From contig CAZXND010000002.1 of NCBI GenBank assembly GCA_964641355.1, positions 70,615 through 134,614 on the forward strand: a DNA stretch of 64,000 nt. The letters are read 5' to 3'. This DNA comes from an uncultured Gammaproteobacteria bacterium (lineage in GTDB: Bacteria > Patescibacteriota > Microgenomatia > Levybacterales > GWA1-39-11). The position numbers and the translations under genes are program-made. Below the pieces are notes generated by a model. That model saw only the letters and a program-made list of their open reading frames with translations. It did no database searches and was not told the origin of the DNA. Shown here one piece after another: positions 1-64,000 of this stretch. Numbering within the stretch: position 1 is the stretch's first letter; each line of letters opens with the position of its first letter.

Positions 1-384
1 TTGGATATGTCTATCAATAGGTCTTGCACCAATTCGGCAACCCCCAGGATTTGGAATAAGTGCTTCATGCGATCTAACCAATAGAGGGGCGATAAAAATA
101 GAGGAAGTCCTCATCTTTGCTCCTATCTCAAGGGGAATTCTGTGGCTTGTAACATTCTTAACTCTTATCTTTACTGTATGATCATATAAATCGACTTCTC
201 CGCCGATCTCTTTAATAAGAGCGGTCATTTCATAAAAATCACTTATTAAAGGCACGTTCGTAAGAGTAACTTCCTCACTTGTTAAACAAGCAGCAACTAG
301 AGCCTTTAAAACCACATTTTTAGACCCAGACAAAGTGATATGTCCTGAAAGCTCTTTTCCACCATTAATTACGTATCTTTTCAT
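1..384 (-). CDS. murA: UDP-N-acetylglucosamine 1-carboxyvinyltransferase MurA, N-terminal part. The gene continues beyond the window start
   Basis: Reverse-strand translation from the ATG at 382-384 gives MKRYVINGGKELSGHITLSGSKNVVLKALVAACL...GGCRIGARPIDRHI, a typical MurA N-terminus. It begins 2 nt downstream of the murC stop. Confidence 0.8.
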   Translation of the reverse strand, partial: MKRYVINGGKELSGHITLSGSKNVVLKALVAACLTSEEVTLTNVPLISDFYEMTALIKEIGGEVDLYDHTVKIRVKNVTSHRIPLEIGAKMRTSSIFIAPLLVRSHEALIPNPGGCRIGARPIDRHIQ

Positions 385-386
385 AG

Positions 387-1850
387 CTAAATGTTATCGG
401 AATTTTTATCTACTACAAGCTTATATGCTAAGGTGTAAATATCGCCTGCACCCATGGTCAAAATGAGGGTATTACTACCTCTAAAATTCTCGATCAAGTA
501 TTCTACCATAAAATCATCATTTTTCGAAAAAGTCACGTCACGACCAAGCTTTCTGAATTCATCCATAAGCTTAGCATAAGAATAATCCTTTACCTCTTCT
601 CTTTGAGTAATATAGACTGGTGCAATTATTGTACTATCCGCCCTTCCAAAAGCTTGGGCAAAATCGCTTAAAAGTGCTTCCGTACGAGAGATACTGTGAG
701 GCTGGAAAATCACAACTATTTTCTTCTCCGGATATGCTCTTTTTACAGCATCGAGTGTAGCCTTAATCTCTTGAGGATGATGCGCATAATCATCAAAAAC
801 AAGGGTGTCGTATTTAGTTTTCCCTATCATTTCAAGCCTTCTTTTTGTACCCGAAAACTTAGACAAAGCAGTCTGAAGTTTGTCTGGATGATAGCCAAGT
901 TCAATTCCGAGAGCAATAATAGAAAGAGCATTTTGCGCATTATGAACCCCAGGAACAGAAAGAGTAAAATCACCGAATTTTATTTCACGACCCTCTACTG
1001 CAAAAAAGGAGTTAAGCCCACTTTCTCTAAAATTGGTGAAGTAATAGTCGTTTGTAGAGCTGGCACCGTATGTTATAACTGTTATATCGCTTCTTACTTT
1101 ATTTCTGAGAGACTGTAACCTTTGATCGTCACCATTAAGAAAAAGCAATCCATTCTCCTTAATTCTTTCCACAAACTTTTCAAAAACTTTTTCAACTTCG
1201 TCAATGCTCCCGTAAAAATCCGGATGGTCAAAGTCTATATTGTTAATTATGACAGCATAAGGTAATAAGTACAGGATTTTTGGAGTTTTGTCATAATTTA
1301 TCTCTGAGACATATTCATCTCCTTCAGCAATGAAGTAATTACCCTTTCCCAAATGTCCTGAAGCTCCCAATGGGAATATCTCTCCACAACCAACACTATA
1401 AGAAGGTTCTGCGCCAAGCTCAGACAAAACAGTTGCAGCCATGGCAGAAATAGTAGTTTTTCCATGAGAGCCAGCAATTGCAATCCCTTTTAAATTCTTC
1501 TTCGACAAAATAGCGCCTTCCATAAATTCTCCCAATGCTTGTCCTTGAGTCAAAACCTTTATTCCAAGATTTCGAGCCGCAATAACTTGAGGATTATCAA
1601 AACCTCTATGGGCACCTGTTGTTATCACAAGACACTTATCGATCGCTTCGCCCCTAAAGAAGTCTTCAATGTTTTTTGCTTCAAATCCTTCATCTATTTT
1701 TATTTTCGCCTCCAAAAGCTCTTTATCTGTTATAAACTTTTCATCTATGTCAGACCCTCTGACTTCCATCTTTGCTTGTGAAGCAATAATTGCCAAAGGC
1801 GCCACTCCAACACCTTTAATCCCTACAAAATAAACTTTTGAGTACATCAT
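387..1850 (-). CDS. murC: UDP-N-acetylmuramate--L-alanine ligase
   Basis: 487 aa. N-terminus VYFVGIKGVGVAPLA matches the MurC P-loop-like start. GSHGKTT Mur-ligase ATP motif. Full three-domain length. Confidence 0.85.
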   Translation of the reverse strand: MMYSKVYFVGIKGVGVAPLAIIASQAKMEVRGSDIDEKFITDKELLEAKIKIDEGFEAKNIEDFFRGEAIDKCLVITTGAHRGFDNPQVIAARNLGIKVLTQGQALGEFMEGAILSKKNLKGIAIAGSHGKTTISAMAATVLSELGAEPSYSVGCGEIFPLGASGHLGKGNYFIAEGDEYVSEINYDKTPKILYLLPYAVIINNIDFDHPDFYGSIDEVEKVFEKFVERIKENGLLFLNGDDQRLQSLRNKVRSDITVITYGASSTNDYYFTNFRESGLNSFFAVEGREIKFGDFTLSVPGVHNAQNALSIIALGIELGYHPDKLQTALSKFSGTKRRLEMIGKTKYDTLVFDDYAHHPQEIKATLDAVKRAYPEKKIVVIFQPHSISRTEALLSDFAQAFGRADSTIIAPVYITQREEVKDYSYAKLMDEFRKLGRDVTFSKNDDFMVEYLIENFRGSNTLILTMGAGDIYTLAYKLVVDKNSDNI

Positions 1851-3049
1851 TTAATTAATCCTCTTTCCTTTAATGCATCATTGATCACTTTAAATTCATC
1901 CCAGGGTTCTTCACCATTTCCTAAATTTATAGATTTTTCATGACTCTTTCCTGTCAGAAGAATAAAATCTCCTCTTTTTGCCATATTTATCGCCTTAAAA
2001 ATAGCTTCTCTCCTATTATTAATTTGCACGAGAGACGAAAAATTACTCGGAATTCCTGATTGAATATCACGATTTATATTTTCAATTTTTTCTTTTCTTG
2101 GATCTTCAGAAGTTAAGATTATTAAATCAGACCATTTACTCGATTCCTCTCCCATCATAGGTCTTTTAGTGGCATCTCGCTCTCCTGCCGAACCAAAAAC
2201 GTGTATGAGTCTGCCTTTTTTTTCTCTTGAAATTTCTGAAAGAAGCTTGGCAAAAGCATTAGGCGTGTGAGCAAAATCGACCATCACGGTAAATTCTTTC
2301 TGATACACAATTTCTTGTCTACCTGAAGGAAGGTCAAAATTTAACACCGCTTCTCTTATCTTCTTACTCTCTACACCCAGCACTTTTGAAGCTGCAACAG
2401 CGGCTAAAATATTATACTTATTAAAATCACCTATTAATTTTGACCTGAACTTAAAATTATCAGGATTAATAGTAGAGTTCTGACCAAAGCCGTAAGTCAT
2501 AAATTTTTTATTTCTGATATTTAGTATTTTATTTTTAAGGTTAATTATTTGCTTATAAGATTTGTCATCTCTATTTAAAATGCAATTCTTTGAATCTTCA
2601 AAAAGCTTCAATTTAGCTCTTAGATACTTATCATATGTTTTATGGTAGTCGAGGTGTTCATGACTAATATTTGTAATTACTCCTACTTCAAAGGAAATTA
2701 AAGCTACTCTATTTTGATCCAAGGCGTGAGAAGTAGTCTCAAGCACAACAAATTCGACCCCACGCGATCTAGCTTCAGAAAGATATCTTTGAATCTGGAT
2801 TGAGCTTGGAGTTGTAACGTGAAAACCAGTATCATATGAAGTGTTATCTATATATGCTCCAACCGTTGAAATTAGAGCTACTTTCTTCCCTGCGTGCTTT
2901 AGTATATGGTAAATAAGGCTTGAAGTTGTAGTTTTTCCATCTGTTCCTGTGACTCCTATTACTTTTAGTCTTGAGGCTGGAAATCCATATATGACTGTAG
3001 CCAGTATCGCTACGAGCAAATGATAGACATTTTTAACTTCCTGATACAT
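1847..3049 (-). CDS. murE: Mur ligase, MurE-like (UDP-MurNAc-tripeptide synthetase), lacking the usual N-terminal domain
   Basis: 400 aa. GVTGTDGKTTT P-loop occurs only about 30 aa from the start. C-terminal TSEDPRKE resembles the MurE DNPR diamino-acid selectivity motif. Sits between ftsI and murC as in dcw clusters. Confidence 0.65.
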   Translation of the reverse strand: MYQEVKNVYHLLVAILATVIYGFPASRLKVIGVTGTDGKTTTSSLIYHILKHAGKKVALISTVGAYIDNTSYDTGFHVTTPSSIQIQRYLSEARSRGVEFVVLETTSHALDQNRVALISFEVGVITNISHEHLDYHKTYDKYLRAKLKLFEDSKNCILNRDDKSYKQIINLKNKILNIRNKKFMTYGFGQNSTINPDNFKFRSKLIGDFNKYNILAAVAASKVLGVESKKIREAVLNFDLPSGRQEIVYQKEFTVMVDFAHTPNAFAKLLSEISREKKGRLIHVFGSAGERDATKRPMMGEESSKWSDLIILTSEDPRKEKIENINRDIQSGIPSNFSSLVQINNRREAIFKAINMAKRGDFILLTGKSHEKSINLGNGEEPWDEFKVINDALKERGLIK

Positions 3050-3141
3050 ATTTATGCCTAAATTTATAGGTTTATTATTATACTATAAGATAGATATAAA
3101 CTCAATTTATACTTTAGTTTAGCAATTATCATCCAATTAAC

Positions 3142-4833
3142 CTAGTATGTCGGTCGGATATTATAATAATTCAAAATTTGTCTTGCGATTGAAAAAAATA
3201 TTGGAGCTGCCGTTTCGGCTCCATAAATTGATTTTTTAGGCCTATCTACAAGAACAAGCATCGATATTTTTGGATCGTTGGCTGGAAAAAAACCGACAAA
3301 TGAGGCTATTGTTTTAGTGGGATCATAATGTCCAGCGACTGGAATTTGAGCCGTTCCTGTTTTTCCGGCGAATTTATAATCAGGTATTTTTGCCCATTTG
3401 GCCTCACCCTTTTCAACAGCATTAACCATAACCCATGTCATCACCTTAGCAGTAGACTCTTTTATTACGCGCCCTTTGGATTCAGGCTTTATTAACACTT
3501 CTTTTCCATCTTCTTTGATTATTTTTGAAACCACATAAGGCTTCATCAAATTGCCCCCATTGGCAATAGTATTCACTGCAACGATTAGCTGCATAGGAGT
3601 AATTGAAATTCCTTGGCCAAAACTCGAAGTAGCAAGATCTATCGGATACCATAAATCTCTATCGCGTATCGATCCACTAATTTCACCCTGAAGGTCAATT
3701 TCTGTATTATCATTTATTCCAAAATCGGTTAAATACTTTATCATCTTGTCAATTCCCAATTTTTTAGCTACAAAGACCATACCTGTATTATCAGAATGTT
3801 GAATTACTTCGGTCATCGTCGTATTTGGATAGTATTTTTCATTCCACGTCTTAATTGAGTATTCACCGATTTTTATGGCAGCAGAGCATATATCACATTT
3901 CGTATCAGGCTTTACCAGATCCAGATCCATTCCAGAAGACATTACGAGGACTTTAAAAGTGGATCCTGGTTCGTAAAGACTTGAAATGGCGGGATTTTTA
4001 TAAGAGGAAGAGTCAAAGTCGTAATAATCTTGCGGATTGAAGTTTGGAAATGAAGCCATGGCCAAAACTTTTCCGCTAGCAGGCTCCATAATAATTACAG
4101 TTCCGCCATCAGCATCATAAGTATTTATTCCGCGAGAAAGCTCTTTCTGTGCATAATACTGTATTGTTCTATCTATATTAAGAACGATATTTCTCCCGTC
4201 TATTTTTGGCAATTGCCTAATATCATTAATTATCGTATTTCCAAGAGCATCTTTTACTACATAAAGCTTCCCATCTCGGCCTTTAAGCTGCTCATTATAA
4301 AATCCCTCAAGACCAAAATATCCCTTGTCCTCTCCGTTCTCATCTTTTCCTACAAAGCCTATTAAGTGCGCAGCCATTGACCCTTCTGGATAATACCTAT
4401 CAGTCTCCTGTTGAAATCCGATTCCTGAAAGTTTTTCATGTTCAATATTTTTCCTTGTAGCATCATCAACCTTTGAAGCAAGTCTTACCCAAAAAAGATT
4501 TTGAGAAAGTTTTGCAGAGATTGAGGACTCGGGGAGAGATAAAAGTTCGGATAGTTTTTTTGCATACTCATCTTTGTTGTTTATTAACTTCGGATTAGCG
4601 TATACTAAATAACTTATCTTATTTGTTGCTAAGGGGAAATTATCGCTTGTTAGAATATCTCCCCTTGAAGATTTTTGGATTAGTGACTCTGTGCTTTGCG
4701 CTTCACCTATCTTTTTAAGATCGGCTCCTCGCAATACCTGCCAATAGAAAAGTTTTAAAAGCACAAAGAGATACAGAAAGAGGAAAAAAACTAAGACTAT
4801 TGTAAACCTGAAATTATCCCACCGGATTGACAT
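3142..4833 (-). CDS. ftsI: Penicillin-binding protein / peptidoglycan D,D-transpeptidase FtsI (class B PBP)
   Basis: 563 aa with an N-terminal TM. STFK (SxxK), HSDN (SxN) and KTGTA (KTG) transpeptidase motifs. Canonical position after ftsL. Confidence 0.85.
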   Translation of the reverse strand: MSIRWDNFRFTIVLVFFLFLYLFVLLKLFYWQVLRGADLKKIGEAQSTESLIQKSSRGDILTSDNFPLATNKISYLVYANPKLINNKDEYAKKLSELLSLPESSISAKLSQNLFWVRLASKVDDATRKNIEHEKLSGIGFQQETDRYYPEGSMAAHLIGFVGKDENGEDKGYFGLEGFYNEQLKGRDGKLYVVKDALGNTIINDIRQLPKIDGRNIVLNIDRTIQYYAQKELSRGINTYDADGGTVIIMEPASGKVLAMASFPNFNPQDYYDFDSSSYKNPAISSLYEPGSTFKVLVMSSGMDLDLVKPDTKCDICSAAIKIGEYSIKTWNEKYYPNTTMTEVIQHSDNTGMVFVAKKLGIDKMIKYLTDFGINDNTEIDLQGEISGSIRDRDLWYPIDLATSSFGQGISITPMQLIVAVNTIANGGNLMKPYVVSKIIKEDGKEVLIKPESKGRVIKESTAKVMTWVMVNAVEKGEAKWAKIPDYKFAGKTGTAQIPVAGHYDPTKTIASFVGFFPANDPKISMLVLVDRPKKSIYGAETAAPIFFSIARQILNYYNIRPTY

Positions 4834-4835
4834 TT

Positions 4836-5159
4836 TTACCTCTGAGCAAAACTCTTGGGACCGGATAAGGAAATTGTATTTTTATTATTTTCTACAAATC
4901 CTATCTCTCCTGCCTTTGAAGCAACATAATCATAGGATGTGTATTTTAACACTTCTGTTTTAAGTAATGTATTTTTTTCAGATAGATCTTCCACTTTTGC
5001 TTTAACATTTGCTGCATAAATACTATTTGTAGATATACTATTTGATAAATGTATATTCACAATTTGAAGAACGGCAAAAAGCACTACTAAAAATGCCAAA
5101 AACAACTTCGCTTTTTTTCCTCCTGGCAATTTATTATTAGACATCTTATAAATTTTCAT
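4836..5159 (-). CDS. ftsL: Cell division protein FtsL-like (small bitopic membrane protein)
   Basis: 107 aa with a single TM followed by a coiled-coil-like segment. Located between rsmH and ftsI, the conserved FtsL position. Confidence 0.55.
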   Translation of the reverse strand: MKIYKMSNNKLPGGKKAKLFLAFLVVLFAVLQIVNIHLSNSISTNSIYAANVKAKVEDLSEKNTLLKTEVLKYTSYDYVASKAGEIGFVENNKNTISLSGPKSFAQR

Positions 5160-5162
5160 AAA

Positions 5163-6068
5163 CTACGCCTTAATCTTTTCTAAAATCCTCATTTTTGCAC
5201 TTCTTGATCTTGGGTTTTCGTAAATTTCACTATCACTTGCTACAACTGGCTTTTTTAAAAACACATATCCAGACTCTCTCATGGTGTTTTTAACAATACG
5301 ATCCTCAAGAGAATGGAATGATATAACGCACAAGATTCCTTTCTCAGAAAGCAAAGACACTGAATCTGTTAATGCTTCTTTCAGATTAGACAATTCATTA
5401 TTTACTGCAATTCTTAATGCCATAAATACTTTTGTCGCCGGATGTATCTTACCCTCACGTCTCACATTTTCCTCTATTAACGATGCGAGCTCAGTTGTCC
5501 TCTCTATTGGCTTTATTTTTCTTGCAGCATCAATTACTTCTGCGATTTTAACTGCATTTCTATCTTCCCCATATTTAGCGAAGAGAATCGAAAGCTCGTC
5601 TTTTGTCCAATTATTCACAATTGATAATGCTGAAAGGTCTGATTTTTTATTCATTCTCATATCAAGAATCTCGTCCTTTTTAAAACTGAATCCACGTCCC
5701 GATTGGTCAATTTGATAAGAAGAAAGTCCAAGATCAAATAAAATCCCGTCTACTTTCTCAAATCCAAATCTTGCCGCAAGCCCTTTTATGTCCGAGAAGT
5801 TTCCAAGAGCCAAAGTTAAATTCTTTTCCCCGAAAAACTTTTTCTGTACAAAACTTATCGCGTCTTCATCTTGATCAATACCAAGCACTATTCCACCCCG
5901 CTCAATTATTTCCTTTGTATGACCTCCTCCTCCGATGGTTGCATCTATGTATTTTCCCCCAGGCTTTATTTTGAGTGCTTCTATTGCCTCATTTTTAAGA
6001 ACACTTATGTGAGAAAAGTCATTTTGATTCATTTGAGAGAGATTACTTTGAGTCATCGAGCTTTTCAA
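5163..6068 (-). CDS. rsmH: 16S rRNA (cytosine1402-N4)-methyltransferase RsmH (MraW)
   Basis: 301 aa. HISVLKNEAI...YIDATIGGGGHT is the RsmH SAM-binding N-terminus. Follows mraZ. Confidence 0.9.
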   Translation of the reverse strand: MKSSMTQSNLSQMNQNDFSHISVLKNEAIEALKIKPGGKYIDATIGGGGHTKEIIERGGIVLGIDQDEDAISFVQKKFFGEKNLTLALGNFSDIKGLAARFGFEKVDGILFDLGLSSYQIDQSGRGFSFKKDEILDMRMNKKSDLSALSIVNNWTKDELSILFAKYGEDRNAVKIAEVIDAARKIKPIERTTELASLIEENVRREGKIHPATKVFMALRIAVNNELSNLKEALTDSVSLLSEKGILCVISFHSLEDRIVKNTMRESGYVFLKKPVVASDSEIYENPRSRSAKMRILEKIKA

Positions 6069-6483
6069 TCAATTTTTCTGCAACTTCTGCGATGTTTTTT
6101 CTATTTTCTTCTTCATACTTCCTCCACGCTTCTAAATTCCAAACTTCAACATAAGTTTCTTGACCTACAAATACAACCTCTTCTCCCACGCGTGAATAGT
6201 CTCTTAGATACTCAGGTAATACAAATCTTCCCTGTCTATCAAGCTCGGCAAGCGTCGCTCCTCCAAGTAAAAATCGTCTGATATCTCGTGTTTCACTTAA
6301 TAAAAATGGTTTACCCTCAGTCCCTGTGAGTAGCGACCTCCAATTTTTCTCGGACACAACTATCAAAGAGCCTTCGAATCCGTAAGTTACGACGAGTTTA
6401 TCGCCTAATTCCTCACGAAATCTTTTCGGAAATGCAATTCGTGCTTTTTCTCCAACTTTTACTTTGAATTGACCAATTAACAT
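6043..6483 (-). CDS. mraZ: Transcriptional regulator MraZ
   Basis: 146 aa, two-repeat MraZ fold. N-terminus MLIGQFKVKVGEKARIAFPKRFRE resembles the MraZ DXXXR-containing start. First gene of the dcw cluster. Confidence 0.85.
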   Translation of the reverse strand: MLIGQFKVKVGEKARIAFPKRFREELGDKLVVTYGFEGSLIVVSEKNWRSLLTGTEGKPFLLSETRDIRRFLLGGATLAELDRQGRFVLPEYLRDYSRVGEEVVFVGQETYVEVWNLEAWRKYEEENRKNIAEVAEKLIEKLDDSK

Positions 6484-6530
6484 AAGAAGTATTTCTACAA
6501 ACTAACAAGTGAACATTTCTATTTAAATAA

Positions 6531-6569
6531 TTATAAACCATATTCACCATAATTCACCACTTTTCACCA
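6531..6569 (-). promoter_or_regulatory. Predicted mraZ promoter -10 (TATAAT on minus strand at 6536..6531) with three 10-bp-spaced direct repeats TGGTGAA (minus strand; TTCACCA on plus at 6543-6549, 6553-6559, 6563-6569). Candidate MraZ operator.
   Basis: Exact heptamer repeated 3 times with 10-bp periodicity, 60-85 bp upstream of the mraZ ATG and adjacent to a perfect TATAAT. MraZ operators in other bacteria are series of short direct repeats at about 10-bp spacing overlapping Pmra. Confidence 0.45.
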
Positions 6570-6713
6570 ATATTTAATTATTTTGATTCATTTTGAATCT
6601 GTTGTCAAGGGGTAAGATGCAGAAAAAACCAAGCATTTAACAACTTTATGGATTGAGATTTTACAATACACTAAATGTAGTAAAAATGATTAGAAAAAAA
6701 GAATCAGAGGAAA

Positions 6714-7208
6714 TTATTCAAGAGAGATTTTTTCAGTTACGGTTCCGATTTCTCCATTTGTATAGGTGACCTTAAGAACAACAGTTATATCTGAAGTAAC
6801 TTTGTCGTACTTACAAACATTTGCACTACATGTTCCAAGTAGGATTTCTCGAGTCACGCTTGACTCACCTGACTTTACTTGAATTGGACTTGCAACAACT
6901 CCGCGAGGAACATCACCTTCACCGCCAGCTTCCGGATCGGTATTTTCTGCATTGTAATTAACTTCGTACTCAATCGTAGAAATACCTGAAAGCTTGTTGA
7001 TTGTCATAATAACCGCTCTATTATCCGCGCGAGGCTTGAGTGATAATCCTATGTCGCTTGCTGAAATCTCCTTTACCTGTTGTTCTTCTTCTTGAGTTGG
7101 TTGCTCAGTGCCAGAGTTTCTTCCAAGAATAAAATATGCTCCACCACCAACTATAAGAATTAAAACTACTACTAGAATGAGGACTGTCTTATTTTTAAAG
7201 AAATTCAT
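6714..7208 (-). CDS. Hypothetical membrane-anchored/secreted protein
   Basis: 164 aa. N-terminal TM (VLILVVVLILIVGGGAYFIL), then an acidic linker and a beta-rich C-terminal domain. No recognisable family. Confidence 0.4.
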   Translation of the reverse strand: MNFFKNKTVLILVVVLILIVGGGAYFILGRNSGTEQPTQEEEQQVKEISASDIGLSLKPRADNRAVIMTINKLSGISTIEYEVNYNAENTDPEAGGEGDVPRGVVASPIQVKSGESSVTREILLGTCSANVCKYDKVTSDITVVLKVTYTNGEIGTVTEKISLE

Positions 7209-7252
7209 TTATGAAATAAGAATATAATAACCAAATTGAGAATGTCAATATA

Positions 7253-8566
7253 TCAAGAGATTTTTTCTTGAATATATTTAGAGAGTTCACTTATCTTCAT
7301 TCTCTCTTGAGTAGCTGTATCGCGATCCCTAACTGTAACTGTCTCATTTTCCAAAGTCTCATAATCTATTGTTATACAGTACGGCGTACCAATTTCGTCT
7401 TGAGCAAAATAACGCTTTCCAATATTTCCTCGACCATCGAATACAACAGGAAGAATATTGTCATGCTTAAGCATGGAATATACTTCTTTCGCCTTTCCCA
7501 TAATTTCTTCTTTATTAGCTACAAGAGGGAAAACGGCGGCCTTATACGGAGCCACTTTTGGAGATAATTGAAGAAAAACACGACCCGCATCTTCTCTATA
7601 TGAATCGAATAAGAGGAATAGCAATGTTCTATCAACTCCACAAGAAGTCTCGATGTCCCATGGAATATATGACTCACCTAAATCCTGATCACGATAAGTA
7701 AGGTCAACTCCAGAGTATTCCTGATGACGTCTTAAATCCCAGTCACTTCTATTATGAATTCCGGCAAGCTCCGACCAACCCCAAGGAGAATTATATTCTA
7801 TATCTGTTGCAGCCTTTGCATAGTGTGCGCGCTCATCTTCTTCGTGATCTCTAAATCTAAGACTTTCCTCTTTAAACCCAAGGGCTAAAAACCAGTCCAT
7901 TCTCATCTTTTTCCAATAATCAAACCACTTTTCCCCTTCTTTCTCCTCCGGTTTTATATAAAATTGCAATTCCATTTGCTCGAATTCCCGTGACCTGAAA
8001 GTAAAATTACCAGGAGTAATTTCGTTTCTAAAGGCTTTTCCGATTTGCGCAATTCCGAAAGGAATTTTTACTCGATTAGAATCAACAACGTTTTTAAAAT
8101 TAACATGAACTCCATTGGTAATTTCCCCACGAAGAAAAATTTCAGATTGCTCTCCTTCAATTACCCCAAGATAAGATTTTACCAAAAGATTAAATTCACG
8201 AGGACTTGTCCATTCAACTATCTCATCTTTGTGCTCTTGGGCATGTTGAGTTATTTCTTCTTTCTTGTCGGCACGAAATCTCTTGTGACATACCTTACAC
8301 TCAATTAGAGGATCTGTGAACGCTTCAAGATGTCCTGAAGCTTCCCATGCACGAGGATTCATCATAATTGCAGCGTCTACTCCTACCACATCCTCACGCT
8401 CATATACTACCGACTTCCAAAATTCTCGCTTGATATTATTTTTGAGCTCGACTCCTACAGGTCCATAATCCCAAGTACCAGCAAGACCTCCATAGATTTC
8501 TGATCCTTGATAGATAAAGCCTCTTCTTTTTGCTAGAGCTGCAACCTTTGCTACTAAATCATCCAT
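7253..8566 (-). CDS. glyQS: Glycine--tRNA ligase, dimeric (alpha2) type
   Basis: 437 aa. Class II aaRS with N-terminus RRGFIYQGSEIYGGLAGTWDYGPVGVELKNNI, typical of GlyQS-type GlyRS, and a C-terminal anticodon-binding domain. Confidence 0.85.
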   Translation of the reverse strand: MDDLVAKVAALAKRRGFIYQGSEIYGGLAGTWDYGPVGVELKNNIKREFWKSVVYEREDVVGVDAAIMMNPRAWEASGHLEAFTDPLIECKVCHKRFRADKKEEITQHAQEHKDEIVEWTSPREFNLLVKSYLGVIEGEQSEIFLRGEITNGVHVNFKNVVDSNRVKIPFGIAQIGKAFRNEITPGNFTFRSREFEQMELQFYIKPEEKEGEKWFDYWKKMRMDWFLALGFKEESLRFRDHEEDERAHYAKAATDIEYNSPWGWSELAGIHNRSDWDLRRHQEYSGVDLTYRDQDLGESYIPWDIETSCGVDRTLLFLLFDSYREDAGRVFLQLSPKVAPYKAAVFPLVANKEEIMGKAKEVYSMLKHDNILPVVFDGRGNIGKRYFAQDEIGTPYCITIDYETLENETVTVRDRDTATQERMKISELSKYIQEKIS

Positions 8567-8662
8567 GAGGGTAGTATACCAAAAGAAGAATTGAAGGTTA
8601 ATAACCTATCTTAAAATGAAATCCTATCAATGTCCAACATTATACAAAATACGACATGTCTG

Positions 8663-8691
8663 TTGAAATAGCCACAACGGAAGAGTAATAT
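8663..8691 (+). promoter_or_regulatory. Sigma70-like promoter for the OLD-family gene: TTGAAA-17 nt-TAATAT
   Basis: TTGAAA at 8663-8668, 17-nt spacer, TAATAT at 8686-8691, about 29 nt upstream of the ATG at 8720. Lies in a divergent intergenic region shared with glyQS. Confidence 0.4.
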
Positions 8692-8719
8692 TGTCTTGCG
8701 TAATTGAAGCAAATCAAAA

Positions 8720-10399
8720 ATGATTAATAAAGTATCAATTGAAAATTTTCGTTCATTAAAGAAGGTCGAGATAGACTTAATCTTACTTCATGCGATTGTT
8801 GGAGAAAATGGCACAGGAAAAACATCTATTCTTGAGGCTATTAACTACGTCACCTCTAGAGAGTATGCATCAAGAAAAATTGACGAACAAGATTTCCACT
8901 CCGATGAGCCAATTCAAATTAAAGTTTATTTTGATAAATATTTTTCCCTTCAAACAAAGGACGGTTATGCTACAAAGAATATTCTCTGTAATGGTGTATT
9001 CCTGAGGGTTAAACGAAGAGAAAAGGCATCACCAGGAAGAGCACTCTCTGATGGCGTTACCATTGAACATTTAGTTATTCCCGTCACATACTCTAATCAA
9101 TCTGAGATTAAAGAAGAATTATTGCCTGAAGGAGTTACGAGAGATTCATTGCCCACCAAACTAGAACGAACAGAACAGGGATTTGAAGCTCCAAGAGCGT
9201 CCAGCAGTAATCCATGGCAAATATCCGCACAGACACTATCATTTAATGGTGGCGACCTTGTTGGGTTTCCTTCAATTTTTTACTTCGACAGATACAGAGA
9301 GTCTGAAGCTAAGATGGGATACAATTCTTTGTTCCAAAAAATATCTAAAGAACTCGATTGGAGATATTTAAAATCGGTCAACTCAACGCAAACTTCCACA
9401 GATTGGGAAACCTACTACAATCCTGTTGTTGAGTCTGTTAAAAGCGAAAAACGAAGCAACATTCTTGACCCAATAAGAAATGATGCGCAACGCATTCTAG
9501 GTAAGGATTTTTCGAATTTTGAAATTGGTCTACATCATCTCAAGCAACCATTTAAACAGTCTTTCTTTTCACTTAGAAATCCAGGCGAGATAACACAAAT
9601 AGAATTTTCAAAAATGGGCTCAGGAGTGTGTACGCTCATTGCATATCTTCTCCTAAAAACAATAAGTAATTTATCAAAACAGGAAGTAGTATTTTTGATT
9701 GACGAGCCAGAAATGCATCTTCACTCTCAGGCAAGAACTGCACTTTTTGAAGAGTTCTTGAACTCAAGTAATCAAATTGTTTATACAACACATTCTGAAT
9801 TTTTTGTTGATTTAACAAATTGGAAAGGCGTATTAAGAATTGACGAAAAAAATAACACATTTCCACTGCCTGAAACTCTAGAAGAAACAATTAATGGTCA
9901 GACTATGCAAGACCATCTTGATGAAATAAAAACCTGGCATCAAGATAAAACAATTTATAATAAAGAAAACAATGAAATATTTTTTGCAAGAAAGGTTATC
10001 TTAACTGAGGGACCAATCGATAAATTTGGCATACGCAGATTTGAAGGTTTAATGGGTATACGGATTACTGACTCAACAATCATAAGCTGCAACGGTAAAA
10101 GTAAAATTCCCTATTACCAACTACTTTGCAAAGCGTTTGGAATTCCCTACTTCACCCTTATAGACTTAGACACTAAAGCTGAAACGGATACTGAAAATAA
10201 ATCGTTAATTGACTGGGTGGAAAACGATGCTTCTGCAAAATTTGAAAATTCTTTCGAAAACTCGCTTGGTATAAATCCAGACACTCATAAAGGGTCAGAA
10301 GTATTGAAGCATATAGAAAGTATTACTTCTAAAGAGACAATTCCGCAGGACATTCGTGAAGCTATTGAGAAGATTCAGTCATGGTCAACCAGCGATTAA
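8720..10399 (+). CDS. OLD-family (overcoming lysogenization defect) ATP-dependent nuclease, class 1: N-terminal ABC-like ATPase plus C-terminal Toprim
   Basis: 559 aa. Walker A GENGTGKTS near the N-terminus. Walker B/H-loop FLIDEPEMHLHSQ. C-terminal Toprim with catalytic Glu (ILTEGPIDKFGI), CNGKS glycine turn and DxD (TLIDLDTK). No adjacent helicase partner, so single-gene class 1 arrangement. Confidence 0.75.
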   Translation: MINKVSIENFRSLKKVEIDLILLHAIVGENGTGKTSILEAINYVTSREYASRKIDEQDFHSDEPIQIKVYFDKYFSLQTKDGYATKNILCNGVFLRVKRREKASPGRALSDGVTIEHLVIPVTYSNQSEIKEELLPEGVTRDSLPTKLERTEQGFEAPRASSSNPWQISAQTLSFNGGDLVGFPSIFYFDRYRESEAKMGYNSLFQKISKELDWRYLKSVNSTQTSTDWETYYNPVVESVKSEKRSNILDPIRNDAQRILGKDFSNFEIGLHHLKQPFKQSFFSLRNPGEITQIEFSKMGSGVCTLIAYLLLKTISNLSKQEVVFLIDEPEMHLHSQARTALFEEFLNSSNQIVYTTHSEFFVDLTNWKGVLRIDEKNNTFPLPETLEETINGQTMQDHLDEIKTWHQDKTIYNKENNEIFFARKVILTEGPIDKFGIRRFEGLMGIRITDSTIISCNGKSKIPYYQLLCKAFGIPYFTLIDLDTKAETDTENKSLIDWVENDASAKFENSFENSLGINPDTHKGSEVLKHIESITSKETIPQDIREAIEKIQSWSTSD

Positions 10400-10496
10400 T
10401 CCACGTATTTACCACAATAAATTTTGTCTATTGTTAAAATTTTTGTTGCGCGCTAGTATTGTGGGGATTATGAAAATTAACGTTAATTCTTCTGTC

Positions 10497-10967
10497 TTAG
10501 AAATGCGGGAATTTCTTCATCAATCTCTTTTCAAAAATAACTAGAGAGTTGAGGGGATCTTCTATAAATTTCCACTCTTCTTTTTTACCCTTTTTAGAGA
10601 GTAAGGTTTTAACATGTCTTTCGTGACTCTTAAATTTAGATAAAATTTTCCCTGAAAGCACTTTATCATTTGAAATGCTAACACTCGCTATTTCTCCAAC
10701 AAGAGTTGAGTAACGAAGAGCAGAAGAATAAAAAAGGTCATACTTTTTATTCTCGGTAATATATCTAAGCTCCTTTAGCCTACTATCTAAAAGAGAGAGT
10801 CTGTATAAAATACTACTTTTTACTCCAGGCTGAATCCCCAGAATAACTTTTTCTTCAAGTCTTTTTACCAAAAAAAGAGGTGAATCAGGCATCGTGCTAA
10901 GAGAAAAAAGAAGGAAAAAAGAAATAAATAAGATCAAGGCAAAAAGTCCAAAAATTATCTTTTTCAT
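10497..10967 (-). CDS. Hypothetical membrane-anchored protein
   Basis: 156 aa. N-terminal TM FGLFALILFISFFLLF followed by a soluble helical domain. Vague similarity in layout to the 56722..57273 ORF. Confidence 0.35.
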   Translation of the reverse strand: MKKIIFGLFALILFISFFLLFSLSTMPDSPLFLVKRLEEKVILGIQPGVKSSILYRLSLLDSRLKELRYITENKKYDLFYSSALRYSTLVGEIASVSISNDKVLSGKILSKFKSHERHVKTLLSKKGKKEEWKFIEDPLNSLVIFEKRLMKKFPHF

Positions 10968-11005
10968 ACAACAATTATACTTTATGAATTTTAAAAGTCA
11001 CGAAA

Positions 11006-12526
11006 TTATTTTTGTTTTACTATATTCAAAACTACACCCTTACGCTTAACTTCATACACCACTTTCCCATCTTGTTCATTATTCTTTCCCCAACGAGTAA
11101 AACAATATCTAATTTTTGCTTTTTCATTATTTATCTCCATTTGAGATCCAAGATATGGTATGGCCAAATGGGGTATACATGGGAAGACGTATAATTTTTT
11201 ATCCTTCTTAGTTTTATTGTCTTTTATCCAATCAGTTGCTTCTTTAAAAGTTGCTCCCCAATAGTCAGTCTCAAATTTGTTATGCGCATTCTCTAGTCCC
11301 CCAACAAGCGAATTAAAGTATATGTATTGATAAGGATGAAGAAACACCATTTCTCTTGCTATAAAAATCGCACCAAGTAATAGAATTAAAAAAGACATAT
11401 ATCTAATAATTTTTCCAGACTTAATCAGAGAAAAAACACCAAGAGCAGAAATTATTACAATTGGACCTGATAAAAATAGAAACTGTCTCCAAGCATCATA
11501 AATCACGGGTTTTTTGAAGAAAATTAAAATAAGAGGGACAAAGAAAATGAGCAGTAAATAGCTATACAAAAGCTTTAAAGAAAGGTTCTCTTTAAATATT
11601 GAATAAATCAAATAGACAACCCCGATGGCAAAAAAAAGCAATGTTACAAGTGGGGTGGTTATAGTAATCCACGTAGGTAAATAATACCAAGGAATCGATT
11701 CTGGATTGTACATAATTCCTTGAAATAAAATTGCACCGGGATATGGATACTTCTCAGATGCTGAGATGATATTCAAAATTTCTAATGGTTTTAATAAAAG
11801 ATAAGGCGAAGAAAGATAAAATAATACAACAAAAGTAGAAAAGGTGACAGCTTGAAATTTTAAATATTTTTTAAAAGATTGCGTAAGGACTGATTGAATA
11901 AGCGAAATCACTAAAAAGATCAAATAAATATATAAGAGTGCAGGACGTAGCGATACAACAAGCGCAAAAAGCATTCCAATGACTATAGAAGTTGAAATCT
12001 TTTGCTCGGAAAAATATTTAATAGAAAAATAGATTGTTGGAAGTAACAAAACTGCAGCCCCGATATCTTTGCTATTTGTGAAAATATCTCCATAAAAACG
12101 AGGCATAAAAAGAAGGAAGAAAAAAGATACTGTTGATGCCGTATAGCTTTTTGTAATAAGTAACACTAGTTTATAAATAAAGTAAAACCCAAGTAGAGAA
12201 AATAGTGCTAAAAAAAGATGATAGTATTCAATACTGTTTAGACTTAGTGATTGCAAGAGACTTGTTCGAGTTATCTCAAGAATTGAACCGTGAGTTAGAA
12301 AAAATTCCGGCTCAATAGATAGTTTTAGAAAAGAAGTATCTCTACCAAATGATGCATAAAACAATAAAGTATTTTTCCCAAGAGCTAAAACATCTTGCTC
12401 ATCAAATGTTGTTCCGTAGTTAGAAAATGTGAAAACTATCAGAAGAAAAATTATCGCAAGTAAAATAAATATTAACTTCCTTTGAAGAAATTGAAGTTTT
12501 GAGTCATTCTTTTTCGATTTAACCAC
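11006..12526 (-). CDS. Polytopic membrane glycosyltransferase, GT-C fold (ArnT/PMT-like, GT39/GT83-like)
   Basis: 506 aa with about 11 predicted TM segments. Acidic DE-containing first external loop (TTFDEQDVL). About 100-aa soluble C-terminal domain. Architecture typical of undecaprenyl-phosphate-sugar dependent GT-C enzymes. Confidence 0.5.
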   Translation of the reverse strand: MVKSKKNDSKLQFLQRKLIFILLAIIFLLIVFTFSNYGTTFDEQDVLALGKNTLLFYASFGRDTSFLKLSIEPEFFLTHGSILEITRTSLLQSLSLNSIEYYHLFLALFSLLGFYFIYKLVLLITKSYTASTVSFFFLLFMPRFYGDIFTNSKDIGAAVLLLPTIYFSIKYFSEQKISTSIVIGMLFALVVSLRPALLYIYLIFLVISLIQSVLTQSFKKYLKFQAVTFSTFVVLFYLSSPYLLLKPLEILNIISASEKYPYPGAILFQGIMYNPESIPWYYLPTWITITTPLVTLLFFAIGVVYLIYSIFKENLSLKLLYSYLLLIFFVPLILIFFKKPVIYDAWRQFLFLSGPIVIISALGVFSLIKSGKIIRYMSFLILLLGAIFIAREMVFLHPYQYIYFNSLVGGLENAHNKFETDYWGATFKEATDWIKDNKTKKDKKLYVFPCIPHLAIPYLGSQMEINNEKAKIRYCFTRWGKNNEQDGKVVYEVKRKGVVLNIVKQK

Positions 12527-12603
12527 AATAATATCTATTAAATTTTATCTATATAAAAAACTAAAACTTAAAGCCTGGCCAGGCGCTAACACTTCAGAAA
12601 AAT

Positions 12604-12798
12604 TTATCTTCTCTTTTTCCCAGCTAGAAGGTGGTAAGCAAGTATTACTGCTGCCCCTCCGAATACAACTACGTTAACGGCTGTTGCTAATGTTCCAAAA
12701 AATTGATTTACCAAATTAACTCCGGAAAACTCTTCGTAAGCAATAACTAATCCACCAAGTATAAGTGCCCATTGAGCGACTACTACTAAATTTTTCAA
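12604..12798 (-). CDS. Small two-TM membrane protein, unknown function
   Basis: 64 aa, two hydrophobic helices and a basic C-terminus GKKRR. No family assignment possible. Confidence 0.3.
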   Translation of the reverse strand: MKNLVVVAQWALILGGLVIAYEEFSGVNLVNQFFGTLATAVNVVVFGGAAVILAYHLLAGKKRR

Positions 12799-12980
12799 GT
12801 TATTTCACCTCCCTTCGAAAGAAACGCACCCATATAGCGAACCACTTTTCTTGTTATTTGTCAACGATCCTATAACCTACCGTTTAGCTCTGTAAAAAAA
12901 TAAAAAATTATGTGATAGTTATTTTACATTAATCACTTATCAGGTTTGCGTTTTTCTAAAAAAAAGTTTACAAATTATCT

Positions 12981-13271
12981 ATGGATCAAAAAAACAAACA
13001 AGACATATCAAGCCCAACTAATCAGGCATTAAATACTAATGCAGCAGTCGCGCCCAATAATGAAGGATCAAGATCGCAGGACCAAACACGGGAAGTCATG
13101 ATAGAAAAAAAAGAAGAAGAGGAGATGGAAGAATATAAAGAAGAAAAGCCAAAGGAAGATTTTGAAAGTTGGAGAATAAATAAAAGGGTCGATGCAAAAA
13201 TCTGGCAGTTAGTAATCGGATTTATTATCGCACTTCTTGCATTTATTGCCTGGAGTCAAATATTTTCATAA
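12981..13271 (+). CDS. Hypothetical tail-anchored protein (charged E/K-rich N-terminus, C-terminal TM)
   Basis: 96 aa. Low-complexity KEEEEMEEYKEEKPKE region, then a single C-terminal TM IWQLVIGFIIALLAFIAW. Confidence 0.3.
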   Translation: MDQKNKQDISSPTNQALNTNAAVAPNNEGSRSQDQTREVMIEKKEEEEMEEYKEEKPKEDFESWRINKRVDAKIWQLVIGFIIALLAFIAWSQIFS

Positions 13272-13315
13272 TATTTATATCTTCAATAACAACTTATAAG
13301 TGATATAATTTCTGC

Positions 13316-14608
13316 GTGTTATTTTTTTTCTTCCTCCTCTATCTACTATTCCCCCAAAAAGCTTATGCCCAGATACAGGAAATCCAACATGTTATTTCTA
13401 CGGGACAAAGTCTTGCGCAGGGGGCGGCAGGATATCCATCACTATCCAAAACTCAAAAATACGACAATATAATGCTAAGTGGTGGAAAACCACTCTCAAA
13501 TCTTAAAGATATAGAAAATGCCAACTTCACACCTCTTATTGAGGGAGGGGAGGAGTCAATAAGCTCAGGACTAGCCAACTATGTAGCTAAAAATAGTAAA
13601 GACAGAAAATTTCAAATTGAAATAAATGCTAACGGGTGGGGTGGAAGAAGCTACTCACTTATAAAAATAGGCACAGAGCCTTTTACATATAATATAAAGG
13701 AGGTAGAAAGATCTAAGTATCTTGCTGAAAATGAAGGAAAAAAATACAAAGTTACCGCAATAACACTAATACATGGAGAAGCCGATGATGATCTTTATAG
13801 AGTTGGGGACACATGCCCGAACTATCAAAAGAATCTTTTAGAATTGCAGAAAGATTATAATAGCGAAATCAAAAAAATTACTGGTCAAAGTGAAAATATC
13901 CCTCTTTTTACAGATCAGCTAAGCTCGTATTCCTCTCGAGCGAAGTCTCCATGTGTAACTCTTGCACAACTCATAGCTTCTAAGGTAGAACCAAAAAAAA
14001 TTATACTCGTTGGTCCCAAATATTTCCTCACTTATCAAGGTGACAGTCCACATCTAAACAATTATGGCTATCGACTGCTTGGAGAATATTATGGCAAGGT
14101 TTATAAAAAAGTTATTATAGACAAAAAAAAGTGGACACCTCTATCCCCCAGCTCTATAACGCGGAAAGGAAGAACAATCACCTTAGATCTTTTTGTTCCA
14201 AAACCACCAATCGTAATTGATTTTGAAAGAGTAAAAAAACAAAAAAATTTTGGGTTTGAGTTTTTTAGTCCAAATCTCGAAATAGGAATAAAAAGTGTTA
14301 AGATAATTTCTCCAACTAAAATAGAGATAAAACTAGATAAACTTCCTAAAGCAAAAGTAGAAAAACTACGCTATGCTTACTCAGCGATATTGGGATCAAG
14401 TTCGGGAGCTACTCCATCCGGATCTCCTCGAGGCAATATAAGAGACAGTGATATCGGAAATTCTCTTTATAAAACTCCCTTATATAATTGGCTCGTTCAC
14501 TTTGATGAGCCCATCAAAGTCTTGTCAGAAGAAGAAACCATACAAGAGAAATCTGAGAGTTTTATAACCAATTTTGAAGAGAAAATAGGATTTAAGCTGT
14601 TTAACTAA
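13316..14608 (+). CDS. Secreted SASA/CE6-like (sialate O-acetylesterase-type, SGNH-related) esterase domain protein
   Basis: 430 aa. Signal peptide MLFFFFLLYLLFPQKAYAQ. TGQSLAQG resembles the GQSN catalytic-serine motif and IHGEADDD resembles the QGESD motif of the SASA/DUF303 family. Extra C-terminal beta-rich domain. Confidence 0.5.
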   Translation: MLFFFFLLYLLFPQKAYAQIQEIQHVISTGQSLAQGAAGYPSLSKTQKYDNIMLSGGKPLSNLKDIENANFTPLIEGGEESISSGLANYVAKNSKDRKFQIEINANGWGGRSYSLIKIGTEPFTYNIKEVERSKYLAENEGKKYKVTAITLIHGEADDDLYRVGDTCPNYQKNLLELQKDYNSEIKKITGQSENIPLFTDQLSSYSSRAKSPCVTLAQLIASKVEPKKIILVGPKYFLTYQGDSPHLNNYGYRLLGEYYGKVYKKVIIDKKKWTPLSPSSITRKGRTITLDLFVPKPPIVIDFERVKKQKNFGFEFFSPNLEIGIKSVKIISPTKIEIKLDKLPKAKVEKLRYAYSAILGSSSGATPSGSPRGNIRDSDIGNSLYKTPLYNWLVHFDEPIKVLSEEETIQEKSESFITNFEEKIGFKLFN

Positions 14609-14623
14609 ACTTTGATGTTAGAC

Positions 14624-14689
14624 CTTAAAAAAGACGTAGTCTTTATTTTAAAAACTTAAAATTTAAAAAAAGACGTAGTCTTTATTTTC
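14624..14689. terminator. Two tandem copies of a 23-25 bp element AAAAAAGACGTAGTCTTTATTTT (short hairpin AAAGAC-GTA-GTCTTT flanked by A-run/T-run) between convergent genes. Candidate bidirectional terminator.
   Basis: Copy 1 at 14627-14649 is intergenic. Copy 2 at 14665-14688 overlaps the last codons of recO. The symmetric A-run/T-run flanks allow termination in both directions. The stem is short, so function is uncertain. Confidence 0.35.
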
Positions 14690-15192
14690 TTTTCAATTAT
14701 TCTTTCTATAAAAATTGAAAGCTCTTCATTACTTCTAAATTTATCCCGACTATCCCAAAACCCAAGACTTGCTAACATTTTAGTTTGAAAATCAAGCATT
14801 TCCTCATCTCTATCATCTCTATTAAAATTATTTAAAGTTGCCTCTACAAGGGAAAATACTTCAAAGTTTTTCTGTTCGCTTGCACAAAGCGAATTTATAA
14901 GTTCGCAAATAAGAAACATTTTACCGATGTGCTTCATCTCATTTCTGATGTTAGAAAACGTATTTACCACTTCTACTTCTGTGAGAATATGGTTTCTTTT
15001 TGTTTTTGTTGTTTGAAAACGTATAAGATTAAGCAGTTCTATGTGAGGAGCACGTCTTGAGTTAATCCTTCTTACCCCTTTTGCCAAAACTTCTATCTTT
15101 CCATGATCTTGAGTAAAAAGAGTAAGATAACGATCAGATTCTCCAAGATTGACTCTTTTAATTACAAACCCCGTATCTTTGAGGTAAATCAT
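14656..15192 (-). CDS. recO: DNA repair protein RecO (short form)
   Basis: 178 aa. N-terminus MIYLKDTGFVIKRVNLGESDRYLTLFTQDHGKIEVLAKGVRR matches the RecO OB-fold N-terminal domain. The C-terminal domain is shortened. Confidence 0.7.
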   Translation of the reverse strand: MIYLKDTGFVIKRVNLGESDRYLTLFTQDHGKIEVLAKGVRRINSRRAPHIELLNLIRFQTTKTKRNHILTEVEVVNTFSNIRNEMKHIGKMFLICELINSLCASEQKNFEVFSLVEATLNNFNRDDRDEEMLDFQTKMLASLGFWDSRDKFRSNEELSIFIERIIEKKIKTTSFFKF

Positions 15193-15199
15193 ATTGAAG

Positions 15200-17191
15200 T
15201 TAGAGACTTAATTTAAGCTCTTTATCAGATCTTAGCTCAAAAGTCTCTTTTAATTTTCCATTTACATAAATCTCATATGAGGACTTCTCTGTTCCAGGTT
15301 GTTTTTGAATATATACAGGAAGAGGCGAACCTGATTTTAGCTTGAATGGGAGCTTGTAGGTATACGTGATTTCACTCTTTCCGAGAGGATTAACAGTAAA
15401 GAACGATTCAAACATTGTTTTACCAAGCTCTTTCTTTGTCTCAACTTTCACTTCCGAACCTTTTGAAGTTGTAAGAGAAGATCCCTGCGGAACATAAACT
15501 CTTTGAAAGTCACGAAGTGTTGCATTAAGACAAAGTCCTCCCCTTTCTAAATTACAGTCTGAGTGAGGTTGAGGATTGCGGTATGTAATAGTAACTGTTT
15601 TTGTAATTTCTCCGTTTGATGAAACATTATAATCCATTTTTACAGCTTGCGTAACAAACATATTTGCTTTTGCTCCAGCGAAATTAGCATCGTTAATATG
15701 AATATAGTCACCATCAAATGGAAGAACTCTACCTCCCCAATTTAGAGCTTCTATTCCCTTTTGAGCCTCCGAATCTTTAAGATAGAAAAGAATATGCTTT
15801 TCTTGGATATCCTTAATTCCACTTTGGAAAAGTCTCCCCCAATAAAGTTTTGGCGATGAAGAAAGAGATTTTTGCATAATTGCGTAAAGAAGCTCTCCTA
15901 AAATTCCCTTTCTATTCTCTCGTACTCCCTGAACAGGCTTATCAACATAAGACTCAAGTTCATAAACAACCTGAGGACAGTTACAACGAGGATCTATATC
16001 TGATTTAAAAGTAACTCCCCCTGCTTCAACTGGACCTAATATCTTAAGTATGTTTACAAGAACCTGAGTATCTATCGCAATAATTCCATCATATTTTTTC
16101 TCACCATTAGAATCAGCATATAAGGCCTCGAAATTCTTCATAGAAGATTTGAAGTCAGGAGATAAGTTGCTATCACGGATATTGGATGTATAAACCTTAG
16201 GAAGATATTTAAGTATTATCGGATCTGCTTTGGGATGACTTCTAATACTTGCATCCAAAGTATAAATATCAGATGAACTATCAGCGCTCACTATTCCCTG
16301 ATCGACTCTAAAAATAGAATAAAATGTTATAAATCCACCGGTAGGCCGAAGCTCTTTGTCGTTTTGGAATATAACAAGATACTTTTTTTCTTTTGATTCA
16401 CCCAAAAGCTCAGGTAAAACCTTAATAAGAGGCTTTCCCTGATCAACAGCAAGTACTCCTTGATCCGTTGCATCTTTTATGTTTTGGATTTGATTTCTAA
16501 TCCTTTTAAAAACCCAAAAATTGGGATAGCGATTAGGGTCTACTTGATCTACTTCTGTTTTTGCTTTCTTTAGTTCTACTTCGATCTTATCGATCGCAGG
16601 AACAACTTTTCCCATTGTTTTAACAGCAAGCTTAATCCTATCTTGAGCCGAACCCATAACAAAACTGTGTCCTCCTTTAAGTCCGAGTACATCTGCGTAA
16701 GGGATGAGTGACTCAGTCGCAACTATTGCACTATCAACTCCATAAGAAGAAGCTCTTACTAGATGAACCGCATCGCCATAGTAAGACCCAGCAAGTGGAA
16801 CAAATCTAACAAAAGAGATAGTCGAAAGGTCATCATCTAAGTTCTCAAGGCTCGTTTTGGTTTTATTTAATTCTTCCTTTAGAGTTAGGACATTTTGCCC
16901 CTTTGCAGAAGAATATGCGGCCTTTGCTTGTTTATAACTTGATTGTGCATCAACATAAATTCTTCTTACCTTTATTCCTAAAAAGATTCCAATAACTAAA
17001 GCAAAAAACAAAAATACTCCAAAACCAGTAAGAAACCTTTTATTTTTAACAAACTTAAATCTATTTTTGAAAGATTTTGAATTCATGGGTGAATGAGATG
17101 GAACCGCATCCATTTTACTATTACTAGGTTGTGTATCTTTAATCTCAATTTTTTTAAATCCGGTGTCGTCCATTGGGCATGTATCAAACAA
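15200..17191 (-). CDS. Large membrane-anchored extracytoplasmic protein of unknown function (possibly DUF4012-like)
   Basis: 663 aa. Cytoplasmic N-tail, single TM (FLTGFGVFLFFALVIGIFLGI), then a roughly 580-aa external domain. Sits directly downstream of the initiating sugar transferase, suggesting a glycan-assembly accessory role. Confidence 0.4.
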   Translation of the reverse strand: MFDTCPMDDTGFKKIEIKDTQPSNSKMDAVPSHSPMNSKSFKNRFKFVKNKRFLTGFGVFLFFALVIGIFLGIKVRRIYVDAQSSYKQAKAAYSSAKGQNVLTLKEELNKTKTSLENLDDDLSTISFVRFVPLAGSYYGDAVHLVRASSYGVDSAIVATESLIPYADVLGLKGGHSFVMGSAQDRIKLAVKTMGKVVPAIDKIEVELKKAKTEVDQVDPNRYPNFWVFKRIRNQIQNIKDATDQGVLAVDQGKPLIKVLPELLGESKEKKYLVIFQNDKELRPTGGFITFYSIFRVDQGIVSADSSSDIYTLDASIRSHPKADPIILKYLPKVYTSNIRDSNLSPDFKSSMKNFEALYADSNGEKKYDGIIAIDTQVLVNILKILGPVEAGGVTFKSDIDPRCNCPQVVYELESYVDKPVQGVRENRKGILGELLYAIMQKSLSSSPKLYWGRLFQSGIKDIQEKHILFYLKDSEAQKGIEALNWGGRVLPFDGDYIHINDANFAGAKANMFVTQAVKMDYNVSSNGEITKTVTITYRNPQPHSDCNLERGGLCLNATLRDFQRVYVPQGSSLTTSKGSEVKVETKKELGKTMFESFFTVNPLGKSEITYTYKLPFKLKSGSPLPVYIQKQPGTEKSSYEIYVNGKLKETFELRSDKELKLSL

Positions 17192-17262
17192 AAAAACACA
17201 AAGGATTCTTTGCCTGATATTAATAATTTAAACACAAAATAAAATATAAAGTCAAATAAATA

Positions 17263-17901
17263 CTACATCGCTCCCTTACCTGAGAGCATAGCAAATGGGG
17301 TACGAGCTATTATCCATAGATCGTAAAAAATTGAACGCTTCTTTGCATATGAAGCATCAAGCTGAATCCTCTTATCAAAATTTATTTCACTTCTTCCGGT
17401 AACTTGCCATACACCTGTAATACCTGGTTTTATCGAAAGTACAATCTTAACTGCATCTTTCGTATTTGGGTACTTTACCTGTTGTTCTCGAAGCTCATCA
17501 AGATAATAGGCCCTAGGACCCACAATGCTCATCTCCCCCCTAAGGACATTGAAGAATTGAGGTAGTTCATCAAGCGAATACTTCCTGATAAATTTTCCCA
17601 CTCCAGTAATTCTCGGGTCTCGCCTTAATTTATAACCACTTTTTTTGTATTGTTCATATAACTTAGCAAATTCAGGATCAGTCGTTAAAAGTTCATGAGC
17701 ATTCTTCACCATAGAACGAAACTTATACATCCTAAAAAGTTTTCCATTCTTACCAACTCGAGAAGGAGTATCCGCTAAGATAGGACCGGAGGAATTTAAT
17801 TTAATAGCTATAATTGTAAGAATAAATATTGGAGAAAAGAAGGTTATAAGGGTAATAGATAAAATAATATCAAGCAATCTTTTTGCAAGAATGTATAGCA
17901 T
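17263..17901 (-). CDS. Initiating polyprenyl-phosphate sugar-phosphate transferase (bacterial sugar transferase family, small PglC/WbaP-C-terminal type)
   Basis: 212 aa. N-terminal re-entrant helix, then DELPQFFNVLRGEMSIVGPRAY, the signature of the bacterial sugar transferase (monotopic PGT) family. Confidence 0.8.
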   Translation of the reverse strand: MLYILAKRLLDIILSITLITFFSPIFILTIIAIKLNSSGPILADTPSRVGKNGKLFRMYKFRSMVKNAHELLTTDPEFAKLYEQYKKSGYKLRRDPRITGVGKFIRKYSLDELPQFFNVLRGEMSIVGPRAYYLDELREQQVKYPNTKDAVKIVLSIKPGITGVWQVTGRSEINFDKRIQLDASYAKKRSIFYDLWIIARTPFAMLSGKGAM

Positions 17902-17924
17902 ATGAATATTGTAACAGAAAGAGT

Positions 17925-18998
17925 TTAGGTAATATTCTCGTGTTCAGTACCGCTTAAGTTTTCTACGAGTTTTTTAATCTTTGGAACAGAATTCTTGGGA
18001 CAAACCAAAATTACATCTTCTGTATTAATTATTATTGACTCATTAAGATCGATTCCAACAATTAATTGATTCGTGAAATTGAAAACCAGGGAGTCTCGAG
18101 AGTCTTCAATAAGTACTTTCCCTTTAGTTACATTCTCATCGGCTGTATTACTCAATGCTTCTTTAAGCGCTTCCCATGCGCCTATATCGCTCCATCCAAT
18201 ATCAACAGCTATGACTGATATGTTATCAGGGGTAAATTTCTCAAGAATAGCATCGTCGAAACTTATTTTTTCTAGGGCTGGGTAAACAGCATCAAGAGTC
18301 TCTTCAAAGTTATCTGCATTAACAATTGATTGTAGATCTTGATGCATTTGCGGAGCAAATTTTTCAAACTTATCAAGTAGGTAAGAGGGTGTAGTTACAA
18401 AATAACCTAAGTTCCAGACATAATGCTCATCGCCAAAGAAATCTTCTGCTTGGGAAAGCTTGGGACGATACTTCAACTTTTTAAATTTAAAAAGAGTCAT
18501 TCCATTTTCATCTCTAAGCTTATCACCACATTCAATCCAACCCACGTTTTGATTTGCAAATCTTGGTTTTTGACCAATAAAAACAAAGTCCGATTCGCCA
18601 TTCTTAATTGATTTTTCAGCAGCAAGAAGAACATTCTGAAACGTTTCAACATTTCTAACCATATGATCACTCCAAATAATTGCCATGGGCTCATTTGGAC
18701 TTCTTTTTGCAAGAATCGAAGTCGCAAGTCCAATCGCAGGTCCAACGTCTCTCATTTCTGGTTCAAAAATGAAATTTTCTTGAGGAATTTCTGGGAGTTG
18801 CTCAGCAACAATATCTTTATACCTTTTCCCTGTTGCCACATAAATATCAGAGGGAGAAAAAGCACCTTTAAGCCTATCTACTGCTTCCTGTAGAGTGGAC
18901 TTATCTCCAATTATCTTTCCGAATTGTTTCGGAGTATTTTTTCTTGATAACGGCCAGAGACGTGTACCAACTCCGCCGGCAAAAATAACTACTTTCAT
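17925..18998 (-). CDS. Sugar-1-phosphate nucleotidylyltransferase, mannose-1-phosphate guanylyltransferase (ManC)-like. Could alternatively be the heptose-1-P guanylyltransferase HddC.
   Basis: 357 aa. MKVVIFAGGVGTRLWPLSRKNTPKQF is the GxGxRL nucleotidyltransferase motif as in ManC/GMP. No C-terminal PMI domain. Confidence 0.7.
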   Translation of the reverse strand: MKVVIFAGGVGTRLWPLSRKNTPKQFGKIIGDKSTLQEAVDRLKGAFSPSDIYVATGKRYKDIVAEQLPEIPQENFIFEPEMRDVGPAIGLATSILAKRSPNEPMAIIWSDHMVRNVETFQNVLLAAEKSIKNGESDFVFIGQKPRFANQNVGWIECGDKLRDENGMTLFKFKKLKYRPKLSQAEDFFGDEHYVWNLGYFVTTPSYLLDKFEKFAPQMHQDLQSIVNADNFEETLDAVYPALEKISFDDAILEKFTPDNISVIAVDIGWSDIGAWEALKEALSNTADENVTKGKVLIEDSRDSLVFNFTNQLIVGIDLNESIIINTEDVILVCPKNSVPKIKKLVENLSGTEHENIT

Positions 18999-19067
18999 AC
19001 GTTTTCTTTCAAAATAAATACTTTAAAACTTTATAAAATAATAACAGTTTTGAATATTTTCTAAAAC

Positions 19068-20147
19068 TTATAATTCTTCTCCAATTACTTTGAGTAATTT
19101 TTTTTTGAATGACTCAAAAGAAAATCTTTCAGAATTTGTTATCGATTCCTGACTATTATATCGCCTGTGATCAAATTTTTCCAATTTTGATATTAATGAT
19201 AGTACATCCTGTTTCCTAAAAAACTCTCCTGTTACTCCCTCTTTCACTATTTCAAGCGCTCCACCTGCCTTATATGCAATCACCGGAGTACCGAAATATT
19301 GAGACTCGGCTATCGCAAGTCCAAAGTCTTCTTCTCCTGGAAAAATAAGAGCTTTGCTTCTTCGATATAACTCTGAAAGAGACTCATCGCTTACAGCACC
19401 TAAAAACTCTATGTTTTTTTTTGCTTTTGATTTAAAATAGTCAACATCTCTACCACTTCCCACAACTTTAAGTTTATAACCTAGTTTATTGAATGCTTCA
19501 ATCGCCAATTCAACCTTTTTGTACGGGGTTAGCCTCGAGAGCCGAGAAACCAACAAAAAATAATCACCCTTTGTGGTAGGGGAACTTTTTTTTCTATCTA
19601 TGGTAAGTGGAGGATATATAACTTCTGAATCTCTCCCATAATATTTTTTAACCCTCTTCTTCACCTCATTTGAGATTGAAATGATTTTATCTGGACGTGA
19701 AGAAGCAACTCTGTCCCATTCACGAAGATATGAAACAAGAGGGTAAGAAGAATAAGCAAGTAAATTGTTTGAAAAATATTCTTTATATCCGCTCCACAAA
19801 TAACGTGTAGGAGTAAGACAGTAACAAATATGTTTCGTTGAAGGTTTTGTAATTATTCCTTTTGCATACTCACTTGTAACCGAAATTACAAGGTCATATT
19901 CTGAAAAGTCTAACGACTCAAAAGCAAGAGGCATAAGCGGAGCAAAGAATTCATGTTTTCCAGGTGCACCAGGAATTCTTTGTAAAAAAGATGTCTTTAC
20001 GTTAAATACGTTTGCCCAAGGTGCACTTTTCTTATTGTAAACAGAAGTAAAAAGTGGCGCTTCGGGAAAAATTTTATGGAGAGCCAAAAGGACTCTCTCC
20101 GCTCCCCCCCATTTGTTCACTCGATCGTAAACTAGTGCTACTTTCAT
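19068..20147 (-). CDS. Glycosyltransferase family 4 (GT-B, retaining)
   Basis: 359 aa. N-terminus MKVALVYDRVNKWGGAERV. C-terminal EX7E-type motif GEEDFGLAIAESQYFGTPVIAYKAGGALEIV. Confidence 0.8.
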   Translation of the reverse strand: MKVALVYDRVNKWGGAERVLLALHKIFPEAPLFTSVYNKKSAPWANVFNVKTSFLQRIPGAPGKHEFFAPLMPLAFESLDFSEYDLVISVTSEYAKGIITKPSTKHICYCLTPTRYLWSGYKEYFSNNLLAYSSYPLVSYLREWDRVASSRPDKIISISNEVKKRVKKYYGRDSEVIYPPLTIDRKKSSPTTKGDYFLLVSRLSRLTPYKKVELAIEAFNKLGYKLKVVGSGRDVDYFKSKAKKNIEFLGAVSDESLSELYRRSKALIFPGEEDFGLAIAESQYFGTPVIAYKAGGALEIVKEGVTGEFFRKQDVLSLISKLEKFDHRRYNSQESITNSERFSFESFKKKLLKVIGEEL

Positions 20148-21246
20148 AGATTTCTAAAGTCTGCTGAGCCATTTTTCTCCATGAATAAGACTTGGCCAAA
20201 ATTTTGCCTAATTGTATATGATTTCTTATTTCAATACTAGAGAGTTCCAAAACTTTTTCCATCGCATTCCTCACACTAAGCTCATCGTGAGGATCAAAAT
20301 AAACGAGGGGAATATCACGACATATTTCTCTGAATGTCGGAATATCAGATAAGATAATTGGCGCTCCACTACCCATCGCCTCAAGTGCTGGAAGCGCAAA
20401 GCCTTCAGATAAAGATGGAGAAATGAAAGCAATACACTTTTTATACAATATTGATAACTCTTCATCACTAACATCCTTTGCAAAAACCAAAGAAGAACTA
20501 AGAGCTTTTGCAACAGGAGACTCTTCAAGACGTGAATAGAAAAAATCTTTTTTTCCCGCTAAAACTAATTTTACGCTCGGATTTTGAGACGATAATCTTA
20601 AAAAAGAATTAATTAAACATTCTAAATTTTTATGTGGATATGCGTTGCCTACATATAGAAAATACTTTTTAGATTCGATTCCTAATTCACTTAGAACCTC
20701 TGTATTACTTCCTTTAAGCAAGGTTACGCCTTCTTTAATAACATGAATCTTTTTCTGATCCACTTTATTTAATTTCAAAACCTCGTCTTTAACTGAGTTT
20801 GAGGGGACTATTACGGCAGTCGAGTTTTTCAACGCTTTTGAAATTACATATTTATAAGCAAATTTTTTTGCTATGAAAAAAGGGAATGGAAGAGTTGAAG
20901 CCTGACCAGTATAGCTTGAGTAGATTATCAAATCATGCATGGTAACAATAAATGGACGCTGATATTTTATGGGCACTGAGAAATATGGAAAGTGTACAAG
21001 GTCAAGACTTTCCTTCTCAATTATTCCTGGGAGAAGTCTCTGCTCATCAATCGAATGCCAACGAATATTAGCTTCTACTGTTTTCCATTTAAAAAAATTA
21101 GCTCTGAGATAATCTACGTCTTTTTTTAGGGCGAATAAAATATAGTCATTCTGGTCATCAACATCATAAAGATTTTCGACAAGATTTCGAATATATCTAC
21201 CAACTCCAGTTTCTCTCCAAAGTCTAACATCTATACCCAAGCGCAT
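20074..21246 (-). CDS. Glycosyltransferase family 4
   Basis: 390 aa. C-terminal SLSEGFALPALEAMGSGAPIILSDIP donor-binding motif. Its 3' end overlaps the next GT4 gene by 74 nt. Confidence 0.8.
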   Translation of the reverse strand: MRLGIDVRLWRETGVGRYIRNLVENLYDVDDQNDYILFALKKDVDYLRANFFKWKTVEANIRWHSIDEQRLLPGIIEKESLDLVHFPYFSVPIKYQRPFIVTMHDLIIYSSYTGQASTLPFPFFIAKKFAYKYVISKALKNSTAVIVPSNSVKDEVLKLNKVDQKKIHVIKEGVTLLKGSNTEVLSELGIESKKYFLYVGNAYPHKNLECLINSFLRLSSQNPSVKLVLAGKKDFFYSRLEESPVAKALSSSLVFAKDVSDEELSILYKKCIAFISPSLSEGFALPALEAMGSGAPIILSDIPTFREICRDIPLVYFDPHDELSVRNAMEKVLELSSIEIRNHIQLGKILAKSYSWRKMAQQTLEIYESSTSLRSSEQMGGSGESPFGSP

Positions 21247-21247
21247 A

Positions 21248-22180
21248 TTAATTTCTCATTCTTTCTATCTTATATTTAAGATCAATCCCAAATAAAACCA
21301 ACCAATTAATTAAACTCGGATATTTATCCTTATAGTGCTTATTATAAAAAACTCTCATTGCTGAAAATCTTGCCTCCATAGCTTTCTTCCTTGTCTCTTC
21401 TGTCGCATTTGTTATATGTTTTGATACGTCTTTTATCCCTCCAGACACTCCTTTATAGTGTAAAATTTTGAAATCCGGAACAAAAAAGATTTTCCAACCA
21501 CTTTCTTTCAATCTATAACAAAAGTCTATGTCATCACCGTACCAAAAAAAATCTTCATCCCACCATCCAACCTCTTCACCAGCTGTTCTTCTTACCATCA
21601 TGAATGCGCCTGCTAGTGAATCTATTTCATGAATTTCGTTTAAGCTTAAAAATGAGAAACTATAACCAGAGAATATCTTGACTTTAGGAAATACTCTTTC
21701 AAGACCAGAGAAGTGAGAAAACGCTCGCCAAGGAGTAGGAAATCCTCGATGAGATGCGTCATCAATCATTCCGTTAGGAAGCTCAATATAACAAGTAGAT
21801 GCGCCTGCTTTTTCATTACTTTCCATAAAACTAACCACTCCATTAATCGCATCTTCATAAACAACCGTGTCAGAATTAAGAAATAAAACATATTTACCTT
21901 TTGATTTTAATACTCCAATATTATTAGCTTTAGAAAACCCATAATTTTCTGCATTTTTTATAATGGTCAAACCGATTTCTTTACTTTTCTTTGCAAACTC
22001 CTCAAGAGCTTCTACGCTTCCATCCGATGAATTGTTGTCAACAACAATTATTTCAGCTTTTATTTTCTTAACTGTTTCACAAATAGACTTAAGACAATTT
22101 ATCGTAAAGTCCTTAGTATTAAATGAAACGATAATAATAGATAGATCCAAAGTATTTAACCTCCTTAGATTTCCTTCCAC
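21248..22180 (-). CDS. Glycosyltransferase family 2
   Basis: 310 aa. LSIIIVSFNTKDFTINCLKSI...VVDNNSSDGS. GT-A fold with DxD. Confidence 0.8.
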   Translation of the reverse strand: MEGNLRRLNTLDLSIIIVSFNTKDFTINCLKSICETVKKIKAEIIVVDNNSSDGSVEALEEFAKKSKEIGLTIIKNAENYGFSKANNIGVLKSKGKYVLFLNSDTVVYEDAINGVVSFMESNEKAGASTCYIELPNGMIDDASHRGFPTPWRAFSHFSGLERVFPKVKIFSGYSFSFLSLNEIHEIDSLAGAFMMVRRTAGEEVGWWDEDFFWYGDDIDFCYRLKESGWKIFFVPDFKILHYKGVSGGIKDVSKHITNATEETRKKAMEARFSAMRVFYNKHYKDKYPSLINWLVLFGIDLKYKIERMRN

Positions 22181-23346
22181 ACCTTATTCATTTTTAAACC
22201 AATTTTTTCCCACGAATAATTTTCCTCAACAACTTTTCTTGCATTTTTAGTAATTCTATTACCAAGATCTTTACTGTTAAATAACTCATTTATTTTTTCT
22301 CTGAATTCTCGCCCGCTGCGTGCTGCAAGAAAATCCCTTCCGTCTATGACGGAAAGACCTGCCAACCTTTCGGCAAAAGCTACGATCGGTACCCCCATTG
22401 CCATTGCTTCAATAACTTTAAAATTAGTACCACCGCCGTACCTCACGGGAAAAACAAATATCTCTGATCTTTCATATACTGTCCTTATGTCGTCAATAAA
22501 TTCAATTATATTTATTCGTGGATCATATGGGATTGAGAGCTTCCTAGAGTTTTTTCCTATAATAGTTAGTGTTACATCTCTATCACTTATTTTAGAAAAA
22601 ACATTATCATAAAAAAACTTCATTGCATCAACATTGGGAAAGTAGGAAAAATTACCAACAAAGAGAAGATTTTTTCCAGTATACTCTTCGTTATTCTGTT
22701 TTAAAGGGAAATTATTAACATCGATTCCATTTTCGATAACATAACACGACTTATTCCTTTTATAAATGTAATCAGCCTCTTCGTTGGTCACTGCAATACA
22801 TGTGTCAGCTAATTTTATAAATTTTTCCTCTTCTGTTTTTATTGTCTTTGCTTGTTTAGCATAAAAAAATCTAGAAACAAAAGATGAAGCATTTCTGGAA
22901 TAGTCCTCGTACAATTTGTATTCTATGTTTTCTGTACCAAAAATTTGTTTAACAGAAAGCTCTTTTATTTTTTTAGATATATAAAAACCTGTATAAAAAG
23001 ACTCAAAGTGTACTACGTCTATTTTATCTCTTTTTATTTTTTCAATAATTTCTTTCTCTATCTCATCTTCATAATAAAGGTGCTTAAAGATTGAACTTGA
23101 TGGACTAAATGAAGAAACAAAACTTTTTGGACTTTTTGCTCTTTTCCTCTTAAAAGTTAGCACATCTTTTACTCCAATCTCTTTCATTTTTTCATGATCC
23201 TCTTTTCTAAATCCCTCGCGAGTAAAAGAAACTAAATGAATTTCCAAATCCTTTCCCCCAAATTTTATTAAGTTGTAAGCTCTATTTTTTCCTCCTGAGT
23301 TAGTAGGGTATGGAAAATCATAAGTTATAAAAAGAATTTTTTTCAT
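22165..23346 (-). CDS. Glycosyltransferase family 4
   Basis: 393 aa. MKKILFITYDFPYPTNSGGKNRAYNL N-terminus. C-terminal GGGTNFKVIEAMAMGVPIV. Confidence 0.75.
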   Translation of the reverse strand: MKKILFITYDFPYPTNSGGKNRAYNLIKFGGKDLEIHLVSFTREGFRKEDHEKMKEIGVKDVLTFKRKRAKSPKSFVSSFSPSSSIFKHLYYEDEIEKEIIEKIKRDKIDVVHFESFYTGFYISKKIKELSVKQIFGTENIEYKLYEDYSRNASSFVSRFFYAKQAKTIKTEEEKFIKLADTCIAVTNEEADYIYKRNKSCYVIENGIDVNNFPLKQNNEEYTGKNLLFVGNFSYFPNVDAMKFFYDNVFSKISDRDVTLTIIGKNSRKLSIPYDPRINIIEFIDDIRTVYERSEIFVFPVRYGGGTNFKVIEAMAMGVPIVAFAERLAGLSVIDGRDFLAARSGREFREKINELFNSKDLGNRITKNARKVVEENYSWEKIGLKMNKVWKEI

Positions 23347-24782
23347 TTTAATTTAAGTATTAAGTATGAAGAAGATGAAGCAACAGATTCGTACATAGTC
23401 CCGAAACCACTAAAATCATTTGGCGTAGGATTAGCAATTACAAGATAGGAAGCTCCCATTTTTATCATCTCATCTATTGACTTCTCAAAGGCTGCCCAAC
23501 CTCTTCTATTTGTTTGATAAAGGAATGTCGTGTCACCATCGTAAGGGGCGATAACCAAAGCATCTTTCGGCAAAATTTTATCAGCTTCTTTTCCAGCTTC
23601 GATTATTCCCCAATTATTTATATTGAAATAATCTCTTACTTGAAACCATGAAAAAGAAAACATAAAAACAGAAACAGTGAAAATGATTACATATGAGATA
23701 TATTTATTAACCCCACGTGCATTAGATATAAAGTAGTAAACACCACGAGACAAAAATATTGCGATAGTTGGAATTATAAGTATCTGATAATAATCATGTT
23801 GAACATTTCCCCTGGCAATTATAGTTAGATATAAAAGAGATGATACAAGAAATGAAATGAAGAAAAAGTAAGACTTTTCTGTTTCTCTTTTAATAACTCC
23901 GACAATTAAAAATACCACTCCAAAATATCCTAGTATTAATTTAGAAATTCTCTCAGCAAAAATCCAGTAAAAGAAAGCACCCTTAAAACGAATATTACCA
24001 CCGTTAAAAAGCCAATTAGATACCGGTACTCCCTCTGGAAATTGTTGCATCCAATTTCTCCATAAAAGGAGTGGAGTGACTGTTATAAATAGAAAAACCC
24101 ATAACTGCCATTTTTTAATAAAAGAATATCCAAAGCGAGATATTGTTAAATAGATAATTGGTAAAGTAAAAATTAAAGCATAAGGCTTAGCAAGAAATGC
24201 TCCCGAGGTAAACAAGATCGACAAAATGAAATAAATCCATTGATTACTTTTTTTCTCTTTATACCCCTCACTCCATAAGTCAAAAAATAATATTCCTCCG
24301 AGAATAAATGTCACCATTAGCTCATCTGGTAAAATAGCTCGACTATAATAAATAGAAAATGGCAAGAATGCGAAGAAAAAAGAAGATAAAAGTGCTTCAG
24401 CTATTGTTGAATGCTTCTTAACGATAAAAAAGATAAAGACGATTGATAGAATCGATTCAAAAATAATAACAAGCCTCCCCCATTCTTCAAGAGTAATAAT
24501 TCCAAAAGTTTTATATAAGAATGCTTGCTTTATGTTAAGGAGAGGAAATTCAACAAATCGCAAACCTTGGGGATTGTCAATACCAGATGGAACATTTGAT
24601 AGATCGTCAAACTTTGGATGAAGGACATCATAACCATTTTTTACAAAATTTCTTGAAACTGCAGACGTATCTACCTGTCTCCATGAATGCCAATCGGCAA
24701 TAGGATTATCGAATCTGTAGAGACGAACAAAAAACCCTAAAATAAGAATAGCGAGAAGGACAAGCCAATAAATTCTCCTCAT
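23343..24782 (-). CDS. Polytopic membrane protein, GT-C fold glycosyltransferase (ArnT/PMT-like)
   Basis: 479 aa with about 12 TM segments. N-terminal loop FDNPIADWHSWRQVDTS. Translationally coupled to the flanking GT4 and the large ligase-like gene. Confidence 0.5.
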   Translation of the reverse strand: MRRIYWLVLLAILILGFFVRLYRFDNPIADWHSWRQVDTSAVSRNFVKNGYDVLHPKFDDLSNVPSGIDNPQGLRFVEFPLLNIKQAFLYKTFGIITLEEWGRLVIIFESILSIVFIFFIVKKHSTIAEALLSSFFFAFLPFSIYYSRAILPDELMVTFILGGILFFDLWSEGYKEKKSNQWIYFILSILFTSGAFLAKPYALIFTLPIIYLTISRFGYSFIKKWQLWVFLFITVTPLLLWRNWMQQFPEGVPVSNWLFNGGNIRFKGAFFYWIFAERISKLILGYFGVVFLIVGVIKRETEKSYFFFISFLVSSLLYLTIIARGNVQHDYYQILIIPTIAIFLSRGVYYFISNARGVNKYISYVIIFTVSVFMFSFSWFQVRDYFNINNWGIIEAGKEADKILPKDALVIAPYDGDTTFLYQTNRRGWAAFEKSIDEMIKMGASYLVIANPTPNDFSGFGTMYESVASSSSYLILKLK

Positions 24783-24827
24783 GAAATCATTTTAACACTA
24801 GAAGCCCCAATACCAAAGCCACTGACC

Positions 24828-27800
24828 CTAAGGAAGATCCTTATTATCAGTCACCACAGAGACATCCGCATCACTATTAAACTTAAAAACTTTAACGTTC
24901 TGTGAAGTCTGAGACTCTCTAACTGCTCCCTCCAATATTAATCTATTGTCTGTAACGTGAACATCAACACGTGCACCTTTAAAGGTGAACCAAACGGCAT
25001 CAGGAAGACCAACTGGAAATACCCAAGCCTCGCCTTGTCTTATAGGAACACCTGTGAAATAAAATTGCATACTTTGATGTAAAAGTCTATCTGTATAAAT
25101 TTTGTTAAGTGAAACAAGAAGTTTTCTTGTTATTTCTCCGGCACCAAACCAATCTCTTTCTATCTTTTGCAATTGGAAAGTTTGTATCATAAGAAAAACT
25201 AGACTAAGTATAAAAATACTCAGAGCTGATAAGACTTTTCCATTTGAAACAAGATGATCATAAACCGATCTTAGCGATAGAATAAATACTATCACGATTC
25301 CAAATGATGCGAGATATACATATCTTGATGCAATATTTCCAAATCCAAGAAAAGGCAACAAAGATATAACAAAAAACGAGAATGCAAAAATAATCATCTT
25401 CTTTTCAGAGGTTTCTATTTTTTTGTTGAAAAATTTATAAACTGATACAAAAATACCTATTACCAACATCACCAAGACCACTGAAACAAAAATATTTTCT
25501 CTTAAAATACTTCTTAGGTTCATATAAACTGGGTTCACTTGAGGGCCTAAAATAGATATCATTGAATATCCAATTAAATTTCCTATGAAGTTGAATGGTA
25601 ATTTTATCAAGTTATAACTATAATCTCCTCCTGACCAATGACTGTTCGCAATTAACCTTAAAATGAAATAAAAAACTAAAGGAAGCGCTAACCAAATATA
25701 AATCCTTTCTTTAATTAATTTATTTATCGCCGATTTTCCTTCTTTAAAATAAATATAAATAAGAACTAATAATGGAGCGACAACCCCAAGCTCATGAAAC
25801 ATAAGACCAAGAACAATAGAAAGAACTGATAAACCTAAGTATAATTTTTTTCCTACATCAACAAATTTATCAAAAAGTAAAATACTTAAAATAGTAAAAA
25901 ATGAAGTAAATAAATATCCAGTTGAAGATATCCAAAGTACAGCCTCAGAACCACCGCTCAATATGATAAAGATAAAAGCAGAAGAAGCAGCCAAAAAATT
26001 GTTTTTGAATACCTTCCTTGCGAGTAAATATAAAAGAACGGCAACACCAAAATGAAGAAAAACAGACACAAAGTGATAAGCGTTTTGATTGAGCCAGAAT
26101 ATAGAATACATTATATAAAAATAAATTTTTGTTCCGGGTCTATAGAAGAAATTATTCGCTTCGGTGAAATTTTTCACAAAACCCTGAATACTTGTCGGGC
26201 AAAGATTTCCACAGTCTGCTGCCCACCTAAGCCATGTAAAATCATCACCTACGAAGTAATCAGAAGTCGAGGATACATAGAAAGCAATAGTTATAAAAAA
26301 TAAATATATAATTACTGCAAGAGGGGAAGTAACTGTAGAAATAAATTCTTTTTTCAGATCAATCTCACTTTCTTTGTAAAGATTCAATGTTCCAAGTACA
26401 ATTCCGACAAGAATCCAGAACGAAAATGCAACCTTAGATGCCTCAAAAACATCTATAAAAATAGCATTGAGAGCAAGGCCAAATGCTCCAGCAATAAATC
26501 CTATAACAAAACTCCTTGTAATATGAGATTCAACCTTGGGCAAAAGTTTGCGTATATAAATCCCTGCTACTATGAAAATGGATATAAAAGATAAAAGTCC
26601 TAAAATTCCTGTTTCTCCTAAAATTCTTAAATAGTCATTATCAACAGCCAAAGTCACAGACGAATACCCGCTTCCAAAAAGTATATTTCTCTGAAAAGCA
26701 AGGATTGTTTTTGGCCATTCACCTTGAAATCTAGTTGTAAATGAAAGATCGTAAGCAAGTGCCTTCTTAATTACGAAATCACCAAAAATCACCGTGACCT
26801 TTGCAGAGTCTGATCCATTAGCTAAATTTGTGCTTTGATAAAAATATTTATTTGTTCTTTCAGTTATAGGAGACAGAGGTAAATTTATATAACCCGTACC
26901 CTGTGGAAGGCTCTCACCTGTAGGAGAAACTTCTGCCTGAATAAGAGGAGCCGGATTAGGATAAAAAGTATCTGGGAAAAAAGCCGCAGGACTTGCCGTA
27001 ATTCTAGTATCATGCAATGAAGGAACATATGTATATATCATTTTATCGTTGAAGAAAGGTCTATCAACAAGCTGAGGATTCCCAATAGCTTTTCCCGAAT
27101 TAGTGTCTACGAGCACATCAATCTCTTTTACTGTATTTCCGAAACGAGATGTAAGACTTTGAGCAAAAGGTAAAGTTACAAGAATTAAAACAAAAAATGT
27201 AAGAATAATAAATTTCTTTTTTTGAAGGATTAAAACAAGAATAAAGGCTAAAAGAAGAACAAAAAATGATATTCGCGATACGGTCATAAAAAGCAAAACA
27301 AAACCTAAAAATAGGGATACAACTATTAACGCTTTCACAGAGAACTTTTTGAAACCAAAAAATAAACTTGCAAATATTGGCAATATTAGAACAAGGTATG
27401 CAGCCAGATCATAATGACCTGCAAAAGTTGATGGCACACGAGAAAGTTGAGAAAGTTGAATCGGGATACCTTTTGCAAATTCCTCATTCATTGTTAGATA
27501 AGCGGGAAATCCTAGGAATTTCTGACCAAATCCATAAAAAATAACCGATAGAAGAGTTACAAAAAGTGCCCAAATGGCATAAATCACATATTTCTTACTT
27601 GTTATACCTTGGTAGGCTATAAAGAACAAAGAGAGATATTCTAATCTTCTCAAAAAGTTTAAGAGAGCTACATTAGAGAATACGTTTGACAGTGTTGGAA
27701 AAATTAAAATAACACCATGAAAAGTTGCAAGTGCACCTATTATCCAAAAAACAAAAATGGTTAGAGTTAAGGGGGTTTTAAGAGTAACTTTTTTGGTAAG

Positions 27801-27980
27801 TACTAAAAAAGTCCAAAACAATAGCACGAGTGCGATAACTAAGTCCTCTAATCTGATGTAAACCCACGTATTTTTTATATCTAGAAGAGGAAGCTTTGGA
27901 TAAAGAGGGATAAAAACAAGAAGAGATATTGTTATTGGAAATAAAAGCTTTTTTGAAAAGAAGCTAGATAATTTTTTCAT
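24828..27980 (-). CDS. Giant two-module membrane protein: N-terminal O-antigen ligase/Wzy_C-like domain fused to a second polytopic GT-C-like membrane domain and a C-terminal soluble beta domain
   Basis: 1050 aa. The first roughly 540 aa have more than 10 TM segments with the typical O-antigen-ligase-like layout. Residues about 560-950 form another multi-TM block. The last about 100 aa are soluble. Confidence 0.5.
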   Translation of the reverse strand: MKKLSSFFSKKLLFPITISLLVFIPLYPKLPLLDIKNTWVYIRLEDLVIALVLLFWTFLVLTKKVTLKTPLTLTIFVFWIIGALATFHGVILIFPTLSNVFSNVALLNFLRRLEYLSLFFIAYQGITSKKYVIYAIWALFVTLLSVIFYGFGQKFLGFPAYLTMNEEFAKGIPIQLSQLSRVPSTFAGHYDLAAYLVLILPIFASLFFGFKKFSVKALIVVSLFLGFVLLFMTVSRISFFVLLLAFILVLILQKKKFIILTFFVLILVTLPFAQSLTSRFGNTVKEIDVLVDTNSGKAIGNPQLVDRPFFNDKMIYTYVPSLHDTRITASPAAFFPDTFYPNPAPLIQAEVSPTGESLPQGTGYINLPLSPITERTNKYFYQSTNLANGSDSAKVTVIFGDFVIKKALAYDLSFTTRFQGEWPKTILAFQRNILFGSGYSSVTLAVDNDYLRILGETGILGLLSFISIFIVAGIYIRKLLPKVESHITRSFVIGFIAGAFGLALNAIFIDVFEASKVAFSFWILVGIVLGTLNLYKESEIDLKKEFISTVTSPLAVIIYLFFITIAFYVSSTSDYFVGDDFTWLRWAADCGNLCPTSIQGFVKNFTEANNFFYRPGTKIYFYIMYSIFWLNQNAYHFVSVFLHFGVAVLLYLLARKVFKNNFLAASSAFIFIILSGGSEAVLWISSTGYLFTSFFTILSILLFDKFVDVGKKLYLGLSVLSIVLGLMFHELGVVAPLLVLIYIYFKEGKSAINKLIKERIYIWLALPLVFYFILRLIANSHWSGGDYSYNLIKLPFNFIGNLIGYSMISILGPQVNPVYMNLRSILRENIFVSVVLVMLVIGIFVSVYKFFNKKIETSEKKMIIFAFSFFVISLLPFLGFGNIASRYVYLASFGIVIVFILSLRSVYDHLVSNGKVLSALSIFILSLVFLMIQTFQLQKIERDWFGAGEITRKLLVSLNKIYTDRLLHQSMQFYFTGVPIRQGEAWVFPVGLPDAVWFTFKGARVDVHVTDNRLILEGAVRESQTSQNVKVFKFNSDADVSVVTDNKDLP

Positions 27981-28900
27981 AGCAATAAGGTTTGCTTATA
28001 TGTATTTATGTAATATCTATTACCAGTTAATAATCCCAAAATAATTACTATAATTGATTTTATAGAAAGTATACCTCTAACCGCAAGATATTGAATTTCT
28101 CCTTTATTCTTTTTGAAAAAATAAAAAATTCCCGTATAAATATTTACGATGGCAAATGAACGATTAGAACTTCCATGTTTAAAATGTTCAATTTCAAATT
28201 TGGGATTAAAAAGGACTTTATAACCACTCTTTTTCGCCCTGTAACAAAGATCCATATCCTCTACATACATAAAATAATTTTCATCATATCCATTTAGTTT
28301 TTCAAAAATACTTCTTTGTGCAAATAAAAATCCACCACTTACATAGTCAACAAATTTTTTAATTGGAGGAGACGATCTCAAACCAAAAAAATTCTCTAGT
28401 CCTAATGCAAGCCAAAAGATATTAGAAACATCATAAAATTTTCCCGTGGACTTTTCGACAACACTTCCGGAGAACATTTTACCACCTACAATAGCCACAT
28501 CTCCTTTTAAATCTTCTACAATTTCAAGTAAATATTCATTTACAAACTTTGAATCAGGGTTAAGCAGTAATATATTATTTCCTTTAGCTTCCTTCGCTCC
28601 TAAATTTACACCTGCAGCGTACCCAACATTTTTCTTATTCAAAACTAAAGTTATATTTTCTTTTATTTTTATCATCTCTTCTTTGTTTTTTTTCTCTGCA
28701 AAAAAATCAAAGAGAACTTCTACCGTATTGTCTGTAGAACCATTATCAACAATAATCAACTCTATTTTTTCATCCTCAATGTGCTTTTTATGAAAATAAA
28801 AGAGACTTTCAAGACAAGATGAAATATAGCTTTGAGAATTATAAGTGAGAATAATAATTGATACTTGAGCCATTTTAACGGAACCACGCGGAACGTCCAA
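27977..28900 (-). CDS. Glycosyltransferase family 2, GtrB/DPM1-like with C-terminal TM segment
   Basis: 307 aa. [21 protein letters not shown]...VDNGSTDNT. Hydrophobic C-terminus [10 protein letters not shown], consistent with a polyprenyl-phosphate sugar synthase. Confidence 0.75.
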
Positions 28901-29426
28901 GTCTATAATTTAAATCTTCTAATTTTCGCTCACCTATAACTTTTGCCGGAACTCCACCAACTACCTCTTTTGGTTTGACATCTTTAGTTACTACTGCACC
29001 TGCACCTATAACTGAACCCTTTCCAAGGGTAACTCCTGGAAGGATTATCGATCTTGGCCCAATAAAAACATAATCCTCTATGATAACAGGTGAAAAAACA
29101 GCTTTAAAATTTTCATCATTAACGTCATGTTCACCATTATAGATCATGACTTCAGAAGCGATGTCAACATGATCACCTATTTTCAAAACATCTCTACCAT
29201 CAAGAGTAGCACCTTCTCCAATAATAGTATCCTTTCCGATAGAAATCCCCGATGGATTGTAAAAAATCGCTCTAGTGTGAATTGAAGATCCACGACCAAT
29301 TTTCATTCCTGCAAGTCGATAAAAGGCTCTTCTAAGATGGTGTGAAGGAAAGTGACCAATTAAATTTACTATAAAAACTTCAAATTCAAGCATAATAGTT
29401 TCAATTCTATGAGACACCCTATTCAT
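28875..29426 (-). CDS. Hexapeptide-repeat (LbH) sugar O-acetyltransferase
   Basis: 183 aa. Repeated [LIV]GxxxxI hexapeptides: [43 protein letters not shown]. Confidence 0.8.
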
Positions 29427-30588
29427 TTTTACCTCCTACAGCCTCCAGAATCGAAAGAGTTTTTTCCGCAGCAATACTCCATGAAAAATTTTTGATCTGT
29501 TCGTATCCTTTCTCTACCATTTTATTCCTAAGATCTGAATCCTGTAAGACCTTCTCTATCTTATCCACTATATCATCAACTTTTTCAGGGTTTACATACA
29601 ATGCTGCTTCTCCCCCCGCCTCAGGCATACTAGATATATTACTAGTTATAACAGGACATCCATACTTCATAGCCTCGAGAATGGGGAGCCCGAAGCCTTC
29701 GTAAAGACTGGGCAAAACAAGACATTCTGCATATTTGTAAAAAGCGGGAAGATCTAAATTGGAAACAGATTCTAGAATAATTACGCTATCCTCGACTCCG
29801 TATTTTGCAGGGGAAGAAAGATCTTCATCATAACTCCATCCCCTTTTCCCAACAATCACAAGCTTCAGATCGGATCTATTCTTCTTTTTCACTACCGAAA
29901 AGGCTTCAACGAGTCTTTTTATATTTTTTCTAGGCTGAAGCGTACCAACAAAAAGCAAATAAGGACTGGTGAAATTATATTTATTGTGCAACTCTTCTTT
30001 TGTCATTGATTCAAGATTAAATTCTTTTATCCCAGGATAAACCACATTAACTCTTTTCGAATCTACTTTATACATTTTAATTATATCATCTTTACTTGAA
30101 TTACTAATTGTAACTATTCTTTTTGCATGTTTTACAGAATACTCTCCCCAAACGGCAAGCTTATATAAGTCAATTTTTTTAAATAATTCGGGATAGTACC
30201 TATAAGAAACATCGAGAATAGATATTACTTGAGGAACTGAAATAAATGGAGGAGAATAATGCGTCGGAGAAAAGAAAACATCTAAATTAGGTTTTCTTCT
30301 AATAAATTCCCATGTCAAACCTGAAATGGTCCAAAGAGGCTTAGAGGGTATTATTTTATACGTCCATCCACTTCTTTCTGCAGGGAAATCCGAACTTGGA
30401 TAACCTGGTAAATATATTATGTATTCATTTTTCTTATCTAGCTTCTCAAGTTCTAAAAGAATACGAAAACAAAATTCTGAGCTTCCCACCCTATTCGGTA
30501 AGCCTTGATAATCGAATCCAAACCTTGGAACAACAGCTTCAAAACCATTTATACCTATTTTCATATTAAAAAATACCAGGGTAAACAA
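29419..30588 (-). CDS. Glycosyltransferase family 4
   Basis: 389 aa. C-terminal [39 protein letters not shown]. Confidence 0.8.
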
Positions 30589-31099
30589 CTTCGAGTCTAT
30601 CCGAAGCTATTCCCAGTAACTCTTCAGCATCCTTTTTTGTAGAATTTGATATACAAATTATCGCTTTTGACTCTTTTTTTACCCACTCAAGCTTTCTTTT
30701 TTGAACTGAAATAATTCTTTTATTTGTCTCATTCGGTACTTTTAGAACAACAAGATCATATAGGATGGTCACTTTTTTCGCATTCTTTACAGGAGGTTCT
30801 GTCCAATCCGAAGAAATATAAATATCTAAATCCCCTAAAAAAATTTCTATTGGAAGAACATGAAGTCTATTCCACAAAAAATCCAGTAATACTGGAGGAA
30901 ATTTTAAGAACTTAAATTTAACATTTATACCCTTCAATCTTTCCAATATTTCATAGCTAGGTTTTTTTCTAAGACTTGAAAACATCAAGATATATTCGTT
31001 TCTACCATCACTCTTAACAAGATTTGAAACCAACTCAATAAGAAGATTACTCACTCCCCCATTATAAATAGCTTGACTCATATCGATACCAATTACCAT
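30566..31099 (-). CDS. GT4 N-terminal-domain-only protein (possible remnant or split glycosyltransferase)
   Basis: 177 aa. Resembles only the Glyco_trans_4 N-terminal Rossmann half (MVIGIDMSQAIYNGGVSNL...) and ends at the inter-domain linker (VVYPGIF). The next gene starts a new complete GT4. Confidence 0.4.
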   Translation of the reverse strand: MVIGIDMSQAIYNGGVSNLLIELVSNLVKSDGRNEYILMFSSLRKKPSYEILERLKGINVKFKFLKFPPVLLDFLWNRLHVLPIEIFLGDLDIYISSDWTEPPVKNAKKVTILYDLVVLKVPNETNKRIISVQKRKLEWVKKESKAIICISNSTKKDAEELLGIASDRLEVVYPGIF

Positions 31100-31173
31100 A
31101 TAACCAAATTTTACTCAATTTTTACCTAAGTAGCAAAAAACTATAATTATCTTATTACTATATAATATAAGTA

Positions 31174-31839
31174 ATGGAAGAATTTAACTTTCTAACTTGG
31201 CTCGGCCATGCCAGTTTTAAGATCGAAGACATTGAGACAAATTCAGTTTTTTATTATATCGATCCTTTTCAATTACCTAAAATAATGTACGATCCAGCAG
31301 ACGCAATATTTATTACTCACACCCATTATGATCATTTTTCAGTAAATGATATAAAGAACCTCTTAAAAGAGGACACAGTTATTGTTGGTCCAAAAGATTG
31401 TACTCCAAACATAGTACAAAAGAGATTTGAAGTTGCTCCAAACAAAAAATATGAAATTAATAGGATACAATTCTCGACCTTGCCTGCTTACAATTTACAT
31501 TCTGAAAGGCTTTCATTTCATCCAAAAGAAAATGGTTGGGTAGGATATATTTTTAATGTAAATGGTAAAAAAATCTATCACGCAGGGGATACTGATTTCA
31601 TTCCTGAGATGGAAAATTTAGAAAAAGAAAATATTGATCTAGCGCTATTACCAATTGGCGGAACGTACACCATGGACACTGTTGAAGCCATCGAAGCAGC
31701 TAATGCTATTTCGGCTAAATTTACTGCTCCAATACATTATAAAGGACTTTTGAAGGAAAAAAGCTTAGTGGAAGAAGAAAAATTTAAAAATGGAGTTAAA
31801 AATTCAAAAGTCATTATCTTAAAAGATCTTTCTGATTAA
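31174..31839 (+). CDS. Metallo-beta-lactamase-fold hydrolase
   Basis: 221 aa. ITHTHYDHF metal-binding motif (HxHxDH) and later HAGDTD. Only plus-strand gene in this part of the island. Confidence 0.7.
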   Translation: MEEFNFLTWLGHASFKIEDIETNSVFYYIDPFQLPKIMYDPADAIFITHTHYDHFSVNDIKNLLKEDTVIVGPKDCTPNIVQKRFEVAPNKKYEINRIQFSTLPAYNLHSERLSFHPKENGWVGYIFNVNGKKIYHAGDTDFIPEMENLEKENIDLALLPIGGTYTMDTVEAIEAANAISAKFTAPIHYKGLLKEKSLVEEEKFKNGVKNSKVIILKDLSD

Positions 31840-32060
31840 TAGCGACGTCCTTTATATTCAAATATCAATCTAATTAGCCCTGTCAACAATAGGATGAAGG
31901 AGTAAACAATCATCCTTTGTGCAGTAAAAAAGATCCAAAAGTAAAATAATGGAATAGAAAGAATTATCAAAATAAGACCGGAACCAATAAAAAGCTTAGA
32001 ATTATTTTTCCATATTAAAAAAAATAAATATAAAATGAAAAATAAATCTTGAATCTTCAT
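31836..32060 (-). CDS. Small membrane protein, unknown
   Basis: 74 aa, two hydrophobic helices. Compositionally plausible but unsupported. Confidence 0.25.
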   Translation of the reverse strand: MKIQDLFFILYLFFLIWKNNSKLFIGSGLILIILSIPLFYFWIFFTAQRMIVYSFILLLTGLIRLIFEYKGRRY

Positions 32061-32065
32061 ATACT

Positions 32066-33001
32066 TTATTCTGCTCTTACTACGAAAACGTCGCCTAATC
32101 TTATTTTATTTGATAACCACTCAAAGGGATAAAATAATAAGAAAAAGAAAAGATTATGTATTAAATCAATTTTTACTCCCATAAGATCATTAATAAAATA
32201 TTGGATACTCCCCGGAATACCACCTGCGGCACAATATTCAACTTTGAGATTTTTAAATCCACTTTTTACAAGAAGAGTCTTCAATGTTTTAGGTGAAAAA
32301 ATGTATAAATGCCTCGGAGAATCCAAGTTGTACCAATAAGACCCGAACAATTTGCACAAAAAACTTTCAGAATTAGGAGTTCCAATTAATAATTGTCCTT
32401 CCTTTTTCAGTTTTTTTCTTATTAACTTCAAACATAATTCAGGATTATCTATATGTTCAATTACATGATAAAGTCTTACTGAATCAAAAAATCTATCTGG
32501 AAATTTTCTAATATCTTTATAACTTCCTAAGTTAACATTTTTAAGTCCCCTTTTTTTTGCATTATCTACCGCCCACTTATCTACATCAAGACCATAAGCT
32601 TTCCACCCAAGTTTTTTAAGAGACAACAGAGTATCCCCAGCACCACAACCTAAATCTAATACCTTTCCATTAATAACTGAGTTAGGAATCGCTGGAACGT
32701 TCTGAATAAATTTTGAAATAATAAACGCAAAAAAATTCTGTGAATAATATTGACTAAACAAATAACTTCTAAGTTTTTGTGCTACACCTTGAGATTTATT
32801 TATATTATATGCATAATAATTTTTACTCGGGTAATATTTTTTAAGTTCGGAAGAACCAGGCTGAGGAGATAGTAGAAGCAGACCACATTTTTCACATTTT
32901 AATATAGAAAATCTGCCTTTAATTCCATGCATCCGATCCTCTGAGTTGTAGATCTTTTTTAGATTATTTGACTTACAAACAATACATTTTTGAATTTTCA
33001 T
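32066..33001 (-). CDS. Class I SAM-dependent methyltransferase with N-terminal Cys4 zinc ribbon
   Basis: 311 aa. CIVCKS...CEKCG zinc-ribbon, then VLDLGCGAGDTL SAM motif I. Embedded in the glycan locus, so likely a sugar or glycan O-methyltransferase. Confidence 0.7.
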   Translation of the reverse strand: MKIQKCIVCKSNNLKKIYNSEDRMHGIKGRFSILKCEKCGLLLLSPQPGSSELKKYYPSKNYYAYNINKSQGVAQKLRSYLFSQYYSQNFFAFIISKFIQNVPAIPNSVINGKVLDLGCGAGDTLLSLKKLGWKAYGLDVDKWAVDNAKKRGLKNVNLGSYKDIRKFPDRFFDSVRLYHVIEHIDNPELCLKLIRKKLKKEGQLLIGTPNSESFLCKLFGSYWYNLDSPRHLYIFSPKTLKTLLVKSGFKNLKVEYCAAGGIPGSIQYFINDLMGVKIDLIHNLFFFLLFYPFEWLSNKIRLGDVFVVRAE

Positions 33002-33002
33002 G

Positions 33003-34028
33003 TTAGTCTTTATACTCTTGTGTCGTTTTAAATAAAGAATAGTAATAGTAATTAAAATTTGGACTTTTTTTAATAAATTTATTTATCTCTTTATCACTTA
33101 CCTTTCTGATCTTTTTTTGTATTATTTTTCTTTTTAAAAAACTATGTCTAATATTAACCATATTCCATAAATAAGCAGCTAGTGCCGATTTCACCAAACC
33201 AAATTTTAACCGTATTGCAAAATTTATAATAATTACAAATTGTACCAACAAGAAAATGGGGAACACTGTTATCAGGTTTCTTGTTCCAAAGTTTTTAATA
33301 TATGAACAATTCATGTTTTTAAAAGTTAGATAGATTCTTCTTTCATATTTGTATTTATCAGATGAAATAGTATCCCCCCCCACCACATGGTAAATCAATG
33401 ACCTTGGTTCATAAATAACTTTATAACCAGAGAGCCATACCCTAAAACATAAATCACTTTCCTCAAAAAAAATGAAAAAATCTCTATCAAAAACTCCAAT
33501 TTTATTGAGCACTTTTCTTGGGAATATAATACATGCTCCTTTAGCGGAAAAGATTTCACGTTTTACATTATATTTTTTTAGATCATAAGGTTTTCTATAA
33601 CCAAAATGATAAAGAAACCCAGTAAAACTGATATAAGATCCAACTTCATCAATTAAATTTGACTCTCTCATTACCCTAATTTGTGGCTGTATACAACCAA
33701 TTTTAGGATCTCCTTTAAAATCACTAATCATCTCCGTCAAAAAATTAGGAGTCACTTTAGTATCATTATTTAAGAAAAGAATATATTCTCCCTTTGCTAA
33801 TTTAAATCCTGAATTATTTCCCTGAGCAAACCCCTGATTTTTTTTATTTTCCAACAAACGGACTTTAGGAAAATTATTTTTGATATAAGGTACAGAACCA
33901 TCTGTTGATGCATTGTCGACAACGATTATTTCATAATTTGGATAATTAATTTTACTGAGGGAAGTTAAGCAATTTTTCAGGAATTTTTTTCCATTCCAAT
34001 TTAAAATTACTATAGAAACTTTTGGCAT
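33003..34028 (-). CDS. Glycosyltransferase family 2 with C-terminal TM
   Basis: 341 aa. VSIVILNWNGKKFLKNCLTSL...VVDNASTDGS. C-terminal hydrophobic segment ITVFPIFLLVQFVIIINFAI. Confidence 0.8.
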   Translation of the reverse strand: MPKVSIVILNWNGKKFLKNCLTSLSKINYPNYEIIVVDNASTDGSVPYIKNNFPKVRLLENKKNQGFAQGNNSGFKLAKGEYILFLNNDTKVTPNFLTEMISDFKGDPKIGCIQPQIRVMRESNLIDEVGSYISFTGFLYHFGYRKPYDLKKYNVKREIFSAKGACIIFPRKVLNKIGVFDRDFFIFFEESDLCFRVWLSGYKVIYEPRSLIYHVVGGDTISSDKYKYERRIYLTFKNMNCSYIKNFGTRNLITVFPIFLLVQFVIIINFAIRLKFGLVKSALAAYLWNMVNIRHSFLKRKIIQKKIRKVSDKEINKFIKKSPNFNYYYYSLFKTTQEYKD

Positions 34029-34035
34029 TGTGGAC

Positions 34036-35064
34036 TTATATCAATTTCTTGCTCCAACTTTTGGGAAGATCTTTCGTCTCAAGCTCTAATCCTTCTTTAA
34101 GATATTTGAATTTTTGTGGCCCTTTTTCTCTTGCCCATTCGACCATTTTTTCTATCCCCTCTTCAAAGTTAACTGATGTTTTATACTTTAAAAACTTTAC
34201 GGCTTTATGGTTGGTACAAAAAGCATCTTTTACCTCTTGAGGTCTAAGAGGAAGAAATTTTGGCTTCAATCTTGCAGGAACGGATCCATCTCTAAAAAAT
34301 TTTTTTAATATTATTGATGATAGTTCATTAATAGTATACTCTTCAGTAGGACCTATGTTGATAACTTCTCCATCACAATTTTTATCAAAACCCGCTTTTG
34401 CGATATAAGGGGTAAAGTCGTCAATATATGTAAATGCCCTCTTCTGCTTCCCATCTCCATAAATATAATAGTTTTTGTTATTTAGGAGGCAATTAATAAA
34501 GATTGCTATGACATTTCTATAAGGATCAGCTAGATTCTGCTTAGGACCGTAAACATTATGGGGTCTAATAATAACATATTTAAATCCGTGAACTTTGGCT
34601 AGTATTTGAGTTGCATCTTCCATAGCGGACTTTGCGATCCCGTATATGTCTTCAGGCAGTTTTAACATATCTTCTGAGAAAGGTGCGCCCTGTCCACCAT
34701 AAACACTCATTGAACTAGTCAATACAATTTTTTTAAGACCATACTTTATTGCTGGTATTATAAGATACATATATGCCAAATAATTTCGCTCCGTAGAATT
34801 AAGAGGAGTAAACTGACTTCTTCCCTCTGATGCATCGGCAGCAAGGTGGTAAATTAAATCCGGTTTTATTCTTTTAATATACTCGTTAGTTTTTTTTCTA
34901 TCTCTAAGGTCCAATTTTGTAAATTTAGCTTTCTTGTTTAGATTTTCTAGATATCCACCCGAAAGATCGTCAACAGCATAGACTATACTTGCTTTATCCT
35001 TTACTAGATAATCAACTAAATGACTACCCATAAATCCTGCAGCACCAGTAACAAGAATTTTCAT
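34036..35064 (-). CDS. NAD-dependent nucleotide-sugar epimerase/dehydratase (extended SDR)
   Basis: 342 aa. MKILVTGAAGFMGSHLVDYL Rossmann GxxGxxG. YxxxK catalytic motif (YGIAKSAME). Confidence 0.75.
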   Translation of the reverse strand: MKILVTGAAGFMGSHLVDYLVKDKASIVYAVDDLSGGYLENLNKKAKFTKLDLRDRKKTNEYIKRIKPDLIYHLAADASEGRSQFTPLNSTERNYLAYMYLIIPAIKYGLKKIVLTSSMSVYGGQGAPFSEDMLKLPEDIYGIAKSAMEDATQILAKVHGFKYVIIRPHNVYGPKQNLADPYRNVIAIFINCLLNNKNYYIYGDGKQKRAFTYIDDFTPYIAKAGFDKNCDGEVINIGPTEEYTINELSSIILKKFFRDGSVPARLKPKFLPLRPQEVKDAFCTNHKAVKFLKYKTSVNFEEGIEKMVEWAREKGPQKFKYLKEGLELETKDLPKSWSKKLI

Positions 35065-35094
35065 GTTTAATTAATAAGTGATTATATCTGACGT

Positions 35095-37128
35095 TTATTT
35101 TTTGTGCAACAAATTTTTCTTATTTAGATAAATCAATGTAAAGATAACACTAATTATAGAAATTAGCGAGATTATTCTCCCATAAAAATAGTAGTCTTCT
35201 AGTACGAAATAGATTTTTAACTGATGACTACCTTGATCAACATCAAAACTATTAAGATTATTGAAGTTCTTTGAATAGTAAGTCTTATTATTCTCCACAG
35301 CTATCCAATAAGGGCTGAAGGATTCGGAAAAAATTAATTTATCTGACTTATTTAAATTTAAGTTTACTTGATATAAATAAGGGGAGATCATTTTATAAGA
35401 TGGTTCCTTACTGTTAATATCATCTAAAATATAAAAATGATTTTTTCTTTTGGATGTTTGAAATACAGCTATTTTGCCATATCCATAAATTCTTTTAAGA
35501 TAAACGTTCTTTTCTAGTCTCTTAATCAAAGACTCGTATAACTTTTCATCATATTTTCTATCCTTCATAAAAATCTCTCCCAAAGAATCGTAAGGAACAA
35601 TTACATATTCAATACCTAATTCTTGAAGTTTTTTTTGCGATGAAGAGCTTGAAAGAATTTTTACTATTTTCTGCGGATCAGTCTCATGAAAAAGCGGAGA
35701 GGCTTCTACTGAGGGGTGAATATTAGAGTAGTAGGAAAATCTTTGTTGTCTTGGAATCCAAAGAGTTCTAAAAAAATCATGCTGATTATACAAAAAGCTT
35801 TTTAGTTTAATATATTCTTGAGGAATCTCCTTTTTTTTAAATGTTCCAGAGAGTCCATTGAATACCCCTGGAAGGATCAAAAAGCTCCAAATAAGAATAA
35901 ATAGTATTGGAACAAAATTTTTTAGATTATTTACTCTTAAATCCATAATTCTTTGTAAAGAGTATGGGATCAAAATAGTAGTGGAAATAATTACCAATAT
36001 GTAGAACTTAGATGAGTCTCTAAAAAAAACAAATCCTGGCACCTTAGAAAAAAGGAAAATATAAGATTCCCCTAAGGGAAAATTTGAACCCTTCGAAAAA
36101 AAAGCACCTATTAGAAATAACAATCCAAAATACATAATCATGATGAACTCATTTTTCTTTTTAAGAGGCGAGAGTATTAAGCCTAAAAGTGCAAGAGCTG
36201 GAAGAATTAGAAATTCACCCTTCATAAATGAGACTTTTCCAAAAATATTTTCAGGCCAATTTGGGTGTAATAACGAAATAGTCTGAGGAAGACCAGCAAA
36301 ACTTAAAAATTTCACTATTCCAATTCCCGTATACGATTCTCCAAAATTTCCACTAAAACTTTGCCTTGATAAGAAGTAAGGAAGCAGCCAACTCATATGA
36401 AACATGCATGTTAAAAAAAGAGGAATAAAAAACGCCCAAAAAAACCTTAAAAAATTGAAGGTATTAAAAAAGGAATATAATAAGAAGTAAACAATACCCG
36501 CAATCAAACTAATATACGCGACTCTTGGATCAAATATTACTTGCAGTGCCAGAGCAAGAGATAAAAGTAATGATAACTTTATCCTAATTCTTTTATTTTC
36601 TGAATTTATAACATTTAAGATGCACCCCACAACTAAGGGAGTTATCGAATAAGCTAAAAGGTAACCCATTTGCCCTCCATCCGCTATCATTAATACATAA
36701 GTATTTGTGGAAAAAATTAATATGCCAATGACTCTCGTCCATAATTTATTTTTAATAAGAACGATATTAGAGAGAAAATAGCTAGACAAAATTGAAAGAA
36801 TTATAAATAAACCAAACCAAAAAAACTTGTATGTTACTGTCCAAGGTACACCTAGTAAATTGACAGGAAAATGTGAAAAATTCTGATAAATTTGGAGAAA
36901 ATAAGTTTGATTTATCCCCCCCAATCCATTTGATTGCCAAGCATTCCATGACGGAACTATTAGACTGAATTCTTTTATAGTTTCGTTATAAAAATATGGC
37001 CAATCTCCCCCAATAATAAACTCGTGATCAAACCAATGAATATAGATAATTCCAAAAATTATAATTGAGATAATTAGCACTAATGAGTTGGTGAAGTTTT
37101 TTAAGAAAGTGTCTTTATTTAATTTCAT
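35095..37128 (-). CDS. Large polytopic membrane protein, member of a locus-specific paralog family (GT-C/YfhO-like candidate)
   Basis: 677 aa. N-terminal motif IIGGDWPYFYNE matches the GGDxxRLYFYDP motif of the three larger paralogs. Multi-TM core and a C-terminal TM anchor ...YGRIISLISIISVIFTLIYL. Confidence 0.45.
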   Translation of the reverse strand: MKLNKDTFLKNFTNSLVLIISIIIFGIIYIHWFDHEFIIGGDWPYFYNETIKEFSLIVPSWNAWQSNGLGGINQTYFLQIYQNFSHFPVNLLGVPWTVTYKFFWFGLFIILSILSSYFLSNIVLIKNKLWTRVIGILIFSTNTYVLMIADGGQMGYLLAYSITPLVVGCILNVINSENKRIRIKLSLLLSLALALQVIFDPRVAYISLIAGIVYFLLYSFFNTFNFLRFFWAFFIPLFLTCMFHMSWLLPYFLSRQSFSGNFGESYTGIGIVKFLSFAGLPQTISLLHPNWPENIFGKVSFMKGEFLILPALALLGLILSPLKKKNEFIMIMYFGLLFLIGAFFSKGSNFPLGESYIFLFSKVPGFVFFRDSSKFYILVIISTTILIPYSLQRIMDLRVNNLKNFVPILFILIWSFLILPGVFNGLSGTFKKKEIPQEYIKLKSFLYNQHDFFRTLWIPRQQRFSYYSNIHPSVEASPLFHETDPQKIVKILSSSSSQKKLQELGIEYVIVPYDSLGEIFMKDRKYDEKLYESLIKRLEKNVYLKRIYGYGKIAVFQTSKRKNHFYILDDINSKEPSYKMISPYLYQVNLNLNKSDKLIFSESFSPYWIAVENNKTYYSKNFNNLNSFDVDQGSHQLKIYFVLEDYYFYGRIISLISIISVIFTLIYLNKKNLLHKK

Positions 37129-40100
37129 ATTTTTTACACAGAGTTAAGATTAACAATATTACCGTAGCTAAAAGAGAGATCAAAGAAACAACCACGGTAA
37201 TATAAAATACTTTTTGAGTTTCAAATTCAATAATTAAGTTGTAGGATTTTTTACCATCAGCAAAGCCTTTTGGTATCAACCATCCATTAGAGTAACCATT
37301 AGCCACAAAGTGATTCTTTTCAAGAAGCGAATCACGACCCAATGTTTCAAACATATTTTGGTCTAATAATGAATCATTCGACTTTTCCTGTTTAATCTTA
37401 CCATTATAATAAGACTCAACCACCTTACCTCTAACTTTCTTTTTTGGATCGATATAGATCTTCCACTTCTCACTAAATGCATCAGAAAAAATTAGAAGAT
37501 ATTCTGAGTCAACCCCCTCAACTTTTATTTTATATTTTGTAGGATTTATTTTCACAAATGTGATTTTAGGAGTTTTGGAGAATAATTTATAATCACTTTT
37601 CTTTTTCACTACAATATCGGGATGATACGGAAGTACTTTTGCATAAAAATTACGGAAGATAGGTTGAGCTTTTTCATCTTCCGAGCTCATAACTAATAAG
37701 GCATTTTTGTAATCCTTCAAGGATAGGACTATATTGAATTTTGTCCAATCCTTAGAAATTCTTTTTTCGTTAAAAATGTAATGAAACTTAGGATCGGCCA
37801 ATTTATTTTTATCCTGTCTTTTTTGAGAATACATTCCAACATCAAAAACCTTACCGTAACTTTGATACTCAAAGGAAATTAAATAGTAGGAATTATTTTT
37901 AAATCCATTTATGTACTTAAGCCCCTTAATAATATTTCTTTTTTTAATATTAAGACTCTTAATCGCCAGATTTGTATCACCGATAATTTCATCATCGCTT
38001 TTTGGGGTAAATAAAATGTCATCAGTAATTACATCTTCACTGTCAATAATAAGTTGGATATATTTGTCGCTTTCTAAGTTAAGGTCACCTAAATCAACCA
38101 TCCCTTTAACTTTCTGAGGATTATTAGAGTAAATATTGCTACCGTTGTATACCAATTTAATTCTGCTTATATCGAACTTACCTTCATCTCTAACGAATAA
38201 TTTTGCTTTTCCTCCATTTTTTGAAATGTACTCAAGTATTGATGGATCATATTCTTTTGTTATTGTTTTTTTTAAATAATATGAGTTCAATTTCTCAAAA
38301 ATCTTGCTCAAATATGCTCTGTCGTGGGATGACTTCATACTCTTTTGAATTACAATCATTACCTTAATTTTACTATTCAACAAAAACTGTCTAATTTTAT
38401 CCTTTTTTTGAATCTTCCAGCCAAGATCTTTTTCTGATTTTTCGATGCTCTCTATAGCTGCACTAACTCCTCTTGAATATCTTGATAAACTTGCCTCCCA
38501 GCTATTAAATTTCCTTCCTCCTAAACCATTTATAGTTTTTGGGTCTGTCCAAAAATTTATTAACTCTTGATTAGAGCTTATATTTCTTTGAACAGGGATC
38601 TCCCCTTCCCACCTTTCAAGTTCTGAAATTCTTTTCGCACTGTAGAATAAAAGATAATCTATATATGAATCTGTATCTGATTTAATTTTATTCAAATAAT
38701 ATTTCTCTTTATAAAAAACCACTGGATAAAAAATTGAATTTAGCTTCCATTTGGCAAAAGGATAATTTACAGAAATTGGATAATCTTTAATTATCCTACT
38801 GTAGATATCAACTTTTGAAAGTTGACTGACAGAAATGTCTTTATTTGTGCTGGAGTCTATTGCAATACGATCATTTGAAAATGAATAAAAAGGGGAAATG
38901 ACTTCCCAATCCAAAACTGGATCCAGAGAGCTTATAGTTTTACTGGAAATGTAAAAGTGAGGAAGATAATTTTCTTTATTTAAAGAAAAAACTGAATAGT
39001 CACCATTTTTAAAGAGTAATTTCGCATTAAGTTTTGATATTAAACTTTTATATGTCTGAGCATTCGGAAAAAAATCGTTTATATATGCAAAAGGGAAATT
39101 AGGAAAATTGGAATAAATGTACTTATCAGAATTAAAGACTAGATATCTAATATTTAGTATAGAAAATAAATTTTTAATGTCCTCATACTCTTTATTAACA
39201 ACAAGTTTAATAAAGACGTCTTTATAAGATAAAAAATCTTCGTAACCAGCAAAATCTTTTTTTCCTGTTAAATAGGCTATCGTAGATGGACCCATATAAA
39301 CTCCGTCATTAACTCCCCTGATAACTTGGTACGCTGGGTCTGTAAACGGAAGCGTAACAATTTTCCCATCGATAGATAACTTTCTAATTTTAGCTATAAA
39401 TCTTTCATATTTGGGATCCATTTTCATTACTGATCTAATATTCTTTGACTGCCAAAGAGGACGATTAATGATTTCACCTTTAATAAAAGGTGTAGAAAGC
39501 AAAAAAAGATAAATAATGAGCACTAAAACGAATAAATCAAAACCTTTTTTTAAAAAAATACTTTTCTCAGAACTCGTAATTCTTCTACGTATTAAAGCGA
39601 GAGAAGCACCAAGAACTAAAGCATAATAAAATGCTAAAGAGTATTGCCACTGTGCATAAAAATTCCTAAACATGGAAAAGCCCGGGATACTAAAGAGTTC
39701 TGAGTAAAATTTAAATCCAAGATTAGTAATATTTGCAGAAGAAAAAAATAAAAGAACAAGAAAAATAAAAGAAAGGATGAGTAGAAGCCTACCTTTGTTA
39801 AAGAAAAAAGAGATTAGAATTATTATTGGATAAATAATTAATAAATCATGATAATATTTAATTTCAACCCACTGAGGAAGTCCTAATAAGTTTTTACTTA
39901 ATTTAATATTTGGTGCAATTGCAACAAAATAACTTAACCCTCTATTGAATTTTCCTTCTGAAGAGAAAATTGTTTTATTTACTACACTTCCAGAAGTAAA
40001 TATATCTAAAATTTGTGGGAAATAATGAAAAATATGGACGCCAAGAAAAAGAACAAGTCCAACTAATAGAGGCTTAATTTTTATTTTTTTTCTAAGAATA

Positions 40101-40765
40101 ACTTTTGCATATATTATTAAAAAAAGAAAAGATATGGGGTAAAAAGCTACGATCGCAGGGGCTGAAACAATGCTAAAATTAGGAGAAAAGAAAAATGAAA
40201 TGATAATTATGATTAAGAGATATAAAAATCTAGATGTTTTAAAATACCTAACAAATAAATAAAAAACTAGAGGATTTAAAAAAATTTGATTTCTACTTAA
40301 TAAAACGTGCTCCCATCCGTCAATCAATGCGGGAAAAAATGCGTAGGCTATTCCACAGAATAAAGAAATTAGAAAAATATCATTTAATTTATTTCTCTTT
40401 TCACCTGTTAATATCTCTTTAGCTGAAAGAAATGTGAAAAGAAAAGAAGCGCTAAGTGTTACTCCATGAAAGATAGATATTAGTAAAAAAGGAGAGAGAA
40501 AAAATCTAAAAATAGCCAGTAACGCAATAAAGGGAAGTGAGAAATAGTAGATATTCTCAAGGCCAAATGAAGATGCTGAAATACTGAATAAGGATGCACT
40601 TTTAAGATAAGAAACTGGATCATAAAAATACAACCTACTAGAATCGCCTCCAATATCCATCTCGCCTGGTTTTAGCCAAAGAAAAGGAATTATTAAAAAT
40701 ATTACGGTTATTAGTAAAACAACAATTTTTTTTTGCATTTTACTCTTTCCATTGCTGAATAACAC
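37115..40765 (-). CDS. Giant polytopic membrane protein, paralog family member (GT-C/YfhO-like candidate) with a roughly 600-aa extra extracytoplasmic domain
   Basis: 1216 aa. N-terminus IPFLWLKPGEMDIGGDSSRLYFYDPVSYLKS is shared with ORFs 43441..45852 and 45842..48139. C-terminal NGYSNGWLIP...TM anchor is also shared. Confidence 0.5.
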   Translation of the reverse strand: MLFSNGKSKMQKKIVVLLITVIFLIIPFLWLKPGEMDIGGDSSRLYFYDPVSYLKSASLFSISASSFGLENIYYFSLPFIALLAIFRFFLSPFLLISIFHGVTLSASFLFTFLSAKEILTGEKRNKLNDIFLISLFCGIAYAFFPALIDGWEHVLLSRNQIFLNPLVFYLFVRYFKTSRFLYLLIIIIISFFFSPNFSIVSAPAIVAFYPISFLFLIIYAKVILRKKIKIKPLLVGLVLFLGVHIFHYFPQILDIFTSGSVVNKTIFSSEGKFNRGLSYFVAIAPNIKLSKNLLGLPQWVEIKYYHDLLIIYPIIILISFFFNKGRLLLILSFIFLVLLFFSSANITNLGFKFYSELFSIPGFSMFRNFYAQWQYSLAFYYALVLGASLALIRRRITSSEKSIFLKKGFDLFVLVLIIYLFLLSTPFIKGEIINRPLWQSKNIRSVMKMDPKYERFIAKIRKLSIDGKIVTLPFTDPAYQVIRGVNDGVYMGPSTIAYLTGKKDFAGYEDFLSYKDVFIKLVVNKEYEDIKNLFSILNIRYLVFNSDKYIYSNFPNFPFAYINDFFPNAQTYKSLISKLNAKLLFKNGDYSVFSLNKENYLPHFYISSKTISSLDPVLDWEVISPFYSFSNDRIAIDSSTNKDISVSQLSKVDIYSRIIKDYPISVNYPFAKWKLNSIFYPVVFYKEKYYLNKIKSDTDSYIDYLLFYSAKRISELERWEGEIPVQRNISSNQELINFWTDPKTINGLGGRKFNSWEASLSRYSRGVSAAIESIEKSEKDLGWKIQKKDKIRQFLLNSKIKVMIVIQKSMKSSHDRAYLSKIFEKLNSYYLKKTITKEYDPSILEYISKNGGKAKLFVRDEGKFDISRIKLVYNGSNIYSNNPQKVKGMVDLGDLNLESDKYIQLIIDSEDVITDDILFTPKSDDEIIGDTNLAIKSLNIKKRNIIKGLKYINGFKNNSYYLISFEYQSYGKVFDVGMYSQKRQDKNKLADPKFHYIFNEKRISKDWTKFNIVLSLKDYKNALLVMSSEDEKAQPIFRNFYAKVLPYHPDIVVKKKSDYKLFSKTPKITFVKINPTKYKIKVEGVDSEYLLIFSDAFSEKWKIYIDPKKKVRGKVVESYYNGKIKQEKSNDSLLDQNMFETLGRDSLLEKNHFVANGYSNGWLIPKGFADGKKSYNLIIEFETQKVFYITVVVSLISLLATVILLILTLCKKYEIK

Positions 40766-41075
40766 CTAATAAAAGGAAAAGGAAGCACCACACTGCCGCC
40801 TTTTCAGTAGAGAAAGATGTACCAGAAACAATGTAGCTAAGAAACATCGTAAACAACATAACAAAACTGTAAATAAAAGTTATCTTACTATTTGACGGGG
40901 TAGCGATGTAAATAAAAATATAGATTGCTAAAATCCCAAAAATTATCAAATCTGAATTAATCTTAATAAAGATTGAATCAAATAAGAGTGCTAGTAATAT
41001 TAAAAAAAGCAAAAAACTACGAAATTCCTTAGTTATTTTTTTAAGTTTTTTATAAAATTTATTAATTCGTTTCAT
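40740..41075 (-). CDS. Small multi-TM membrane protein, paralog of 43131..43448 (GtrA-like candidate)
   Basis: 111 aa. Shares segment order and residues with the 105-aa ORF: LIIFGILAIYIFIYI / RIFTILTLYLFLISI, and EKAAVWCFLFLLLGVIQQWKE / ERVAVFVYLFLVIAVFQKFKEL. Confidence 0.4.
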   Translation of the reverse strand: MKRINKFYKKLKKITKEFRSFLLFLILLALLFDSIFIKINSDLIIFGILAIYIFIYIATPSNSKITFIYSFVMLFTMFLSYIVSGTSFSTEKAAVWCFLFLLLGVIQQWKE

Positions 41076-41802
41076 TCTTTTTTTTAATATATCTCAATAC
41101 TTTACCCGGATTACCGCCGAAAACAGAAAATCTGGGAACATTTTTTCTCACAATAGTATTTGCTCCAATTACCGAACCGCTCTCAATAATAACATTATTG
41201 AATATAACAGCACCTGCACCTATCCAAACATTATCCTTAATCTCTATGTTCACATACTGCACCTTTTGTCTTATTATTGGAGTCTTAGTATCCTCAAACA
41301 TGTGATTCAACGTGTAAAATCTAACTCCATCTGCAATAAGAACATTATTACCAATCTTTAAACTACCTCCATTTTGTGCTAAATAACAGTCCTTACCAAT
41401 AACAACATTATTACCTATCTTGAGTCCATGGTTAGTAGATGCGAGAGTAGATCTCTCTCCAATTATAAAATTATCCCCAATTACAATAGGACCATCAGCC
41501 AAAATAGACACATCATCCTTTATATTAATATTGCTCCCCATTCTTATATTTGATGGGTGTTTAACCTTAAACCTTTTACCTATCAAAACTCGCTTTCCAG
41601 ATTTAATAAACACGTGTGAGATAAATCCCTTTACTATACTTAAAAAAAGACCCGTTCCTCCTGATAAAAACAAAGTCACAAGCAGATCGCCCACTATCGA
41701 TTTAAAAAGATCTTTATTATTTTTTACTCTGTAGTATTTTTGTATTGATTCCATCAAATTTATTGCGTTAATTATAACAAACCAAATATTTAAAACAATC
41801 AA
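41062..41802 (-). CDS. Hexapeptide-repeat acyl/acetyltransferase with N-terminal hydrophobic membrane anchor
   Basis: 246 aa. First 70 aa hydrophobic (two helices). Then LbH repeats IGDNFIIGERSTLA, IGNNVVIGKDCYLA, IGNNVLIADGV, IGAGAVIFNNVIIESGSVIGANTIV. Confidence 0.7.
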   Translation of the reverse strand: MIVLNIWFVIINAINLMESIQKYYRVKNNKDLFKSIVGDLLVTLFLSGGTGLFLSIVKGFISHVFIKSGKRVLIGKRFKVKHPSNIRMGSNINIKDDVSILADGPIVIGDNFIIGERSTLASTNHGLKIGNNVVIGKDCYLAQNGGSLKIGNNVLIADGVRFYTLNHMFEDTKTPIIRQKVQYVNIEIKDNVWIGAGAVIFNNVIIESGSVIGANTIVRKNVPRFSVFGGNPGKVLRYIKKKNETN

Positions 41803-41829
41803 GGATTGTGCTATTCTAAAAAAAATTAG

Positions 41830-43134
41830 ATGACCAAAATTAAAGTTTTTATCGTTTTATTTATCTTAGTAGTTGGATTAATTTTAAGACTTAACAACTA
41901 CTATATCTATCCCCAGAGAGGCGCCTCAAGTGATGAATATACATATTCATTTCTAGGCATAAGCTTAATCAATAAACATTATCCAGAGTCATGGTCCAAT
42001 TTAAACGCATATCCCAACCTTTACGATTTGACCATCGATCATTTGTATTTTCCAATGGTATACCCTTATTTTGATCACCCCCCTTTGAATGGTCTGCTTG
42101 TGGGAGCATGGTCAATAATAAACGGACAAAATAACTATAGAGAGATTGATCTTAAGACAATAAGACTTATCCCAATTTTTTTATATCTAATATCCGCGAT
42201 ATTAGTTTTCTTAATAGCTTTCAGGTTATATGGTTATCGCGTAGCATCAACGTCTCTTCTAATATTTTCAGCATCAACAGTGTTTGCAATGAATCAGAGA
42301 GTTGTATTCGCTGAAAACCTATTAACTCCTATATTTCTCGGAGCTATGTATTTATATATTCGCACTAGTAATTTAACTCTAAAAAAAGGTGTGACCTTGG
42401 GAATTCTATCAGGATTAGCTTTTTGGACAAAAGAAGTAGGAATAATCGTTTTTATCACCTTATTATTTTTGATGTTAAAAGATGTTAAAAAAATTAAACC
42501 TATTTTGATTTTTGTTATGATATTTTTGATTTTTTTTCTAGGATATTTTTTTTACGGAAACATATACGATTGGGACTTATTCTGGAAAATAATCTCAATC
42601 CAATCAGCAAGAAAAATCGGTCCAGAAACAATATTGCTCCTATTATCAAAACCTATAATTGTAAATAAGTTGTATTTTGATGGGTGGTATTTTCTCGGAT
42701 TTGTCTCTCTTTTCATTGGACTCACTGACATTAAAAAATATGGCCTAATTGTAATACCTGCATTCCTTTATTTTTTACTTATGGTCTTCTCTCTCGCCAA
42801 AGAAGGAGAAATGGGATGGTATATGATTCCTATGTTTCCATTTATGTCGATTATCATTTCTAAAATGACAACTGATGGACTTAAAAATGCAAATTGGTAC
42901 ATTTTTTTGATAATAATTTTTGTTGGGCTTTTTCAAATCAAATATCTGTATGAAGCTAACTTTGGATTAACACAAAATCAATTTAGAATAATTATGCTTA
43001 TAATGTTAGGACCTTTACTTTTAGCTCAGGCGTTTAAGTCTAAGAGAATATTTACTCAAATAAGTTTTTTTTGGTTTTATCTGCTAATTATTGGGACAAT
43101 TTTTCTAACCTATACATATATCCATCCCGCCTAG
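41830..43134 (+). CDS. Polytopic membrane glycosyltransferase, GT-C fold (ArnT/PMT_2-like, GT39/GT83-like)
   Basis: 434 aa with about 11 TM segments. First external loop SSDEYTYSFLGISL carries the DE..Y motif typical of ArnT/PMT-family GT-C enzymes. Confidence 0.55.
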   Translation: MTKIKVFIVLFILVVGLILRLNNYYIYPQRGASSDEYTYSFLGISLINKHYPESWSNLNAYPNLYDLTIDHLYFPMVYPYFDHPPLNGLLVGAWSIINGQNNYREIDLKTIRLIPIFLYLISAILVFLIAFRLYGYRVASTSLLIFSASTVFAMNQRVVFAENLLTPIFLGAMYLYIRTSNLTLKKGVTLGILSGLAFWTKEVGIIVFITLLFLMLKDVKKIKPILIFVMIFLIFFLGYFFYGNIYDWDLFWKIISIQSARKIGPETILLLLSKPIIVNKLYFDGWYFLGFVSLFIGLTDIKKYGLIVIPAFLYFLLMVFSLAKEGEMGWYMIPMFPFMSIIISKMTTDGLKNANWYIFLIIIFVGLFQIKYLYEANFGLTQNQFRIIMLIMLGPLLLAQAFKSKRIFTQISFFWFYLLIIGTIFLTYTYIHPA

Positions 43135-43448
43135 AGCTCTTTAAATTTCTGAAAGACCGCAATAACTAAAAAAAGATACACAAAAACAGCAACTCTTTCA
43201 CTGAATGGCACTATCTGTCCAGGATTAATAAACTCAACTAAATTTGTAAAAATAAATAAAACAAAAGAATAAAAAATAAGCATCATTGAAAGAACTATTG
43301 TCATATTAGCAGTAATTTTTTTAATAGATATTAAGAATAAATATAGTGTTAGTATGGTAAAAATTCTTAAATCAGAACTTTCTCTGAAAATTAGCACTTC
43401 AAGTACGATAATTATAAAAGTCGATAAAATATAAAATAATTTACTCAT
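43131..43448 (-). CDS. Small multi-TM membrane protein, paralog of 40740..41075 (GtrA-like candidate)
   Basis: 105 aa, 3-4 predicted TM segments. Sequence similarity to the 111-aa ORF as listed there. Immediately downstream of paralog 43441..45852, with a 8-nt overlap suggesting coupling. Confidence 0.4.
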   Translation of the reverse strand: MSKLFYILSTFIIIVLEVLIFRESSDLRIFTILTLYLFLISIKKITANMTIVLSMMLIFYSFVLFIFTNLVEFINPGQIVPFSERVAVFVYLFLVIAVFQKFKEL

Positions 43449-45852
43449 TTTTAAATAACAGTAGTCCGTAGAGAAAAAGACATAATAGAGTGAGGATAGA
43501 CACCATAAAAGTAATATAAAACGTTTGCTGGCCCATCATCTCGATGATCAAATTATAATTTTCTTTTTTACCATCAATATACCACGCATTAGAATATCCG
43601 TTAACCATGAAATGGGAATCATCAAAAATAGACTTCATTCCAAAAGTTTCAAATGGCTTATCGTCAACAAATTGATTTGCTGGTTTTTCTTCATTTACTA
43701 TTCCGTTTAAATAAATATTATTTTTGTCTATAAGATATGCTTTTGGTTTGTCTTCAAATATTTTCCAGTGGCTGTTGTATGCTTCTTGAAAAACAATAAT
43801 AACAGGCTCCTTAACACCCAAAATACTTAACTTATATTTAGTAGGGTTGATTTTTTTATAAAATATTTTTATCATGTGTTTCCCTCTCTTCCCTTTCTTT
43901 CCACAAATATTTTTAATGGTTAGGGATTTACAAATAGAATTTTCAATATAAACACTTCTTATGTTTTCAGTTTTCTCTCCGTTTTCTAAAGGAAAAAACG
44001 ACAATGCACCATAATACGGCTTACTATATTTTTTATTTGCGTCGTAGGTTAAGATATTAGACGCGGGATAAAAATGAGGTAAATAGTCAGAATTATCTAG
44101 CTCATACAAATGATAATCGCCTGAACTAAATATTTTTTTCTCAGCAATTTTTTCTACAAAACTTATTGATTTACTTGAAGCGGGTACATTTGTATAACCA
44201 TATGGAAATTCAGGAAAATATTTATCAGATATATTATTATCTTGATTAAGAAGAATATACCTAACTTGAAGCAATTCAAGCATCCTCTTCATAAGAGAAA
44301 AGTTTTTCTTTTCAACTAAAATTTTAAAGACCTGAGAATAAGGGTCCATATGTTGATAGCCAGCAAAATCGTTTCTACCAACCAACAACGAAGTCATCGA
44401 TTGACCTACATATACACCATTATTTGATCCTCCTACTAAATTGTATGCAAAATCAGTAAAAGGAACATGCAACATTTTACCGTCACTAGGTAACTCATAT
44501 ATGTATTTAAGTAATTTTTTATAATGAGCATCCATTACGATTATCGAACTCAAACCTTTCGATCCTCTTTGACTTACGCGAATCACACTACTATCTAAAA
44601 TAGGTATGCTTCTTAAGAGTATGAGAATAAAAATTATTAATATTAACGAGATCATATATTTTTTTTTGAGAGCGCTAAGAATTTTTATTATTGATAGACC
44701 AAAGAGAAGCGAGTAGAAAAAGGTGTAAACCCATTGCCACTGACCAGAAAAATTTCTAAACATTCCAAATCCAGGAATCAAAAAAAATACCCTATAAAAC
44801 TCTCTACCTAATCTTGTTATATTTGCTGATACTAAAAAAAGTGTCATAAGGAAGAAAATACATAATAAGATATACAAATTATTTTTTTTTGAGAAAATTA
44901 ACCCAAAAATGATTATAAAAGGAGCAATAAATAAACTTAAAGCAGGTAAGTAAAACTCCGGAACAAGAAGAATACTCGCACTAACCTTAGAGAACTGAAC
45001 AATTGAATCAAAATAACTTAGACCTATATTGGTCCCAGATATGCTTTCAAAAGTTCTAGAATTTAGCTCTGTACCTTTACTAAAAAGCGTAGAAAGTAAA
45101 GGTATAACATGAAACAAGTGCAAAAAGACGAAAATAATACCACTAACTAGAAGCCCTTTCATAGGGAACTTCTTTTTAAGTACGAGTTTTGTGTAAAAAA
45201 ACAAAAAAGATAAAATTATTGGGTAAAAGGCATATATAGGAGGGTTGTAAATAGCAAAATTAGATGAAAATATGAATGACACAACAAGAATAACCCATAG
45301 ATATTTAAATTTATTTTCCTGAACGTACTTAAGCAAAAGATAAAAGAATAGTGGATTTAAAAAAACTTGATCATGTGTCACGAGCGCATATTTCATGTTA
45401 TTAAGAATCGCCGGAGATAGAACATAAAAGAAAGACGCTACTATCGACCCAGACCATTCCCCCAAAGTCATCTCTTCCACCGACTTACGTTGTAAAAACT
45501 CCTTAATTATTAAAAAAATAAATACAAAACCGAATGCGAGTTTTATTCCATTAAAGATATTAATAACTATTGTTGATGATACAAATATAGACTTGATTAA
45601 AAACACAAATAAAATATAAGGTAAAAAATACTGATTGTAGGAAACCGTCCCAGTCCCCCATGGAACAACGCTATATATAGCAAAAGACTTAAGATTTGAG
45701 ATAGGATCATAAAAAAACAACCTATGACTATCTCCTCCTAGTTCTAACTCACCCTCTCGAAGCCATAAAAAGGGGATAAAAAAGAGAGTTAAAAAAATAA
45801 AAATAATAACTAAACGTTTATATTTAAACCTTTTTAATTTTTTATTTTTCAT
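43441..45852 (-). CDS. Large polytopic membrane protein, paralog family member (GT-C/YfhO-like candidate)
   Basis: 803 aa. IPFLWLREGELELGGDSHRLFFYDPISNLKS N-terminal motif. C-terminal VNGYSNAWYI...TM anchor. Confidence 0.5.
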   Translation of the reverse strand: MKNKKLKRFKYKRLVIIFIFLTLFFIPFLWLREGELELGGDSHRLFFYDPISNLKSFAIYSVVPWGTGTVSYNQYFLPYILFVFLIKSIFVSSTIVINIFNGIKLAFGFVFIFLIIKEFLQRKSVEEMTLGEWSGSIVASFFYVLSPAILNNMKYALVTHDQVFLNPLFFYLLLKYVQENKFKYLWVILVVSFIFSSNFAIYNPPIYAFYPIILSFLFFYTKLVLKKKFPMKGLLVSGIIFVFLHLFHVIPLLSTLFSKGTELNSRTFESISGTNIGLSYFDSIVQFSKVSASILLVPEFYLPALSLFIAPFIIIFGLIFSKKNNLYILLCIFFLMTLFLVSANITRLGREFYRVFFLIPGFGMFRNFSGQWQWVYTFFYSLLFGLSIIKILSALKKKYMISLILIIFILILLRSIPILDSSVIRVSQRGSKGLSSIIVMDAHYKKLLKYIYELPSDGKMLHVPFTDFAYNLVGGSNNGVYVGQSMTSLLVGRNDFAGYQHMDPYSQVFKILVEKKNFSLMKRMLELLQVRYILLNQDNNISDKYFPEFPYGYTNVPASSKSISFVEKIAEKKIFSSGDYHLYELDNSDYLPHFYPASNILTYDANKKYSKPYYGALSFFPLENGEKTENIRSVYIENSICKSLTIKNICGKKGKRGKHMIKIFYKKINPTKYKLSILGVKEPVIIVFQEAYNSHWKIFEDKPKAYLIDKNNIYLNGIVNEEKPANQFVDDKPFETFGMKSIFDDSHFMVNGYSNAWYIDGKKENYNLIIEMMGQQTFYITFMVSILTLLCLFLYGLLLFKNE

Positions 45853-48139
45853 TTGTATTTAAAAAAGATATTATTATTAATGATATTAAACTACCCAAGA
45901 CAACCAAGGTTATTATCCAACCGAACCAAAAGTATTTTTGATCTTCTAGATAAATCGAGCCTTCTATTTTTTTATTTGCATTGTTTTGAGCAGGGATAAC
46001 CCAACCATTTGCATATCCATTAATAATCATGTGTTTTTCGATCTGATCATTTCCAATCTTAACCTTCCATCCGTTGTGATAGGAGTGCTGTAAGACGATT
46101 AGCATATCATTGGTGAGATTACCGGAAATTATAAACTTATAACTCACAGGGTTAACTTCTATAAATTCTAAATTTATCTTAGACTTGTGATAATTCCTAC
46201 ATAGACTTCCGATAAAACTGCAATTTTTTTTGTTAACAAACACACTTGCCATACTTTTTCCGTATTTTAATCTGTCACTTGTGTAAACATCGTTCGGAAT
46301 AAAGATTGTAGGGTTGTAAAATTCACTTCTTAATTCATAAATTGTGTAGTGTCCCTTTTTAAATAAAAATTTTAATGGAAAGTTACTTAAGTATTTTTTA
46401 TACTCTTTTTGCGTCTTAGGCATAGAAGTCATCATATACCCATAAGAACCGGGGTTAAACCCTTTTTCATAAGCCATAGGGTCATTATTATAAAGCACGT
46501 ATCTGACATTTAACGTATTTAGAATTTGAATAAGCTTTGCATAATTTTTTTCTCTCGTGTACTTTAAAAACTCTTCTGCGTAGGGAGAGTTGTTTTTATA
46601 ACCTAAATCTTGATATCCCACGAAACTATATTTGCTAGTTAAATGCAATATTGTTGATGGCCCTTCATACGCCCCTCCATTTTTACCGCTAATAACCTGT
46701 CTAAAAAAATCTGTTAATGGAAATACTATGATCTTTCCATCTTTTGGTAATTTATCTATAAATGAAAGAGTTTCTATATAATTAGTATCCATTTCAAAAA
46801 CAGTTCTTACAGAATTGGATCCCCGAATATAAACATTATTGATGACATCACCAAACAAAAGAGAATGTCCAATAACTATGAGTATAATAATTAAACCAAA
46901 GAAGAAAAGTTTGACATAAACCACTTTTAACTTTTCAAAAATATAATAGACTGAGAAACTCAATACAATTGAGTAAAAAAAGATATATACGTACATCCAC
47001 TGAGTATAAAAGTTGCGAAACATAGCAAAACCTGGAAGATAAAATAGTTTTTTATAAATTTCATATCCCAAATCAGTAATATTGGCTGTAACAAGAAAAA
47101 AAGTAACAATAAGGAATATAAAAATTAGTAAAAACTCTTTTCTCTTATTAATAAACAATCCAACTGTTACTATTAAAGGAAAGACTACAACACCTACAAT
47201 CGAGAACTCTCTTTTTTCGGGCGGGAGAAATAAACTTATTGCAGCCTTTCCATGTTGATGAATTGCTTCAAAATAACCAACTCCCTCGGCTAAAATTGAT
47301 CTTTTATCTACTACCAATGTGTTCCCAATACTCCCTTTTTCGAAAAATGAAAAAATTTCCCCCAATAAGTGAAATGCGTGTAATAAAATAAAGAAAACAG
47401 TTCCTACTACGAGCCCTTTCCAGGGAAAAGGGTACTTACCAAAAAATAAGAAATATAGAATTAAGAAAAATATTGATATGGGGTAAAAAGAGAATAACGG
47501 CGGAGCTGAACCAAGAAGACTGAAATTTGTTGAGAAAACAAATGAAATTAATATTGCAATCCATAAATAGATATATTTTTTTGTAGTGAAAAACTTAAGT
47601 AAAAAGAAAAAAACTGCTGGGTTTAGGAAAATTTGATCATGTGTAAAAAGAGGTCTATCCCAAAAAAATGCCATATTTAGAGAAGTAAAAGAGACGGTAT
47701 AGAAAATTCCTGAAATGATGCTTGAATATTTTGCTTTCCATTTATCAAACTTCGTTAGCTGAGAAATTAACGTAAATGAAATAAAGTAAACAAATATAAA
47801 CCCACCTGAAAGCTTTATAGAGTTAAATAAATTTATAGTAGATGTTGTCGATAAAAAATTTCTCAAAATACTGATAACGATTACGTAGGGGATGTAAAAG
47901 TACTTTGGTTCCACTATTCCCTTCCCTTGTCCTGAAATATCAAAAACTGCAGTATATTTTAAGAAACTTATAGGGTCATAAAAATATAGTCTATTAGCAT
48001 CGCCTCCCAAATTTAATTCTCCAGGCTTTAACCAAAAGAGAGGCACCACAAAAAAAATAATTGCGATCGAAATAAAGACTTTATTTTGCAGAATTAATTT
48101 TGTTATTTTTTTACCAATCATTTTTGAATAATTATACAT
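45842..48139 (-). CDS. Large polytopic membrane protein, paralog family member (GT-C/YfhO-like candidate)
   Basis: 765 aa. VPLFWLKPGELNLGGDANRLYFYDPISFLKY N-terminal motif. C-terminal INGYANGWVI...TM anchor. Confidence 0.5.
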   Translation of the reverse strand: MYNYSKMIGKKITKLILQNKVFISIAIIFFVVPLFWLKPGELNLGGDANRLYFYDPISFLKYTAVFDISGQGKGIVEPKYFYIPYVIVISILRNFLSTTSTINLFNSIKLSGGFIFVYFISFTLISQLTKFDKWKAKYSSIISGIFYTVSFTSLNMAFFWDRPLFTHDQIFLNPAVFFFLLKFFTTKKYIYLWIAILISFVFSTNFSLLGSAPPLFSFYPISIFFLILYFLFFGKYPFPWKGLVVGTVFFILLHAFHLLGEIFSFFEKGSIGNTLVVDKRSILAEGVGYFEAIHQHGKAAISLFLPPEKREFSIVGVVVFPLIVTVGLFINKRKEFLLIFIFLIVTFFLVTANITDLGYEIYKKLFYLPGFAMFRNFYTQWMYVYIFFYSIVLSFSVYYIFEKLKVVYVKLFFFGLIIILIVIGHSLLFGDVINNVYIRGSNSVRTVFEMDTNYIETLSFIDKLPKDGKIIVFPLTDFFRQVISGKNGGAYEGPSTILHLTSKYSFVGYQDLGYKNNSPYAEEFLKYTREKNYAKLIQILNTLNVRYVLYNNDPMAYEKGFNPGSYGYMMTSMPKTQKEYKKYLSNFPLKFLFKKGHYTIYELRSEFYNPTIFIPNDVYTSDRLKYGKSMASVFVNKKNCSFIGSLCRNYHKSKINLEFIEVNPVSYKFIISGNLTNDMLIVLQHSYHNGWKVKIGNDQIEKHMIINGYANGWVIPAQNNANKKIEGSIYLEDQKYFWFGWIITLVVLGSLISLIIISFLNTNEK

Positions 48140-48148
48140 TAGATTCTA

Positions 48149-49303
48149 TTGATAACAAAAAATCGCTATAGTATACTAGGCATCAATTCAGAGATGAACA
48201 TATTGATATTCAATTGGAGAGATCCCAAACACAGGTGGGCAGGCGGAGGAGAAATGTATGTTTTTGAGCAAGCTAAAAGATGGGCAAAAACAGGACATAA
48301 AGTTACAGTTTTCTGTGGAGAAGATATAGACAATAAACTTCCAGAATTCGAAATATCAAATGGAATAACCATACATAGAAAAGGGGGAAGATATAGTTTG
48401 TACTTATGGGCAATTTGGTACTACTTTAAGAAATTAAGAAAAAATGCAGATATAGTTATAGACGTGGAAAATGGAATACCTTTTTTTACCCCACTCTTTA
48501 CTAGATTACCCAAACTCTGTATCGTTTACCACGTTCATGGAAAACAATTTTTCTATGAGCTTCCACCAGTAATTAGTCATGTTGGATACATAATAGAAAA
48601 ATATATTTTTCCACTCTTATATAGAAAGGTCAACATTATAGCGATATCGAAGACTACTGAAAAGGAGCTTATCAAATTAGGTTTTAACAGGAAAAATATT
48701 AGAATTATATATTCAGGCATTACAGACTCAAAAAAGGATAAGAGTAAATACTCAAAAAAATTTGCTTCTCCAACCATTCTTTATCTCGGAAGAATTAAGA
48801 AATACAAAAGAGTTGGATTATTGGTAAAAATTTTTCCAGATATTGTTAAAAAAATTCCCAATGCGAACTTAATAATTGCCGGATGGGGAACAGAGGCAGC
48901 AAATCTAACAGATAATATAATGAGAAATTCTTTAAGAAAAAAAATAAAATTATTGGGACCTGTTGGTGAAAGAGAGAAAAAATATCTACTATCAAAATCA
49001 TGGATATTTGTTAACCCTTCCATTGGAGAGGGTTGGAGCATTGCTGTAATTGAAGCCAACCTGCATGGAACACCTGCAATTTCATTTAAAGTCCCTGGTC
49101 TATCAGAATCTATAAAACATTTAAAAACAGGCTTACTTGCAAAAAATGAAAGTGACTTAATTGAAAAAATTTGCAGCATCTTAAAAGATAAGAAAATCAG
49201 AAATAGATTGAGCTATAACGCCCGTGAGTTTGCGGTAGGTTTTGACTGGAACACCTCAGCAAATAAAACACTACTATTAATTGATAAATTAGCTAAAAAA
49301 TAA
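48149..49303 (+). CDS. Glycosyltransferase family 4. True start is probably the internal Met at about 48194.
   Basis: 384 aa. MNILIFNWRDPKHRWAGGGEMYV. C-terminal PSIGEGWSIAVIEANLHGTPAISFKVPGL. Confidence 0.8.
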   Translation: MITKNRYSILGINSEMNILIFNWRDPKHRWAGGGEMYVFEQAKRWAKTGHKVTVFCGEDIDNKLPEFEISNGITIHRKGGRYSLYLWAIWYYFKKLRKNADIVIDVENGIPFFTPLFTRLPKLCIVYHVHGKQFFYELPPVISHVGYIIEKYIFPLLYRKVNIIAISKTTEKELIKLGFNRKNIRIIYSGITDSKKDKSKYSKKFASPTILYLGRIKKYKRVGLLVKIFPDIVKKIPNANLIIAGWGTEAANLTDNIMRNSLRKKIKLLGPVGEREKKYLLSKSWIFVNPSIGEGWSIAVIEANLHGTPAISFKVPGLSESIKHLKTGLLAKNESDLIEKICSILKDKKIRNRLSYNAREFAVGFDWNTSANKTLLLIDKLAKK

Positions 49304-50133
49304 TGTTTGGAAAAGAATATCATAATAAACTTGACCTTCTTATCAACTCTTACAAGGACTTGAATCCTGATAGAAAGAAACAATTACCAAATGATTCTTT
49401 GTCAAAAAAATTATATGTAAAGATTTTTGGCATTCCTGAAATCGGATTTCAAATAAGAAGCATGTATTTCAAACAAATGTGTTTGTCAAAAAAAACTAAC
49501 CCATCTATCAGTAGGATCCTAGATGCTGGTTGTGGAATAGGTTTGCATACCTTCTTTCTTTCAAAGTTTTTTCCTACAGCAAACGTTACTGGAGCAGACA
49601 TCGATCAATTTAAACTCTCCTGTTGTAAGAAAATAAAAAGAGAATTAAGAATTAAAAATGTTAGTTTTGAATATATGGATTTGAGTAAACCTAGCAAAAA
49701 AAATAACTACGATTTAATCCTCAATATTGACGTATTAGAACACATTAAAAATTACAAACAAGCAATTAGATCAATTAGAAGATTGATGAAGACAGGTGGA
49801 TATTTATTCATCCACGTTCCACAAACCAATCAAAGAAGAATCTTTAAACAACTTAAAAACTGGCATCATGATGATCATGTTAGAGAAGGCATTTCCAAAC
49901 AAGAGCTAATCAAATTTTTAATGGAATCCGGATTCAAAATTATTTCAACAAAGGAAACTTTTGGCTTTTTTGGAAAAATAGCATGGGAACTAAACCATAT
50001 GAGCTTATCAAAAAATGTTGTTATAGCTGCAATAGCTTTCCCACTACTCTATACTATTGCTTCTTTTGATATATTAGTTAAAAATAGGCATGGACTTGGT
50101 ATAGCTGTGCTCGCACAAAAAAAACATGACTAA
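49303..50133 (+). CDS. Class I SAM-dependent methyltransferase with C-terminal hydrophobic segment
   Basis: 276 aa. ILDAGCGIGLHT motif I and DVLEHI motif. C-terminal VVIAAIAFPLLYTIASFDILV. Confidence 0.7.
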   Translation: MFGKEYHNKLDLLINSYKDLNPDRKKQLPNDSLSKKLYVKIFGIPEIGFQIRSMYFKQMCLSKKTNPSISRILDAGCGIGLHTFFLSKFFPTANVTGADIDQFKLSCCKKIKRELRIKNVSFEYMDLSKPSKKNNYDLILNIDVLEHIKNYKQAIRSIRRLMKTGGYLFIHVPQTNQRRIFKQLKNWHHDDHVREGISKQELIKFLMESGFKIISTKETFGFFGKIAWELNHMSLSKNVVIAAIAFPLLYTIASFDILVKNRHGLGIAVLAQKKHD

Positions 50134-50971
50134 GAATCTAGTATCAATAATAATACCTACTAAAAATTCTTCATATCTTCTCGGTAACTGTCTAAAAAGT
50201 ATTAGAAACCAAAAATATAAAAAAATTGAAATAATTATTGTTGATGATGGTAAATCCAGAGATATTAACCAAATTAAAGTTTTGACCAAGAAATATAAAT
50301 GTACTTTATTGATTTACGATCCTAAGGTTAAACATGGATTATTTGACGCAACAAAAAAAAGAAATTATGCTGCTAAAAAAATATCTGGTGAGTATATTTA
50401 CCATGTAGATGCAGATATGGAAATGACTAGTAAAGTTATCGCAGAAGCGGTGGATAAATGTAAAAAAGGAGCAGATGCCATAATTATGACCGAAGAATCT
50501 TTTGGTGAAGGGCGGTGGGCTCAAGCAAAAATACTTGAAAGGAGATTTTTTTGGGGCGACAACACAGTTGAATCCCCAAGATTTTTTCTGACCGAGATCT
50601 GGAATGTACTCAAAGGATATGATATTAAAATTGCTGGTGGAGGAGATGATAGAGACATATATCAAAGAGCATTAAAAATGAAGTTTAAAGTTGATAGAAC
50701 AAAAAATTTCGTAATGCATAACGAAGGAAAGTTAAAATTGTTTTATTTAATGAAAAAACAATTCATGTATAAAAGAGAGGTACTGAAGTATGTCAGAAAA
50801 AGGGGGATAGCAAATGGTGTATTGAGTTTTTTTCCTGTCAGAAAGTCACACATTAAAAACTTAGGCATGTTTGTAAAAAATCCGAAAGTTAGTTTTTATT
50901 TTATAATAATGAAGTCCGCAGAGTCAGCAGCTGGTTTGGCTGGTGTTATTTATTCACTTTTTTCTAGTTGA
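50126..50971 (+). CDS. Glycosyltransferase family 2
   Basis: 281 aa. VSIIIPTKNSSYLLGNCLKSI...IIVDDGKS and a DAD-type DxD. Confidence 0.75.
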   Translation: MTKNLVSIIIPTKNSSYLLGNCLKSIRNQKYKKIEIIIVDDGKSRDINQIKVLTKKYKCTLLIYDPKVKHGLFDATKKRNYAAKKISGEYIYHVDADMEMTSKVIAEAVDKCKKGADAIIMTEESFGEGRWAQAKILERRFFWGDNTVESPRFFLTEIWNVLKGYDIKIAGGGDDRDIYQRALKMKFKVDRTKNFVMHNEGKLKLFYLMKKQFMYKREVLKYVRKRGIANGVLSFFPVRKSHIKNLGMFVKNPKVSFYFIIMKSAESAAGLAGVIYSLFSS

Positions 50972-51910
50972 AGTCTTAGAGATATATTTGTTTACTATCT
51001 CCTTCCAAGTCATAAACTCAATCCCCAATTTTTTTTCTGTCTCTCTAGCTCGAAGACCTCCATACTGAGGGTACCTATTTGGAACATTTTCCAAATATTT
51101 TACGATATCTATTCCTACAACATTTGACTTTTTATTTAACTTTTTAAGCAGATACGCCGCCAATTTTTTCGGTGTAAAAAGATCTTTACTTGCAACATGA
51201 AATACTCCCTCAACTTTTTTTTCAATTATTTTGTCTATTGTATTAAAAATCTCAGGAACGTATGTTAAGGTTAAAAACTGGTTTTTAAACATTGGATACA
51301 ACATGTTTTTATCAAATAAAAATTTAATCTTTCCTATATAGTCTAATTTAGGATCATAAATTGGTTGAGTAACATTTCCTATTCTGATAATAGCGGTTAA
51401 TTTTTTTCCCATTAAAAGTTGTTCTGCGTTAGCCTTTGTCCAACCATACCATGAAAGATTAAAAAGATTTAATTCTGGAACGTCCTTTTCTCGATAAGGT
51501 CCTTTGTATTCTTTTATACCCGGAAAAACCATATCGGTAGATATATGGATCAAAAAAATCCCATATTTTTGACTCATTTCTAGTAGGTTCTTAACGCCTA
51601 TGTAATTTGTTTTCCAAGCAGAGCCACTAACATCACCTCTTTGAAACTCTGCTGTATTAGCATCTCTATGAGCGGCAAAGTTGATAATGAAATCGGGGCG
51701 ATACTTTAATATTACATTTTTTAAACTTGTTTTATTAAGAATGTCCAACTTCTTATGACTAAAGGAAATTATTTTAAAATTTTTCTTTTTTGTATAATGC
51801 TTAATAAAGTTTGAACCTATAAAACCTTTGCCTCCTGTAACAAGGAGAGTATTACTGATTTTTTTATTTTTTTTCATTTTCTGACCTCTACAACCAAGTG
51901 AATCTTCCAA
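50954..51910 (-). CDS. SDR-family NAD(P)-dependent sugar nucleotide reductase, RmlD (dTDP-4-dehydrorhamnose reductase)-like
   Basis: 318 aa. LLVTGGKGFIGSNFIKHY. The ...RPDFIINFAAHRDANTAE pattern parallels the RmlD PDxVxNCAAYTAVDxAE region. Confidence 0.55.
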   Translation of the reverse strand: MEDSLGCRGQKMKKNKKISNTLLVTGGKGFIGSNFIKHYTKKKNFKIISFSHKKLDILNKTSLKNVILKYRPDFIINFAAHRDANTAEFQRGDVSGSAWKTNYIGVKNLLEMSQKYGIFLIHISTDMVFPGIKEYKGPYREKDVPELNLFNLSWYGWTKANAEQLLMGKKLTAIIRIGNVTQPIYDPKLDYIGKIKFLFDKNMLYPMFKNQFLTLTYVPEIFNTIDKIIEKKVEGVFHVASKDLFTPKKLAAYLLKKLNKKSNVVGIDIVKYLENVPNRYPQYGGLRARETEKKLGIEFMTWKEIVNKYISKTSTRKK

Positions 51911-52740
51911 GCACCGAAGGGAATTTTGTTAAATATTATAGTTTCAAGATACATTGGATACATCATCATAAAATCAAAAAAATAAAACCATATAGAGCGA
52001 ATCGCCATAAGCAATTTATTTTTATTGTTTGGTTTTGCAATTATATTACTGTTTGTGTATTCTTCAGATATCCTCTTTCCTAAAACCGTCTCTAACACAA
52101 ACTTGGGTAAAAAGTATATGACCAGATGAGATATTTGATAAAACCAATGTTCGCTATACCACTTATTAATAACTTTGAAACCACTTCTCTCTAAAGCATC
52201 TACAACATATCTGTACGTAAATTCTGGATGTATATAACCCATGTATTTATATGTAAGATCTTCTCCTCGCTTAATTCTATTAAAAATCCATGTATAGGTA
52301 AAAGCTTGTCCCTCACAAGGGATTATAAAATAAACTTTACCTTTGTTAACCGTAACTCTTTTAATTTCTTTTAGAAAAAACTCGATATCTGGAACATGTT
52401 CTAAAACATCGAAACAAATACAATAATTAAAAAAGCTGTTTTTATATGGCAACTTTTTATTTTTGATCGGTGCATATTTTATACTTCCACTACCAAACTT
52501 TTTAGCATAACTTATTGCACTGTGACTTACATCATACCCAAAGATTGAAAGCTTCGGATAATAGCAAGCCACCGCTTCTGTAAAGATTCCTCCGCCACAT
52601 CCCACATCCAAAAAGTTTCCCCTTTTTGCCTTAATGTTATTTACTAAAAATCTGAGTCTATAATCTTTATTGAAAGATATCTTATAATCATTGGGCTTAA
52701 AACTTCTTACACCCATAAAAGATTTTTCATAATCGAACAA
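51874..52740 (-). CDS. Class I SAM-dependent methyltransferase
   Basis: 288 aa. FLDVGCGGGIFTE motif I and FDVLEHV. Hydrophobic C-terminal segments. Confidence 0.7.
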   Translation of the reverse strand: MFDYEKSFMGVRSFKPNDYKISFNKDYRLRFLVNNIKAKRGNFLDVGCGGGIFTEAVACYYPKLSIFGYDVSHSAISYAKKFGSGSIKYAPIKNKKLPYKNSFFNYCICFDVLEHVPDIEFFLKEIKRVTVNKGKVYFIIPCEGQAFTYTWIFNRIKRGEDLTYKYMGYIHPEFTYRYVVDALERSGFKVINKWYSEHWFYQISHLVIYFLPKFVLETVLGKRISEEYTNSNIIAKPNNKNKLLMAIRSIWFYFFDFMMMYPMYLETIIFNKIPFGAWKIHLVVEVRK

Positions 52741-52751
52741 TTTTTTTTCAT

Positions 52752-53696
52752 TTATATATTTCTGTACTGATCTTGAACATCCAAAACCTCCGCAACTCTA
52801 ACCAATTCGTCTATTCCAGCTTCCATAGAAATAGATTTTTTAAATCCCAATTTTTCTAGTTTTTCGTAAGAAACTACATAGTCTCTTTGATCTAAATCCT
52901 TCCCAATCTCTGCGAAATGTAGGTAGTAGTCAACCTTTTTCTTTATCATTAAACAGATATCTTCTTTACTGTAGTTCATTGAATTATCACCCACATTGTA
53001 TATCTGCCCATTCATTTTTTTAAAATTATTAATTGCAAACATAAAAGCCCTTGCCATATCTCTAACATGTATGAAAGTCCTCATAAATTTCTTTTCATAA
53101 ACAATAAGACTTTTATCCTTAACAGCCTTATAGGTAAAATCATTTGGCATCAAATCCAATCTTAGTCTAGGAGAAGTTCCAAAAGCGGTAGCGAACCTAT
53201 AAATAATAAAGTTATTTCTTCTCATAATTAGTTCTTCAGCTTTAGCTTTTTGTAATCCATAGTTTGTCAAGGGGTTTAATGGCGTAGTCTCGGTGCATAT
53301 TTCATCTAGCATTTTCCCGTAAACACTTCCGGTCGAAGCAAAAAAAATAGGCACTTTCCCATCCATACAGGAAAGTAAGTTTTTAGTACCATTTATATTT
53401 ACATCTCTTGATAACTCAGGATATTTTCTACAAGCCGGGAATCCAACTACAGCCGCGAGGTGGATTACCAAATCAATATCTCTTAATGCCTCACGAACAC
53501 TTTTTTTATCCCTAATATCTCCCTTTATAAATTTAAAATTTTTTTCAGAAAAAAACGGAATAAGACTATTGCCACCAAAGACTAATGAGTCAAGAACAGT
53601 AACGTTAAATTTTTTCTTAAGTAGAAGATCGACAACTAAGCTGCCTACAAAACCAGCTCCTCCAGTTACAAGGATGTTATGAAACTTTTTTTTCAT
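52752..53696 (-). CDS. NAD-dependent nucleotide-sugar epimerase/dehydratase (extended SDR)
   Basis: 314 aa. ILVTGGAGFVGSLVVDLLLKK. YGLQKAKAE = YxxxK. Confidence 0.7.
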   Translation of the reverse strand: MKKKFHNILVTGGAGFVGSLVVDLLLKKKFNVTVLDSLVFGGNSLIPFFSEKNFKFIKGDIRDKKSVREALRDIDLVIHLAAVVGFPACRKYPELSRDVNINGTKNLLSCMDGKVPIFFASTGSVYGKMLDEICTETTPLNPLTNYGLQKAKAEELIMRRNNFIIYRFATAFGTSPRLRLDLMPNDFTYKAVKDKSLIVYEKKFMRTFIHVRDMARAFMFAINNFKKMNGQIYNVGDNSMNYSKEDICLMIKKKVDYYLHFAEIGKDLDQRDYVVSYEKLEKLGFKKSISMEAGIDELVRVAEVLDVQDQYRNI

Positions 53697-54504
53697 CGAT
53701 TAAATTAAGATATTTCTCCAAATATTCACTTGAGGATAAAATTGGAAATATTTTATTTATCTTTTCTACGTTCATTTCATAAATTTGTGTTTCGGCATTT
53801 TTCGAAAAATTAATTTTATCTTTAAAATATTTGTTTAACATTGAAAAATTTACAACTCCTCTTCCACCAATATTAAAAACTTCATTTGTTATTTTTTTAT
53901 TTAATAAAGATATAATAATTCTTGCAATATCGTGAGCGGTAATCATCTGGAGTTTAGATTCTTCAGAAATACGTAATGGAAGTTTATTAAAAATATCAAA
54001 AATTGGACCTTTTTTAAGACCAGTCCCCAATATTAAAGACGACCTAAGTATTAGATAACTAGGACAGTTATTTATAACAATTTTTTCACTTAAAAACTTG
54101 TGGAATCCGTATGGAGAAAGCTTTATATTAGAGGGGATACTATCTTCACTATTGACCGCGTTATCTTCATGATTCATATATACATCGCTTGAGGAAATAT
54201 AAATATAAAGGTTATAGTTAAAATCAAATAAAGATTTATAGACTGAAATTGTTGAAGCTTCAAAGTCTCCAATTATATTTTCGTTTGCCCAGAACCGTTT
54301 ACTATTCCCGTTAGCATTAATTATAATTTCAAACGACTTATTAACAAATTTTTTATAATTAGTTTTAGATATGGATGTAACTTCAAATTTTTTACTTAGG
54401 TATGCAACTAGATCCCTCCCCAACATCCCATCTCCACCAATAACAGCAATCTTCTTCAAGATAGTTAATATTTTATAGCTTTTTTGTAGTTCTTTGAGAA
54501 CCAA
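53677..54504 (-). CDS. SDR-like NAD(P)-binding reductase (RmlD-like)
   Basis: 275 aa. IAVIGGDGMLGRDLVAYL Rossmann motif. Length and layout resemble 4-ketoreductases of deoxysugar pathways. Confidence 0.5.
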   Translation of the reverse strand: MVLKELQKSYKILTILKKIAVIGGDGMLGRDLVAYLSKKFEVTSISKTNYKKFVNKSFEIIINANGNSKRFWANENIIGDFEASTISVYKSLFDFNYNLYIYISSSDVYMNHEDNAVNSEDSIPSNIKLSPYGFHKFLSEKIVINNCPSYLILRSSLILGTGLKKGPIFDIFNKLPLRISEESKLQMITAHDIARIIISLLNKKITNEVFNIGGRGVVNFSMLNKYFKDKINFSKNAETQIYEMNVEKINKIFPILSSSEYLEKYLNLIDEKKVS

Positions 54505-55430
54505 ACAACCGTTTCCTTAATTCCCTTGTCTATAGATGTTTTAGGCATCCATTTTAATTCCTTTTTCATTTTTCTTATCCCAAACGTTTTGTGAAGCGCA
54601 CCATCTGGCTTAGATTTATCAAAAACCAATTCCCCATCATATCCTATTGCTTTTTTTATCTTTTTTGCAAGATCTGCAACCGAAATCCCTACTCCAGTAG
54701 CGATATTTAATGGTTCAACATCATTAACTACAGCAGTCGCTCTCAAAATAGCCTCAGCTCCATCTTTAACAAAAAGCCAATCTCTTATTGGTTTCCCACT
54801 CCCCCACACTTCTACATGAGGTAATTTAAATTTTTTAGCTTCGTAGATCTTTTTAATTAGGCCTGCCAATGCCTTACTTTGCTCTGGGTTGAAATGTTCT
54901 CCCGGTCCGTACATATTCGCCATTATAAGATGGATAGAGTTGAAGTCGAATTGCTTTTTAAGCGCTAATCCATAAACAACGGAAGCTTTGCGAGAAAAAC
55001 CATAACTAAAAATACTGTCATGAATTCTTCCACTCCAATACTCATCCTCATTTAACTCTGGGAAATCAACATATCCAGGATAAGAACAGCCAGCAACTAT
55101 GTTTACAAATTTTTTTACCCCTACCTTCCGAGATGCATCCATCAAGTTCAATCCCATTGAAATATTATCCATAAATAGATCAGCTTGCCTTCCATCGTGA
55201 TAACCAATCCCTCCTTGATTTGCTGCACAATTTATCAATATATCCGGCTTTATAGTTTTTAAATATCTTAAACAATTACTTTTTTTTCTAAAGTCTATTC
55301 CCTCACTGGTTTTAGGAATATATATTTTTGCAGAAGACTTAGAGAGAAGACTTGCGATGTGTGAGCCGAAGAAACCTCCTCCACCCGCAATTACTACTTT
55401 CTTGTTATCAAAATAGTCCAGATAACTCAT
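54465..55430 (-). CDS. GDP-L-fucose synthase (Fcl)/GDP-L-colitose synthase (ColC)-family bifunctional 3,5-epimerase-4-reductase
   Basis: 321 aa. KVVIAGGGGFFGSHIASLL. INCAANQGGIGYHDGRQADLFMDNISMGLNLMDASRKVGVKKFVNIVAGCSYP parallels the conserved Fcl core (LxAAKVGGIxANxxxPADFxxxNxxIxxNVIxAA...KLLxLGSSCIYP). Confidence 0.6.
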   Translation of the reverse strand: MSYLDYFDNKKVVIAGGGGFFGSHIASLLSKSSAKIYIPKTSEGIDFRKKSNCLRYLKTIKPDILINCAANQGGIGYHDGRQADLFMDNISMGLNLMDASRKVGVKKFVNIVAGCSYPGYVDFPELNEDEYWSGRIHDSIFSYGFSRKASVVYGLALKKQFDFNSIHLIMANMYGPGEHFNPEQSKALAGLIKKIYEAKKFKLPHVEVWGSGKPIRDWLFVKDGAEAILRATAVVNDVEPLNIATGVGISVADLAKKIKKAIGYDGELVFDKSKPDGALHKTFGIRKMKKELKWMPKTSIDKGIKETVVWFSKNYKKAIKY

Positions 55431-55469
55431 AAATTTGATTTTATATGATAAAGTATAGAATTATACAAG

Positions 55470-56732
55470 TCAACGAGATGAAGAGTTGGAAGTATTTTTT
55501 TTCATCTCATATAATGCATTCAAGTATACGTTATTCCAAGTATTATTTTTGCTAATTTTTTCCGCCTTTGCTGAAAGAGTTTTATATAATTTTTTATCCT
55601 TTAAGACCCTGATAATACCTCTTGAAAAATCATCAATATTATCATTAACAAGAATTCCCGCTCCCTTCTTTACTATAGCACGCCCCAAAGGTGGAACATT
55701 AGTAGAAATAACTGGAAGTCCTGATGCAAGATATTGTCTGATCTTTCCAGCATCGGCGAACCACCTAAAAGATTCTCGAAAAGAACGATAAGGTGCAAGT
55801 CCCACATAGCACTCGCTAACAATATTCGCTACTTCCTCATCGCTCTTAATATAACCATGAAAAAAAACACTGCTCTCTAAGTTTAATCGCTTTACCAACC
55901 TTTTTAGACTCTCTTCATTCGCTCCCGTACCTATAATGTTTAACAACGAGTTGGGAAAAGTCTTTCTTACAACAACAAAAGACCTTACTGCCAATTCCAC
56001 ACCAAACTCCTCATCCAAAGTCCCCACGTATACAAGACTATTAATTTTTCTATCTTTCACGTCTTTTATCTTCATCTGAAAAGGGAATAATCCATTTGGA
56101 ACGTGTAATACACGATTCATATCTAAATCTGTTAAACCTGTTAATTTTCTTCCCTCTCTCATCGCTGTTGATACATCCCATGTAAAATCTGCATTTCTTA
56201 CGCAGAATTTGTCTAACCATATATAGACCTTGTTAAAAAAAGTGTCGCCAAATCTTGTTGGTGAGTAATCGGATACGTAATAAACAACACTTTTAACAAT
56301 TCCTAGTTTTTTTAAAATTATTCCTCCTAAAGTATTTATAGACTCAAGACCAATAAATAAATCGTATTTCTTTCTATATATAGTAGCTAATAAAAAAATT
56401 GAATAAAAATCCCTTAATTTATAAGACACTCTTGTTTTACTAGTGGTTTTAATCTTGCAGAGTAAATAAATCGGCAAATAAAAAAGAGAGGAGATCACAA
56501 ATCTTTCTTTCAATTTTCTTCTATAAAATCTTTCTACGACGGGGTCAATAGTATCGCTTATTACATGAGGCTCATCAAGTAAAATAATCTCCCTTACTTT
56601 TGGTGAAAAAAAACTTATAAGCGGATTTACCATTCCATTTTTTGCCTGCCTCTCTCCTTTTGAGTAGTGAGAAAATGTTGCTATAAAGATAGATGAACTA
56701 CTGTTTATAATCTCTGAATTTCTATTTGTCAT
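55470..56732 (-). CDS. Glycosyltransferase family 4
   Basis: 420 aa. C-terminal GLAPYRSFRESFRWFADAGKIRQYLASGLPVISTNVPPLGRAI. Confidence 0.7.
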   Translation of the reverse strand: MTNRNSEIINSSSSIFIATFSHYSKGERQAKNGMVNPLISFFSPKVREIILLDEPHVISDTIDPVVERFYRRKLKERFVISSLFYLPIYLLCKIKTTSKTRVSYKLRDFYSIFLLATIYRKKYDLFIGLESINTLGGIILKKLGIVKSVVYYVSDYSPTRFGDTFFNKVYIWLDKFCVRNADFTWDVSTAMREGRKLTGLTDLDMNRVLHVPNGLFPFQMKIKDVKDRKINSLVYVGTLDEEFGVELAVRSFVVVRKTFPNSLLNIIGTGANEESLKRLVKRLNLESSVFFHGYIKSDEEVANIVSECYVGLAPYRSFRESFRWFADAGKIRQYLASGLPVISTNVPPLGRAIVKKGAGILVNDNIDDFSRGIIRVLKDKKLYKTLSAKAEKISKNNTWNNVYLNALYEMKKNTSNSSSR

Positions 56733-57273
56733 TTTTTCTTAAACTAGTAATAAAATTGTAGTTAATCTTTGAGAAGTTTTTTACTGCATCGAATATTTCT
56801 TTGTCTTCTTTTTTTTCTACACTATTCGCTAAGTCGCTAAATAATTTTTGATGTTGTCTAGCCGCCAAGTCTATCCGAGCATCTAAGTTTTTAGGAAAAG
56901 CGTATCCAGATAGCAAAGCGCTATTATAATCTTGAACCAGCTTACTATAATAATCTTCTCCTCTCAAAACTGCTTTTTTAGAACCCGATAAATCATTTTT
57001 ACTTCTAAGAATTTTACCGTAATTAATTAATTTATTAGACATTTCCAAATCAAATTCAACCTTCTTGATTTTTGAACTTATCATTCTTTGCGCGATCTTA
57101 TCTCGAAGTATAACAAACTTATTAAGAGGGTCTGTGATAAAATTCGTCGAATCAATAGAATTAGATTTAAGATAAAGGATCTGAATTAATAATATAAATA
57201 AAACAAGAAGTATAGACCATAATAAAATTTTTTCTAAAATTGATAAAAAAACTAAACCTTTATTTTTTTTCAA
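56722..57273 (-). CDS. Hypothetical membrane-anchored protein
   Basis: 183 aa. N-terminal TM LLWSILLVLFILLIQILYL and a helical soluble domain. Unknown family. Confidence 0.35.
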   Translation of the reverse strand: MKKNKGLVFLSILEKILLWSILLVLFILLIQILYLKSNSIDSTNFITDPLNKFVILRDKIAQRMISSKIKKVEFDLEMSNKLINYGKILRSKNDLSGSKKAVLRGEDYYSKLVQDYNSALLSGYAFPKNLDARIDLAARQHQKLFSDLANSVEKKEDKEIFDAVKNFSKINYNFITSLRKNDK

Positions 57274-57620
57274 TTAAAATTTCCTTTCCTATTATTTTCA
57301 AGATTTTGAAAGTTTTTTTTTCTAAATTTAGACAAATTTCATTCAAAAACAATAAAATAAGAATAATTGGATTTTTTGAATTTCTTTTTTTAAACTTAAA
57401 TAAAAAAGTTAAGTCCACTATAAAATTTTTATTTACACTCTTTTTTACTAGCTTTAATAAATAATAGAATAGAATTAGGAAAATTAGTAACTGAAAAGTA
57501 AAAAAAATTCCTGTGTGATAAATTATTAAATCGTCAATAAAATACATATTAAATCTACAGCAACAAGTTTACCACGAGTAATTAGATTCCTCAAATTAGT
57601 GTTTAATTTTACATCCTATT

Positions 57621-58364
57621 ATGCTATCCTCTGTAAATAAAATGAAAACTCCTTACCAAAATTTTTATTCTAAAGTATATCAAAACAAAAATACATTTTT
57701 ATTAGACAAAAAGTGGCAGGAAGTTGTAAAAAAACGCTTAAGTATTCAATATTCTTCGAAAAGAAGAATTTTAGATATAGCATGCGGTGTAAGCACGTTG
57801 GGAATGATATTTGGGAGTAACATTTCAGGCCTAGAAATAAATCCCGAAGCAGTAAAAGTGCTTAGAAAATCGGGTATAAAAGTAAAAAAGGGTGATGTCG
57901 AAAAGAAATGGGACTTTCCAGACAATCACTTCAACATTGTAATAGCATCTCATATAATCGAGCATGTTGTTAATCCAGATCATCTAATCTCGGAGGCAAA
58001 AAGAGTATTAAAGAAAGACGGAATTCTGATAATTGCAACTCCAAATCTCGCCGCATGGTTTAATAGAATATTATTATTGTTGGGTTATCAACCCTTCTTT
58101 ACTGAAGTAAGCACTATTGATAAAACATTGGGTATAAAGTTTACAAGAAGATTAACCAAAAAAAGAGAGCCGCTAGGACATTTAAGGCTATTTACGCAGG
58201 GAGCGCTAAGTGATATTTTAGATCTTCATGGATTCAAAATTATTAAATTTTCCGGAGCAGAATTTTTGGGTTTCCCAAAACCAATAGATAAAGTTGATCA
58301 AATTATGTCAAAGTTTACTCCAATCGCGTCTACTTTCCTTGTATCTTGTAGAAAAAAAAGTTAG
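57621..58364 (+). CDS. Class I SAM-dependent methyltransferase
   Basis: 247 aa. ILDIACGVSTLGMIF motif I and IIASHIIEHV. Confidence 0.7.
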   Translation: MLSSVNKMKTPYQNFYSKVYQNKNTFLLDKKWQEVVKKRLSIQYSSKRRILDIACGVSTLGMIFGSNISGLEINPEAVKVLRKSGIKVKKGDVEKKWDFPDNHFNIVIASHIIEHVVNPDHLISEAKRVLKKDGILIIATPNLAAWFNRILLLLGYQPFFTEVSTIDKTLGIKFTRRLTKKREPLGHLRLFTQGALSDILDLHGFKIIKFSGAEFLGFPKPIDKVDQIMSKFTPIASTFLVSCRKKS

Positions 58365-59422
58365 ATATCAACATTACTTCTCAGAATTTTTATTTTTTTA
58401 ATGATCGTTCTAGCATCTTTTAATTCATACATCGTAATATAAATATTTAAAATACATTTTCTTAAAAACCTCAAAACAGTCGTTGGTGTAAAAATCGTTA
58501 AAAAATAATAAATGCAAAATTTCATACTAAATTTAATTTTAGGATCGAGTACCATAACTCTTTTCGCAATTTGATGTATATTCTCATTTCCAACCATTAT
58601 TTTTATCACCGGAAAGAGAGTTACAAAGTGAAACATTAATTGATTGCGAAGAAATTCCTGATAATATTCATCTTCCACTTTACTCTTTACAATTTCAAAA
58701 AAGTTTTCCGACTTAAGTTTTCCTTTTTTAAGTGAATATAGTGGGTGATGACCCACGCTATCATTCCTCCACTGAGACCAATGAGCAATAATAAATTGAT
58801 TTTTTAGGAATAGTCCTCCAAACTTTTTTGTTGAATAATACAGAAGATCTATCCATGGAGCTGGATCAGCATATACCACTTGTACATTTTTTGATAAATC
58901 ATTTTTTATAATAAGACCCGTCATAAAAAAAGGATCAGAATTAAGTATAAAAGAGAATACATCCTCTGAACTCCTATTCGCATTAAAATAATAATCATTT
59001 TCAAATGGTTTATTTACTTTGAAATTGAAAATCTTTTTTTCATCAGGAGACAGACATGTGTAATTTACTCTTACAAAGCCTGGACTATTTTTAATGATTT
59101 TTTTATGTATTTTATAAAGAGCTCCTGCATCTAAAAAAAAGTCGTCATCTGAATGGAGAAGAATATATTTTCCACTTGCATGCCCCATGACTTCCTTAAC
59201 GTTCAGACTGAAATCTATATTCGATTTATTTCTAAAATATCTTATCCTATTATCTTTTATGCTGAGCACCATCTTTTTCGTTTCATCTGTGGAAAAGTTA
59301 TCTGAAATAATTATTTCAAAGTCTTTAAAATTTTGCCTGCGAAGGCAGTAAATCGCGAATCTTAAATCTTTTACCCTATTAAAAGTAGGAATTACGATTG
59401 AAAAAAATGGTCTTTCTTTCAT
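58361..59422 (-). CDS. Glycosyltransferase family 2
   Basis: 353 aa. FSIVIPTFNRVKDLRFAIYCLRRQNFKDFEIIISDNFSTDET. Confidence 0.75.
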   Translation of the reverse strand: MKERPFFSIVIPTFNRVKDLRFAIYCLRRQNFKDFEIIISDNFSTDETKKMVLSIKDNRIRYFRNKSNIDFSLNVKEVMGHASGKYILLHSDDDFFLDAGALYKIHKKIIKNSPGFVRVNYTCLSPDEKKIFNFKVNKPFENDYYFNANRSSEDVFSFILNSDPFFMTGLIIKNDLSKNVQVVYADPAPWIDLLYYSTKKFGGLFLKNQFIIAHWSQWRNDSVGHHPLYSLKKGKLKSENFFEIVKSKVEDEYYQEFLRNQLMFHFVTLFPVIKIMVGNENIHQIAKRVMVLDPKIKFSMKFCIYYFLTIFTPTTVLRFLRKCILNIYITMYELKDARTIIKKIKILRSNVDI

Positions 59423-59493
59423 TGTTTACACAATATATCTCAATAGCTAAGATTGTCGAATAACATATGTAAATTCATTTAAAATTAATTTTC

Positions 59494-60726
59494 TTGATAT
59501 GCTATACTATCGCAAATATGCTTCGAGTTCCATACGCACTTTCTGTTTACGATAACAAAGAAATACAAGCGGTTGTTTCTGTACTTAAAGAACACAGATC
59601 TAACATGGGTATTGAGACTCAGAAGTTTGAGAAGGGAGTTGCAAAACTTTTTAATAAAAAATATGGAATAATGGTTAATTCTGGGTCTTCAGCAATACTT
59701 ATTGCATTAGAACTATTAAATCTCCCTAAAGGTTCTGAAATCATTACGCCGATTTTGACTTTCTCAACTACGGTTGCACCCATTGTTCAAAAAGGATTAA
59801 TTCCTGTTTTTGCAGACGTTGAGCCACAAAAATACACCATTAACGTTGATCAGGTTGAGTCTCTTATTACACCAAAAACTAAAGCACTATTTATTCCTTT
59901 ACTACTCGGAAATGTTCCTGCCTTGGATAGACTTAGAAAAATTGCAAAAAAACATAAGCTTTATTTTGTTGAAGATTCTTGTGATACCTTAGGAGCTAAA
60001 TACAATGGAAAAGAATCAGGATCATATTCAGACATATCTATAACTAGTTTTTTTGGATCTCATATTATCACTGCGGGAGGCAATGGAGGAATGATAATGG
60101 TAAACAGTAGAAAGTGGGCAGATAGGGCAAAAGTACTAAGAGGCTGGGGGAGAAGTTCGTCTTTATTTGGTGAGACCGAAGATATTAAAAAGCGTTTTAG
60201 TGTAAAGCTAGAAAATATACCTTATGATGCAAAATTTCTATTTGAAGAAGTAGGATACAATCTTCTTCCAAATGAAATGTGTTCAGCGTTTGGGAATATG
60301 CAGTTACTGAAACTTCCTAAATTTAGAAAGATAAGGGAAAAGAATTTTAATACACTTTATAAATTTTTTCAAAAATATGAATCCGTATTTATGCTCCCCA
60401 AGCAAGATAAAAAAGTTTCAACACAGTGGATTACTTTTCCTTTAACTATCAGAAACACCTCCCCTTTCACACGAATTGAATTGGTTACTTTCCTAGAAAA
60501 TAATAACATTCAAACTCGTCCAATTTTTACGGGAAATATATTAAAACAACCAGGTTTTAAAGATATCAATCACAGAAAAAATTCATCCGGATATCCGGCA
60601 ACTCAAGAAGTAATGGAGAGAGGATTTGTAATAGGATGTCACCATGGTCTTGAAAATAAACACATAGACAGGCTTACTGAGGTATTCTCGCTCTTTTTGA
60701 AAAGCAAAGGAGTTAAGAGTAGTTAG
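59494..60726 (+). CDS. PLP-dependent nucleotide-sugar 3-dehydratase of the DegT/DnrJ/EryC1 fold, ColD (GDP-4-keto-6-deoxymannose 3-dehydratase)/E1-like
   Basis: 410 aa. The active-site segment ITSFFGSHIITAGGNGGM has His where aminotransferases of this fold carry the PLP-binding Lys (SFxxxK). It closely parallels the E. coli ColD SFYSHHIATMEGG region as I recall it. N-terminus YGIMVNSGSSAILIALELL and C-terminus IQTRPIFTGNILKQ also resemble ColD. Confidence 0.75.
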   Translation: MICYTIANMLRVPYALSVYDNKEIQAVVSVLKEHRSNMGIETQKFEKGVAKLFNKKYGIMVNSGSSAILIALELLNLPKGSEIITPILTFSTTVAPIVQKGLIPVFADVEPQKYTINVDQVESLITPKTKALFIPLLLGNVPALDRLRKIAKKHKLYFVEDSCDTLGAKYNGKESGSYSDISITSFFGSHIITAGGNGGMIMVNSRKWADRAKVLRGWGRSSSLFGETEDIKKRFSVKLENIPYDAKFLFEEVGYNLLPNEMCSAFGNMQLLKLPKFRKIREKNFNTLYKFFQKYESVFMLPKQDKKVSTQWITFPLTIRNTSPFTRIELVTFLENNNIQTRPIFTGNILKQPGFKDINHRKNSSGYPATQEVMERGFVIGCHHGLENKHIDRLTEVFSLFLKSKGVKSS

Positions 60727-61693
60727 TTTTATTGGCATAAAACCAATCAACTGTTCTTTTAATCCCCTCCTCCAATGAATAATTCGGTTTCCATTTCAGA
60801 ATTTTTTTAGTATGAGATAAATCTGCTTCGAGCATTTGAGGTTCTAGATACCTTGCCTGCCTCTTCACGCCACCCCATACAACCTTTGACTTACTGTTAG
60901 TAGTTTTAAGAATAGTCTCGACGATATCCTTTATAGTATTTTGCTTTCCTGACCCAATATTAAAAATTGAACCATTAGGCACTTTAATCATTGTAGCTTG
61001 GATATAAGCATTAATCACATCCTCAATAAAAATAAAATCCCTAACACTTTGAGGCGTTGAAACTTTTATCGGCCTATCTTGAAGAACGTCTAATATTATT
61101 GATGGAATAAGTCTATACCCACTTTCATAATTCCCATAAGGGGTAAAAAGACGTAAAGTGATAATCGGCAGATTGCTTCTAATTGCTTCCTTTTTGCAAT
61201 AAAGTGAAACAGCTGACTTCACAACAGAATAATTATTTGTTGGTTCGAGATAATCTGTCTCCCTCATTTTATTTTTTTTACTTCCATATTCAAAACAACT
61301 TCCAGTATTAATAAATAGTTTAAAATCAATTTTTTTTGCCGCTTCAATTATATTGATAGTCCCTTTTAAGTTTACATCTATCATTTTATAGATATCATCT
61401 TCATGAGGTGGGATCCCATATGATGCTAAGTGAAAAATATAATCAGGATTACTTTTTTTTAACGCAAGAAAAATTGATTTATCCAAAAGGTTACCTTCAA
61501 AAATTCTAACTTTCGATTTAACTCCATTCAATCTCCAATTGAGATTTCTATCTCTAACAAAGATACTCACGTCTTCTCCCCTATTTACCAATTGGTGAGT
61601 AATATTACTTCCCACAAAACCAGTTGCTCCGGTAATAAAATATTTATTTCTCATACTGGAATAATGGCCAATTTGAATCTTTCTCTGAAACAA
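60713..61693 (-). CDS. NDP-sugar 4,6-dehydratase-like extended SDR (GDP-mannose or GDP-heptose 4,6-dehydratase candidate)
   Basis: 326 aa. KYFITGATGFVGSNITHQLVNRGEDVSIFVRD resembles the GMD-type N-terminus. TGSCFEYGS (S/T...E) and YSVVK (YxxxK) catalytic motifs. Confidence 0.55.
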   Translation of the reverse strand: MFQRKIQIGHYSSMRNKYFITGATGFVGSNITHQLVNRGEDVSIFVRDRNLNWRLNGVKSKVRIFEGNLLDKSIFLALKKSNPDYIFHLASYGIPPHEDDIYKMIDVNLKGTINIIEAAKKIDFKLFINTGSCFEYGSKKNKMRETDYLEPTNNYSVVKSAVSLYCKKEAIRSNLPIITLRLFTPYGNYESGYRLIPSIILDVLQDRPIKVSTPQSVRDFIFIEDVINAYIQATMIKVPNGSIFNIGSGKQNTIKDIVETILKTTNSKSKVVWGGVKRQARYLEPQMLEADLSHTKKILKWKPNYSLEEGIKRTVDWFYANKTNYS

Positions 61694-62183
61694 CTACGTT
61701 TTTCTTAATAGGCCAATCTATGTTAAAAAATGGATCATTCCATTTAAAACCTCTTTCATGTTTTGGAGAATAAAATGCTGAAACAGGATACTCAACTATT
61801 GAGTTATCCTCAAGCGCTTGAGCCCCATGAGCAACACCTTTTGGAACTAAAACCATAGTTTTACTTTTAGCGGATAAAACGTTTCCTACCCATTTACCAA
61901 AAGTTTTAGACTTAGGTCTAACATCTAACGCAACATCAAAAATAGAACCTTTTACACACTGTACTAATTTATCTTCTGATTTAGGTGGAACCTGCATATG
62001 AAGCCCTCTGATTGTTCCTGCCTTAATAGACATAGATCTGTTAATTTGAACTATTTCAAAATTAATTCCAAACTTTTTAAGCTCTTCAACATCATAAACT
62101 CTTTCAAAGTAACCTCTCTTATCGCTTTTACTTTCTATCTCAATTAAAAATACTCCATCAATTACAGTTTTACTAAATTTCAT
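61644..62183 (-). CDS. Cupin-fold NDP-sugar 3,5-epimerase (RmlC-like)
   Basis: 179 aa. KSDKRGYFERVYD...GTIRGLHMQVPPKSEDKLVQCVKGSIFDVALDVR matches the RmlC core (RGxF..., GLHxQ, KLVxCxxGxIxDVxVDxR). Confidence 0.8.
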   Translation of the reverse strand: MKFSKTVIDGVFLIEIESKSDKRGYFERVYDVEELKKFGINFEIVQINRSMSIKAGTIRGLHMQVPPKSEDKLVQCVKGSIFDVALDVRPKSKTFGKWVGNVLSAKSKTMVLVPKGVAHGAQALEDNSIVEYPVSAFYSPKHERGFKWNDPFFNIDWPIKKNVVVSEKDSNWPLFQYEK

Positions 62184-62191
62184 GGTGGGAG

Positions 62192-62866
62192 TTAACGAAA
62201 TGGAACCGCTTTGTTTTCATTAATGTCATTTTCCATCTCATCGTGTAAGTGCTTTGTTTTAGCAATCCATGCAGCGATTATATGATTCAGTATAAGCTGT
62301 ATATCTTCAACTGGTCCATAATGATTACTGTCTGCAATTAAAGGGTAATCTACTATTCCCCCAAGCTTACCACCAGTTTTAAATCCTAAGATACCAACAG
62401 TTATTGCATTGCATGATTTTGCATACTCAATCGCCTTAACAACATTAGGACTATTTCCACTCCCAGAAAGAGCAATAACAACATCATCCCTTTTTACCAA
62501 ATTTCTAAGTTGCTGTACAAATATATCGTCGAAGCTTAAATCGTTTCCAAAAGCTGTCATAATAGCAACATTATCTGTAAGGGAAATAACTTGAAATCTT
62601 CTTTCAGAATTATCATAAATTCTCCTAAGGGTTCCTTTTCCTAAATCGCATGCCATGTGAGAAGCTGTAGACGCACTTCCTCCATTACCTATTATAAATA
62701 CCTTTTTATCTTTTTTATAAGCCGTAACAAGCACATTCATTATCTCTGCAATTATACTTTTATCTATAGATAAAAGACACCTTACAATTTCGAAAATATA
62801 TGAATTAATAAAGTCAGAGGGGTCTAAACTAATATTTTTTTTATTTTCTACGTTTCTATTCTTCAT
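62192..62866 (-). CDS. gmhA: Sedoheptulose-7-phosphate isomerase (phosphoheptose isomerase, SIS domain)
   Basis: 224 aa. KVFIIGNGGSASTASHMACDL and VVIALSGSGNSPNVVKAIEYAK match the GmhA core (GNGGS...S-S-GNS). Confidence 0.85.
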   Translation of the reverse strand: MKNRNVENKKNISLDPSDFINSYIFEIVRCLLSIDKSIIAEIMNVLVTAYKKDKKVFIIGNGGSASTASHMACDLGKGTLRRIYDNSERRFQVISLTDNVAIMTAFGNDLSFDDIFVQQLRNLVKRDDVVIALSGSGNSPNVVKAIEYAKSCNAITVGILGFKTGGKLGGIVDYPLIADSNHYGPVEDIQLILNHIIAAWIAKTKHLHDEMENDINENKAVPFR

Positions 62867-63846
62867 TAATCAATAAATACTATTTTACTTCCCTGGGGTT
62901 CAAAGGAAAACTTTTGATAAATTAATTCTGGTAAAGCTTTAATAATTTTTTTATGCTTATCTTCTGGGGCATAAAATAAAAGAAATCCACCACCACCTGC
63001 ACCTAACAACTTCCCACCAATCGCACCACTTCTTATTGCTCTACTATACCAACTATTAATTTGTTCACTTGTGATTCCGTCTGCCATTTTTACTTTTAAA
63101 AACCAATTTTCATCAAGCATTTTACCAAAAGTGTCTAGGTTGTTAGTATTTAACGCTTTTTGCATTTTTTTTGCAATACCTACCATTCTTAACATAGTTT
63201 TTCTTTTTTTTTCAAAAGATGCCATCTCTTTTGATTGTTTACTTAAAATAGGATCTGAAGATCTTGTTATTCCCGTATAGAAAAGGAGTAGTCTTTTTTC
63301 TAATTTTTCTCTTGTTTCATCGGTACATATAATTGGATCTACAAAAACACTACCATTTTTATTAAATTGTAAGTATTGCATTCCTCCGTATGCAGCAATG
63401 TACTGATCTTGCTTTCCTATGGGCTTTTTTAATATATCTATCTCTATTTTACACGCCTCACGGGCAAGTCTTTCAGCACTCACATACTCACCTTTAAAGG
63501 CATAAAGAGCATTTAATAGCCCGACAACATAAGAACTTGACGATCCCATACCTGTTCCCTCCGACGGAACATCAGCAATAGAACTAATATGAATACCTTT
63601 TCTTATTCCCGTTAACTTTAAAGCTTCTCGTACTAAGTCGTTTTGAATCTCTGAGACCTTTGTAACCAACTCTGTTTTTGAATAATGAATAAAAATTCTT
63701 CCATCAAACTGTTTTTCAACAAATATATAAATATACTTATCAATTGCTGTTGTTACAACGCATCCAGAAGAATGTTTATAAAAAGAGGAAATATCACTTC
63801 CACCTCCAACAAAACTTACCCTCAGGGGAGTTCTTGATATGATCAT
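62866..63846 (-). CDS. hddA: D-glycero-alpha-D-manno-heptose 7-phosphate kinase (GHMP kinase family)
   Basis: 326 aa. MIISRTPLRVSFVGGGSDI N-terminus and GHMP motif PSEGTGMGSSSS. Directly adjacent to gmhA and gmhB. Confidence 0.75.
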   Translation of the reverse strand: MIISRTPLRVSFVGGGSDISSFYKHSSGCVVTTAIDKYIYIFVEKQFDGRIFIHYSKTELVTKVSEIQNDLVREALKLTGIRKGIHISSIADVPSEGTGMGSSSSYVVGLLNALYAFKGEYVSAERLAREACKIEIDILKKPIGKQDQYIAAYGGMQYLQFNKNGSVFVDPIICTDETREKLEKRLLLFYTGITRSSDPILSKQSKEMASFEKKRKTMLRMVGIAKKMQKALNTNNLDTFGKMLDENWFLKVKMADGITSEQINSWYSRAIRSGAIGGKLLGAGGGGFLLFYAPEDKHKKIIKALPELIYQKFSFEPQGSKIVFID

Positions 63847-64000
63847 AAGTATTTGGAAACAATCGAATATAAGTCGTTTTTTTTATTCACCAAAAATGTT
63901 TTACATCCAGCTTTTTTCCCGGAAATAATATCACGTTCGTCATCACCTATACAACAACTTTTATATAAATCGATGTTATATTTTTGCGCCGCCTGGAAAA
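63843..64000 (-). CDS. gmhB: D,D-heptose 1,7-bisphosphate phosphatase (HAD family), C-terminal part. The gene continues beyond the window end.
   Basis: Reverse translation gives ...FQAAQKYNIDLYKSCCIGDDERDIISGKKAGCKTFLVNKKN..., a HAD motif-IV region as in GmhB. Its TGA stop overlaps the hddA ATG (ATGA). Confidence 0.55.
   Translation of the reverse strand, partial: FQAAQKYNIDLYKSCCIGDDERDIISGKKAGCKTFLVNKKNDLYSIVSKYL

Follow-up and report, generated by a model that had tools for sequence, protein, structure and literature searches.

The mraZ locus

The window, that is the whole stretch of 64,000 nucleotides that was analysed, carries on its minus strand a mraZ gene which heads a dcw cluster in the order mraZ-rsmH-ftsL-ftsI-murE. 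Directly upstream of this cluster lies a short array of direct repeats. The genes of the cluster are listed below.

6043..6483, minus strand: mraZ, 146 amino acids with K13, R15, D82, Q84 and R86; Pfam PF02381; ATG at 6483-6481
5163-6068, minus strand: rsmH; PF01795, 1.4e-92
4836-5159, minus strand: ftsL/DivIC-like open reading frame (ORF), weak match
3142-4833, minus strand: ftsI/PBP, a class B PBP
1847-3049, minus strand: Mur ligase, the murE of the cluster

In an earlier note on this DNA, the gene downstream of the repeats had been called mraZ. For the ORF at 6483..6043 (minus strand), this assignment was borne out by the match to PF02381 (E=3.4e-25), in which two MraZ/SpoVT-AbrB-like repeats were matched in one chain. 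Furthermore, residues 1-138 of the protein align with the structures of the MraZ proteins of M. genitalium and M. pneumoniae, with E values of about 1e-15. The DNA-contact residues Lys13, Arg15 and Arg86 are kept, together with Asp82, as judged from this alignment and from invariant columns. The Asp11 of the first DXXXR motif is absent from the MraZ of the window, which reads G11-E12-K13-A14-R15 (codon 11 at 6451-6453). Among the relatives described below, Gly11 is the residue most often seen here, and more than half of them lack the Asp. Judging from the sequence, Glu12 may substitute for the absent Asp11, a residue that is said to position Arg15.

The dcw genes between 1847 and 6068 are presumably co-transcribed with mraZ, as they are closely packed on the same strand with gaps of at most 92 nt.

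Two other ORFs were observed in the surroundings. Between glyS and mraZ, positions 6714-7208 of the minus strand encode a protein of 164 amino acids with an N-terminal hydrophobic segment, which matches no Pfam family. In three relatives (L088, L090 and L091), ORFs of 156-163 amino acids, likewise without a Pfam match, take its place upstream of mraZ, and in view of this equal position the 164-aa ORF appears to be a conserved lineage-specific neighbour. Further away, an ORF of 559 amino acids on the plus strand (8720-10399) carries the N-terminal P-loop GENGTGKTS and was assigned by eye from its sequence as a putative OLD/AAA_15-type ATPase. ATPases of this type are of a kind found in defence systems.

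Promoter and repeat array upstream of mraZ

[quoted passage not shown] P1 denotes the promoter TTGACA-17-CAAAAT.

6603..6608, minus strand: -35 hexamer of P1, TTGACA; with its -10 it gives 10/12 matches in a consensus scan
6580..6585, minus strand: -10 hexamer of P1, CAAAAT, separated from TTGACA by a 17-nt spacer
6572..6574, minus strand: predicted transcription start, placed about 7 nt past the -10 by standard sigma-70 geometry
6563..6569, minus strand: putative MraZ box 1 at about +5 to +11; TGGTGAA, with a T before it; aligns in register with the first box of the relatives
6553..6559, minus strand: putative MraZ box 2, TGGTGAA, preceded by G, which gives GTGGTGAA, the consensus of the Gln84 subclade (see below); it matches the B. 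subtilis GTGGTG
6543..6549, minus strand: putative MraZ box 3 at about +25 to +31; TGGTGAA, with an A before it
6534..6540, minus strand: degenerate fourth unit, TGGTTTA, 9 bp after box 3 and out of phase
6530..6535, minus strand: TATAAT hexamer, downstream of the boxes, its last base 46 nt before the ATG

A pattern search located the heptamer TGGTGAA at 6569-6563, 6559-6553 and 6549-6543 of the minus strand, with an exact period of 10 bp; the three copies at this spacing, as claimed in the earlier note, were thus recovered at these coordinates. Read along the minus strand, the promoter and the array have the order TTGACAACAGATTCAAAATGAATCAAAAT-AATTAAATAT-TGGTGAAAAG-TGGTGAATTA-TGGTGAATA-TGGTTTATAAT, with AAATAT directly 5' of TGGTGAAAAG. 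The boxes begin 10 nt past the CAAAAT of P1 and cover about +5 to +31 relative to the predicted start near 6573. From the end of the array to the ATG of mraZ the distance is 59 nt. The canonical G before TGG is found in box 2 only, box 1 having a T and box 3 an A at this position.

MraZ operators have been defined as direct repeats with a GTG(G/T)/TGG core, a 10-bp period and spacers of about 6 nt (PMC12957436). What characterizes MraZ-binding repeats was found in the array of the window: at least three direct repeats, a 10-bp period and TGG in all three boxes. The spacers between the TGGTGAA boxes are AAG and TTA. As these differ at all three positions, the array is not a simple tandem duplication. 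The TGGTTTA unit (6540-6534) is probably not a functional box, and no counterpart was found among the relatives, in which the extra box is situated on the upstream side, over the -10.

Both the promoter and the phased array are singular in the window. The pattern TTGACA-N16-18-[CT]A[AT]AAT has one instance in the whole window, which is P1. The heptamer TGGTGAA itself was counted 15 times in the 64 kb (7.6 expected), and the phased triple remains unique there at up to 3 mismatches (0.01 expected from shuffled sequences). No further copy of the operator was found in the 64-kb window; the sole two-box match, with 2 mismatches, lies at 3412-3428 inside ftsI and is at chance level.

Conservation of the promoter and the array in Levybacteria

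For comparison, 80 loci of GTDB Levybacteria-like genomes were retrieved by means of a MraZ alignment. Like the nearest MraZ homologues, they are named Candidatus Levybacteria/Levyibacteriota, Microgenomates or Patescibacteria. With the window, which is assigned to an uncultured Candidatus Levybacteria genome, this makes 81 loci. In all 81, mraZ is preceded by a promoter of the form TTGACA-17/18-(C)AAAAT, and T(G/A)G cores phased at 10 bp start right behind it. The -35 is exactly TTGACA in 77/81 loci, the spacer is 17 nt long in 76/81 and the -10 is CAAAAT in 62/81. The earlier note had proposed a search for the array upstream of mraZ in related genomes as a check, and the outcome was positive, the phased boxes being in place in 81/81 loci. 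Of a set of 89 loci, 81 showed three or more T(G/A)G cores phased at 10 bp; most of the 8 exceptions have a GGG middle box that was missed by the regular expression.

Past the -10, the relatives read CAAAAT-GGAATAAAG-TGGGAAAAAG-TGGGACAAAG-TGGGA or close variants of it, and the TGGTGAAAAG of the window stands in register with their TGGGAAAAAG. The in-register box is nTGG-TGAA in the window versus AAAG-TGG-GAA in the relatives. In the majority operator of the Levybacteria (65 loci), CAAAAT-GG-AATAAAG-TGGGAAAAAG-TGGGACAAAG-TGGGA, the promoter, the phase and the position are shared with the window and the arrays align box for box. The majority, however, has GTGG(G/T)(A/C) boxes and a MraZ with Lys84, whereas the window, as part of a Gln84 subclade, has GTGGTGAA boxes. 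Its array begins 10 nt past the -10, which is 1 nt further downstream than the 9 nt seen in most relatives. The majority often includes a fourth box as well, which reaches over the end of the -10 (CAAAATGG); such a box was observed in 57/89 loci and is absent from the window. On the 3' side of the boxes, the length of the leader ranges from 29 to 152 nt, and its sequence cannot be aligned among the relatives. With such a variable leader beyond them, the boxes form a conserved island.

Relatives whose MraZ is 64-70% identical to that of the window have AAGTGGTGAA boxes likewise (L083-L091 and L213-L215). For the closest available relative (L081/L082, MraZ 78% identical), the 760-nt contig offers 144 nt upstream of mraZ, and no array is present in them. 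The leader of L081 shares with the window the segment TTCACT..GTAGTTTGTAG and has about 60 extra nt. Since the shared segment and the extra nucleotides suggest a longer leader, the operator of L081 may lie beyond the end of the contig.

Many metagenome-assembled records titled 'uncultured Gammaproteobacteria bacterium' (L002, L003, L005, L009 and others) carry mraZ loci of the Levybacteria type, with MraZ proteins 52-62% identical and the same promoter and operator. These titles are apparently a labelling error.

Co-variation between the boxes and MraZ

MraZ sequences were translated from 89 loci and grouped by box type, and residues 15 and 84 of the DNA-binding loops were found to separate the groups. 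All 22 loci with TGGTGA boxes encode Gln84 in the context D-x-Q-G-R (L001, L002, L005, L033, L053, L074, L083-L091, L098, L123, L206, L208 and L213-L215); in the window, the Gln84 codon is at 6232-6234. Lys84 is encoded in 74 loci with GTGGG or GTAGG boxes. Locus L002, which was first binned with the others, has Gln84 and the boxes GTGGTAA, GTGGAAT and GTGGTGA. The relation was also observed from both directions: four mraZ genes found by the DNA pattern alone all encode Gln84 (4/4), and three Gln84 proteins picked before their DNA was viewed all have GTGGTGA boxes (3/3) and no GTGGG box. Over the 22 Gln84 loci, which contribute 60 boxes, the consensus is AAA-(G/A)TGG-T-G-A-A; TGGTGA occurs in 40 of these boxes and TGGG in one. 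Outside this set, an exact look-up gave Gln84 for the MraZ of B. subtilis; those of E. coli and M. genitalium have Ala84.

At the other position, Gln15 (GEKHQ) was found in all ten loci with GTAGG boxes and Arg15 in all of the 79 others of the 89-locus alignment. The Gln15 loci, with GTAGG/GTAGT boxes about 40-70 nt upstream of mraZ, are L032, L046, L047, L049, L052, L054, L060, L062, L064 and L069. A change from Arg to Gln paired with a change from G to A is the classical direction, and on sequence grounds R15Q together with the GTAGG boxes looks like a natural coupled specificity switch. Arg15 has been reported to be essential, and it contacts the third core base in the cryo-EM structure of a MraZ-DNA complex (PMC12957436). 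If the switch is real, the natural R15Q variants would demonstrate that Arg15, held to be essential, is replaceable when its base changes with it.

These counts are not independent events. In a neighbour-joining tree of the Levybacteria set, a single clade holds the Gln84/TGGTGA loci, and the GTAGG/Gln15 loci make up a near-clade interrupted by two intruders, so that part of the co-variation reflects shared ancestry. The independent cases of Gln84 are the metagenome lineages and B. subtilis.

As an independent test that starts from the DNA, the pattern TGGTGA-N4-TGGTGA-N4-TGGTGA was scanned over metagenome contigs, which yielded at least 120 stretches and constitutes a sample rather than a census. 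Among the matches listed, 96 of 120 are simple 10-bp satellites with identical or near-identical spacers. Also among the matches listed, 4 stretches sit between a sigma-70 promoter and mraZ, the encoded MraZ being 34-59% identical to that of the window; three of them belong to the 24 stretches with differing spacers and one to the 96 with near-identical spacers. Since the target amounts to a few tens of bases per genome, these 4 stretches linked to mraZ represent a very large enrichment. At the level of sequence, the scan shows that boxes of the TGGTGA type are also present in distant lineages. Among the matches L093-L212, perfect 10-bp satellites such as (TGGTGATTAA)n were abundant, especially on the contigs Ga0126342_* of one metagenome series. 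They are unrelated to mraZ and call for caution in searches for MraZ operators that use a pattern only.

The co-variation between the boxes and these residues is the strongest indirect evidence suggesting that MraZ reads the boxes. No description of a co-variation of the boxes with residue 84 or 15 was found in the literature searched. A tentative recognition code, for which we see slightly less than an even chance, would have residue 84 set the bases 3' of the GTGG core (Gln84 for (T/A)GA, as in B. subtilis, Lys84 for G(A)) and residue 15 the third core base (Arg for G, Gln for A, as in the Levybacteria with GTAGG boxes). The TGGTGAA box of the window would be one state of this code. Within the second DXXXR loop, residue 84 takes the place that is pseudo-symmetric to that of Lys13. 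If this code is true, MraZ operators would become predictable from the protein sequence across bacteria. The Gln84/TGGTGA and Gln15/GTAGG pairs also offer cheap, testable specificity swaps for the recently solved MraZ-DNA structure.

Comparison with known MraZ operators

The closest described counterpart of the array is found in B. subtilis, where Pmra contains three GTGG[A/T]G motifs with 4-nt spacers; they occur nowhere else in the genome, and repression by MraZ requires them (bioRxiv 10.1101/2022.02.09.479790). Both systems have three direct repeats with a 10-bp period at the mra promoter, and in both the triple is unique to the mraZ promoter (for the window, within its 64 kb). The GTGGTG of box 2 is an exact match of the B. 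subtilis type, and both MraZ proteins carry D-x-Q-G-R (Gln84) in the second DNA-binding loop. The window differs from B. subtilis in that the first position of boxes 1 and 3 is T and A, not G, in that the identical stretch TGGTGAA is carried by each of the three boxes, and in that the host belongs to the Candidate Phyla Radiation (CPR).

In E. coli, Pmra as read from NC_000913.3 is TTGACA-18-TAAACT-7 nt-GTGGGAAATT-GTGGGGCAAA-GTGGG before mraZ. The order of a consensus TTGACA, a 17/18-nt spacer, a -10 and three 10-bp-phased boxes, starting 7-10 nt past the -10 and ending shortly before mraZ, is therefore common to E. coli and the window. In contrast to the window, the E. coli boxes are GTGGG (TGGGN) and not nTGGTGA, its MraZ has Ala84, and its 5'UTR after the boxes is much shorter.

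The operator of M. genitalium consists of four AAAGTGT-N3 boxes with the transcription start inside box 1 (PMC12957436). Its cryo-EM complexes (PDB 9qlr, 9qlg and 9sx6) show Lys13, Arg15 and Arg86 in contact with the core T, G and T/G, and mutations of the boxes relieve repression stepwise (PMC12957436). The window resembles this system by its A-rich 5' flank (AAAG in box 2), by the 10-bp phase, by K13/R15/R86 and by a start at or inside box 1, which in the window is a predicted one. However, M. genitalium has four boxes ending in GTGT and Ala84, whereas the window has three TGG boxes with a conserved TGAA extension.

The earlier note had regarded the motif as different from the known boxes and possibly lineage-specific, a view that does not fit with these comparisons, as the box holds the universal GTG(G/T)/TGG core and is of the B. 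subtilis GTGG[A/T]G type. By its sequence, the TGGTGAA box is a subclade variant of the universal core and not a new motif.

Proposed regulation and alternative explanations

It is very likely that the three TGGTGAA repeats are the operator of the mraZ/dcw promoter TTGACA-17-CAAAAT, through which MraZ would negatively autoregulate mraZ and the division genes. The core of this reading, i.e. that the array is the MraZ operator of this promoter, is strongly supported by the sequence comparisons. The claim of the earlier note that the repeats are an MraZ operator is upheld by the occurrence of the boxes in 81/81 loci, by the GTGGTGAA boxes of the closest relatives and by the co-variation with DNA-contacting positions of MraZ. 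On this reading, the array is an ordinary instance of a well-known class of operators, which thereby reaches into the CPR, and represents no new type. The sequence anatomy, the identity of MraZ, the conservation of promoter and array and the co-variation are direct observations, whereas we infer the binding of MraZ, the transcription start and the sign of regulation by analogy with E. coli, B. subtilis and M. genitalium.

According to the proposed mechanism, mraZ-rsmH-ftsL-ftsI-murE would be transcribed from TTGACA(6608-6603)-17-CAAAAT(6585-6580). As the boxes are exactly one helical turn apart, they would present the same face of the DNA, and adjacent subunits of a MraZ oligomer could insert their beta-sheet 'cradle' (K13, R15, R86 and probably Q84) into successive major grooves. 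In this way, the oligomer would bind the three boxes cooperatively. With the start site and the initially transcribed region occupied, RNA polymerase would be blocked, excluded or stalled, and the outcome would be negative autoregulation of mraZ and of the downstream division genes.

The promoter under control could, in principle, be another one. In the earlier note, the TATAAT hexamer had been taken as the promoter, with the array immediately upstream of it. In that case the boxes would lie upstream of and over the -35/spacer region of a functional TATAAT promoter, and MraZ would bind the same boxes. A perfect TATAAT is indeed present at 6535-6530, its last base 46 nt before the ATG, close to the 48 nt given in the earlier note, and the unusually long distance of 96 nt from the -10 of P1 to the ATG leaves space for a second promoter. 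Nevertheless, its -35 candidates match at 3/6 positions, a TG extension is missing, it was not among the calls of the promoter scan, and the hexamer is common by composition, with 112 occurrences in a window of 32% GC. Moreover, no relative has a -10 downstream of the boxes and many have a distance of 29-60 nt between the -10 of P1 and the ATG, whereas P1 is conserved in 81/81 loci. TATAAT was therefore rejected as the main promoter, an assignment that we consider unlikely, and the boxes stand downstream of the -10 of the conserved P1 instead of upstream of the promoter. P1 lies within the segment 6531-6609 which the earlier note had described with no mention of P1 or of the TGGTTTA unit. At most, TATAAT would be a secondary promoter, P2, with its -35 region within boxes 2 and 3. 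This geometry concerns only which promoter is controlled, and the two promoters could coexist. A further alternative keeps the boxes as MraZ sites but makes MraZ an activator of the promoter. MraZ of M. gallisepticum has been reported to activate on overexpression, as far as the citation of that work in PMC12957436 goes. Activation is, however, very improbable for the window, where the boxes lie downstream of the -10 and across the predicted start, a position typical of repression, as in E. coli, and where a promoter with a consensus -35 and an optimal 17-nt spacing should need no activator. Repression through such boxes has been shown in B. subtilis (bioRxiv 10.1101/2022.02.09.479790) and in M. 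genitalium (PMC12957436).

If the repeats were a 10-bp tandem duplication or microsatellite with no function, located upstream of mraZ by chance, they would resemble the simple satellites that make up 96 of the 120 TGGTGA triples among the metagenome matches listed. Against this stand the AAG and TTA spacers, which have no position in common, the presence of phased boxes at the same position in 81/81 loci with diverged flanks, and the co-variation of the box sequence with MraZ residues; a functionless satellite is effectively refuted by conservation, and its residual probability is close to nil. It is also conceivable that the repeats act as RNA in the 5'UTR, where they might offer GGUGA standby sites that resemble a Shine-Dalgarno sequence, or form a structured leader. 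The boxes would be transcribed from P1, GGTGA is complementary to the standard 3' end of 16S rRNA, and in L001, L005, L091 and L215 the last GTGGTGAA box is 3-5 nt before the ATG, in the place of a Shine-Dalgarno sequence. In the window, however, 59 nt separate the last box from the ATG, the leader folds no better than shuffled sequences (z = -0.86) and has no Rfam match, and the relatives with GTGGG/GTAGG boxes retain the phase but not GGTGA. We hold a role at the RNA level to be extremely unlikely.

The operator reading extends the autoregulatory circuit of MraZ to the CPR, with a promoter-operator layout as in E. coli, Firmicutes and Mollicutes. To our knowledge, almost no transcriptional regulation has been described in the CPR, and nothing on MraZ in the CPR was found in the literature searched. 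The shared layout supports the view that the MraZ circuit dates back to the ancestor of Bacteria. In practical terms, the gain is modest and consists of a defined operator and promoter for the annotation of Levybacteria dcw clusters.

Other elements in the mraZ upstream regions

Neither a recognisable Shine-Dalgarno sequence nor the AAAGGCAGG(A) element described here was found before mraZ in the window, which reads GTAGAAATACTTCTTATG. In 47/80 relatives, this element occurs 6-14 nt upstream of the mraZ ATG, in the position of a Shine-Dalgarno sequence but with C for the central A. It is sometimes located about 30 nt upstream of the ATG, and is then followed by a GC hairpin.

Upstream of the -35, an inverted repeat TTTAGTGTTT-N-ACACTATTTT was observed in 33/76 relatives versus 0/386 control windows. 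In 25 of these 33 loci it ends exactly 18 nt before TTGACA. The window has the left half only (ACATTTAGTGT, at about 6660-6674). Judging by its sequence, the inverted repeat is a candidate binding site through which a second regulator, a dimeric one, might act on the dcw promoter.

Follow-up and report, generated by a model that had tools for sequence, protein, structure and literature searches.

The window analysed here, i.e., the whole 64 kb stretch of DNA, contains a gene for a 559-aa protein of the OLD family located next to the glycine--tRNA ligase gene (glyQS). The glyQS gene (7253-8566, - strand; identified at 7.4e-172) lies upstream of the OLD gene in divergent orientation, and the gene on the 3' side of OLD (10497-10967, - strand) is convergent and encodes a 156-aa DUF5667-like protein. 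The OLD ORF starts at the first start codon downstream of a stop, and its product matches both the OLD protein of Thermus scotoductus (Ts OLD) and the AAA_15 profile from residue 1 onward. The elements at this end of the locus are the following:

8720..10399, + strand: OLD gene, 559 aa plus stop, a Class 1 OLD-family ATPase-Toprim nuclease by domains, residues and fold
8567..8719: divergent spacer of 153 nt between glyQS (- strand) and OLD (+ strand), from gene layout and sequence
8663..8691, + strand: candidate sigma-70-type promoter, TTGAAA-17 nt-TAATAT, matching the consensus at 9/12 positions

Since there is no same-strand gene upstream of OLD, its promoter must fall in the 153-nt spacer, and this spacer must carry the promoters of both glyQS and OLD. 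Promoter-like sites are found on both strands around it. The candidate promoter, whose -10 element ends 28 nt upstream of the OLD ATG, had been regarded as a good one in the preliminary description of this DNA. The site is indeed present, but it is a consensus match only, without statistical weight when taken alone because the number of promoter-like sites in the surrounding 2.7 kb (12) is not above that of shuffled sequences (8.5 +/- 2.8). An intrinsic-terminator-like hairpin was looked for between the convergent OLD and 156-aa genes, and none was found.

The OLD protein combines an ABC ATPase with a C-terminal Toprim domain, as initially proposed, and this architecture emerges alike from the domain searches, the mapped catalytic residues and the fold of the structure model. 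The Pfam searches detected, above the curated thresholds, AAA_15 (6.5e-29), AAA_21 (9.9e-17) and, on aa 421-484, OLD-like_TOPRIM (1.3e-12; 48.5 bits vs a cutoff of 23.2), so that a Toprim fold is present in the C-terminal part. The top PADLOC defence match was 'Old' (2.8e-39). The Walker A, Walker B, E...G and DxD motifs quoted in the preliminary description all occupy their expected places in the ORF:

8801..8824, + strand: Walker A / P-loop GENGTGKT, aa 28-35, in which K34 corresponds to K34 of Ts OLD
9692..9724, + strand: Walker B and D-loop FLIDEPEMHLH, aa 325-335, from the alignment to Ts OLD
9791..9793, + strand: H-loop histidine H358, aligned with Ts H310
9980..10396, + strand: C-terminal Toprim nuclease domain, aa 421-559, from Pfam, the structure model and the Ts OLD alignment

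Mutagenesis of Ts OLD has identified K34, E276, H283 and H310 as the ATPase residues that matter, and E377/D431/D433, D381/S478/E480 and R487 as those that matter for the nuclease (PMC7049728). In the window protein, D328/E329 align with Ts E276/E277, and H335 aligns with the D-loop H283. The Toprim motifs are E430-G431 (nt 10007-10012) and D482-L-D484 (nt 10163-10171). Residues E430, D482 and D484, aligned with Ts E377, D431 and D433, would constitute a putative metal A site, and D434, S511 and E513 (Ts D381, S478 and E480) a putative metal B site; D434 aligns with Ts D381, and S511 and E513, located beyond the end of the HMMER alignment at aa 485, fit the Ts S478-x-E480 pattern. K524, in a conserved 'HK' motif, is a candidate for the positional counterpart of the transition-state residue R487 of Ts OLD, which is a guess from its position. 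Among 36 homologues, K34, D328, E329, H335, E430, D482, D484 and E513 are invariant, as are G28, N30, G33 and T35 in Walker A and L326-E331 and H333 in the Walker B region, and position 358 is H in some members of the subfamily and Q in others. All the catalytic residues are intact, which argues against decay of the OLD gene.

The AlphaFold model of the protein (mean pLDDT 84.9, pTM 0.82) shows a helical domain inserted in the ATPase:

9296..9505, + strand: inserted helical domain, about aa 193-262, from the secondary structure of the AlphaFold model

This domain consists of three helices (H204-219, H222-239 and H242-260) modelled with lower pLDDT, and it begins at the invariant R193, a candidate Q-loop residue. 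An insertion of about 250 aa had been anticipated in the ATPase; according to the model a helical insertion does exist, but it comprises only about 70 aa, and the rest of the roughly 290 aa that lie between Walker A and Walker B is ATPase lobe. In Ts OLD a dimerisation domain is inserted in the ATPase (PMC7049728), and by analogy the helical domain of the window protein, whose helices are predicted at the equivalent position, is presumed to be a dimerisation domain. The Toprim domain is four-stranded in the model (E425-429, E452-456, E477-482 and E505-508) and has no helical insert, since helix 491-498 and strand 505-508 are joined by a linker of only 7 aa (aa 499-504). It is followed by short C-terminal helices only, with 46 aa after E513 vs 48 aa after E480 of Ts OLD. 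The absence of a Toprim helical insert and of the Class 2 C-terminal helical domain is a criterion for Class 1 (PMC7049728; PMC12796447), and both are lacking in the model, whose fold is thus of the Class 1 type.

To analyse whether the gene belongs to the core of these genomes, the locus was compared with 28 related CPR loci, which are distant relatives with GlyRS proteins at most about 70% identical. This comparison delimited the following region:

8567..14655: window-specific segment of about 6.1 kb, from glyQS to recO, with OLD at the glyQS edge

Besides OLD and the convergent 156-aa gene, the segment encodes a PMT_2 glycosyltransferase of 506 aa and three further ORFs (64, 96 and 430 aa), and apart from OLD its products are envelope-type proteins. 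All six genes, OLD included, lacked a detected homologue in the 28 loci. In fourteen of these loci recO is retained upstream of glyQS and the stretch between them has no homologue of the six genes; where both recO and glyQS were detected the gap between them ranges from 0.13 to about 4.8 kb and has other content. Thus, the insertion of OLD beside the housekeeping glyQS gene that had been noticed at first was borne out as extra DNA at the glyQS-recO position, and OLD is not a conserved core gene in these relatives. No helicase (UvrD/PcrA/Rep-like), reverse transcriptase or separate Toprim gene adjoins OLD, and the PADLOC defence models did not match any of its neighbours in the window, in agreement with the lack of a helicase partner and the convergent next gene described before.

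The location of OLD beside recO, glyQS and the dcw cluster (mraZ-rsmH-ftsL-PBP), together with its host-like codon usage, could suggest that the protein is a housekeeping or cell-cycle DNA-maintenance enzyme rather than a defence protein. A precedent is the archaeal Cran1 (Class 5 OLD), an OLD-family ATPase-nickase recruited to cell-cycle control in a non-defence role (PMC12796447). We consider this reading very improbable, given that none of the 28 CPR relatives has a detected homologue at the recO-glyQS-mraZ locus, which is conserved, and that the Toprim domain of the Cran1 type has a helical insert that is missing from Class 1 proteins (PMC12796447) and from the model of the window protein.

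The position of OLD at one edge of the window-specific segment and, at the other edge, a stretch of 23 nt from the 3' end of recO that is duplicated without mismatches (the sole significant repeat) are compatible with a different proposal, i.e., that OLD is a toxin-like or addiction gene of a mobile element or prophage that has degraded, and that it stabilises the segment instead of defending the cell. The old gene of phage P2 is likewise in line with this proposal, being prophage-borne and killing recBC cells. Nevertheless, the segment contains no integrase, transposase, tRNA, phage gene or flanking repeat pair. The GC, GC3 and codon usage of OLD are those of the host genes; therefore, composition gives no sign of recent transfer, and horizontal transfer found no support on these grounds. 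Viral contigs and phage genomes yielded no close homologues, but only distant OLD relatives with at most 31% identity over more than 100 residues; matches of higher identity were confined to a P-loop region of 40-70 residues. The PHROG matches to OLD are families of unknown function, and the idea that the subfamily is phage-borne was dropped, since viral contigs, phage genomes and PHROGs gave distant OLD-like relatives only. With these data, an addiction role appears scarcely credible.

The subfamily to which the window protein belongs is small. Among 1.84 billion sequences, only 82 representatives were found at E<=1e-30, and about 30 are full-length members at E<1e-60. The named matches are scattered over Omnitrophota, Dojkabacteria, Woesebacteria, Bacteroidota, Chlamydiae and Nitrospirota, and this rarity and patchy distribution over phyla also speak against a housekeeping function. 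The same can be said of the neighbourhoods of the homologues, which contain type I and type II R-M genes, AbiE, Panacea and PIN toxin-antitoxin modules, M78/DUF4411 genes and lambda Ea47-like genes. A scan of metagenome contigs with the family alignment returned 7 distant loci without useful context, the patterns being too generic. No partner gene is conserved across the homologue neighbourhoods, the only recurrent ones being hsd genes (two loci) and a small XRE-type HTH gene (two or three loci).

Of the 11 distinct homologue contexts examined, which are otherwise varied, two have hsd genes. In locus L005 an OLD homologue that is 55% identical to the window protein lies within a type I R-M operon, hsdR-hsdM-OLD-hsdS, and in locus L067, a Woesebacteria contig, the order is hsdR-hsdM-hsdS-OLD. 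In both operons only 0-2 nt separate the genes, and their hsd genes are homologous to each other. These operons suggest that the subfamily might normally act as a back-up effector of type I R-M triggered by anti-restriction, in a PrrC- or PARIS-like manner, and that the window copy is an orphaned module that lost its partner and is either inactive or using hsd genes located elsewhere in the genome. It is in line with this proposal that tRNA cleavage and the sensing of anti-defence activity are known from other members of the OLD family, namely PARIS AriAB and P2 OLD. However, the remaining nine of the 11 contexts share no common partner, there is no hsd gene near OLD, no R-M domain was found in the ten large ORFs scanned at 17-64 kb of the window, and the intact catalytic residues speak against decay; we regard this possibility as unlikely. 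A related conjecture, to which we give an equally small chance, is that the subfamily acts as a back-up guard of type I R-M, with an ancestral form co-transcribed with hsdRMS as in the two operons above. Phage anti-restriction proteins that disable the R-M complex would trigger it to cleave tRNA or DNA, similarly to PrrC or PARIS, and the window copy would be a free-standing derivative. If true, such guards could act without an R-M partner, even in a reduced CPR genome.

The reading that we favour is that the OLD gene encodes a stand-alone Class 1 OLD enzyme, catalytically intact judging by its motifs, and that it is probably an accessory gene for defence against phages or mobile elements in this CPR (Microgenomates-group) genome. 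The ATPase-Toprim architecture and Class 1-type fold, the lack of partner genes, the variable non-core location and the defence-island contexts of the homologues all point in this direction, and the last two give the gene the accessory character of anti-phage defence genes. Several observations count on the other side: there is no other defence gene near OLD in the window, the rest of the segment encodes envelope-type proteins, the composition of OLD is host-like, neither tRNA, integrase nor flanking repeats mark the segment, the relatives compared are distant, and one OLD class, that of Cran1, has a non-defence role. According to the proposed mechanism, the protein would dimerise via the helical domain inserted in its ABC ATPase, and the ATPase (K34, D328/E329, H335 and H358) would behave as a sensor or switch. 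The Toprim domain might then cleave nucleic acid through a two-metal mechanism in which E430/D482/D484 and D434/S511/E513 are assisted by K524. Upon infection, the nuclease could either nick replicating phage DNA, as the Vibrio cholerae OLD does, or cleave host tRNA and lead to abortive infection, as P2 OLD does.

Class 1 is the least understood class of OLD proteins. Class 1 OLDs function in phage defence (PMC12392090; PMC12445682), but this activity has been shown only for P2 Old and the V. cholerae protein (Vc OLD), whose substrates differ (tRNA vs DNA). The window gene adds an intact and divergent Class 1 member from the CPR/Microgenomates, which have small genomes and poorly charted immune repertoires, and it defines a small subfamily with two members built into type I R-M operons. 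It is otherwise an ordinary, automatically detectable Class 1 OLD nuclease of a type already reported by standard defence-finding HMMs, and thus it is of value as one more entry in the catalogue of such genes and possibly as a subject for biochemical work.

Concerning the known OLD systems, the retron Eco8 effector (Class 3) and PARIS AriA (Class 4) resemble the window protein in the N-terminal ABC ATPase (1.2e-12 and 7e-31, respectively). Unlike retrons, the window OLD has no reverse transcriptase or ncRNA adjoining it: no RT domain was found in its neighbours and no Rfam family matched across the 64 kb window. Unlike PARIS AriA/AriB, its ATPase and Toprim are fused and there is no separate AriB gene. 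The Toprim domain matches the OLD-like_TOPRIM model, and the best stretch for the AriA model is aa 1-81, so the protein does not appear to be of Class 4, with the reservation that a fused PARIS variant is not strictly separable by sequence alone.

The preliminary description had called the protein GajA-like. This is a loose term. It holds for the ATPase-Toprim plan that the protein shares with Gabija GajA (Class 2); PADLOC GajA models match the window protein down to 5e-30, and GajA is its second-best fold match (Foldseek 4.6e-17). However, no gajB helicase is found downstream of the window gene, and the protein has neither a helical insert in its Toprim domain nor a C-terminal helical domain like those of GajA. 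The solved GajA chains reach a whole-protein E of 2.8e-8 and align only in short N-terminal and Walker B-region stretches, far from the values obtained with Ts OLD.

Phage P2 Old (Class 1), a tRNA anticodon-arm nuclease acting in P2-lambda interference that cleaves host tRNA leading to abortive infection, is likewise a single-gene ATPase-Toprim protein (586 aa vs 559 aa). The C-terminal half of the ATPase and the Toprim domain are homologous in both proteins (hhalign probability 99.3%), with the EG and DxD motifs aligned, but the relationship is remote (22% identity). P2 Old is prophage-borne, whereas the window OLD is chromosomal with no phage genes nearby, and the RecBCD-linked trigger and the tRNA-Thr target of P2 Old are not transferable to it. 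Vc OLD (Class 1) is, according to its published description (PMC12392090), a chromosomal bacterial single-gene OLD like the window one. It is a DNA nickase that blocks ICP1 replication, and its defence activity needs its ATPase and nuclease residues (PMC12392090); it differs in having been placed in a divergent clade (PMC12392090).

The closest solved structure is that of the Class 1 Ts OLD (6P74), both in sequence (1.4e-23) and in fold (Foldseek 2.3e-25; TM 0.57/0.61), GajA, retron Eco8 and AriA being weaker matches. The identity between both proteins is only about 19-25%, and some details differ: the Walker B Asp of the window OLD is canonical (D328), Ts OLD having Glu at this position, the spacing between the Walker A Lys and the candidate Q-loop residue is about 50 aa longer (K34-R193 vs K34-H140), and the candidate transition-state Lys lies at E513+11, whereas the Ts Arg lies at E480+7. 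The three-part plan is nonetheless the same: in both proteins a helical domain interrupts the ABC ATPase, the C-terminal Toprim has four strands and no helical insert, and only about 46-48 aa follow the metal-B glutamate. The residues of the P-loop, Walker B, D-loop, H-loop and metal A site align between them, and so do those of the putative metal B site.

OLD was recovered as the claimed 559-aa ORF, at the glyQS edge of a 6.1 kb window-specific segment (8567-14655) between glyQS and recO. The features of this region are:

7253-8566, minus strand: glycine--tRNA ligase (7.4e-172), upstream of OLD and divergent
8663-8691: candidate promoter TTGAAA-17-TAATAT, matching the consensus at 9/12 positions
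8720..10399, plus strand: OLD, 559 aa, from the first start codon after an in-frame stop
10497-10967, minus strand: weakly DUF5667-like gene, downstream of OLD and convergent
14627-14649 and 14666-14688: 23-nt perfect direct repeat AAAAAAGACGTAGTCTTTATTTT (0.01 expected by chance)
14656-15192: recO

The start call is sound, because the alignments to the AAA_15 profile and to the Class 1 OLD nuclease of Thermus scotoductus (Ts OLD, PDB 6P74) both begin at residue 1. Since the upstream gene lies on the opposite strand, the OLD promoter must fall within the 153-nt spacer. The site previously regarded as a good promoter is present, but it is a candidate only, because promoter-like sites are no commoner around OLD (12 found) than in shuffled sequence (8.5 +/- 2.8).

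All the motifs cited in the preliminary description were found: GENGTGKT (aa 28-35), FLIDEPEMHLH (aa 325-335) and, in the Toprim, E430-G431 and D482-L-D484. The HMM search proposed there matched all three Pfam domains, i.e., AAA_15 (6.5e-29), AAA_21 (9.9e-17) and OLD-like_TOPRIM (1.3e-12, scoring 48.5 bits where the cutoff is 23.2), the last at aa 421-484, where it detects the C-terminal Toprim fold on which the assignment depended. Among the PADLOC models the top match was 'Old' (2.8e-39), followed by AriA (the PARIS ATPase, Class 4) and many models of GajA (the Class 2 OLD of Gabija); OLD would be found by standard Pfam or PADLOC searches.

Scanning species-representative genomes with the window GlyRS yielded 28 related loci, nearly all from CPR bacteria (Daviesbacteria, Curtissbacteria, Microgenomates and others), with GlyRS identities up to about 70%. 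The relatives keep the order DUF4012 protein - recO - glyQS - 164-aa protein - mraZ - rsmH - PBP. When 14 window proteins were compared with these loci by tblastn, no homologue was detected of OLD or of any of the five genes after it. The recO-glyQS distance, about 6.1 kb in the window, goes from 130-230 bp up to about 4.8 kb in relatives where both genes were detected, and the contents differ from those of the window. This makes the junction a variable spot and OLD, at the family level, an accessory gene, not the conserved core gene that would have spoken against a defence role. In two of the related loci (L006 and L019) the junction is nearly empty, six Curtissbacteria-like loci carry there a roughly 280-aa membrane-anchored protein, L007 a 208-aa predicted membrane protein, and five others an ORF of about 630-700 aa. 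In CPR relatives, this position seems to receive lineage-specific cargo repeatedly.

The described insertion between glyQS and membrane proteins was also confirmed: the remaining genes of the segment are envelope-type (PMT_2 glycosyltransferase, membrane or secreted proteins), and none of them matched a PADLOC model. No tRNA genes and no Rfam families at the gathering threshold were found in the 64-kb window, and no flanking repeat pair around the segment. The one repeat that reached significance lies at the recO edge and duplicates the recO 3' end perfectly over 23 nt, one copy being the last 8 recO codons and the other lying just beyond the stop codon; it contains a small hairpin (AAAGAC-GTA-GTCTTT) and could be a terminator that was duplicated or a scar left by recombination. 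The OLD gene resembles the host genes in GC, GC3 and codon usage. The segment shows no sign of a mobile element, and it is very improbable that OLD is an addiction component of one, as no mobile genes support this. Across the window, GC drops from about 0.36 within its first 10 kb to about 0.30 past 30 kb.

Genes for envelope glycosylation are abundant in the window: three encode PMT_2-type glycosyltransferases, two GT1/GT4 enzymes and one a DegT-family aminotransferase (11006-12526, 23343-24782, 41830-43134, 48149-49303, 55470-56732, 59494-60726). Among glycosyltransferase genes stand five large ORFs without a Pfam match at 1e-5 (24828-27980, 1050 aa; 35095-37128, 677 aa; 37115-40765, 1216 aa; 43441-45852, 803 aa; 45842-48139, 765 aa), which may encode lineage-specific surface proteins.

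The nearest OLD homologue shares just 57% identity. Of 1.84 billion cluster representatives, searched exhaustively, 82 reached E<=1e-30, 805 reached E<=1e-10 and 5328 reached E<=1e-3; OLD belongs to a small subfamily within the very large OLD/AAA_15 superfamily. The named homologues come from Omnitrophota, Dojkabacteria, Woesebacteria, Bacteroidota, Rhabdochlamydiaceae and Nitrospirota, a patchy spread that suggests horizontal transfer. No close homologues were found among viral contigs or phage genomes. A housekeeping function like that of Cran1, an archaeal Class 5 OLD, is unlikely, since the gene was not detected at the conserved locus in the 28 related loci, its homologues are rare and patchy, and it does not have the Toprim insert of the Cran1 class. 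The 11 homologue neighbourhoods inspected include:

L005: hsdR-hsdM-OLD-hsdS, with a PIN/PhD toxin-antitoxin pair
L067 (Woesebacteria): hsdR-hsdM-hsdS-OLD
L041 (Dojkabacteria): DpnII-like endonuclease and Panacea toxin-antitoxin module
L043/L044 (Omnitrophota): Vsr, C5 methylase, NgoFVII-like endonuclease and MazG-like genes, then OLD, then AbiE
L045: M78 peptidase/DUF4411 and lambda Ea47-like
L046: ParB-methylases and NYN
L068: BsaWI-like endonuclease and methylase
L069: DUF4011 helicase
L003: AbiJ-like and HTH genes

In none of the 11 was a UvrD-like helicase called directly 3' of the homologue, and the window OLD is followed by the DUF5667-like gene, in agreement with the convergent next gene and missing helicase partner reported before. 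An all-against-all comparison of the neighbours revealed no common partner except hsd genes, which L005 and L067 share, and a small XRE-type HTH gene. The type I R-M operons holding a homologue span 1501-8281 in L005 and 529-7746 in L067, with gene spacing of 0-2 nt; this embedding of two homologues suggests a functional link of the subfamily to type I R-M. The most interesting alternative is that OLD is an orphaned type I R-M-associated guard, but the hsd genes seen in 2 of 11 homologue contexts have no counterpart near OLD or in the scanned window ORFs, and we consider it unlikely. The XRE-type HTH gene (70-75 aa) adjoins the homologue in L003 (2763-2990) and L067 (7743-7955, overlapping the OLD stop codon); over 68 aa the two copies share 56% identity, in loci that otherwise differ. 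The window OLD, 57% identical to the L003 homologue and 32% to that of L067, showed no such gene among its flanking ORFs.

Among solved structures, the top sequence match of OLD was Ts OLD (1.4e-23), covering the N-terminus and aa 226-485, with GajA chains far weaker (whole-protein E 2.8e-8). An AlphaFold model built from a 36-sequence alignment (mean pLDDT 84.9, pTM 0.82) again gave 6P74 as the best Foldseek match in the PDB (2.3e-25, TM 0.57/0.61), then GajA (4.6e-17) and retron, Septu and Rad50 ATPases. The catalytic residues of Ts OLD were identified through mutagenesis (PMC7049728). We mapped OLD residues up to D484 by HMMER alignment and assigned S511/E513 from agreement with the S-x-E metal-B pattern.

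Catalytic residues of Ts OLD and their counterparts in OLD
P-loop: K34; OLD K34
Walker B: E276; OLD D328/E329
D-loop: H283; OLD H335
H-loop: H310; OLD H358
Metal A: E377/D431/D433; OLD E430/D482/D484
Metal B: D381/S478/E480; OLD D434/S511/E513
Transition state: R487; OLD K524, candidate by position only

K34, D328, E329, H335, E430, D482, D484 and E513 are invariant in 36 homologues (31-57% identity).

Class 1 OLD enzymes are metal-dependent nucleases that hydrolyse ATP. With its catalytic residues apparently intact, OLD most likely works by the family route, in which it would dimerise through its inserted helical domain, the ABC ATPase would act as sensor or switch, and two-metal catalysis by the Toprim would cut DNA or tRNA during infection. 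Ts OLD nicks and degrades DNA in vitro (PMC7049728), the Class 1 OLD of Vibrio cholerae is a nickase that stops phage genome replication (PMC12392090), and P2 OLD removes the anticodon arm of tRNA-Thr, dependent on ATP hydrolysis (PMC12445682). What the analysis demonstrates directly for the window protein is its architecture, motifs, fold class, accessory status and want of partner genes; a role in defence, like dimerisation and the mechanism, is probable by analogy with the family.

The likeness to GajA holds in sequence and fold, but OLD is closer to Ts OLD in both. Homology to phage P2 Old is remote (22% identity, hhalign probability 99.3%), with the EG and DxD motifs lining up. The insertion splitting the ATPase exists, but its size, put at about 250 aa, was overstated: in the model it occupies about aa 193-262, the remainder of the Walker A-Walker B interval being ATPase lobe, about 50 aa longer than that of Ts OLD if R193 is the Q-loop residue. 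These corrections, with the weaker promoter evidence, are minor, and the preliminary interpretation is supported. The modelled Toprim is plain and four-stranded, without a helical insert, and 46 residues follow E513 against 48 after E480 of Ts OLD; as predicted, it has the Class 1 pattern, not that of Class 2 or Class 5. Of the features that define the OLD family and Class 1, OLD has all that could be tested, and it does not have those that define Classes 2, 3 and 4, being a divergent new member of a known nuclease family from an under-studied lineage.

Follow-up and report, generated by a model that had tools for sequence, protein, structure and literature searches.

A separable-module glycan supercluster with an array of predicted AftD-like GT-C glycosyltransferases in a Levybacteria-like bacterium

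The 64,000-nucleotide stretch of DNA analysed here (the window) belongs to a Levybacteria-like bacterium (Microgenomates/CPR) of groundwater type, presumably with a tiny genome, and 73% of the window, positions 17263-64000, is devoted to glycan genes. When all ORFs of 100 aa or more are scanned with Pfam and NCBIfam, 37 of the 41 in this interval fall into glycan-related families; the interval is 97.9% coding, 34 of its genes lie on the minus strand, and 24 of the 40 junctions overlap when the longest-ORF starts are used. The four exceptions are an MBL-fold hydrolase, a 183-aa protein and a pair of small membrane proteins, this pair being conserved partners of the giant proteins described below. 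The scans count six full GT4 genes plus one for a stand-alone GT4 N-domain (seven in total), five GT2, two PMT/PMT_2 GT-C genes, a 1050-aa protein, four large polytopic proteins, two LbH acyltransferases, four SAM methyltransferases, six SDR enzymes, and one each of a PGT, a ManC-like protein, an RmlC-type cupin, an E1/ColD-type PLP dehydratase, a GmhA-like and an HddA-like protein. The contiguous, densely packed surface-glycan locus described in an initial annotation is thereby borne out together with its family counts, and the HMMs contradict none of its GT, SDR or methyltransferase calls; of its three PMT-like GT-C proteins, two fall inside the interval and the third is probably the one at 11006-12526, outside it. 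Apart from this weak PMT_2 protein and one with a DUF4012 domain, the first 17 kb of the window offer no glycan-linked candidate; their genes are those of the dcw cluster and for an aminoacyl-tRNA synthetase, an OLD nuclease and RecO.

The locus is not one island but a set of separable modules, which we call A, B and C. Module A, at about 15.2-31.1 kb, is preceded by a satellite gene and followed by a hydrolase gene:

11006-12526, minus: upstream satellite, PMT_2-like GT-C membrane protein, 506 aa, about 10 TM (PMT_2 E 7.8e-5, 23.4 bits, under the Pfam cut-off of 26.1)
15200-17191, minus: DUF4012 membrane protein, 663 aa (PF13196, 82.7 bits)
17263-17901, minus: small Bac_transf PGT, 212 aa (PF02397, 202 bits; TIGR03025/WbaP C-terminal domain, 239-247 bits)
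17925-18998, minus: ManC-like mannose-1-phosphate guanylyltransferase (NTP_transferase plus ManC beta-helix; TIGR01479, 229.6 bits)
19068-23346, minus: four cytoplasmic glycosyltransferases (Pfam Glycos_transf_1, Glyco_transf_4, Glycos_transf_2), namely GT4 19068-20147, GT4 20074-21246, GT2 21248-22180 and GT4 22165-23346
23343-24782, minus: PMT/PMT_2-type GT-C, 479 aa, about 9 TM (PF13231 29.8 bits and PF02366 27.7 bits, each over its cut-off)
24828-27980, minus: 1050-aa fusion protein
27977-31099, minus: remaining four genes, for a GT2 with one C-terminal hydrophobic segment (27977-28900), an LbH acyltransferase (28875-29426), a GT4 (29419-30588) and a stand-alone GT4 N-domain protein (30566-31099)
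31174-31839, plus: MBL-fold hydrolase, between modules A and B (Lactamase_B_3, 89.5 bits)

The initial annotation had proposed synteny across relatives as a measure of the island's boundaries and variability, and for module A the comparison reveals a lineage-conserved cassette rather than a variable island. It is collinear in the Levybacteria loci L089 and L090 (27-73% identity), both of which keep the order of the glycosyltransferase genes at 19068-23346; orthologues of the 479-aa GT-C (49-53% identity) come after the 1050-aa gene in L019, L089 and L090, and the closing quartet retains its order in L019 and L089 (36-66% identity). In L089 a DUF4012 gene comes straight after the PGT with order and strand unchanged (51% identity), making it a candidate left-boundary member of the module. 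Family scores identify the PGT as a putative initiating polyprenyl-phosphate hexose-1-phosphate transferase. The 1050-aa protein is predicted to combine a WaaL/Wzy-like N-terminal half with a PMT/STT3-like GT-C C-terminal half; its moderately confident model (pLDDT 72) resembles both WaaL and GT-C, and its Wzy_C match is weak, under the Pfam cut-off. The hydrolase has no homologues among 72 related loci and no evident glycan role.

Module B, at 32-48 kb, is the GT-C array:

32066-33001, minus: SAM methyltransferase, downstream of the array
33003-34028, minus: GT2 with one hydrophobic C-terminal segment, downstream of the array
34036-35064, minus: SDR epimerase/dehydratase, downstream of the array
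35095-37128, minus: G677, 677 aa, about 11 TM, a soluble domain and a C-terminal TM
37115-40765, minus: G1216, predicted AftD-like GT-C with a ~450-aa insertion in its extracytoplasmic domain
40740-41075, minus: s111, 111-aa partner with 3-4 TM, preceding G1216; paralogue of s105
41062-41802, minus: LbH acyltransferase inserted in the array, N-terminal hydrophobic region by TM prediction (Hexapep, 49.2 bits)
41830-43134, plus: PMT_2-type GT-C, 434 aa, inserted in the array on the opposite strand (PF13231, 40.6 bits)
43131-43448, minus: s105, 105-aa partner with 4 TM, following G803
43441-45852, minus: G803, reference member of the predicted AftD-like GT-C family
45842-48139, minus: G765, predicted AftD-like GT-C paralogue, first gene of the array

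What are the giants? The initial annotation regarded all four as paralogues, which holds at BLAST level for three (32-38% identity): G765 is 32% identical to G803 over its full length, and G1216 shares 38% identity with it across residues 12-612 and 42% across the final 130 residues. G677 is related at profile level only, and its hhalign match to the giant-family profile (96.7%, E 3.5e-10, 604 columns) suggests a distant member. All four share PGFxxFR and an invariant Asp in a GGD just past TM1 (GGD at 45 and PGFAMFR at 369 in G765; GGD and PGFSMFR in G1216; GGD at 40-42 and PGFVFFR at 364 in G677). Apart from a weak DUF6541 match for G677, Pfam returns nothing for them; a remote relative, 23% identical, passes the Pfam GT-C_AftD model (39.2 bits against a cut-off of 26), and the best structural match for the giants is AftD, over 603 aligned residues. 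We therefore predict that they form a Pfam-less family of AftD-like GT-C glycosyltransferases, which has full-length remote relatives in methanogenic and other archaea and to which the inserted 434-aa GT-C is not related. The giant model has a single beta-sandwich and is anchored by one C-terminal TM, whereas AftD has three CBMs and an ACP-binding helical bundle (10.1101/2019.12.22.885152).

The small partners (~105-125 aa) share an SSD..F motif and a C-terminal TEKAAVW...QQWRE across 33 ORFs, always beside giants; s111 has no Pfam or NCBIfam match. The ordered array G803-small-G1216-G677, uninterrupted and on one strand, recurs in 17 of 72 species-representative loci (17 species-level CPR genomes), and 37 of the 72 have two or more giants together. 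Of the 22 loci with enough flank, only 3-5 have counterparts of the 32066-35064 genes downstream of their G677 orthologue, and only three keep the GT2/SDR pair that adjoins the array. This conserved array of predicted GT-C proteins with small partners has so far gone without a name.

Module C begins at 48 kb and, in window-equivalent coordinates, extends to 82.9 kb or beyond; it comprises sugar-nucleotide, glycosyltransferase and methyltransferase genes, those within the window being:

48149-49303, plus: GT4, divergent operon
49303-50133, plus: SAM methyltransferase, divergent operon
50126-50971, plus: GT2, divergent operon
50954-51910, minus: RmlD-like reductase (rmlD 118 bits, below the equivalog cut-off)
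51874-52740, minus: methyltransferase, sugar-nucleotide tailoring block
52752-53696, minus: SDR, same block
53677-54504, minus: divergent SDR, same block
54465-55430, minus: GDP-L-fucose-synthase-like SDR (Fcl 207 bits, below the equivalog cut-off)
55470-56732, minus: GT4
56722-57273, minus: 183-aa single-TM protein, no family
57621-58364, plus: methyltransferase
58361-59422, minus: GT2; a T8 to T9 change at ~59141 breaks this ORF in one independent assembly
59494-60726, plus: PLP/PMP-dependent sugar 3-dehydratase, E1 (RfbH/DdhC)/ColD type (DegT 271 bits; RfbH 345 bits)
60713-61693, minus: SDR, 4,6-dehydratase/epimerase type
61644-62183, minus: RmlC-type 3,5-epimerase cupin (rmlC 184.6 bits, above the cut-off of 155.75)
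62192-62866, minus: GmhA-like sedoheptulose-7-P isomerase (gmhA 101 bits)
62866-63846, minus: HddA-like heptose-7-P kinase (HddA 151 bits)

Orthologues of the divergent operon, 52-66% identical, sit beside G765 in L007 and L015. Just past the window end lies a gene for an HddC-GmhB fusion (395 aa, NTP_transferase plus HAD), and ~15 kb past it one for a Wzx-type MOP flippase (PF01943 44.4 and PF13440 37 bits, both above cut-off), which answers the earlier impression that no Wzx was present and the export route unclear. The limits first given, 17263 to the window end, were likewise too narrow, since the cluster takes in the DUF4012 gene on the left and reaches at least 18.9 kb further right. The supercluster measures at least 65.6 kb, which is no less than 31.6% of the 207,840-bp contig that carries it and would be ~8.6% of a genome sized like the closed Levyibacteriota chromosome CP066685.1 (762,565 bp), plausibly an extraordinary investment for a presumably reduced genome.

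We consider it probable that the locus is a supercluster of separable modules for cell-envelope glycans, combining Wzx/Wzy-type assembly with extensive extracytoplasmic glycosylation by GT-C enzymes. In the order of steps that we infer, the small PGT of module A would prime polyprenyl phosphate, ManC would supply GDP-mannose, and the GT4 and GT2 enzymes, with the LbH acyltransferase, would lengthen a lipid-linked glycan in the cytoplasm. [quoted passage not shown] On the outer face, the PMT-like GT-C and the 1050-aa fusion might polymerise, ligate or decorate the glycan, and the giants of module B, by analogy with characterised GT-Cs, may draw sugars from polyprenyl-phosphate donors and add them to the growing chain outside the membrane, as mycobacterial Emb, Aft and Mpt enzymes do. 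Candidate acceptors are a wall polysaccharide, a lipoglycan or a protein, and the products could be one polymer or several. To our knowledge, every characterised GT-C uses polyprenyl-phosphate donors; with the giants and the ligase fusion predicted to be GT-C proteins, a large extracytoplasmic assembly stage dependent on lipid-phosphate sugars is therefore indicated, a stage that, like their GT-C nature, was absent from the initial annotation. A polyprenyl-phosphate-sugar synthase is not assignable among the GT2 proteins, which match generic models only and score weakly against ArnC and PgfS; Pfam and NCBIfam recognise no GtrA, SMR or MATE flippase for monosaccharide donors, and the small partners have no family match that would mark them as flippases. 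Across the 83 kb examined, chain-length regulators, LCP ligases and ABC exporters are all absent.

Scores of the sugar-nucleotide enzymes fall short of the equivalog cut-offs (only the RmlC-type cupin exceeds its own), so their substrates are guesses. The glycan originally predicted, methylated, acylated and containing deoxy sugars, fits the set of four methyltransferases, two LbH acyltransferases, the 3-dehydratase, the RmlC-type epimerase and six SDRs. The 3-dehydratase bears an SFFGSH motif with His190, which we take to occupy the aminotransferase PLP-lysine site. The heptose block matches the logic from GDP-heptose to 3,6-dideoxyheptose, with nucleotide and sugar putative because scores fall below equivalog cut-offs; the GDP-3,6-dideoxyheptose pathway of C. 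jejuni follows a four-enzyme logic (PMC10440746). With the C. jejuni capsule pathways to GDP-6-deoxy- and 3,6-dideoxy-heptoses the block shares GmhA, HddA and HddC/GmhB, followed by an SDR of 4,6-dehydratase type. Also shared are a PLP C3-dehydratase in which His presumably replaces Lys, a cupin epimerase and SDR reductases; unlike in C. jejuni, HddC and GmhB are fused, and the 3-dehydratase is nearer CDP-hexose E1 (PDB 3bcx, E 3e-68) than ColD (E 1e-48).

Among other known systems, mycobacterial and corynebacterial lipomannan-lipoarabinomannan and arabinogalactan assembly uses ManC, GT4 Pim enzymes, Ppm1, the GT-C proteins MptA/MptB, EmbA/B/C and AftA-D, and the small Rv3789. At the sequence level, however, the proteins of the window are not in the Emb or Aft families, no Pfam match in the 83 kb points to a DprE1/E2-type or UbiA-type decaprenyl-phospho-ribose/arabinose gene, and the locus initiates by a Bac_transf PGT, has a Wzx flippase and resides in a CPR host. 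Wzx/Wzy clusters for O-antigen, capsule and S-layer glycan resemble it in their PGT, sugar-nucleotide, GT2/GT4, acetyl- and methyltransferase genes, Wzx and Wzy_C/WaaL-like protein, but the present locus is several times the usual size, lacks Wzz/PCP, fuses its Wzy_C domain to a GT-C and has about ten GT-C domains where none or one is normal. As in three-component systems for extracytoplasmic glycosylation (GtrA/GtrB/Gtr*; GT136 pentofuranose systems; PMC11127046) and the addition of side chains to Gram-positive wall polysaccharides, a GT-C would add a sugar from a polyprenyl-phosphate monosaccharide to an exported glycan, and small multi-TM proteins are encoded beside the GT-C; the differences are that no GtrB-type synthase or GtrA/SMR/MATE flippase was identified in the locus and that four tandem GT-Cs of 677-1216 aa stand in place of one of 400-550 aa.

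Does the whole locus build a single, very elaborate polymer, as first proposed? The contiguous, dense and mostly co-oriented genes, the presence of a single PGT and a single Wzx across the 83 kb, and a giant and small-partner pair directly upstream of module A in L089, as in the window, would suit one dedicated island. We nevertheless regard this as rather unlikely, as relatives carry its parts separately: the array lies ~6 kb from module A in L007/L090 (one contig), where core metabolism genes for enolase, PPDK and FBPase border module A, and ~15 kb from it in MFOZ01000019; functional coupling between the modules is therefore conjectural. Relatives also carry varied combinations of module C homologues around the conserved array, GC falls stepwise from 33.2% in module A to 30.5% in modules B and C, and two separate 3-dehydratase pathways with about ten GT-Cs exceed the usual needs of a repeat unit.

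Protein glycosylation, which we judge unlikely, would make the 1050-aa protein a PglL/PilO-type O-oligosaccharyltransferase that transfers glycan en bloc to an S-layer protein or pilin, with the PMT-like and giant GT-Cs O-glycosylating proteins directly. PglL/PilO-type enzymes belong to the Wzy_C family, S-layers and pili have been reported on CPR cells, and both modelled proteins have PMT, STT3 and PglB among their best matches in structure. However, the WWDxG motif of STT3/PglB/AglB occurs in none of eight GT-C domains, the giants best match AftD, a polysaccharide builder whose Pfam model their remote relative passes, the 83 kb contains no S-layer protein or pilin gene, and a tandem set of four to five paralogues, each with a large lectin-like soluble domain, is better suited to building a polymer than to modifying single sites on proteins.

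Recent arrival as a mobile or horizontally transferred island, to which the GC of 30.5% at 31.9-64 kb against 36.1% in the dcw flank and the remote archaeal relatives of the giants might point, is very improbable: the window contains no tRNA, integrase, IS element, long repeat or Rfam element, the order of module A and of the GT-C array is vertically conserved in many Levybacteria and Gottesmanbacteria genomes, and L089 has the same RecO/DUF4012 junction. An assembly artefact joining several loci, the hazard raised in the initial annotation, merits practically no credence, for although one independent 77-kb contig stops at 41485, within the LbH gene and near paralogous sequence, the independent contigs L086 and L087 bridge 29377-42217, and independently assembled Logan contigs from six runs (SRR8893623, SRR8893624, SRR29948353, SRR29948355, SRR29948356 and ERR7569997) tile 13122-64000 with overlaps 99.67-100% identical. 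The overlaps at the four tiling junctions span 733-6,748 bases, the path continues past 64000, and the DUF4012/PGT junction is seen in three independent assemblies.

CPR bacteria (Patescibacteria) are thought to be attached to hosts and to have minimal biosynthesis; to our knowledge their surface coat is essentially unknown, and this lineage cannot yet be studied in culture. On computational evidence, the glycan locus analyzed here is new in its scale for a CPR bacterium, with up to ten GT-C domains, in its putative WaaL + GT-C fusion conserved across Levybacteria and, above all, in an array whose order is conserved and whose members, AftD-like GT-C proteins of a family that Pfam lacks, have small membrane proteins as dedicated partners. 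Literature searches on CPR, Levybacteria or Microgenomates glycan loci or GT-C arrays returned nothing specific.

Every ORF of at least 100 aa was scanned against Pfam, and informative ORFs also against NCBIfam. Between 17263 and 63846 there are 41 ORFs (34 on the minus strand), 97.9% of the sequence is coding, and 24 of the 40 gene junctions overlap when longest-ORF starts are used. The scans matched the inventory of the initial annotation nearly item for item:

17263-17901, small Bac_transf phosphoglycosyl transferase (PGT), 202 bits in Pfam
within the interval, ManC-like guanylyltransferase
GT4, six full genes and one stand-alone N-domain gene
GT2, five genes
LbH acyltransferases, two
SAM methyltransferases, four
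SDR enzymes, six
RmlC-type cupin, 184.6 bits, over the NCBIfam cut-off
DegT-fold enzyme, with RfbH/E1 and ColD as best matches
GmhA-like gene and HddA-like gene
23343-24782 and 41830-43134, the only two PMT/PMT_2 proteins of the interval

The PGT scores 239-247 bits against the WbaP/EPS sugar-transferase models of NCBIfam. Three PMT-like GT-C proteins had been placed in the interval; two are there, whereas the third lies upstream, at 11006-12526. The description as a surface-polysaccharide cluster is essentially right, and such clusters are a known kind of locus. Housekeeping genes of the usual kind (dcw cluster, class II aminoacyl-tRNA synthetase, OLD-family nuclease, RecO) fill the first 17 kb, so the enrichment in glycan genes is not a property of the whole window. 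The OLD-family nuclease gene (8720-10399, plus strand), a defense-type gene encoding an AAA_15/AAA_21 ATPase with an OLD-like TOPRIM domain, is flanked by the aminoacyl-tRNA synthetase and a DUF5667 protein.

Could so large a cluster be several loci joined in assembly, as the initial annotation had allowed? Independent contigs from six sequencing runs, recovered through exact-protein look-up, tile the window by BLASTN (13122-22657, 15154-27901, 22629-31383, 29377-42217, 41485-55852, and 52866-64000 and onward) with overlaps 99.67-100% identical; the locus is contiguous, and this tiling rules out an assembly artefact. A mobile island was rejected, as no tRNA, Rfam element, IS element, integrase or long repeat was found in the window. 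The nearest homologues of the marker proteins come from MAGs of Levybacteria/Levyibacteriota, Gottesmanbacteria and other Patescibacteria, and the best match among species-representative genomes reaches only 47% identity in the 803-aa protein, indicating that the species is not among the GTDB representatives. Overall GC content is 32.3%; it falls stepwise from 36.1% (1-10.4 kb, the dcw flank) to 33.2-33.3% (10.4-31.9 kb) and 30.5% (31.9-64 kb), and GC skew is negative across nearly the whole window, consistent with the minus-strand gene bias.

An independent 77-kb contig runs on past the window end, and this 18.9-kb extension carries, in order:

HddC-GmhB fusion (NTP_transferase + HAD)
more SDRs, GT2s and GT4s
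GFO/IDH/MocA oxidoreductase
sugar C-methyltransferase (Methyltransf_13/14), then a cupin
second DegT-fold protein
78713-80032 (window-equivalent), Wzx-type flippase
PTPS_related membrane protein, which we take to be GT-C-like
start of an MptA_B-family protein

At window-equivalent position 82,874, the last base covered, the genes are still glycan-related. The locus is at least 65.6 kb long (17263 to ~82,874), no less than 31.6% of the 207,840-bp contig that carries it. Taking the closed Levyibacteriota chromosome CP066685.1 (762,565 bp) as a yardstick, we infer that a genome of that length would give ~8.6%, about one-twelfth, to glycan assembly.

The initial annotation had recognized no Wzx. 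This holds for the window, where the Pfam scans found no MOP-family flippase, but not for the contig: the protein at 78713-80032 matches PF01943 at 44.4 bits (cut-off 28.2) and PF13440 at 37 bits (cut-off 23). The initiating phosphoglycosyl transferase expected in a Wzx/Wzy pathway is accompanied by a flippase on the same contig. A Wzz/PCP chain-length regulator had no family match in the window or the extension, and the 83 kb examined contained no LCP ligase or ABC exporter, no assignable polyprenyl-phosphate-sugar synthase and no recognizable monosaccharide-donor flippase. The 1050-aa protein (24828-27980, minus strand), initially described as an O-antigen-ligase fusion, has a sub-threshold Pfam match to Wzy_C at residues 222-286. 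It has more than 1,400 full-length homologues, 50-57% identical among the 120 matches listed, and several of those listed have the annotation O-antigen ligase family or a PF04932 domain. Its model, of moderate confidence (pLDDT 72), matched two kinds of structure. Fold and family assignments together place a predicted eight GT-C domains in the window, and up to ten in ~72 kb when the MptA_B-family gene and the PTPS_related protein of the extension are counted.

Comparison with relatives breaks the "island" into parts. The first, module A (~15.2-31.1 kb, 33.2% GC), has the order GT4-N, GT4, LbH, GT2, 1050-aa protein, PMT, GT4, GT2, GT4, GT4, ManC, PGT, DUF4012, RecO; modules B (the GT-C array, 32-48 kb) and C (48 kb onward) have 30.5% GC. 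A Levybacteria locus (L089) keeps the order of module A at 27-69% identity (40-69% except for one GT4 and one GT2), and there a pair of giant GT-C protein and small partner directly adjoins the module. A Hainich groundwater MAG (L090) keeps the order up to the PGT at 40-73% identity, with GT4-N missing, two small ORFs inserted, and a Wzy_C + TPR protein in place of DUF4012 after the PGT; its module A adjoins enolase, PPDK and FBPase genes and has the GT-C array ~6 kb off on the same contig. The two are ~15 kb apart in MFOZ01000019. In relatives, the array is accompanied by varying sets of homologues of the sugar-nucleotide, glycosyltransferase and methyltransferase genes. The conserved order of the modules, together with their varying separation and neighbors, indicates that the island consists of three units placed side by side: module A, a cassette conserved in the lineage; the GT-C array, conserved as well; and the genes for sugar nucleotides, glycosyl transfer and methylation. 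Some smaller features of module A also emerged. The 177-aa protein at 30566-31099, just upstream of a full GT4, consists of the GT4 N-terminal (Glyco_transf_4) domain alone, and because this split is kept in L019 and L089 at 55-58% identity, it is a true separate gene rather than the remnant of a pseudogene. In L090, toxin-antitoxin-like genes (Gp49/HTH, DUF433/DUF5615; 3583-5580 and 18859-19505) flank the module, and one of the two small ORFs inside it weakly matches a retropepsin-like aspartic protease.

At the center of the array stand four giant paralogous membrane proteins, G803, G765, G1216 and G677, named for their lengths. Each has 10-14 predicted hydrophobic segments, ~11 of them within the first 430 residues, followed by a soluble domain of 200-750 residues and one C-terminal TM. 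G1216, G803 and G765 are 32-38% identical to one another, and G677 is linked to them at the profile level only (hhalign 96.7%, E 3.5e-10, 604 columns). None of the four matched Pfam, NCBIfam or PDB sequences; sequence searches gave nothing usable, and the giants were identified only by comparing folds and through one remote relative. The confident AlphaFold2 model computed for the 803-aa protein from 45 homologues (pLDDT 87.2, pTM 0.89) retrieved AftD first in Foldseek (E 1.8e-7), then STT3, PglB, ALG12 and ALG9, and the giants show the polytopic N-terminal module, conserved helix arrangement and extracytoplasmic domain of the GT-C fold. The remote relative (L068), at 23% identity, passes the Pfam model GT-C_AftD at 39.2 bits against a cut-off of 26; a Pfam scan to E <=1 matched none of the four giants themselves to that model (PF11847).

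A GGD motif directly follows TM1, and its Asp (D41) is invariant in the 45 aligned homologues and all four paralogues; a PGFxxFR motif lies near residue 365 in all four giants. Judged from its sequence position in the first extracytoplasmic loop, this Asp appears to occupy the place of the GT-C catalytic acidic residue. AftD D41 and K361 are among five residues demonstrated to be essential (10.1101/2019.12.22.885152), and the resemblance in motif numbering is suggestive. The giants are not simply AftD, which has three CBMs and a C-terminal ACP-binding helical bundle (10.1101/2019.12.22.885152); the 803-aa model instead has a mixed alpha/beta domain, one beta-sandwich and a single C-terminal TM helix. 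The 1050-aa protein and the PMT_2 proteins were rejected as members of the giant family, at hhalign probabilities of 0.7% and 0.2%.

The family itself is large and has no Pfam model. Searching 1.84 billion cluster representatives with the giant profile yielded 5,769 members at E <=1e-3 and 1,025 at E <=1e-30 (50%-identity clusters), in two size classes of ~800 aa and ~1200 aa, under NCBI names that are hypothetical or, in one case, YfhO family. Archaeal relatives, 22-26% identical and matching over the full length in three of five cases, occur at the following loci:

L049, L056, L061, L074, L075: Methanococcoides, Methanothrix, Methanosarcinaceae, Methanoperedens, Bathyarchaeia

The Methanococcoides relative lies directly downstream of homologues of two window GT2 genes (43% and 49% identity). 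The family's great age or transfer between domains may explain these archaeal proteins.

How constant is the array? We took 72 loci from species-representative genomes and placed every window protein on them. The order G803-small-G1216-G677 runs uninterrupted on one strand in 17 of them, often preceded by G765, and at least two giants occur in 37. The 17 belong to Levybacteria, Gottesmanbacteria and unclassified Patescibacteria, some under records mislabelled "Gammaproteobacteria". The window holds the full version, with an LbH gene and an opposite-strand PMT_2 gene intervening between the two small partners, s111 (111 aa) and s105 (105 aa). These are paralogues within a family of 3-4-TM proteins, and wherever a member was detected it stands beside giants. 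In 33 small-partner ORFs the first helix is followed by SSD..F and the C-terminus bears TEKAAVW...Q(Q/K)W(R/K)E. Neither s105 nor s111 matched a known family in Pfam or NCBIfam, GtrA, SMR and MATE included, and PDB searches yielded nothing of use. The genes flanking the array differ from locus to locus: downstream of G677 there is an SDR/GT2 pair in 3 of 22 loci and a methyltransferase in 5 of 22. Given this adjacency in only three loci, we rejected the window GT2 (33003-34028) and SDR (34036-35064) as the array's dedicated donor-synthesis pair; the GT2 received no GtrB/ArnC-type NCBIfam assignment, and a donor-making role for the pair is at most a weak possibility. Two window GT2s have one C-terminal hydrophobic segment each; ArnC and PgfS matches among the GT2s were weak (26-33 bits).

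From the observed gene content, folds, conservation and contiguity we infer the most likely scheme of donors, step order, acceptor and coupling between the modules. The PGT would prime polyprenyl phosphate, and the GT4 and GT2 enzymes would assemble a lipid-linked unit from GDP-mannose and tailored sugars, which Wzx would transfer to the outer face. There the WaaL/Wzy-like domain could polymerize the unit or ligate it to an acceptor, and the PMT-like and AftD-like GT-Cs would extend or branch the glycan outside the membrane, presumably with polyprenyl-phosphate monosaccharides as donors. The scheme is weakened by the missing donor synthase, monosaccharide-donor flippase, Wzz, LCP ligase and ABC exporter in the 83 kb examined. 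The main rival is that the locus glycosylates protein, an S-layer protein or pilin: Wzy_C is also the family of O-oligosaccharyltransferases, and PMT and STT3 are close structural matches. Yet the best structural match is of AftD type, the giants are tandem paralogues, no acceptor gene was found in the locus, and the WWD/E or W[WYF]D[YFW]G motif is absent from all eight GT-C proteins of the window. Together these points make protein glycosylation the less likely reading, and for want of the WWDxG motif the giants were rejected as oligosaccharyltransferases of the STT3/PglB/AglB kind.

A bolder version of the polysaccharide reading concerns the array by itself, and we offer it tentatively, as possible and rather doubtful: (G765)-G803-small-G1216-G677 might be a CPR machine, mostly of Microgenomates and with remote archaeal relatives, that polymerizes and branches a wall- or lipid-anchored polysaccharide wholly outside the membrane, a functional counterpart of the mycobacterial Emb/Aft arabinan system with which it would share its GT-C origin. 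In that case the TEKAAVW...QQWRE proteins of 105-125 aa might form a new class of obligate partner, acting as a lipid-phosphate-sugar flippase or a GT-C subunit. If this were true, some ultra-small episymbiotic bacteria would make their outermost layer mainly by GT-C chemistry. The giants, small partners and putative WaaL-GT-C fusion provide concrete, testable targets for CPR envelope chemistry, with bearing on host attachment, phage-receptor variation and how far AftD/Emb-type extracytoplasmic polysaccharide synthesis has spread in evolution outside Actinobacteria.

The sugars themselves can be approached through the block at the end of the window:

59494-63846 and the next two genes, heptose set: GmhA-like isomerase, HddA-like kinase, HddC-GmhB fusion
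59494-63846 and the next two genes, tailoring set: 4,6-dehydratase-type SDR, RmlC-type epimerase, further SDR, DegT-fold enzyme

With the NTP_transferase + HAD fusion adjoining the heptose genes, the domain set for GDP-D-glycero-D-manno-heptose (GmhA, HddA, GmhB, HddC) is complete, at scores under the equivalog cut-offs (gmhA 101 bits, cut-off 209; HddA 151 bits, cut-off 600). The DegT-fold enzyme has E1 3-dehydrase (3e-68) and ColD (1e-48) as top PDB matches and scores 345 bits against RfbH, below the cut-off of 423. It carries an SFFGSH motif whose His190, placed by eye, we take to be at the PLP-binding Lys position of the E1/ColD type. In C. jejuni, GDP-3,6-dideoxyheptose is made by four activities in turn: 4,6-dehydratase, PLP C3-dehydratase, C5 epimerase and C4 reductase (PMC10440746). 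The predicted enzymes of the window's block fit the same logic, with GDP-3,6-dideoxyheptose as a candidate product. The Fcl-/RmlD-like reductases, four methyltransferases, C-methyltransferase and two LbH proteins predict further 6-deoxy, methylated and acylated sugars. In the extension (L079 7842-11633, ~71.2-75.0 kb), the second DegT-fold protein, with what we take to be His-His at the expected PLP-lysine position, stands beside a TylC3-like C-methyltransferase (Methyltransf_13/14), a small cupin and SDRs, a gene set that may serve a distinct route to a deoxy sugar with a branched chain.

Three further genes deserve mention. Just upstream of the locus, between the weak PMT_2 protein and RecO, lies a gene (13316-14608, plus strand) for a 430-aa protein with a signal-peptide-like N-terminus; it had no match in Pfam, NCBIfam or PDB, and a GQS motif near the N-terminus may hint at an esterase of the SGNH/sialate-O-acetylesterase type. 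In the GT2 gene at 58361-59422, a poly-T tract at ~59141 is T8 in the window and T9 in an independent SRR29948353 contig (L003 10103-11165), where it breaks the 353-aa ORF into ORFs of 103 and 262 aa; either slipped-strand switching of the glycosyltransferase on and off or an assembly error in the homopolymer could account for this. Finally, a 183-aa protein with a single N-terminal TM and no usable match in Pfam, NCBIfam or PDB (56722-57273) is encoded directly downstream of a GT4 gene, which it overlaps; the orthologous GT4 of L015 has a homologue of this protein (40% identity) immediately upstream, in reversed relative order.
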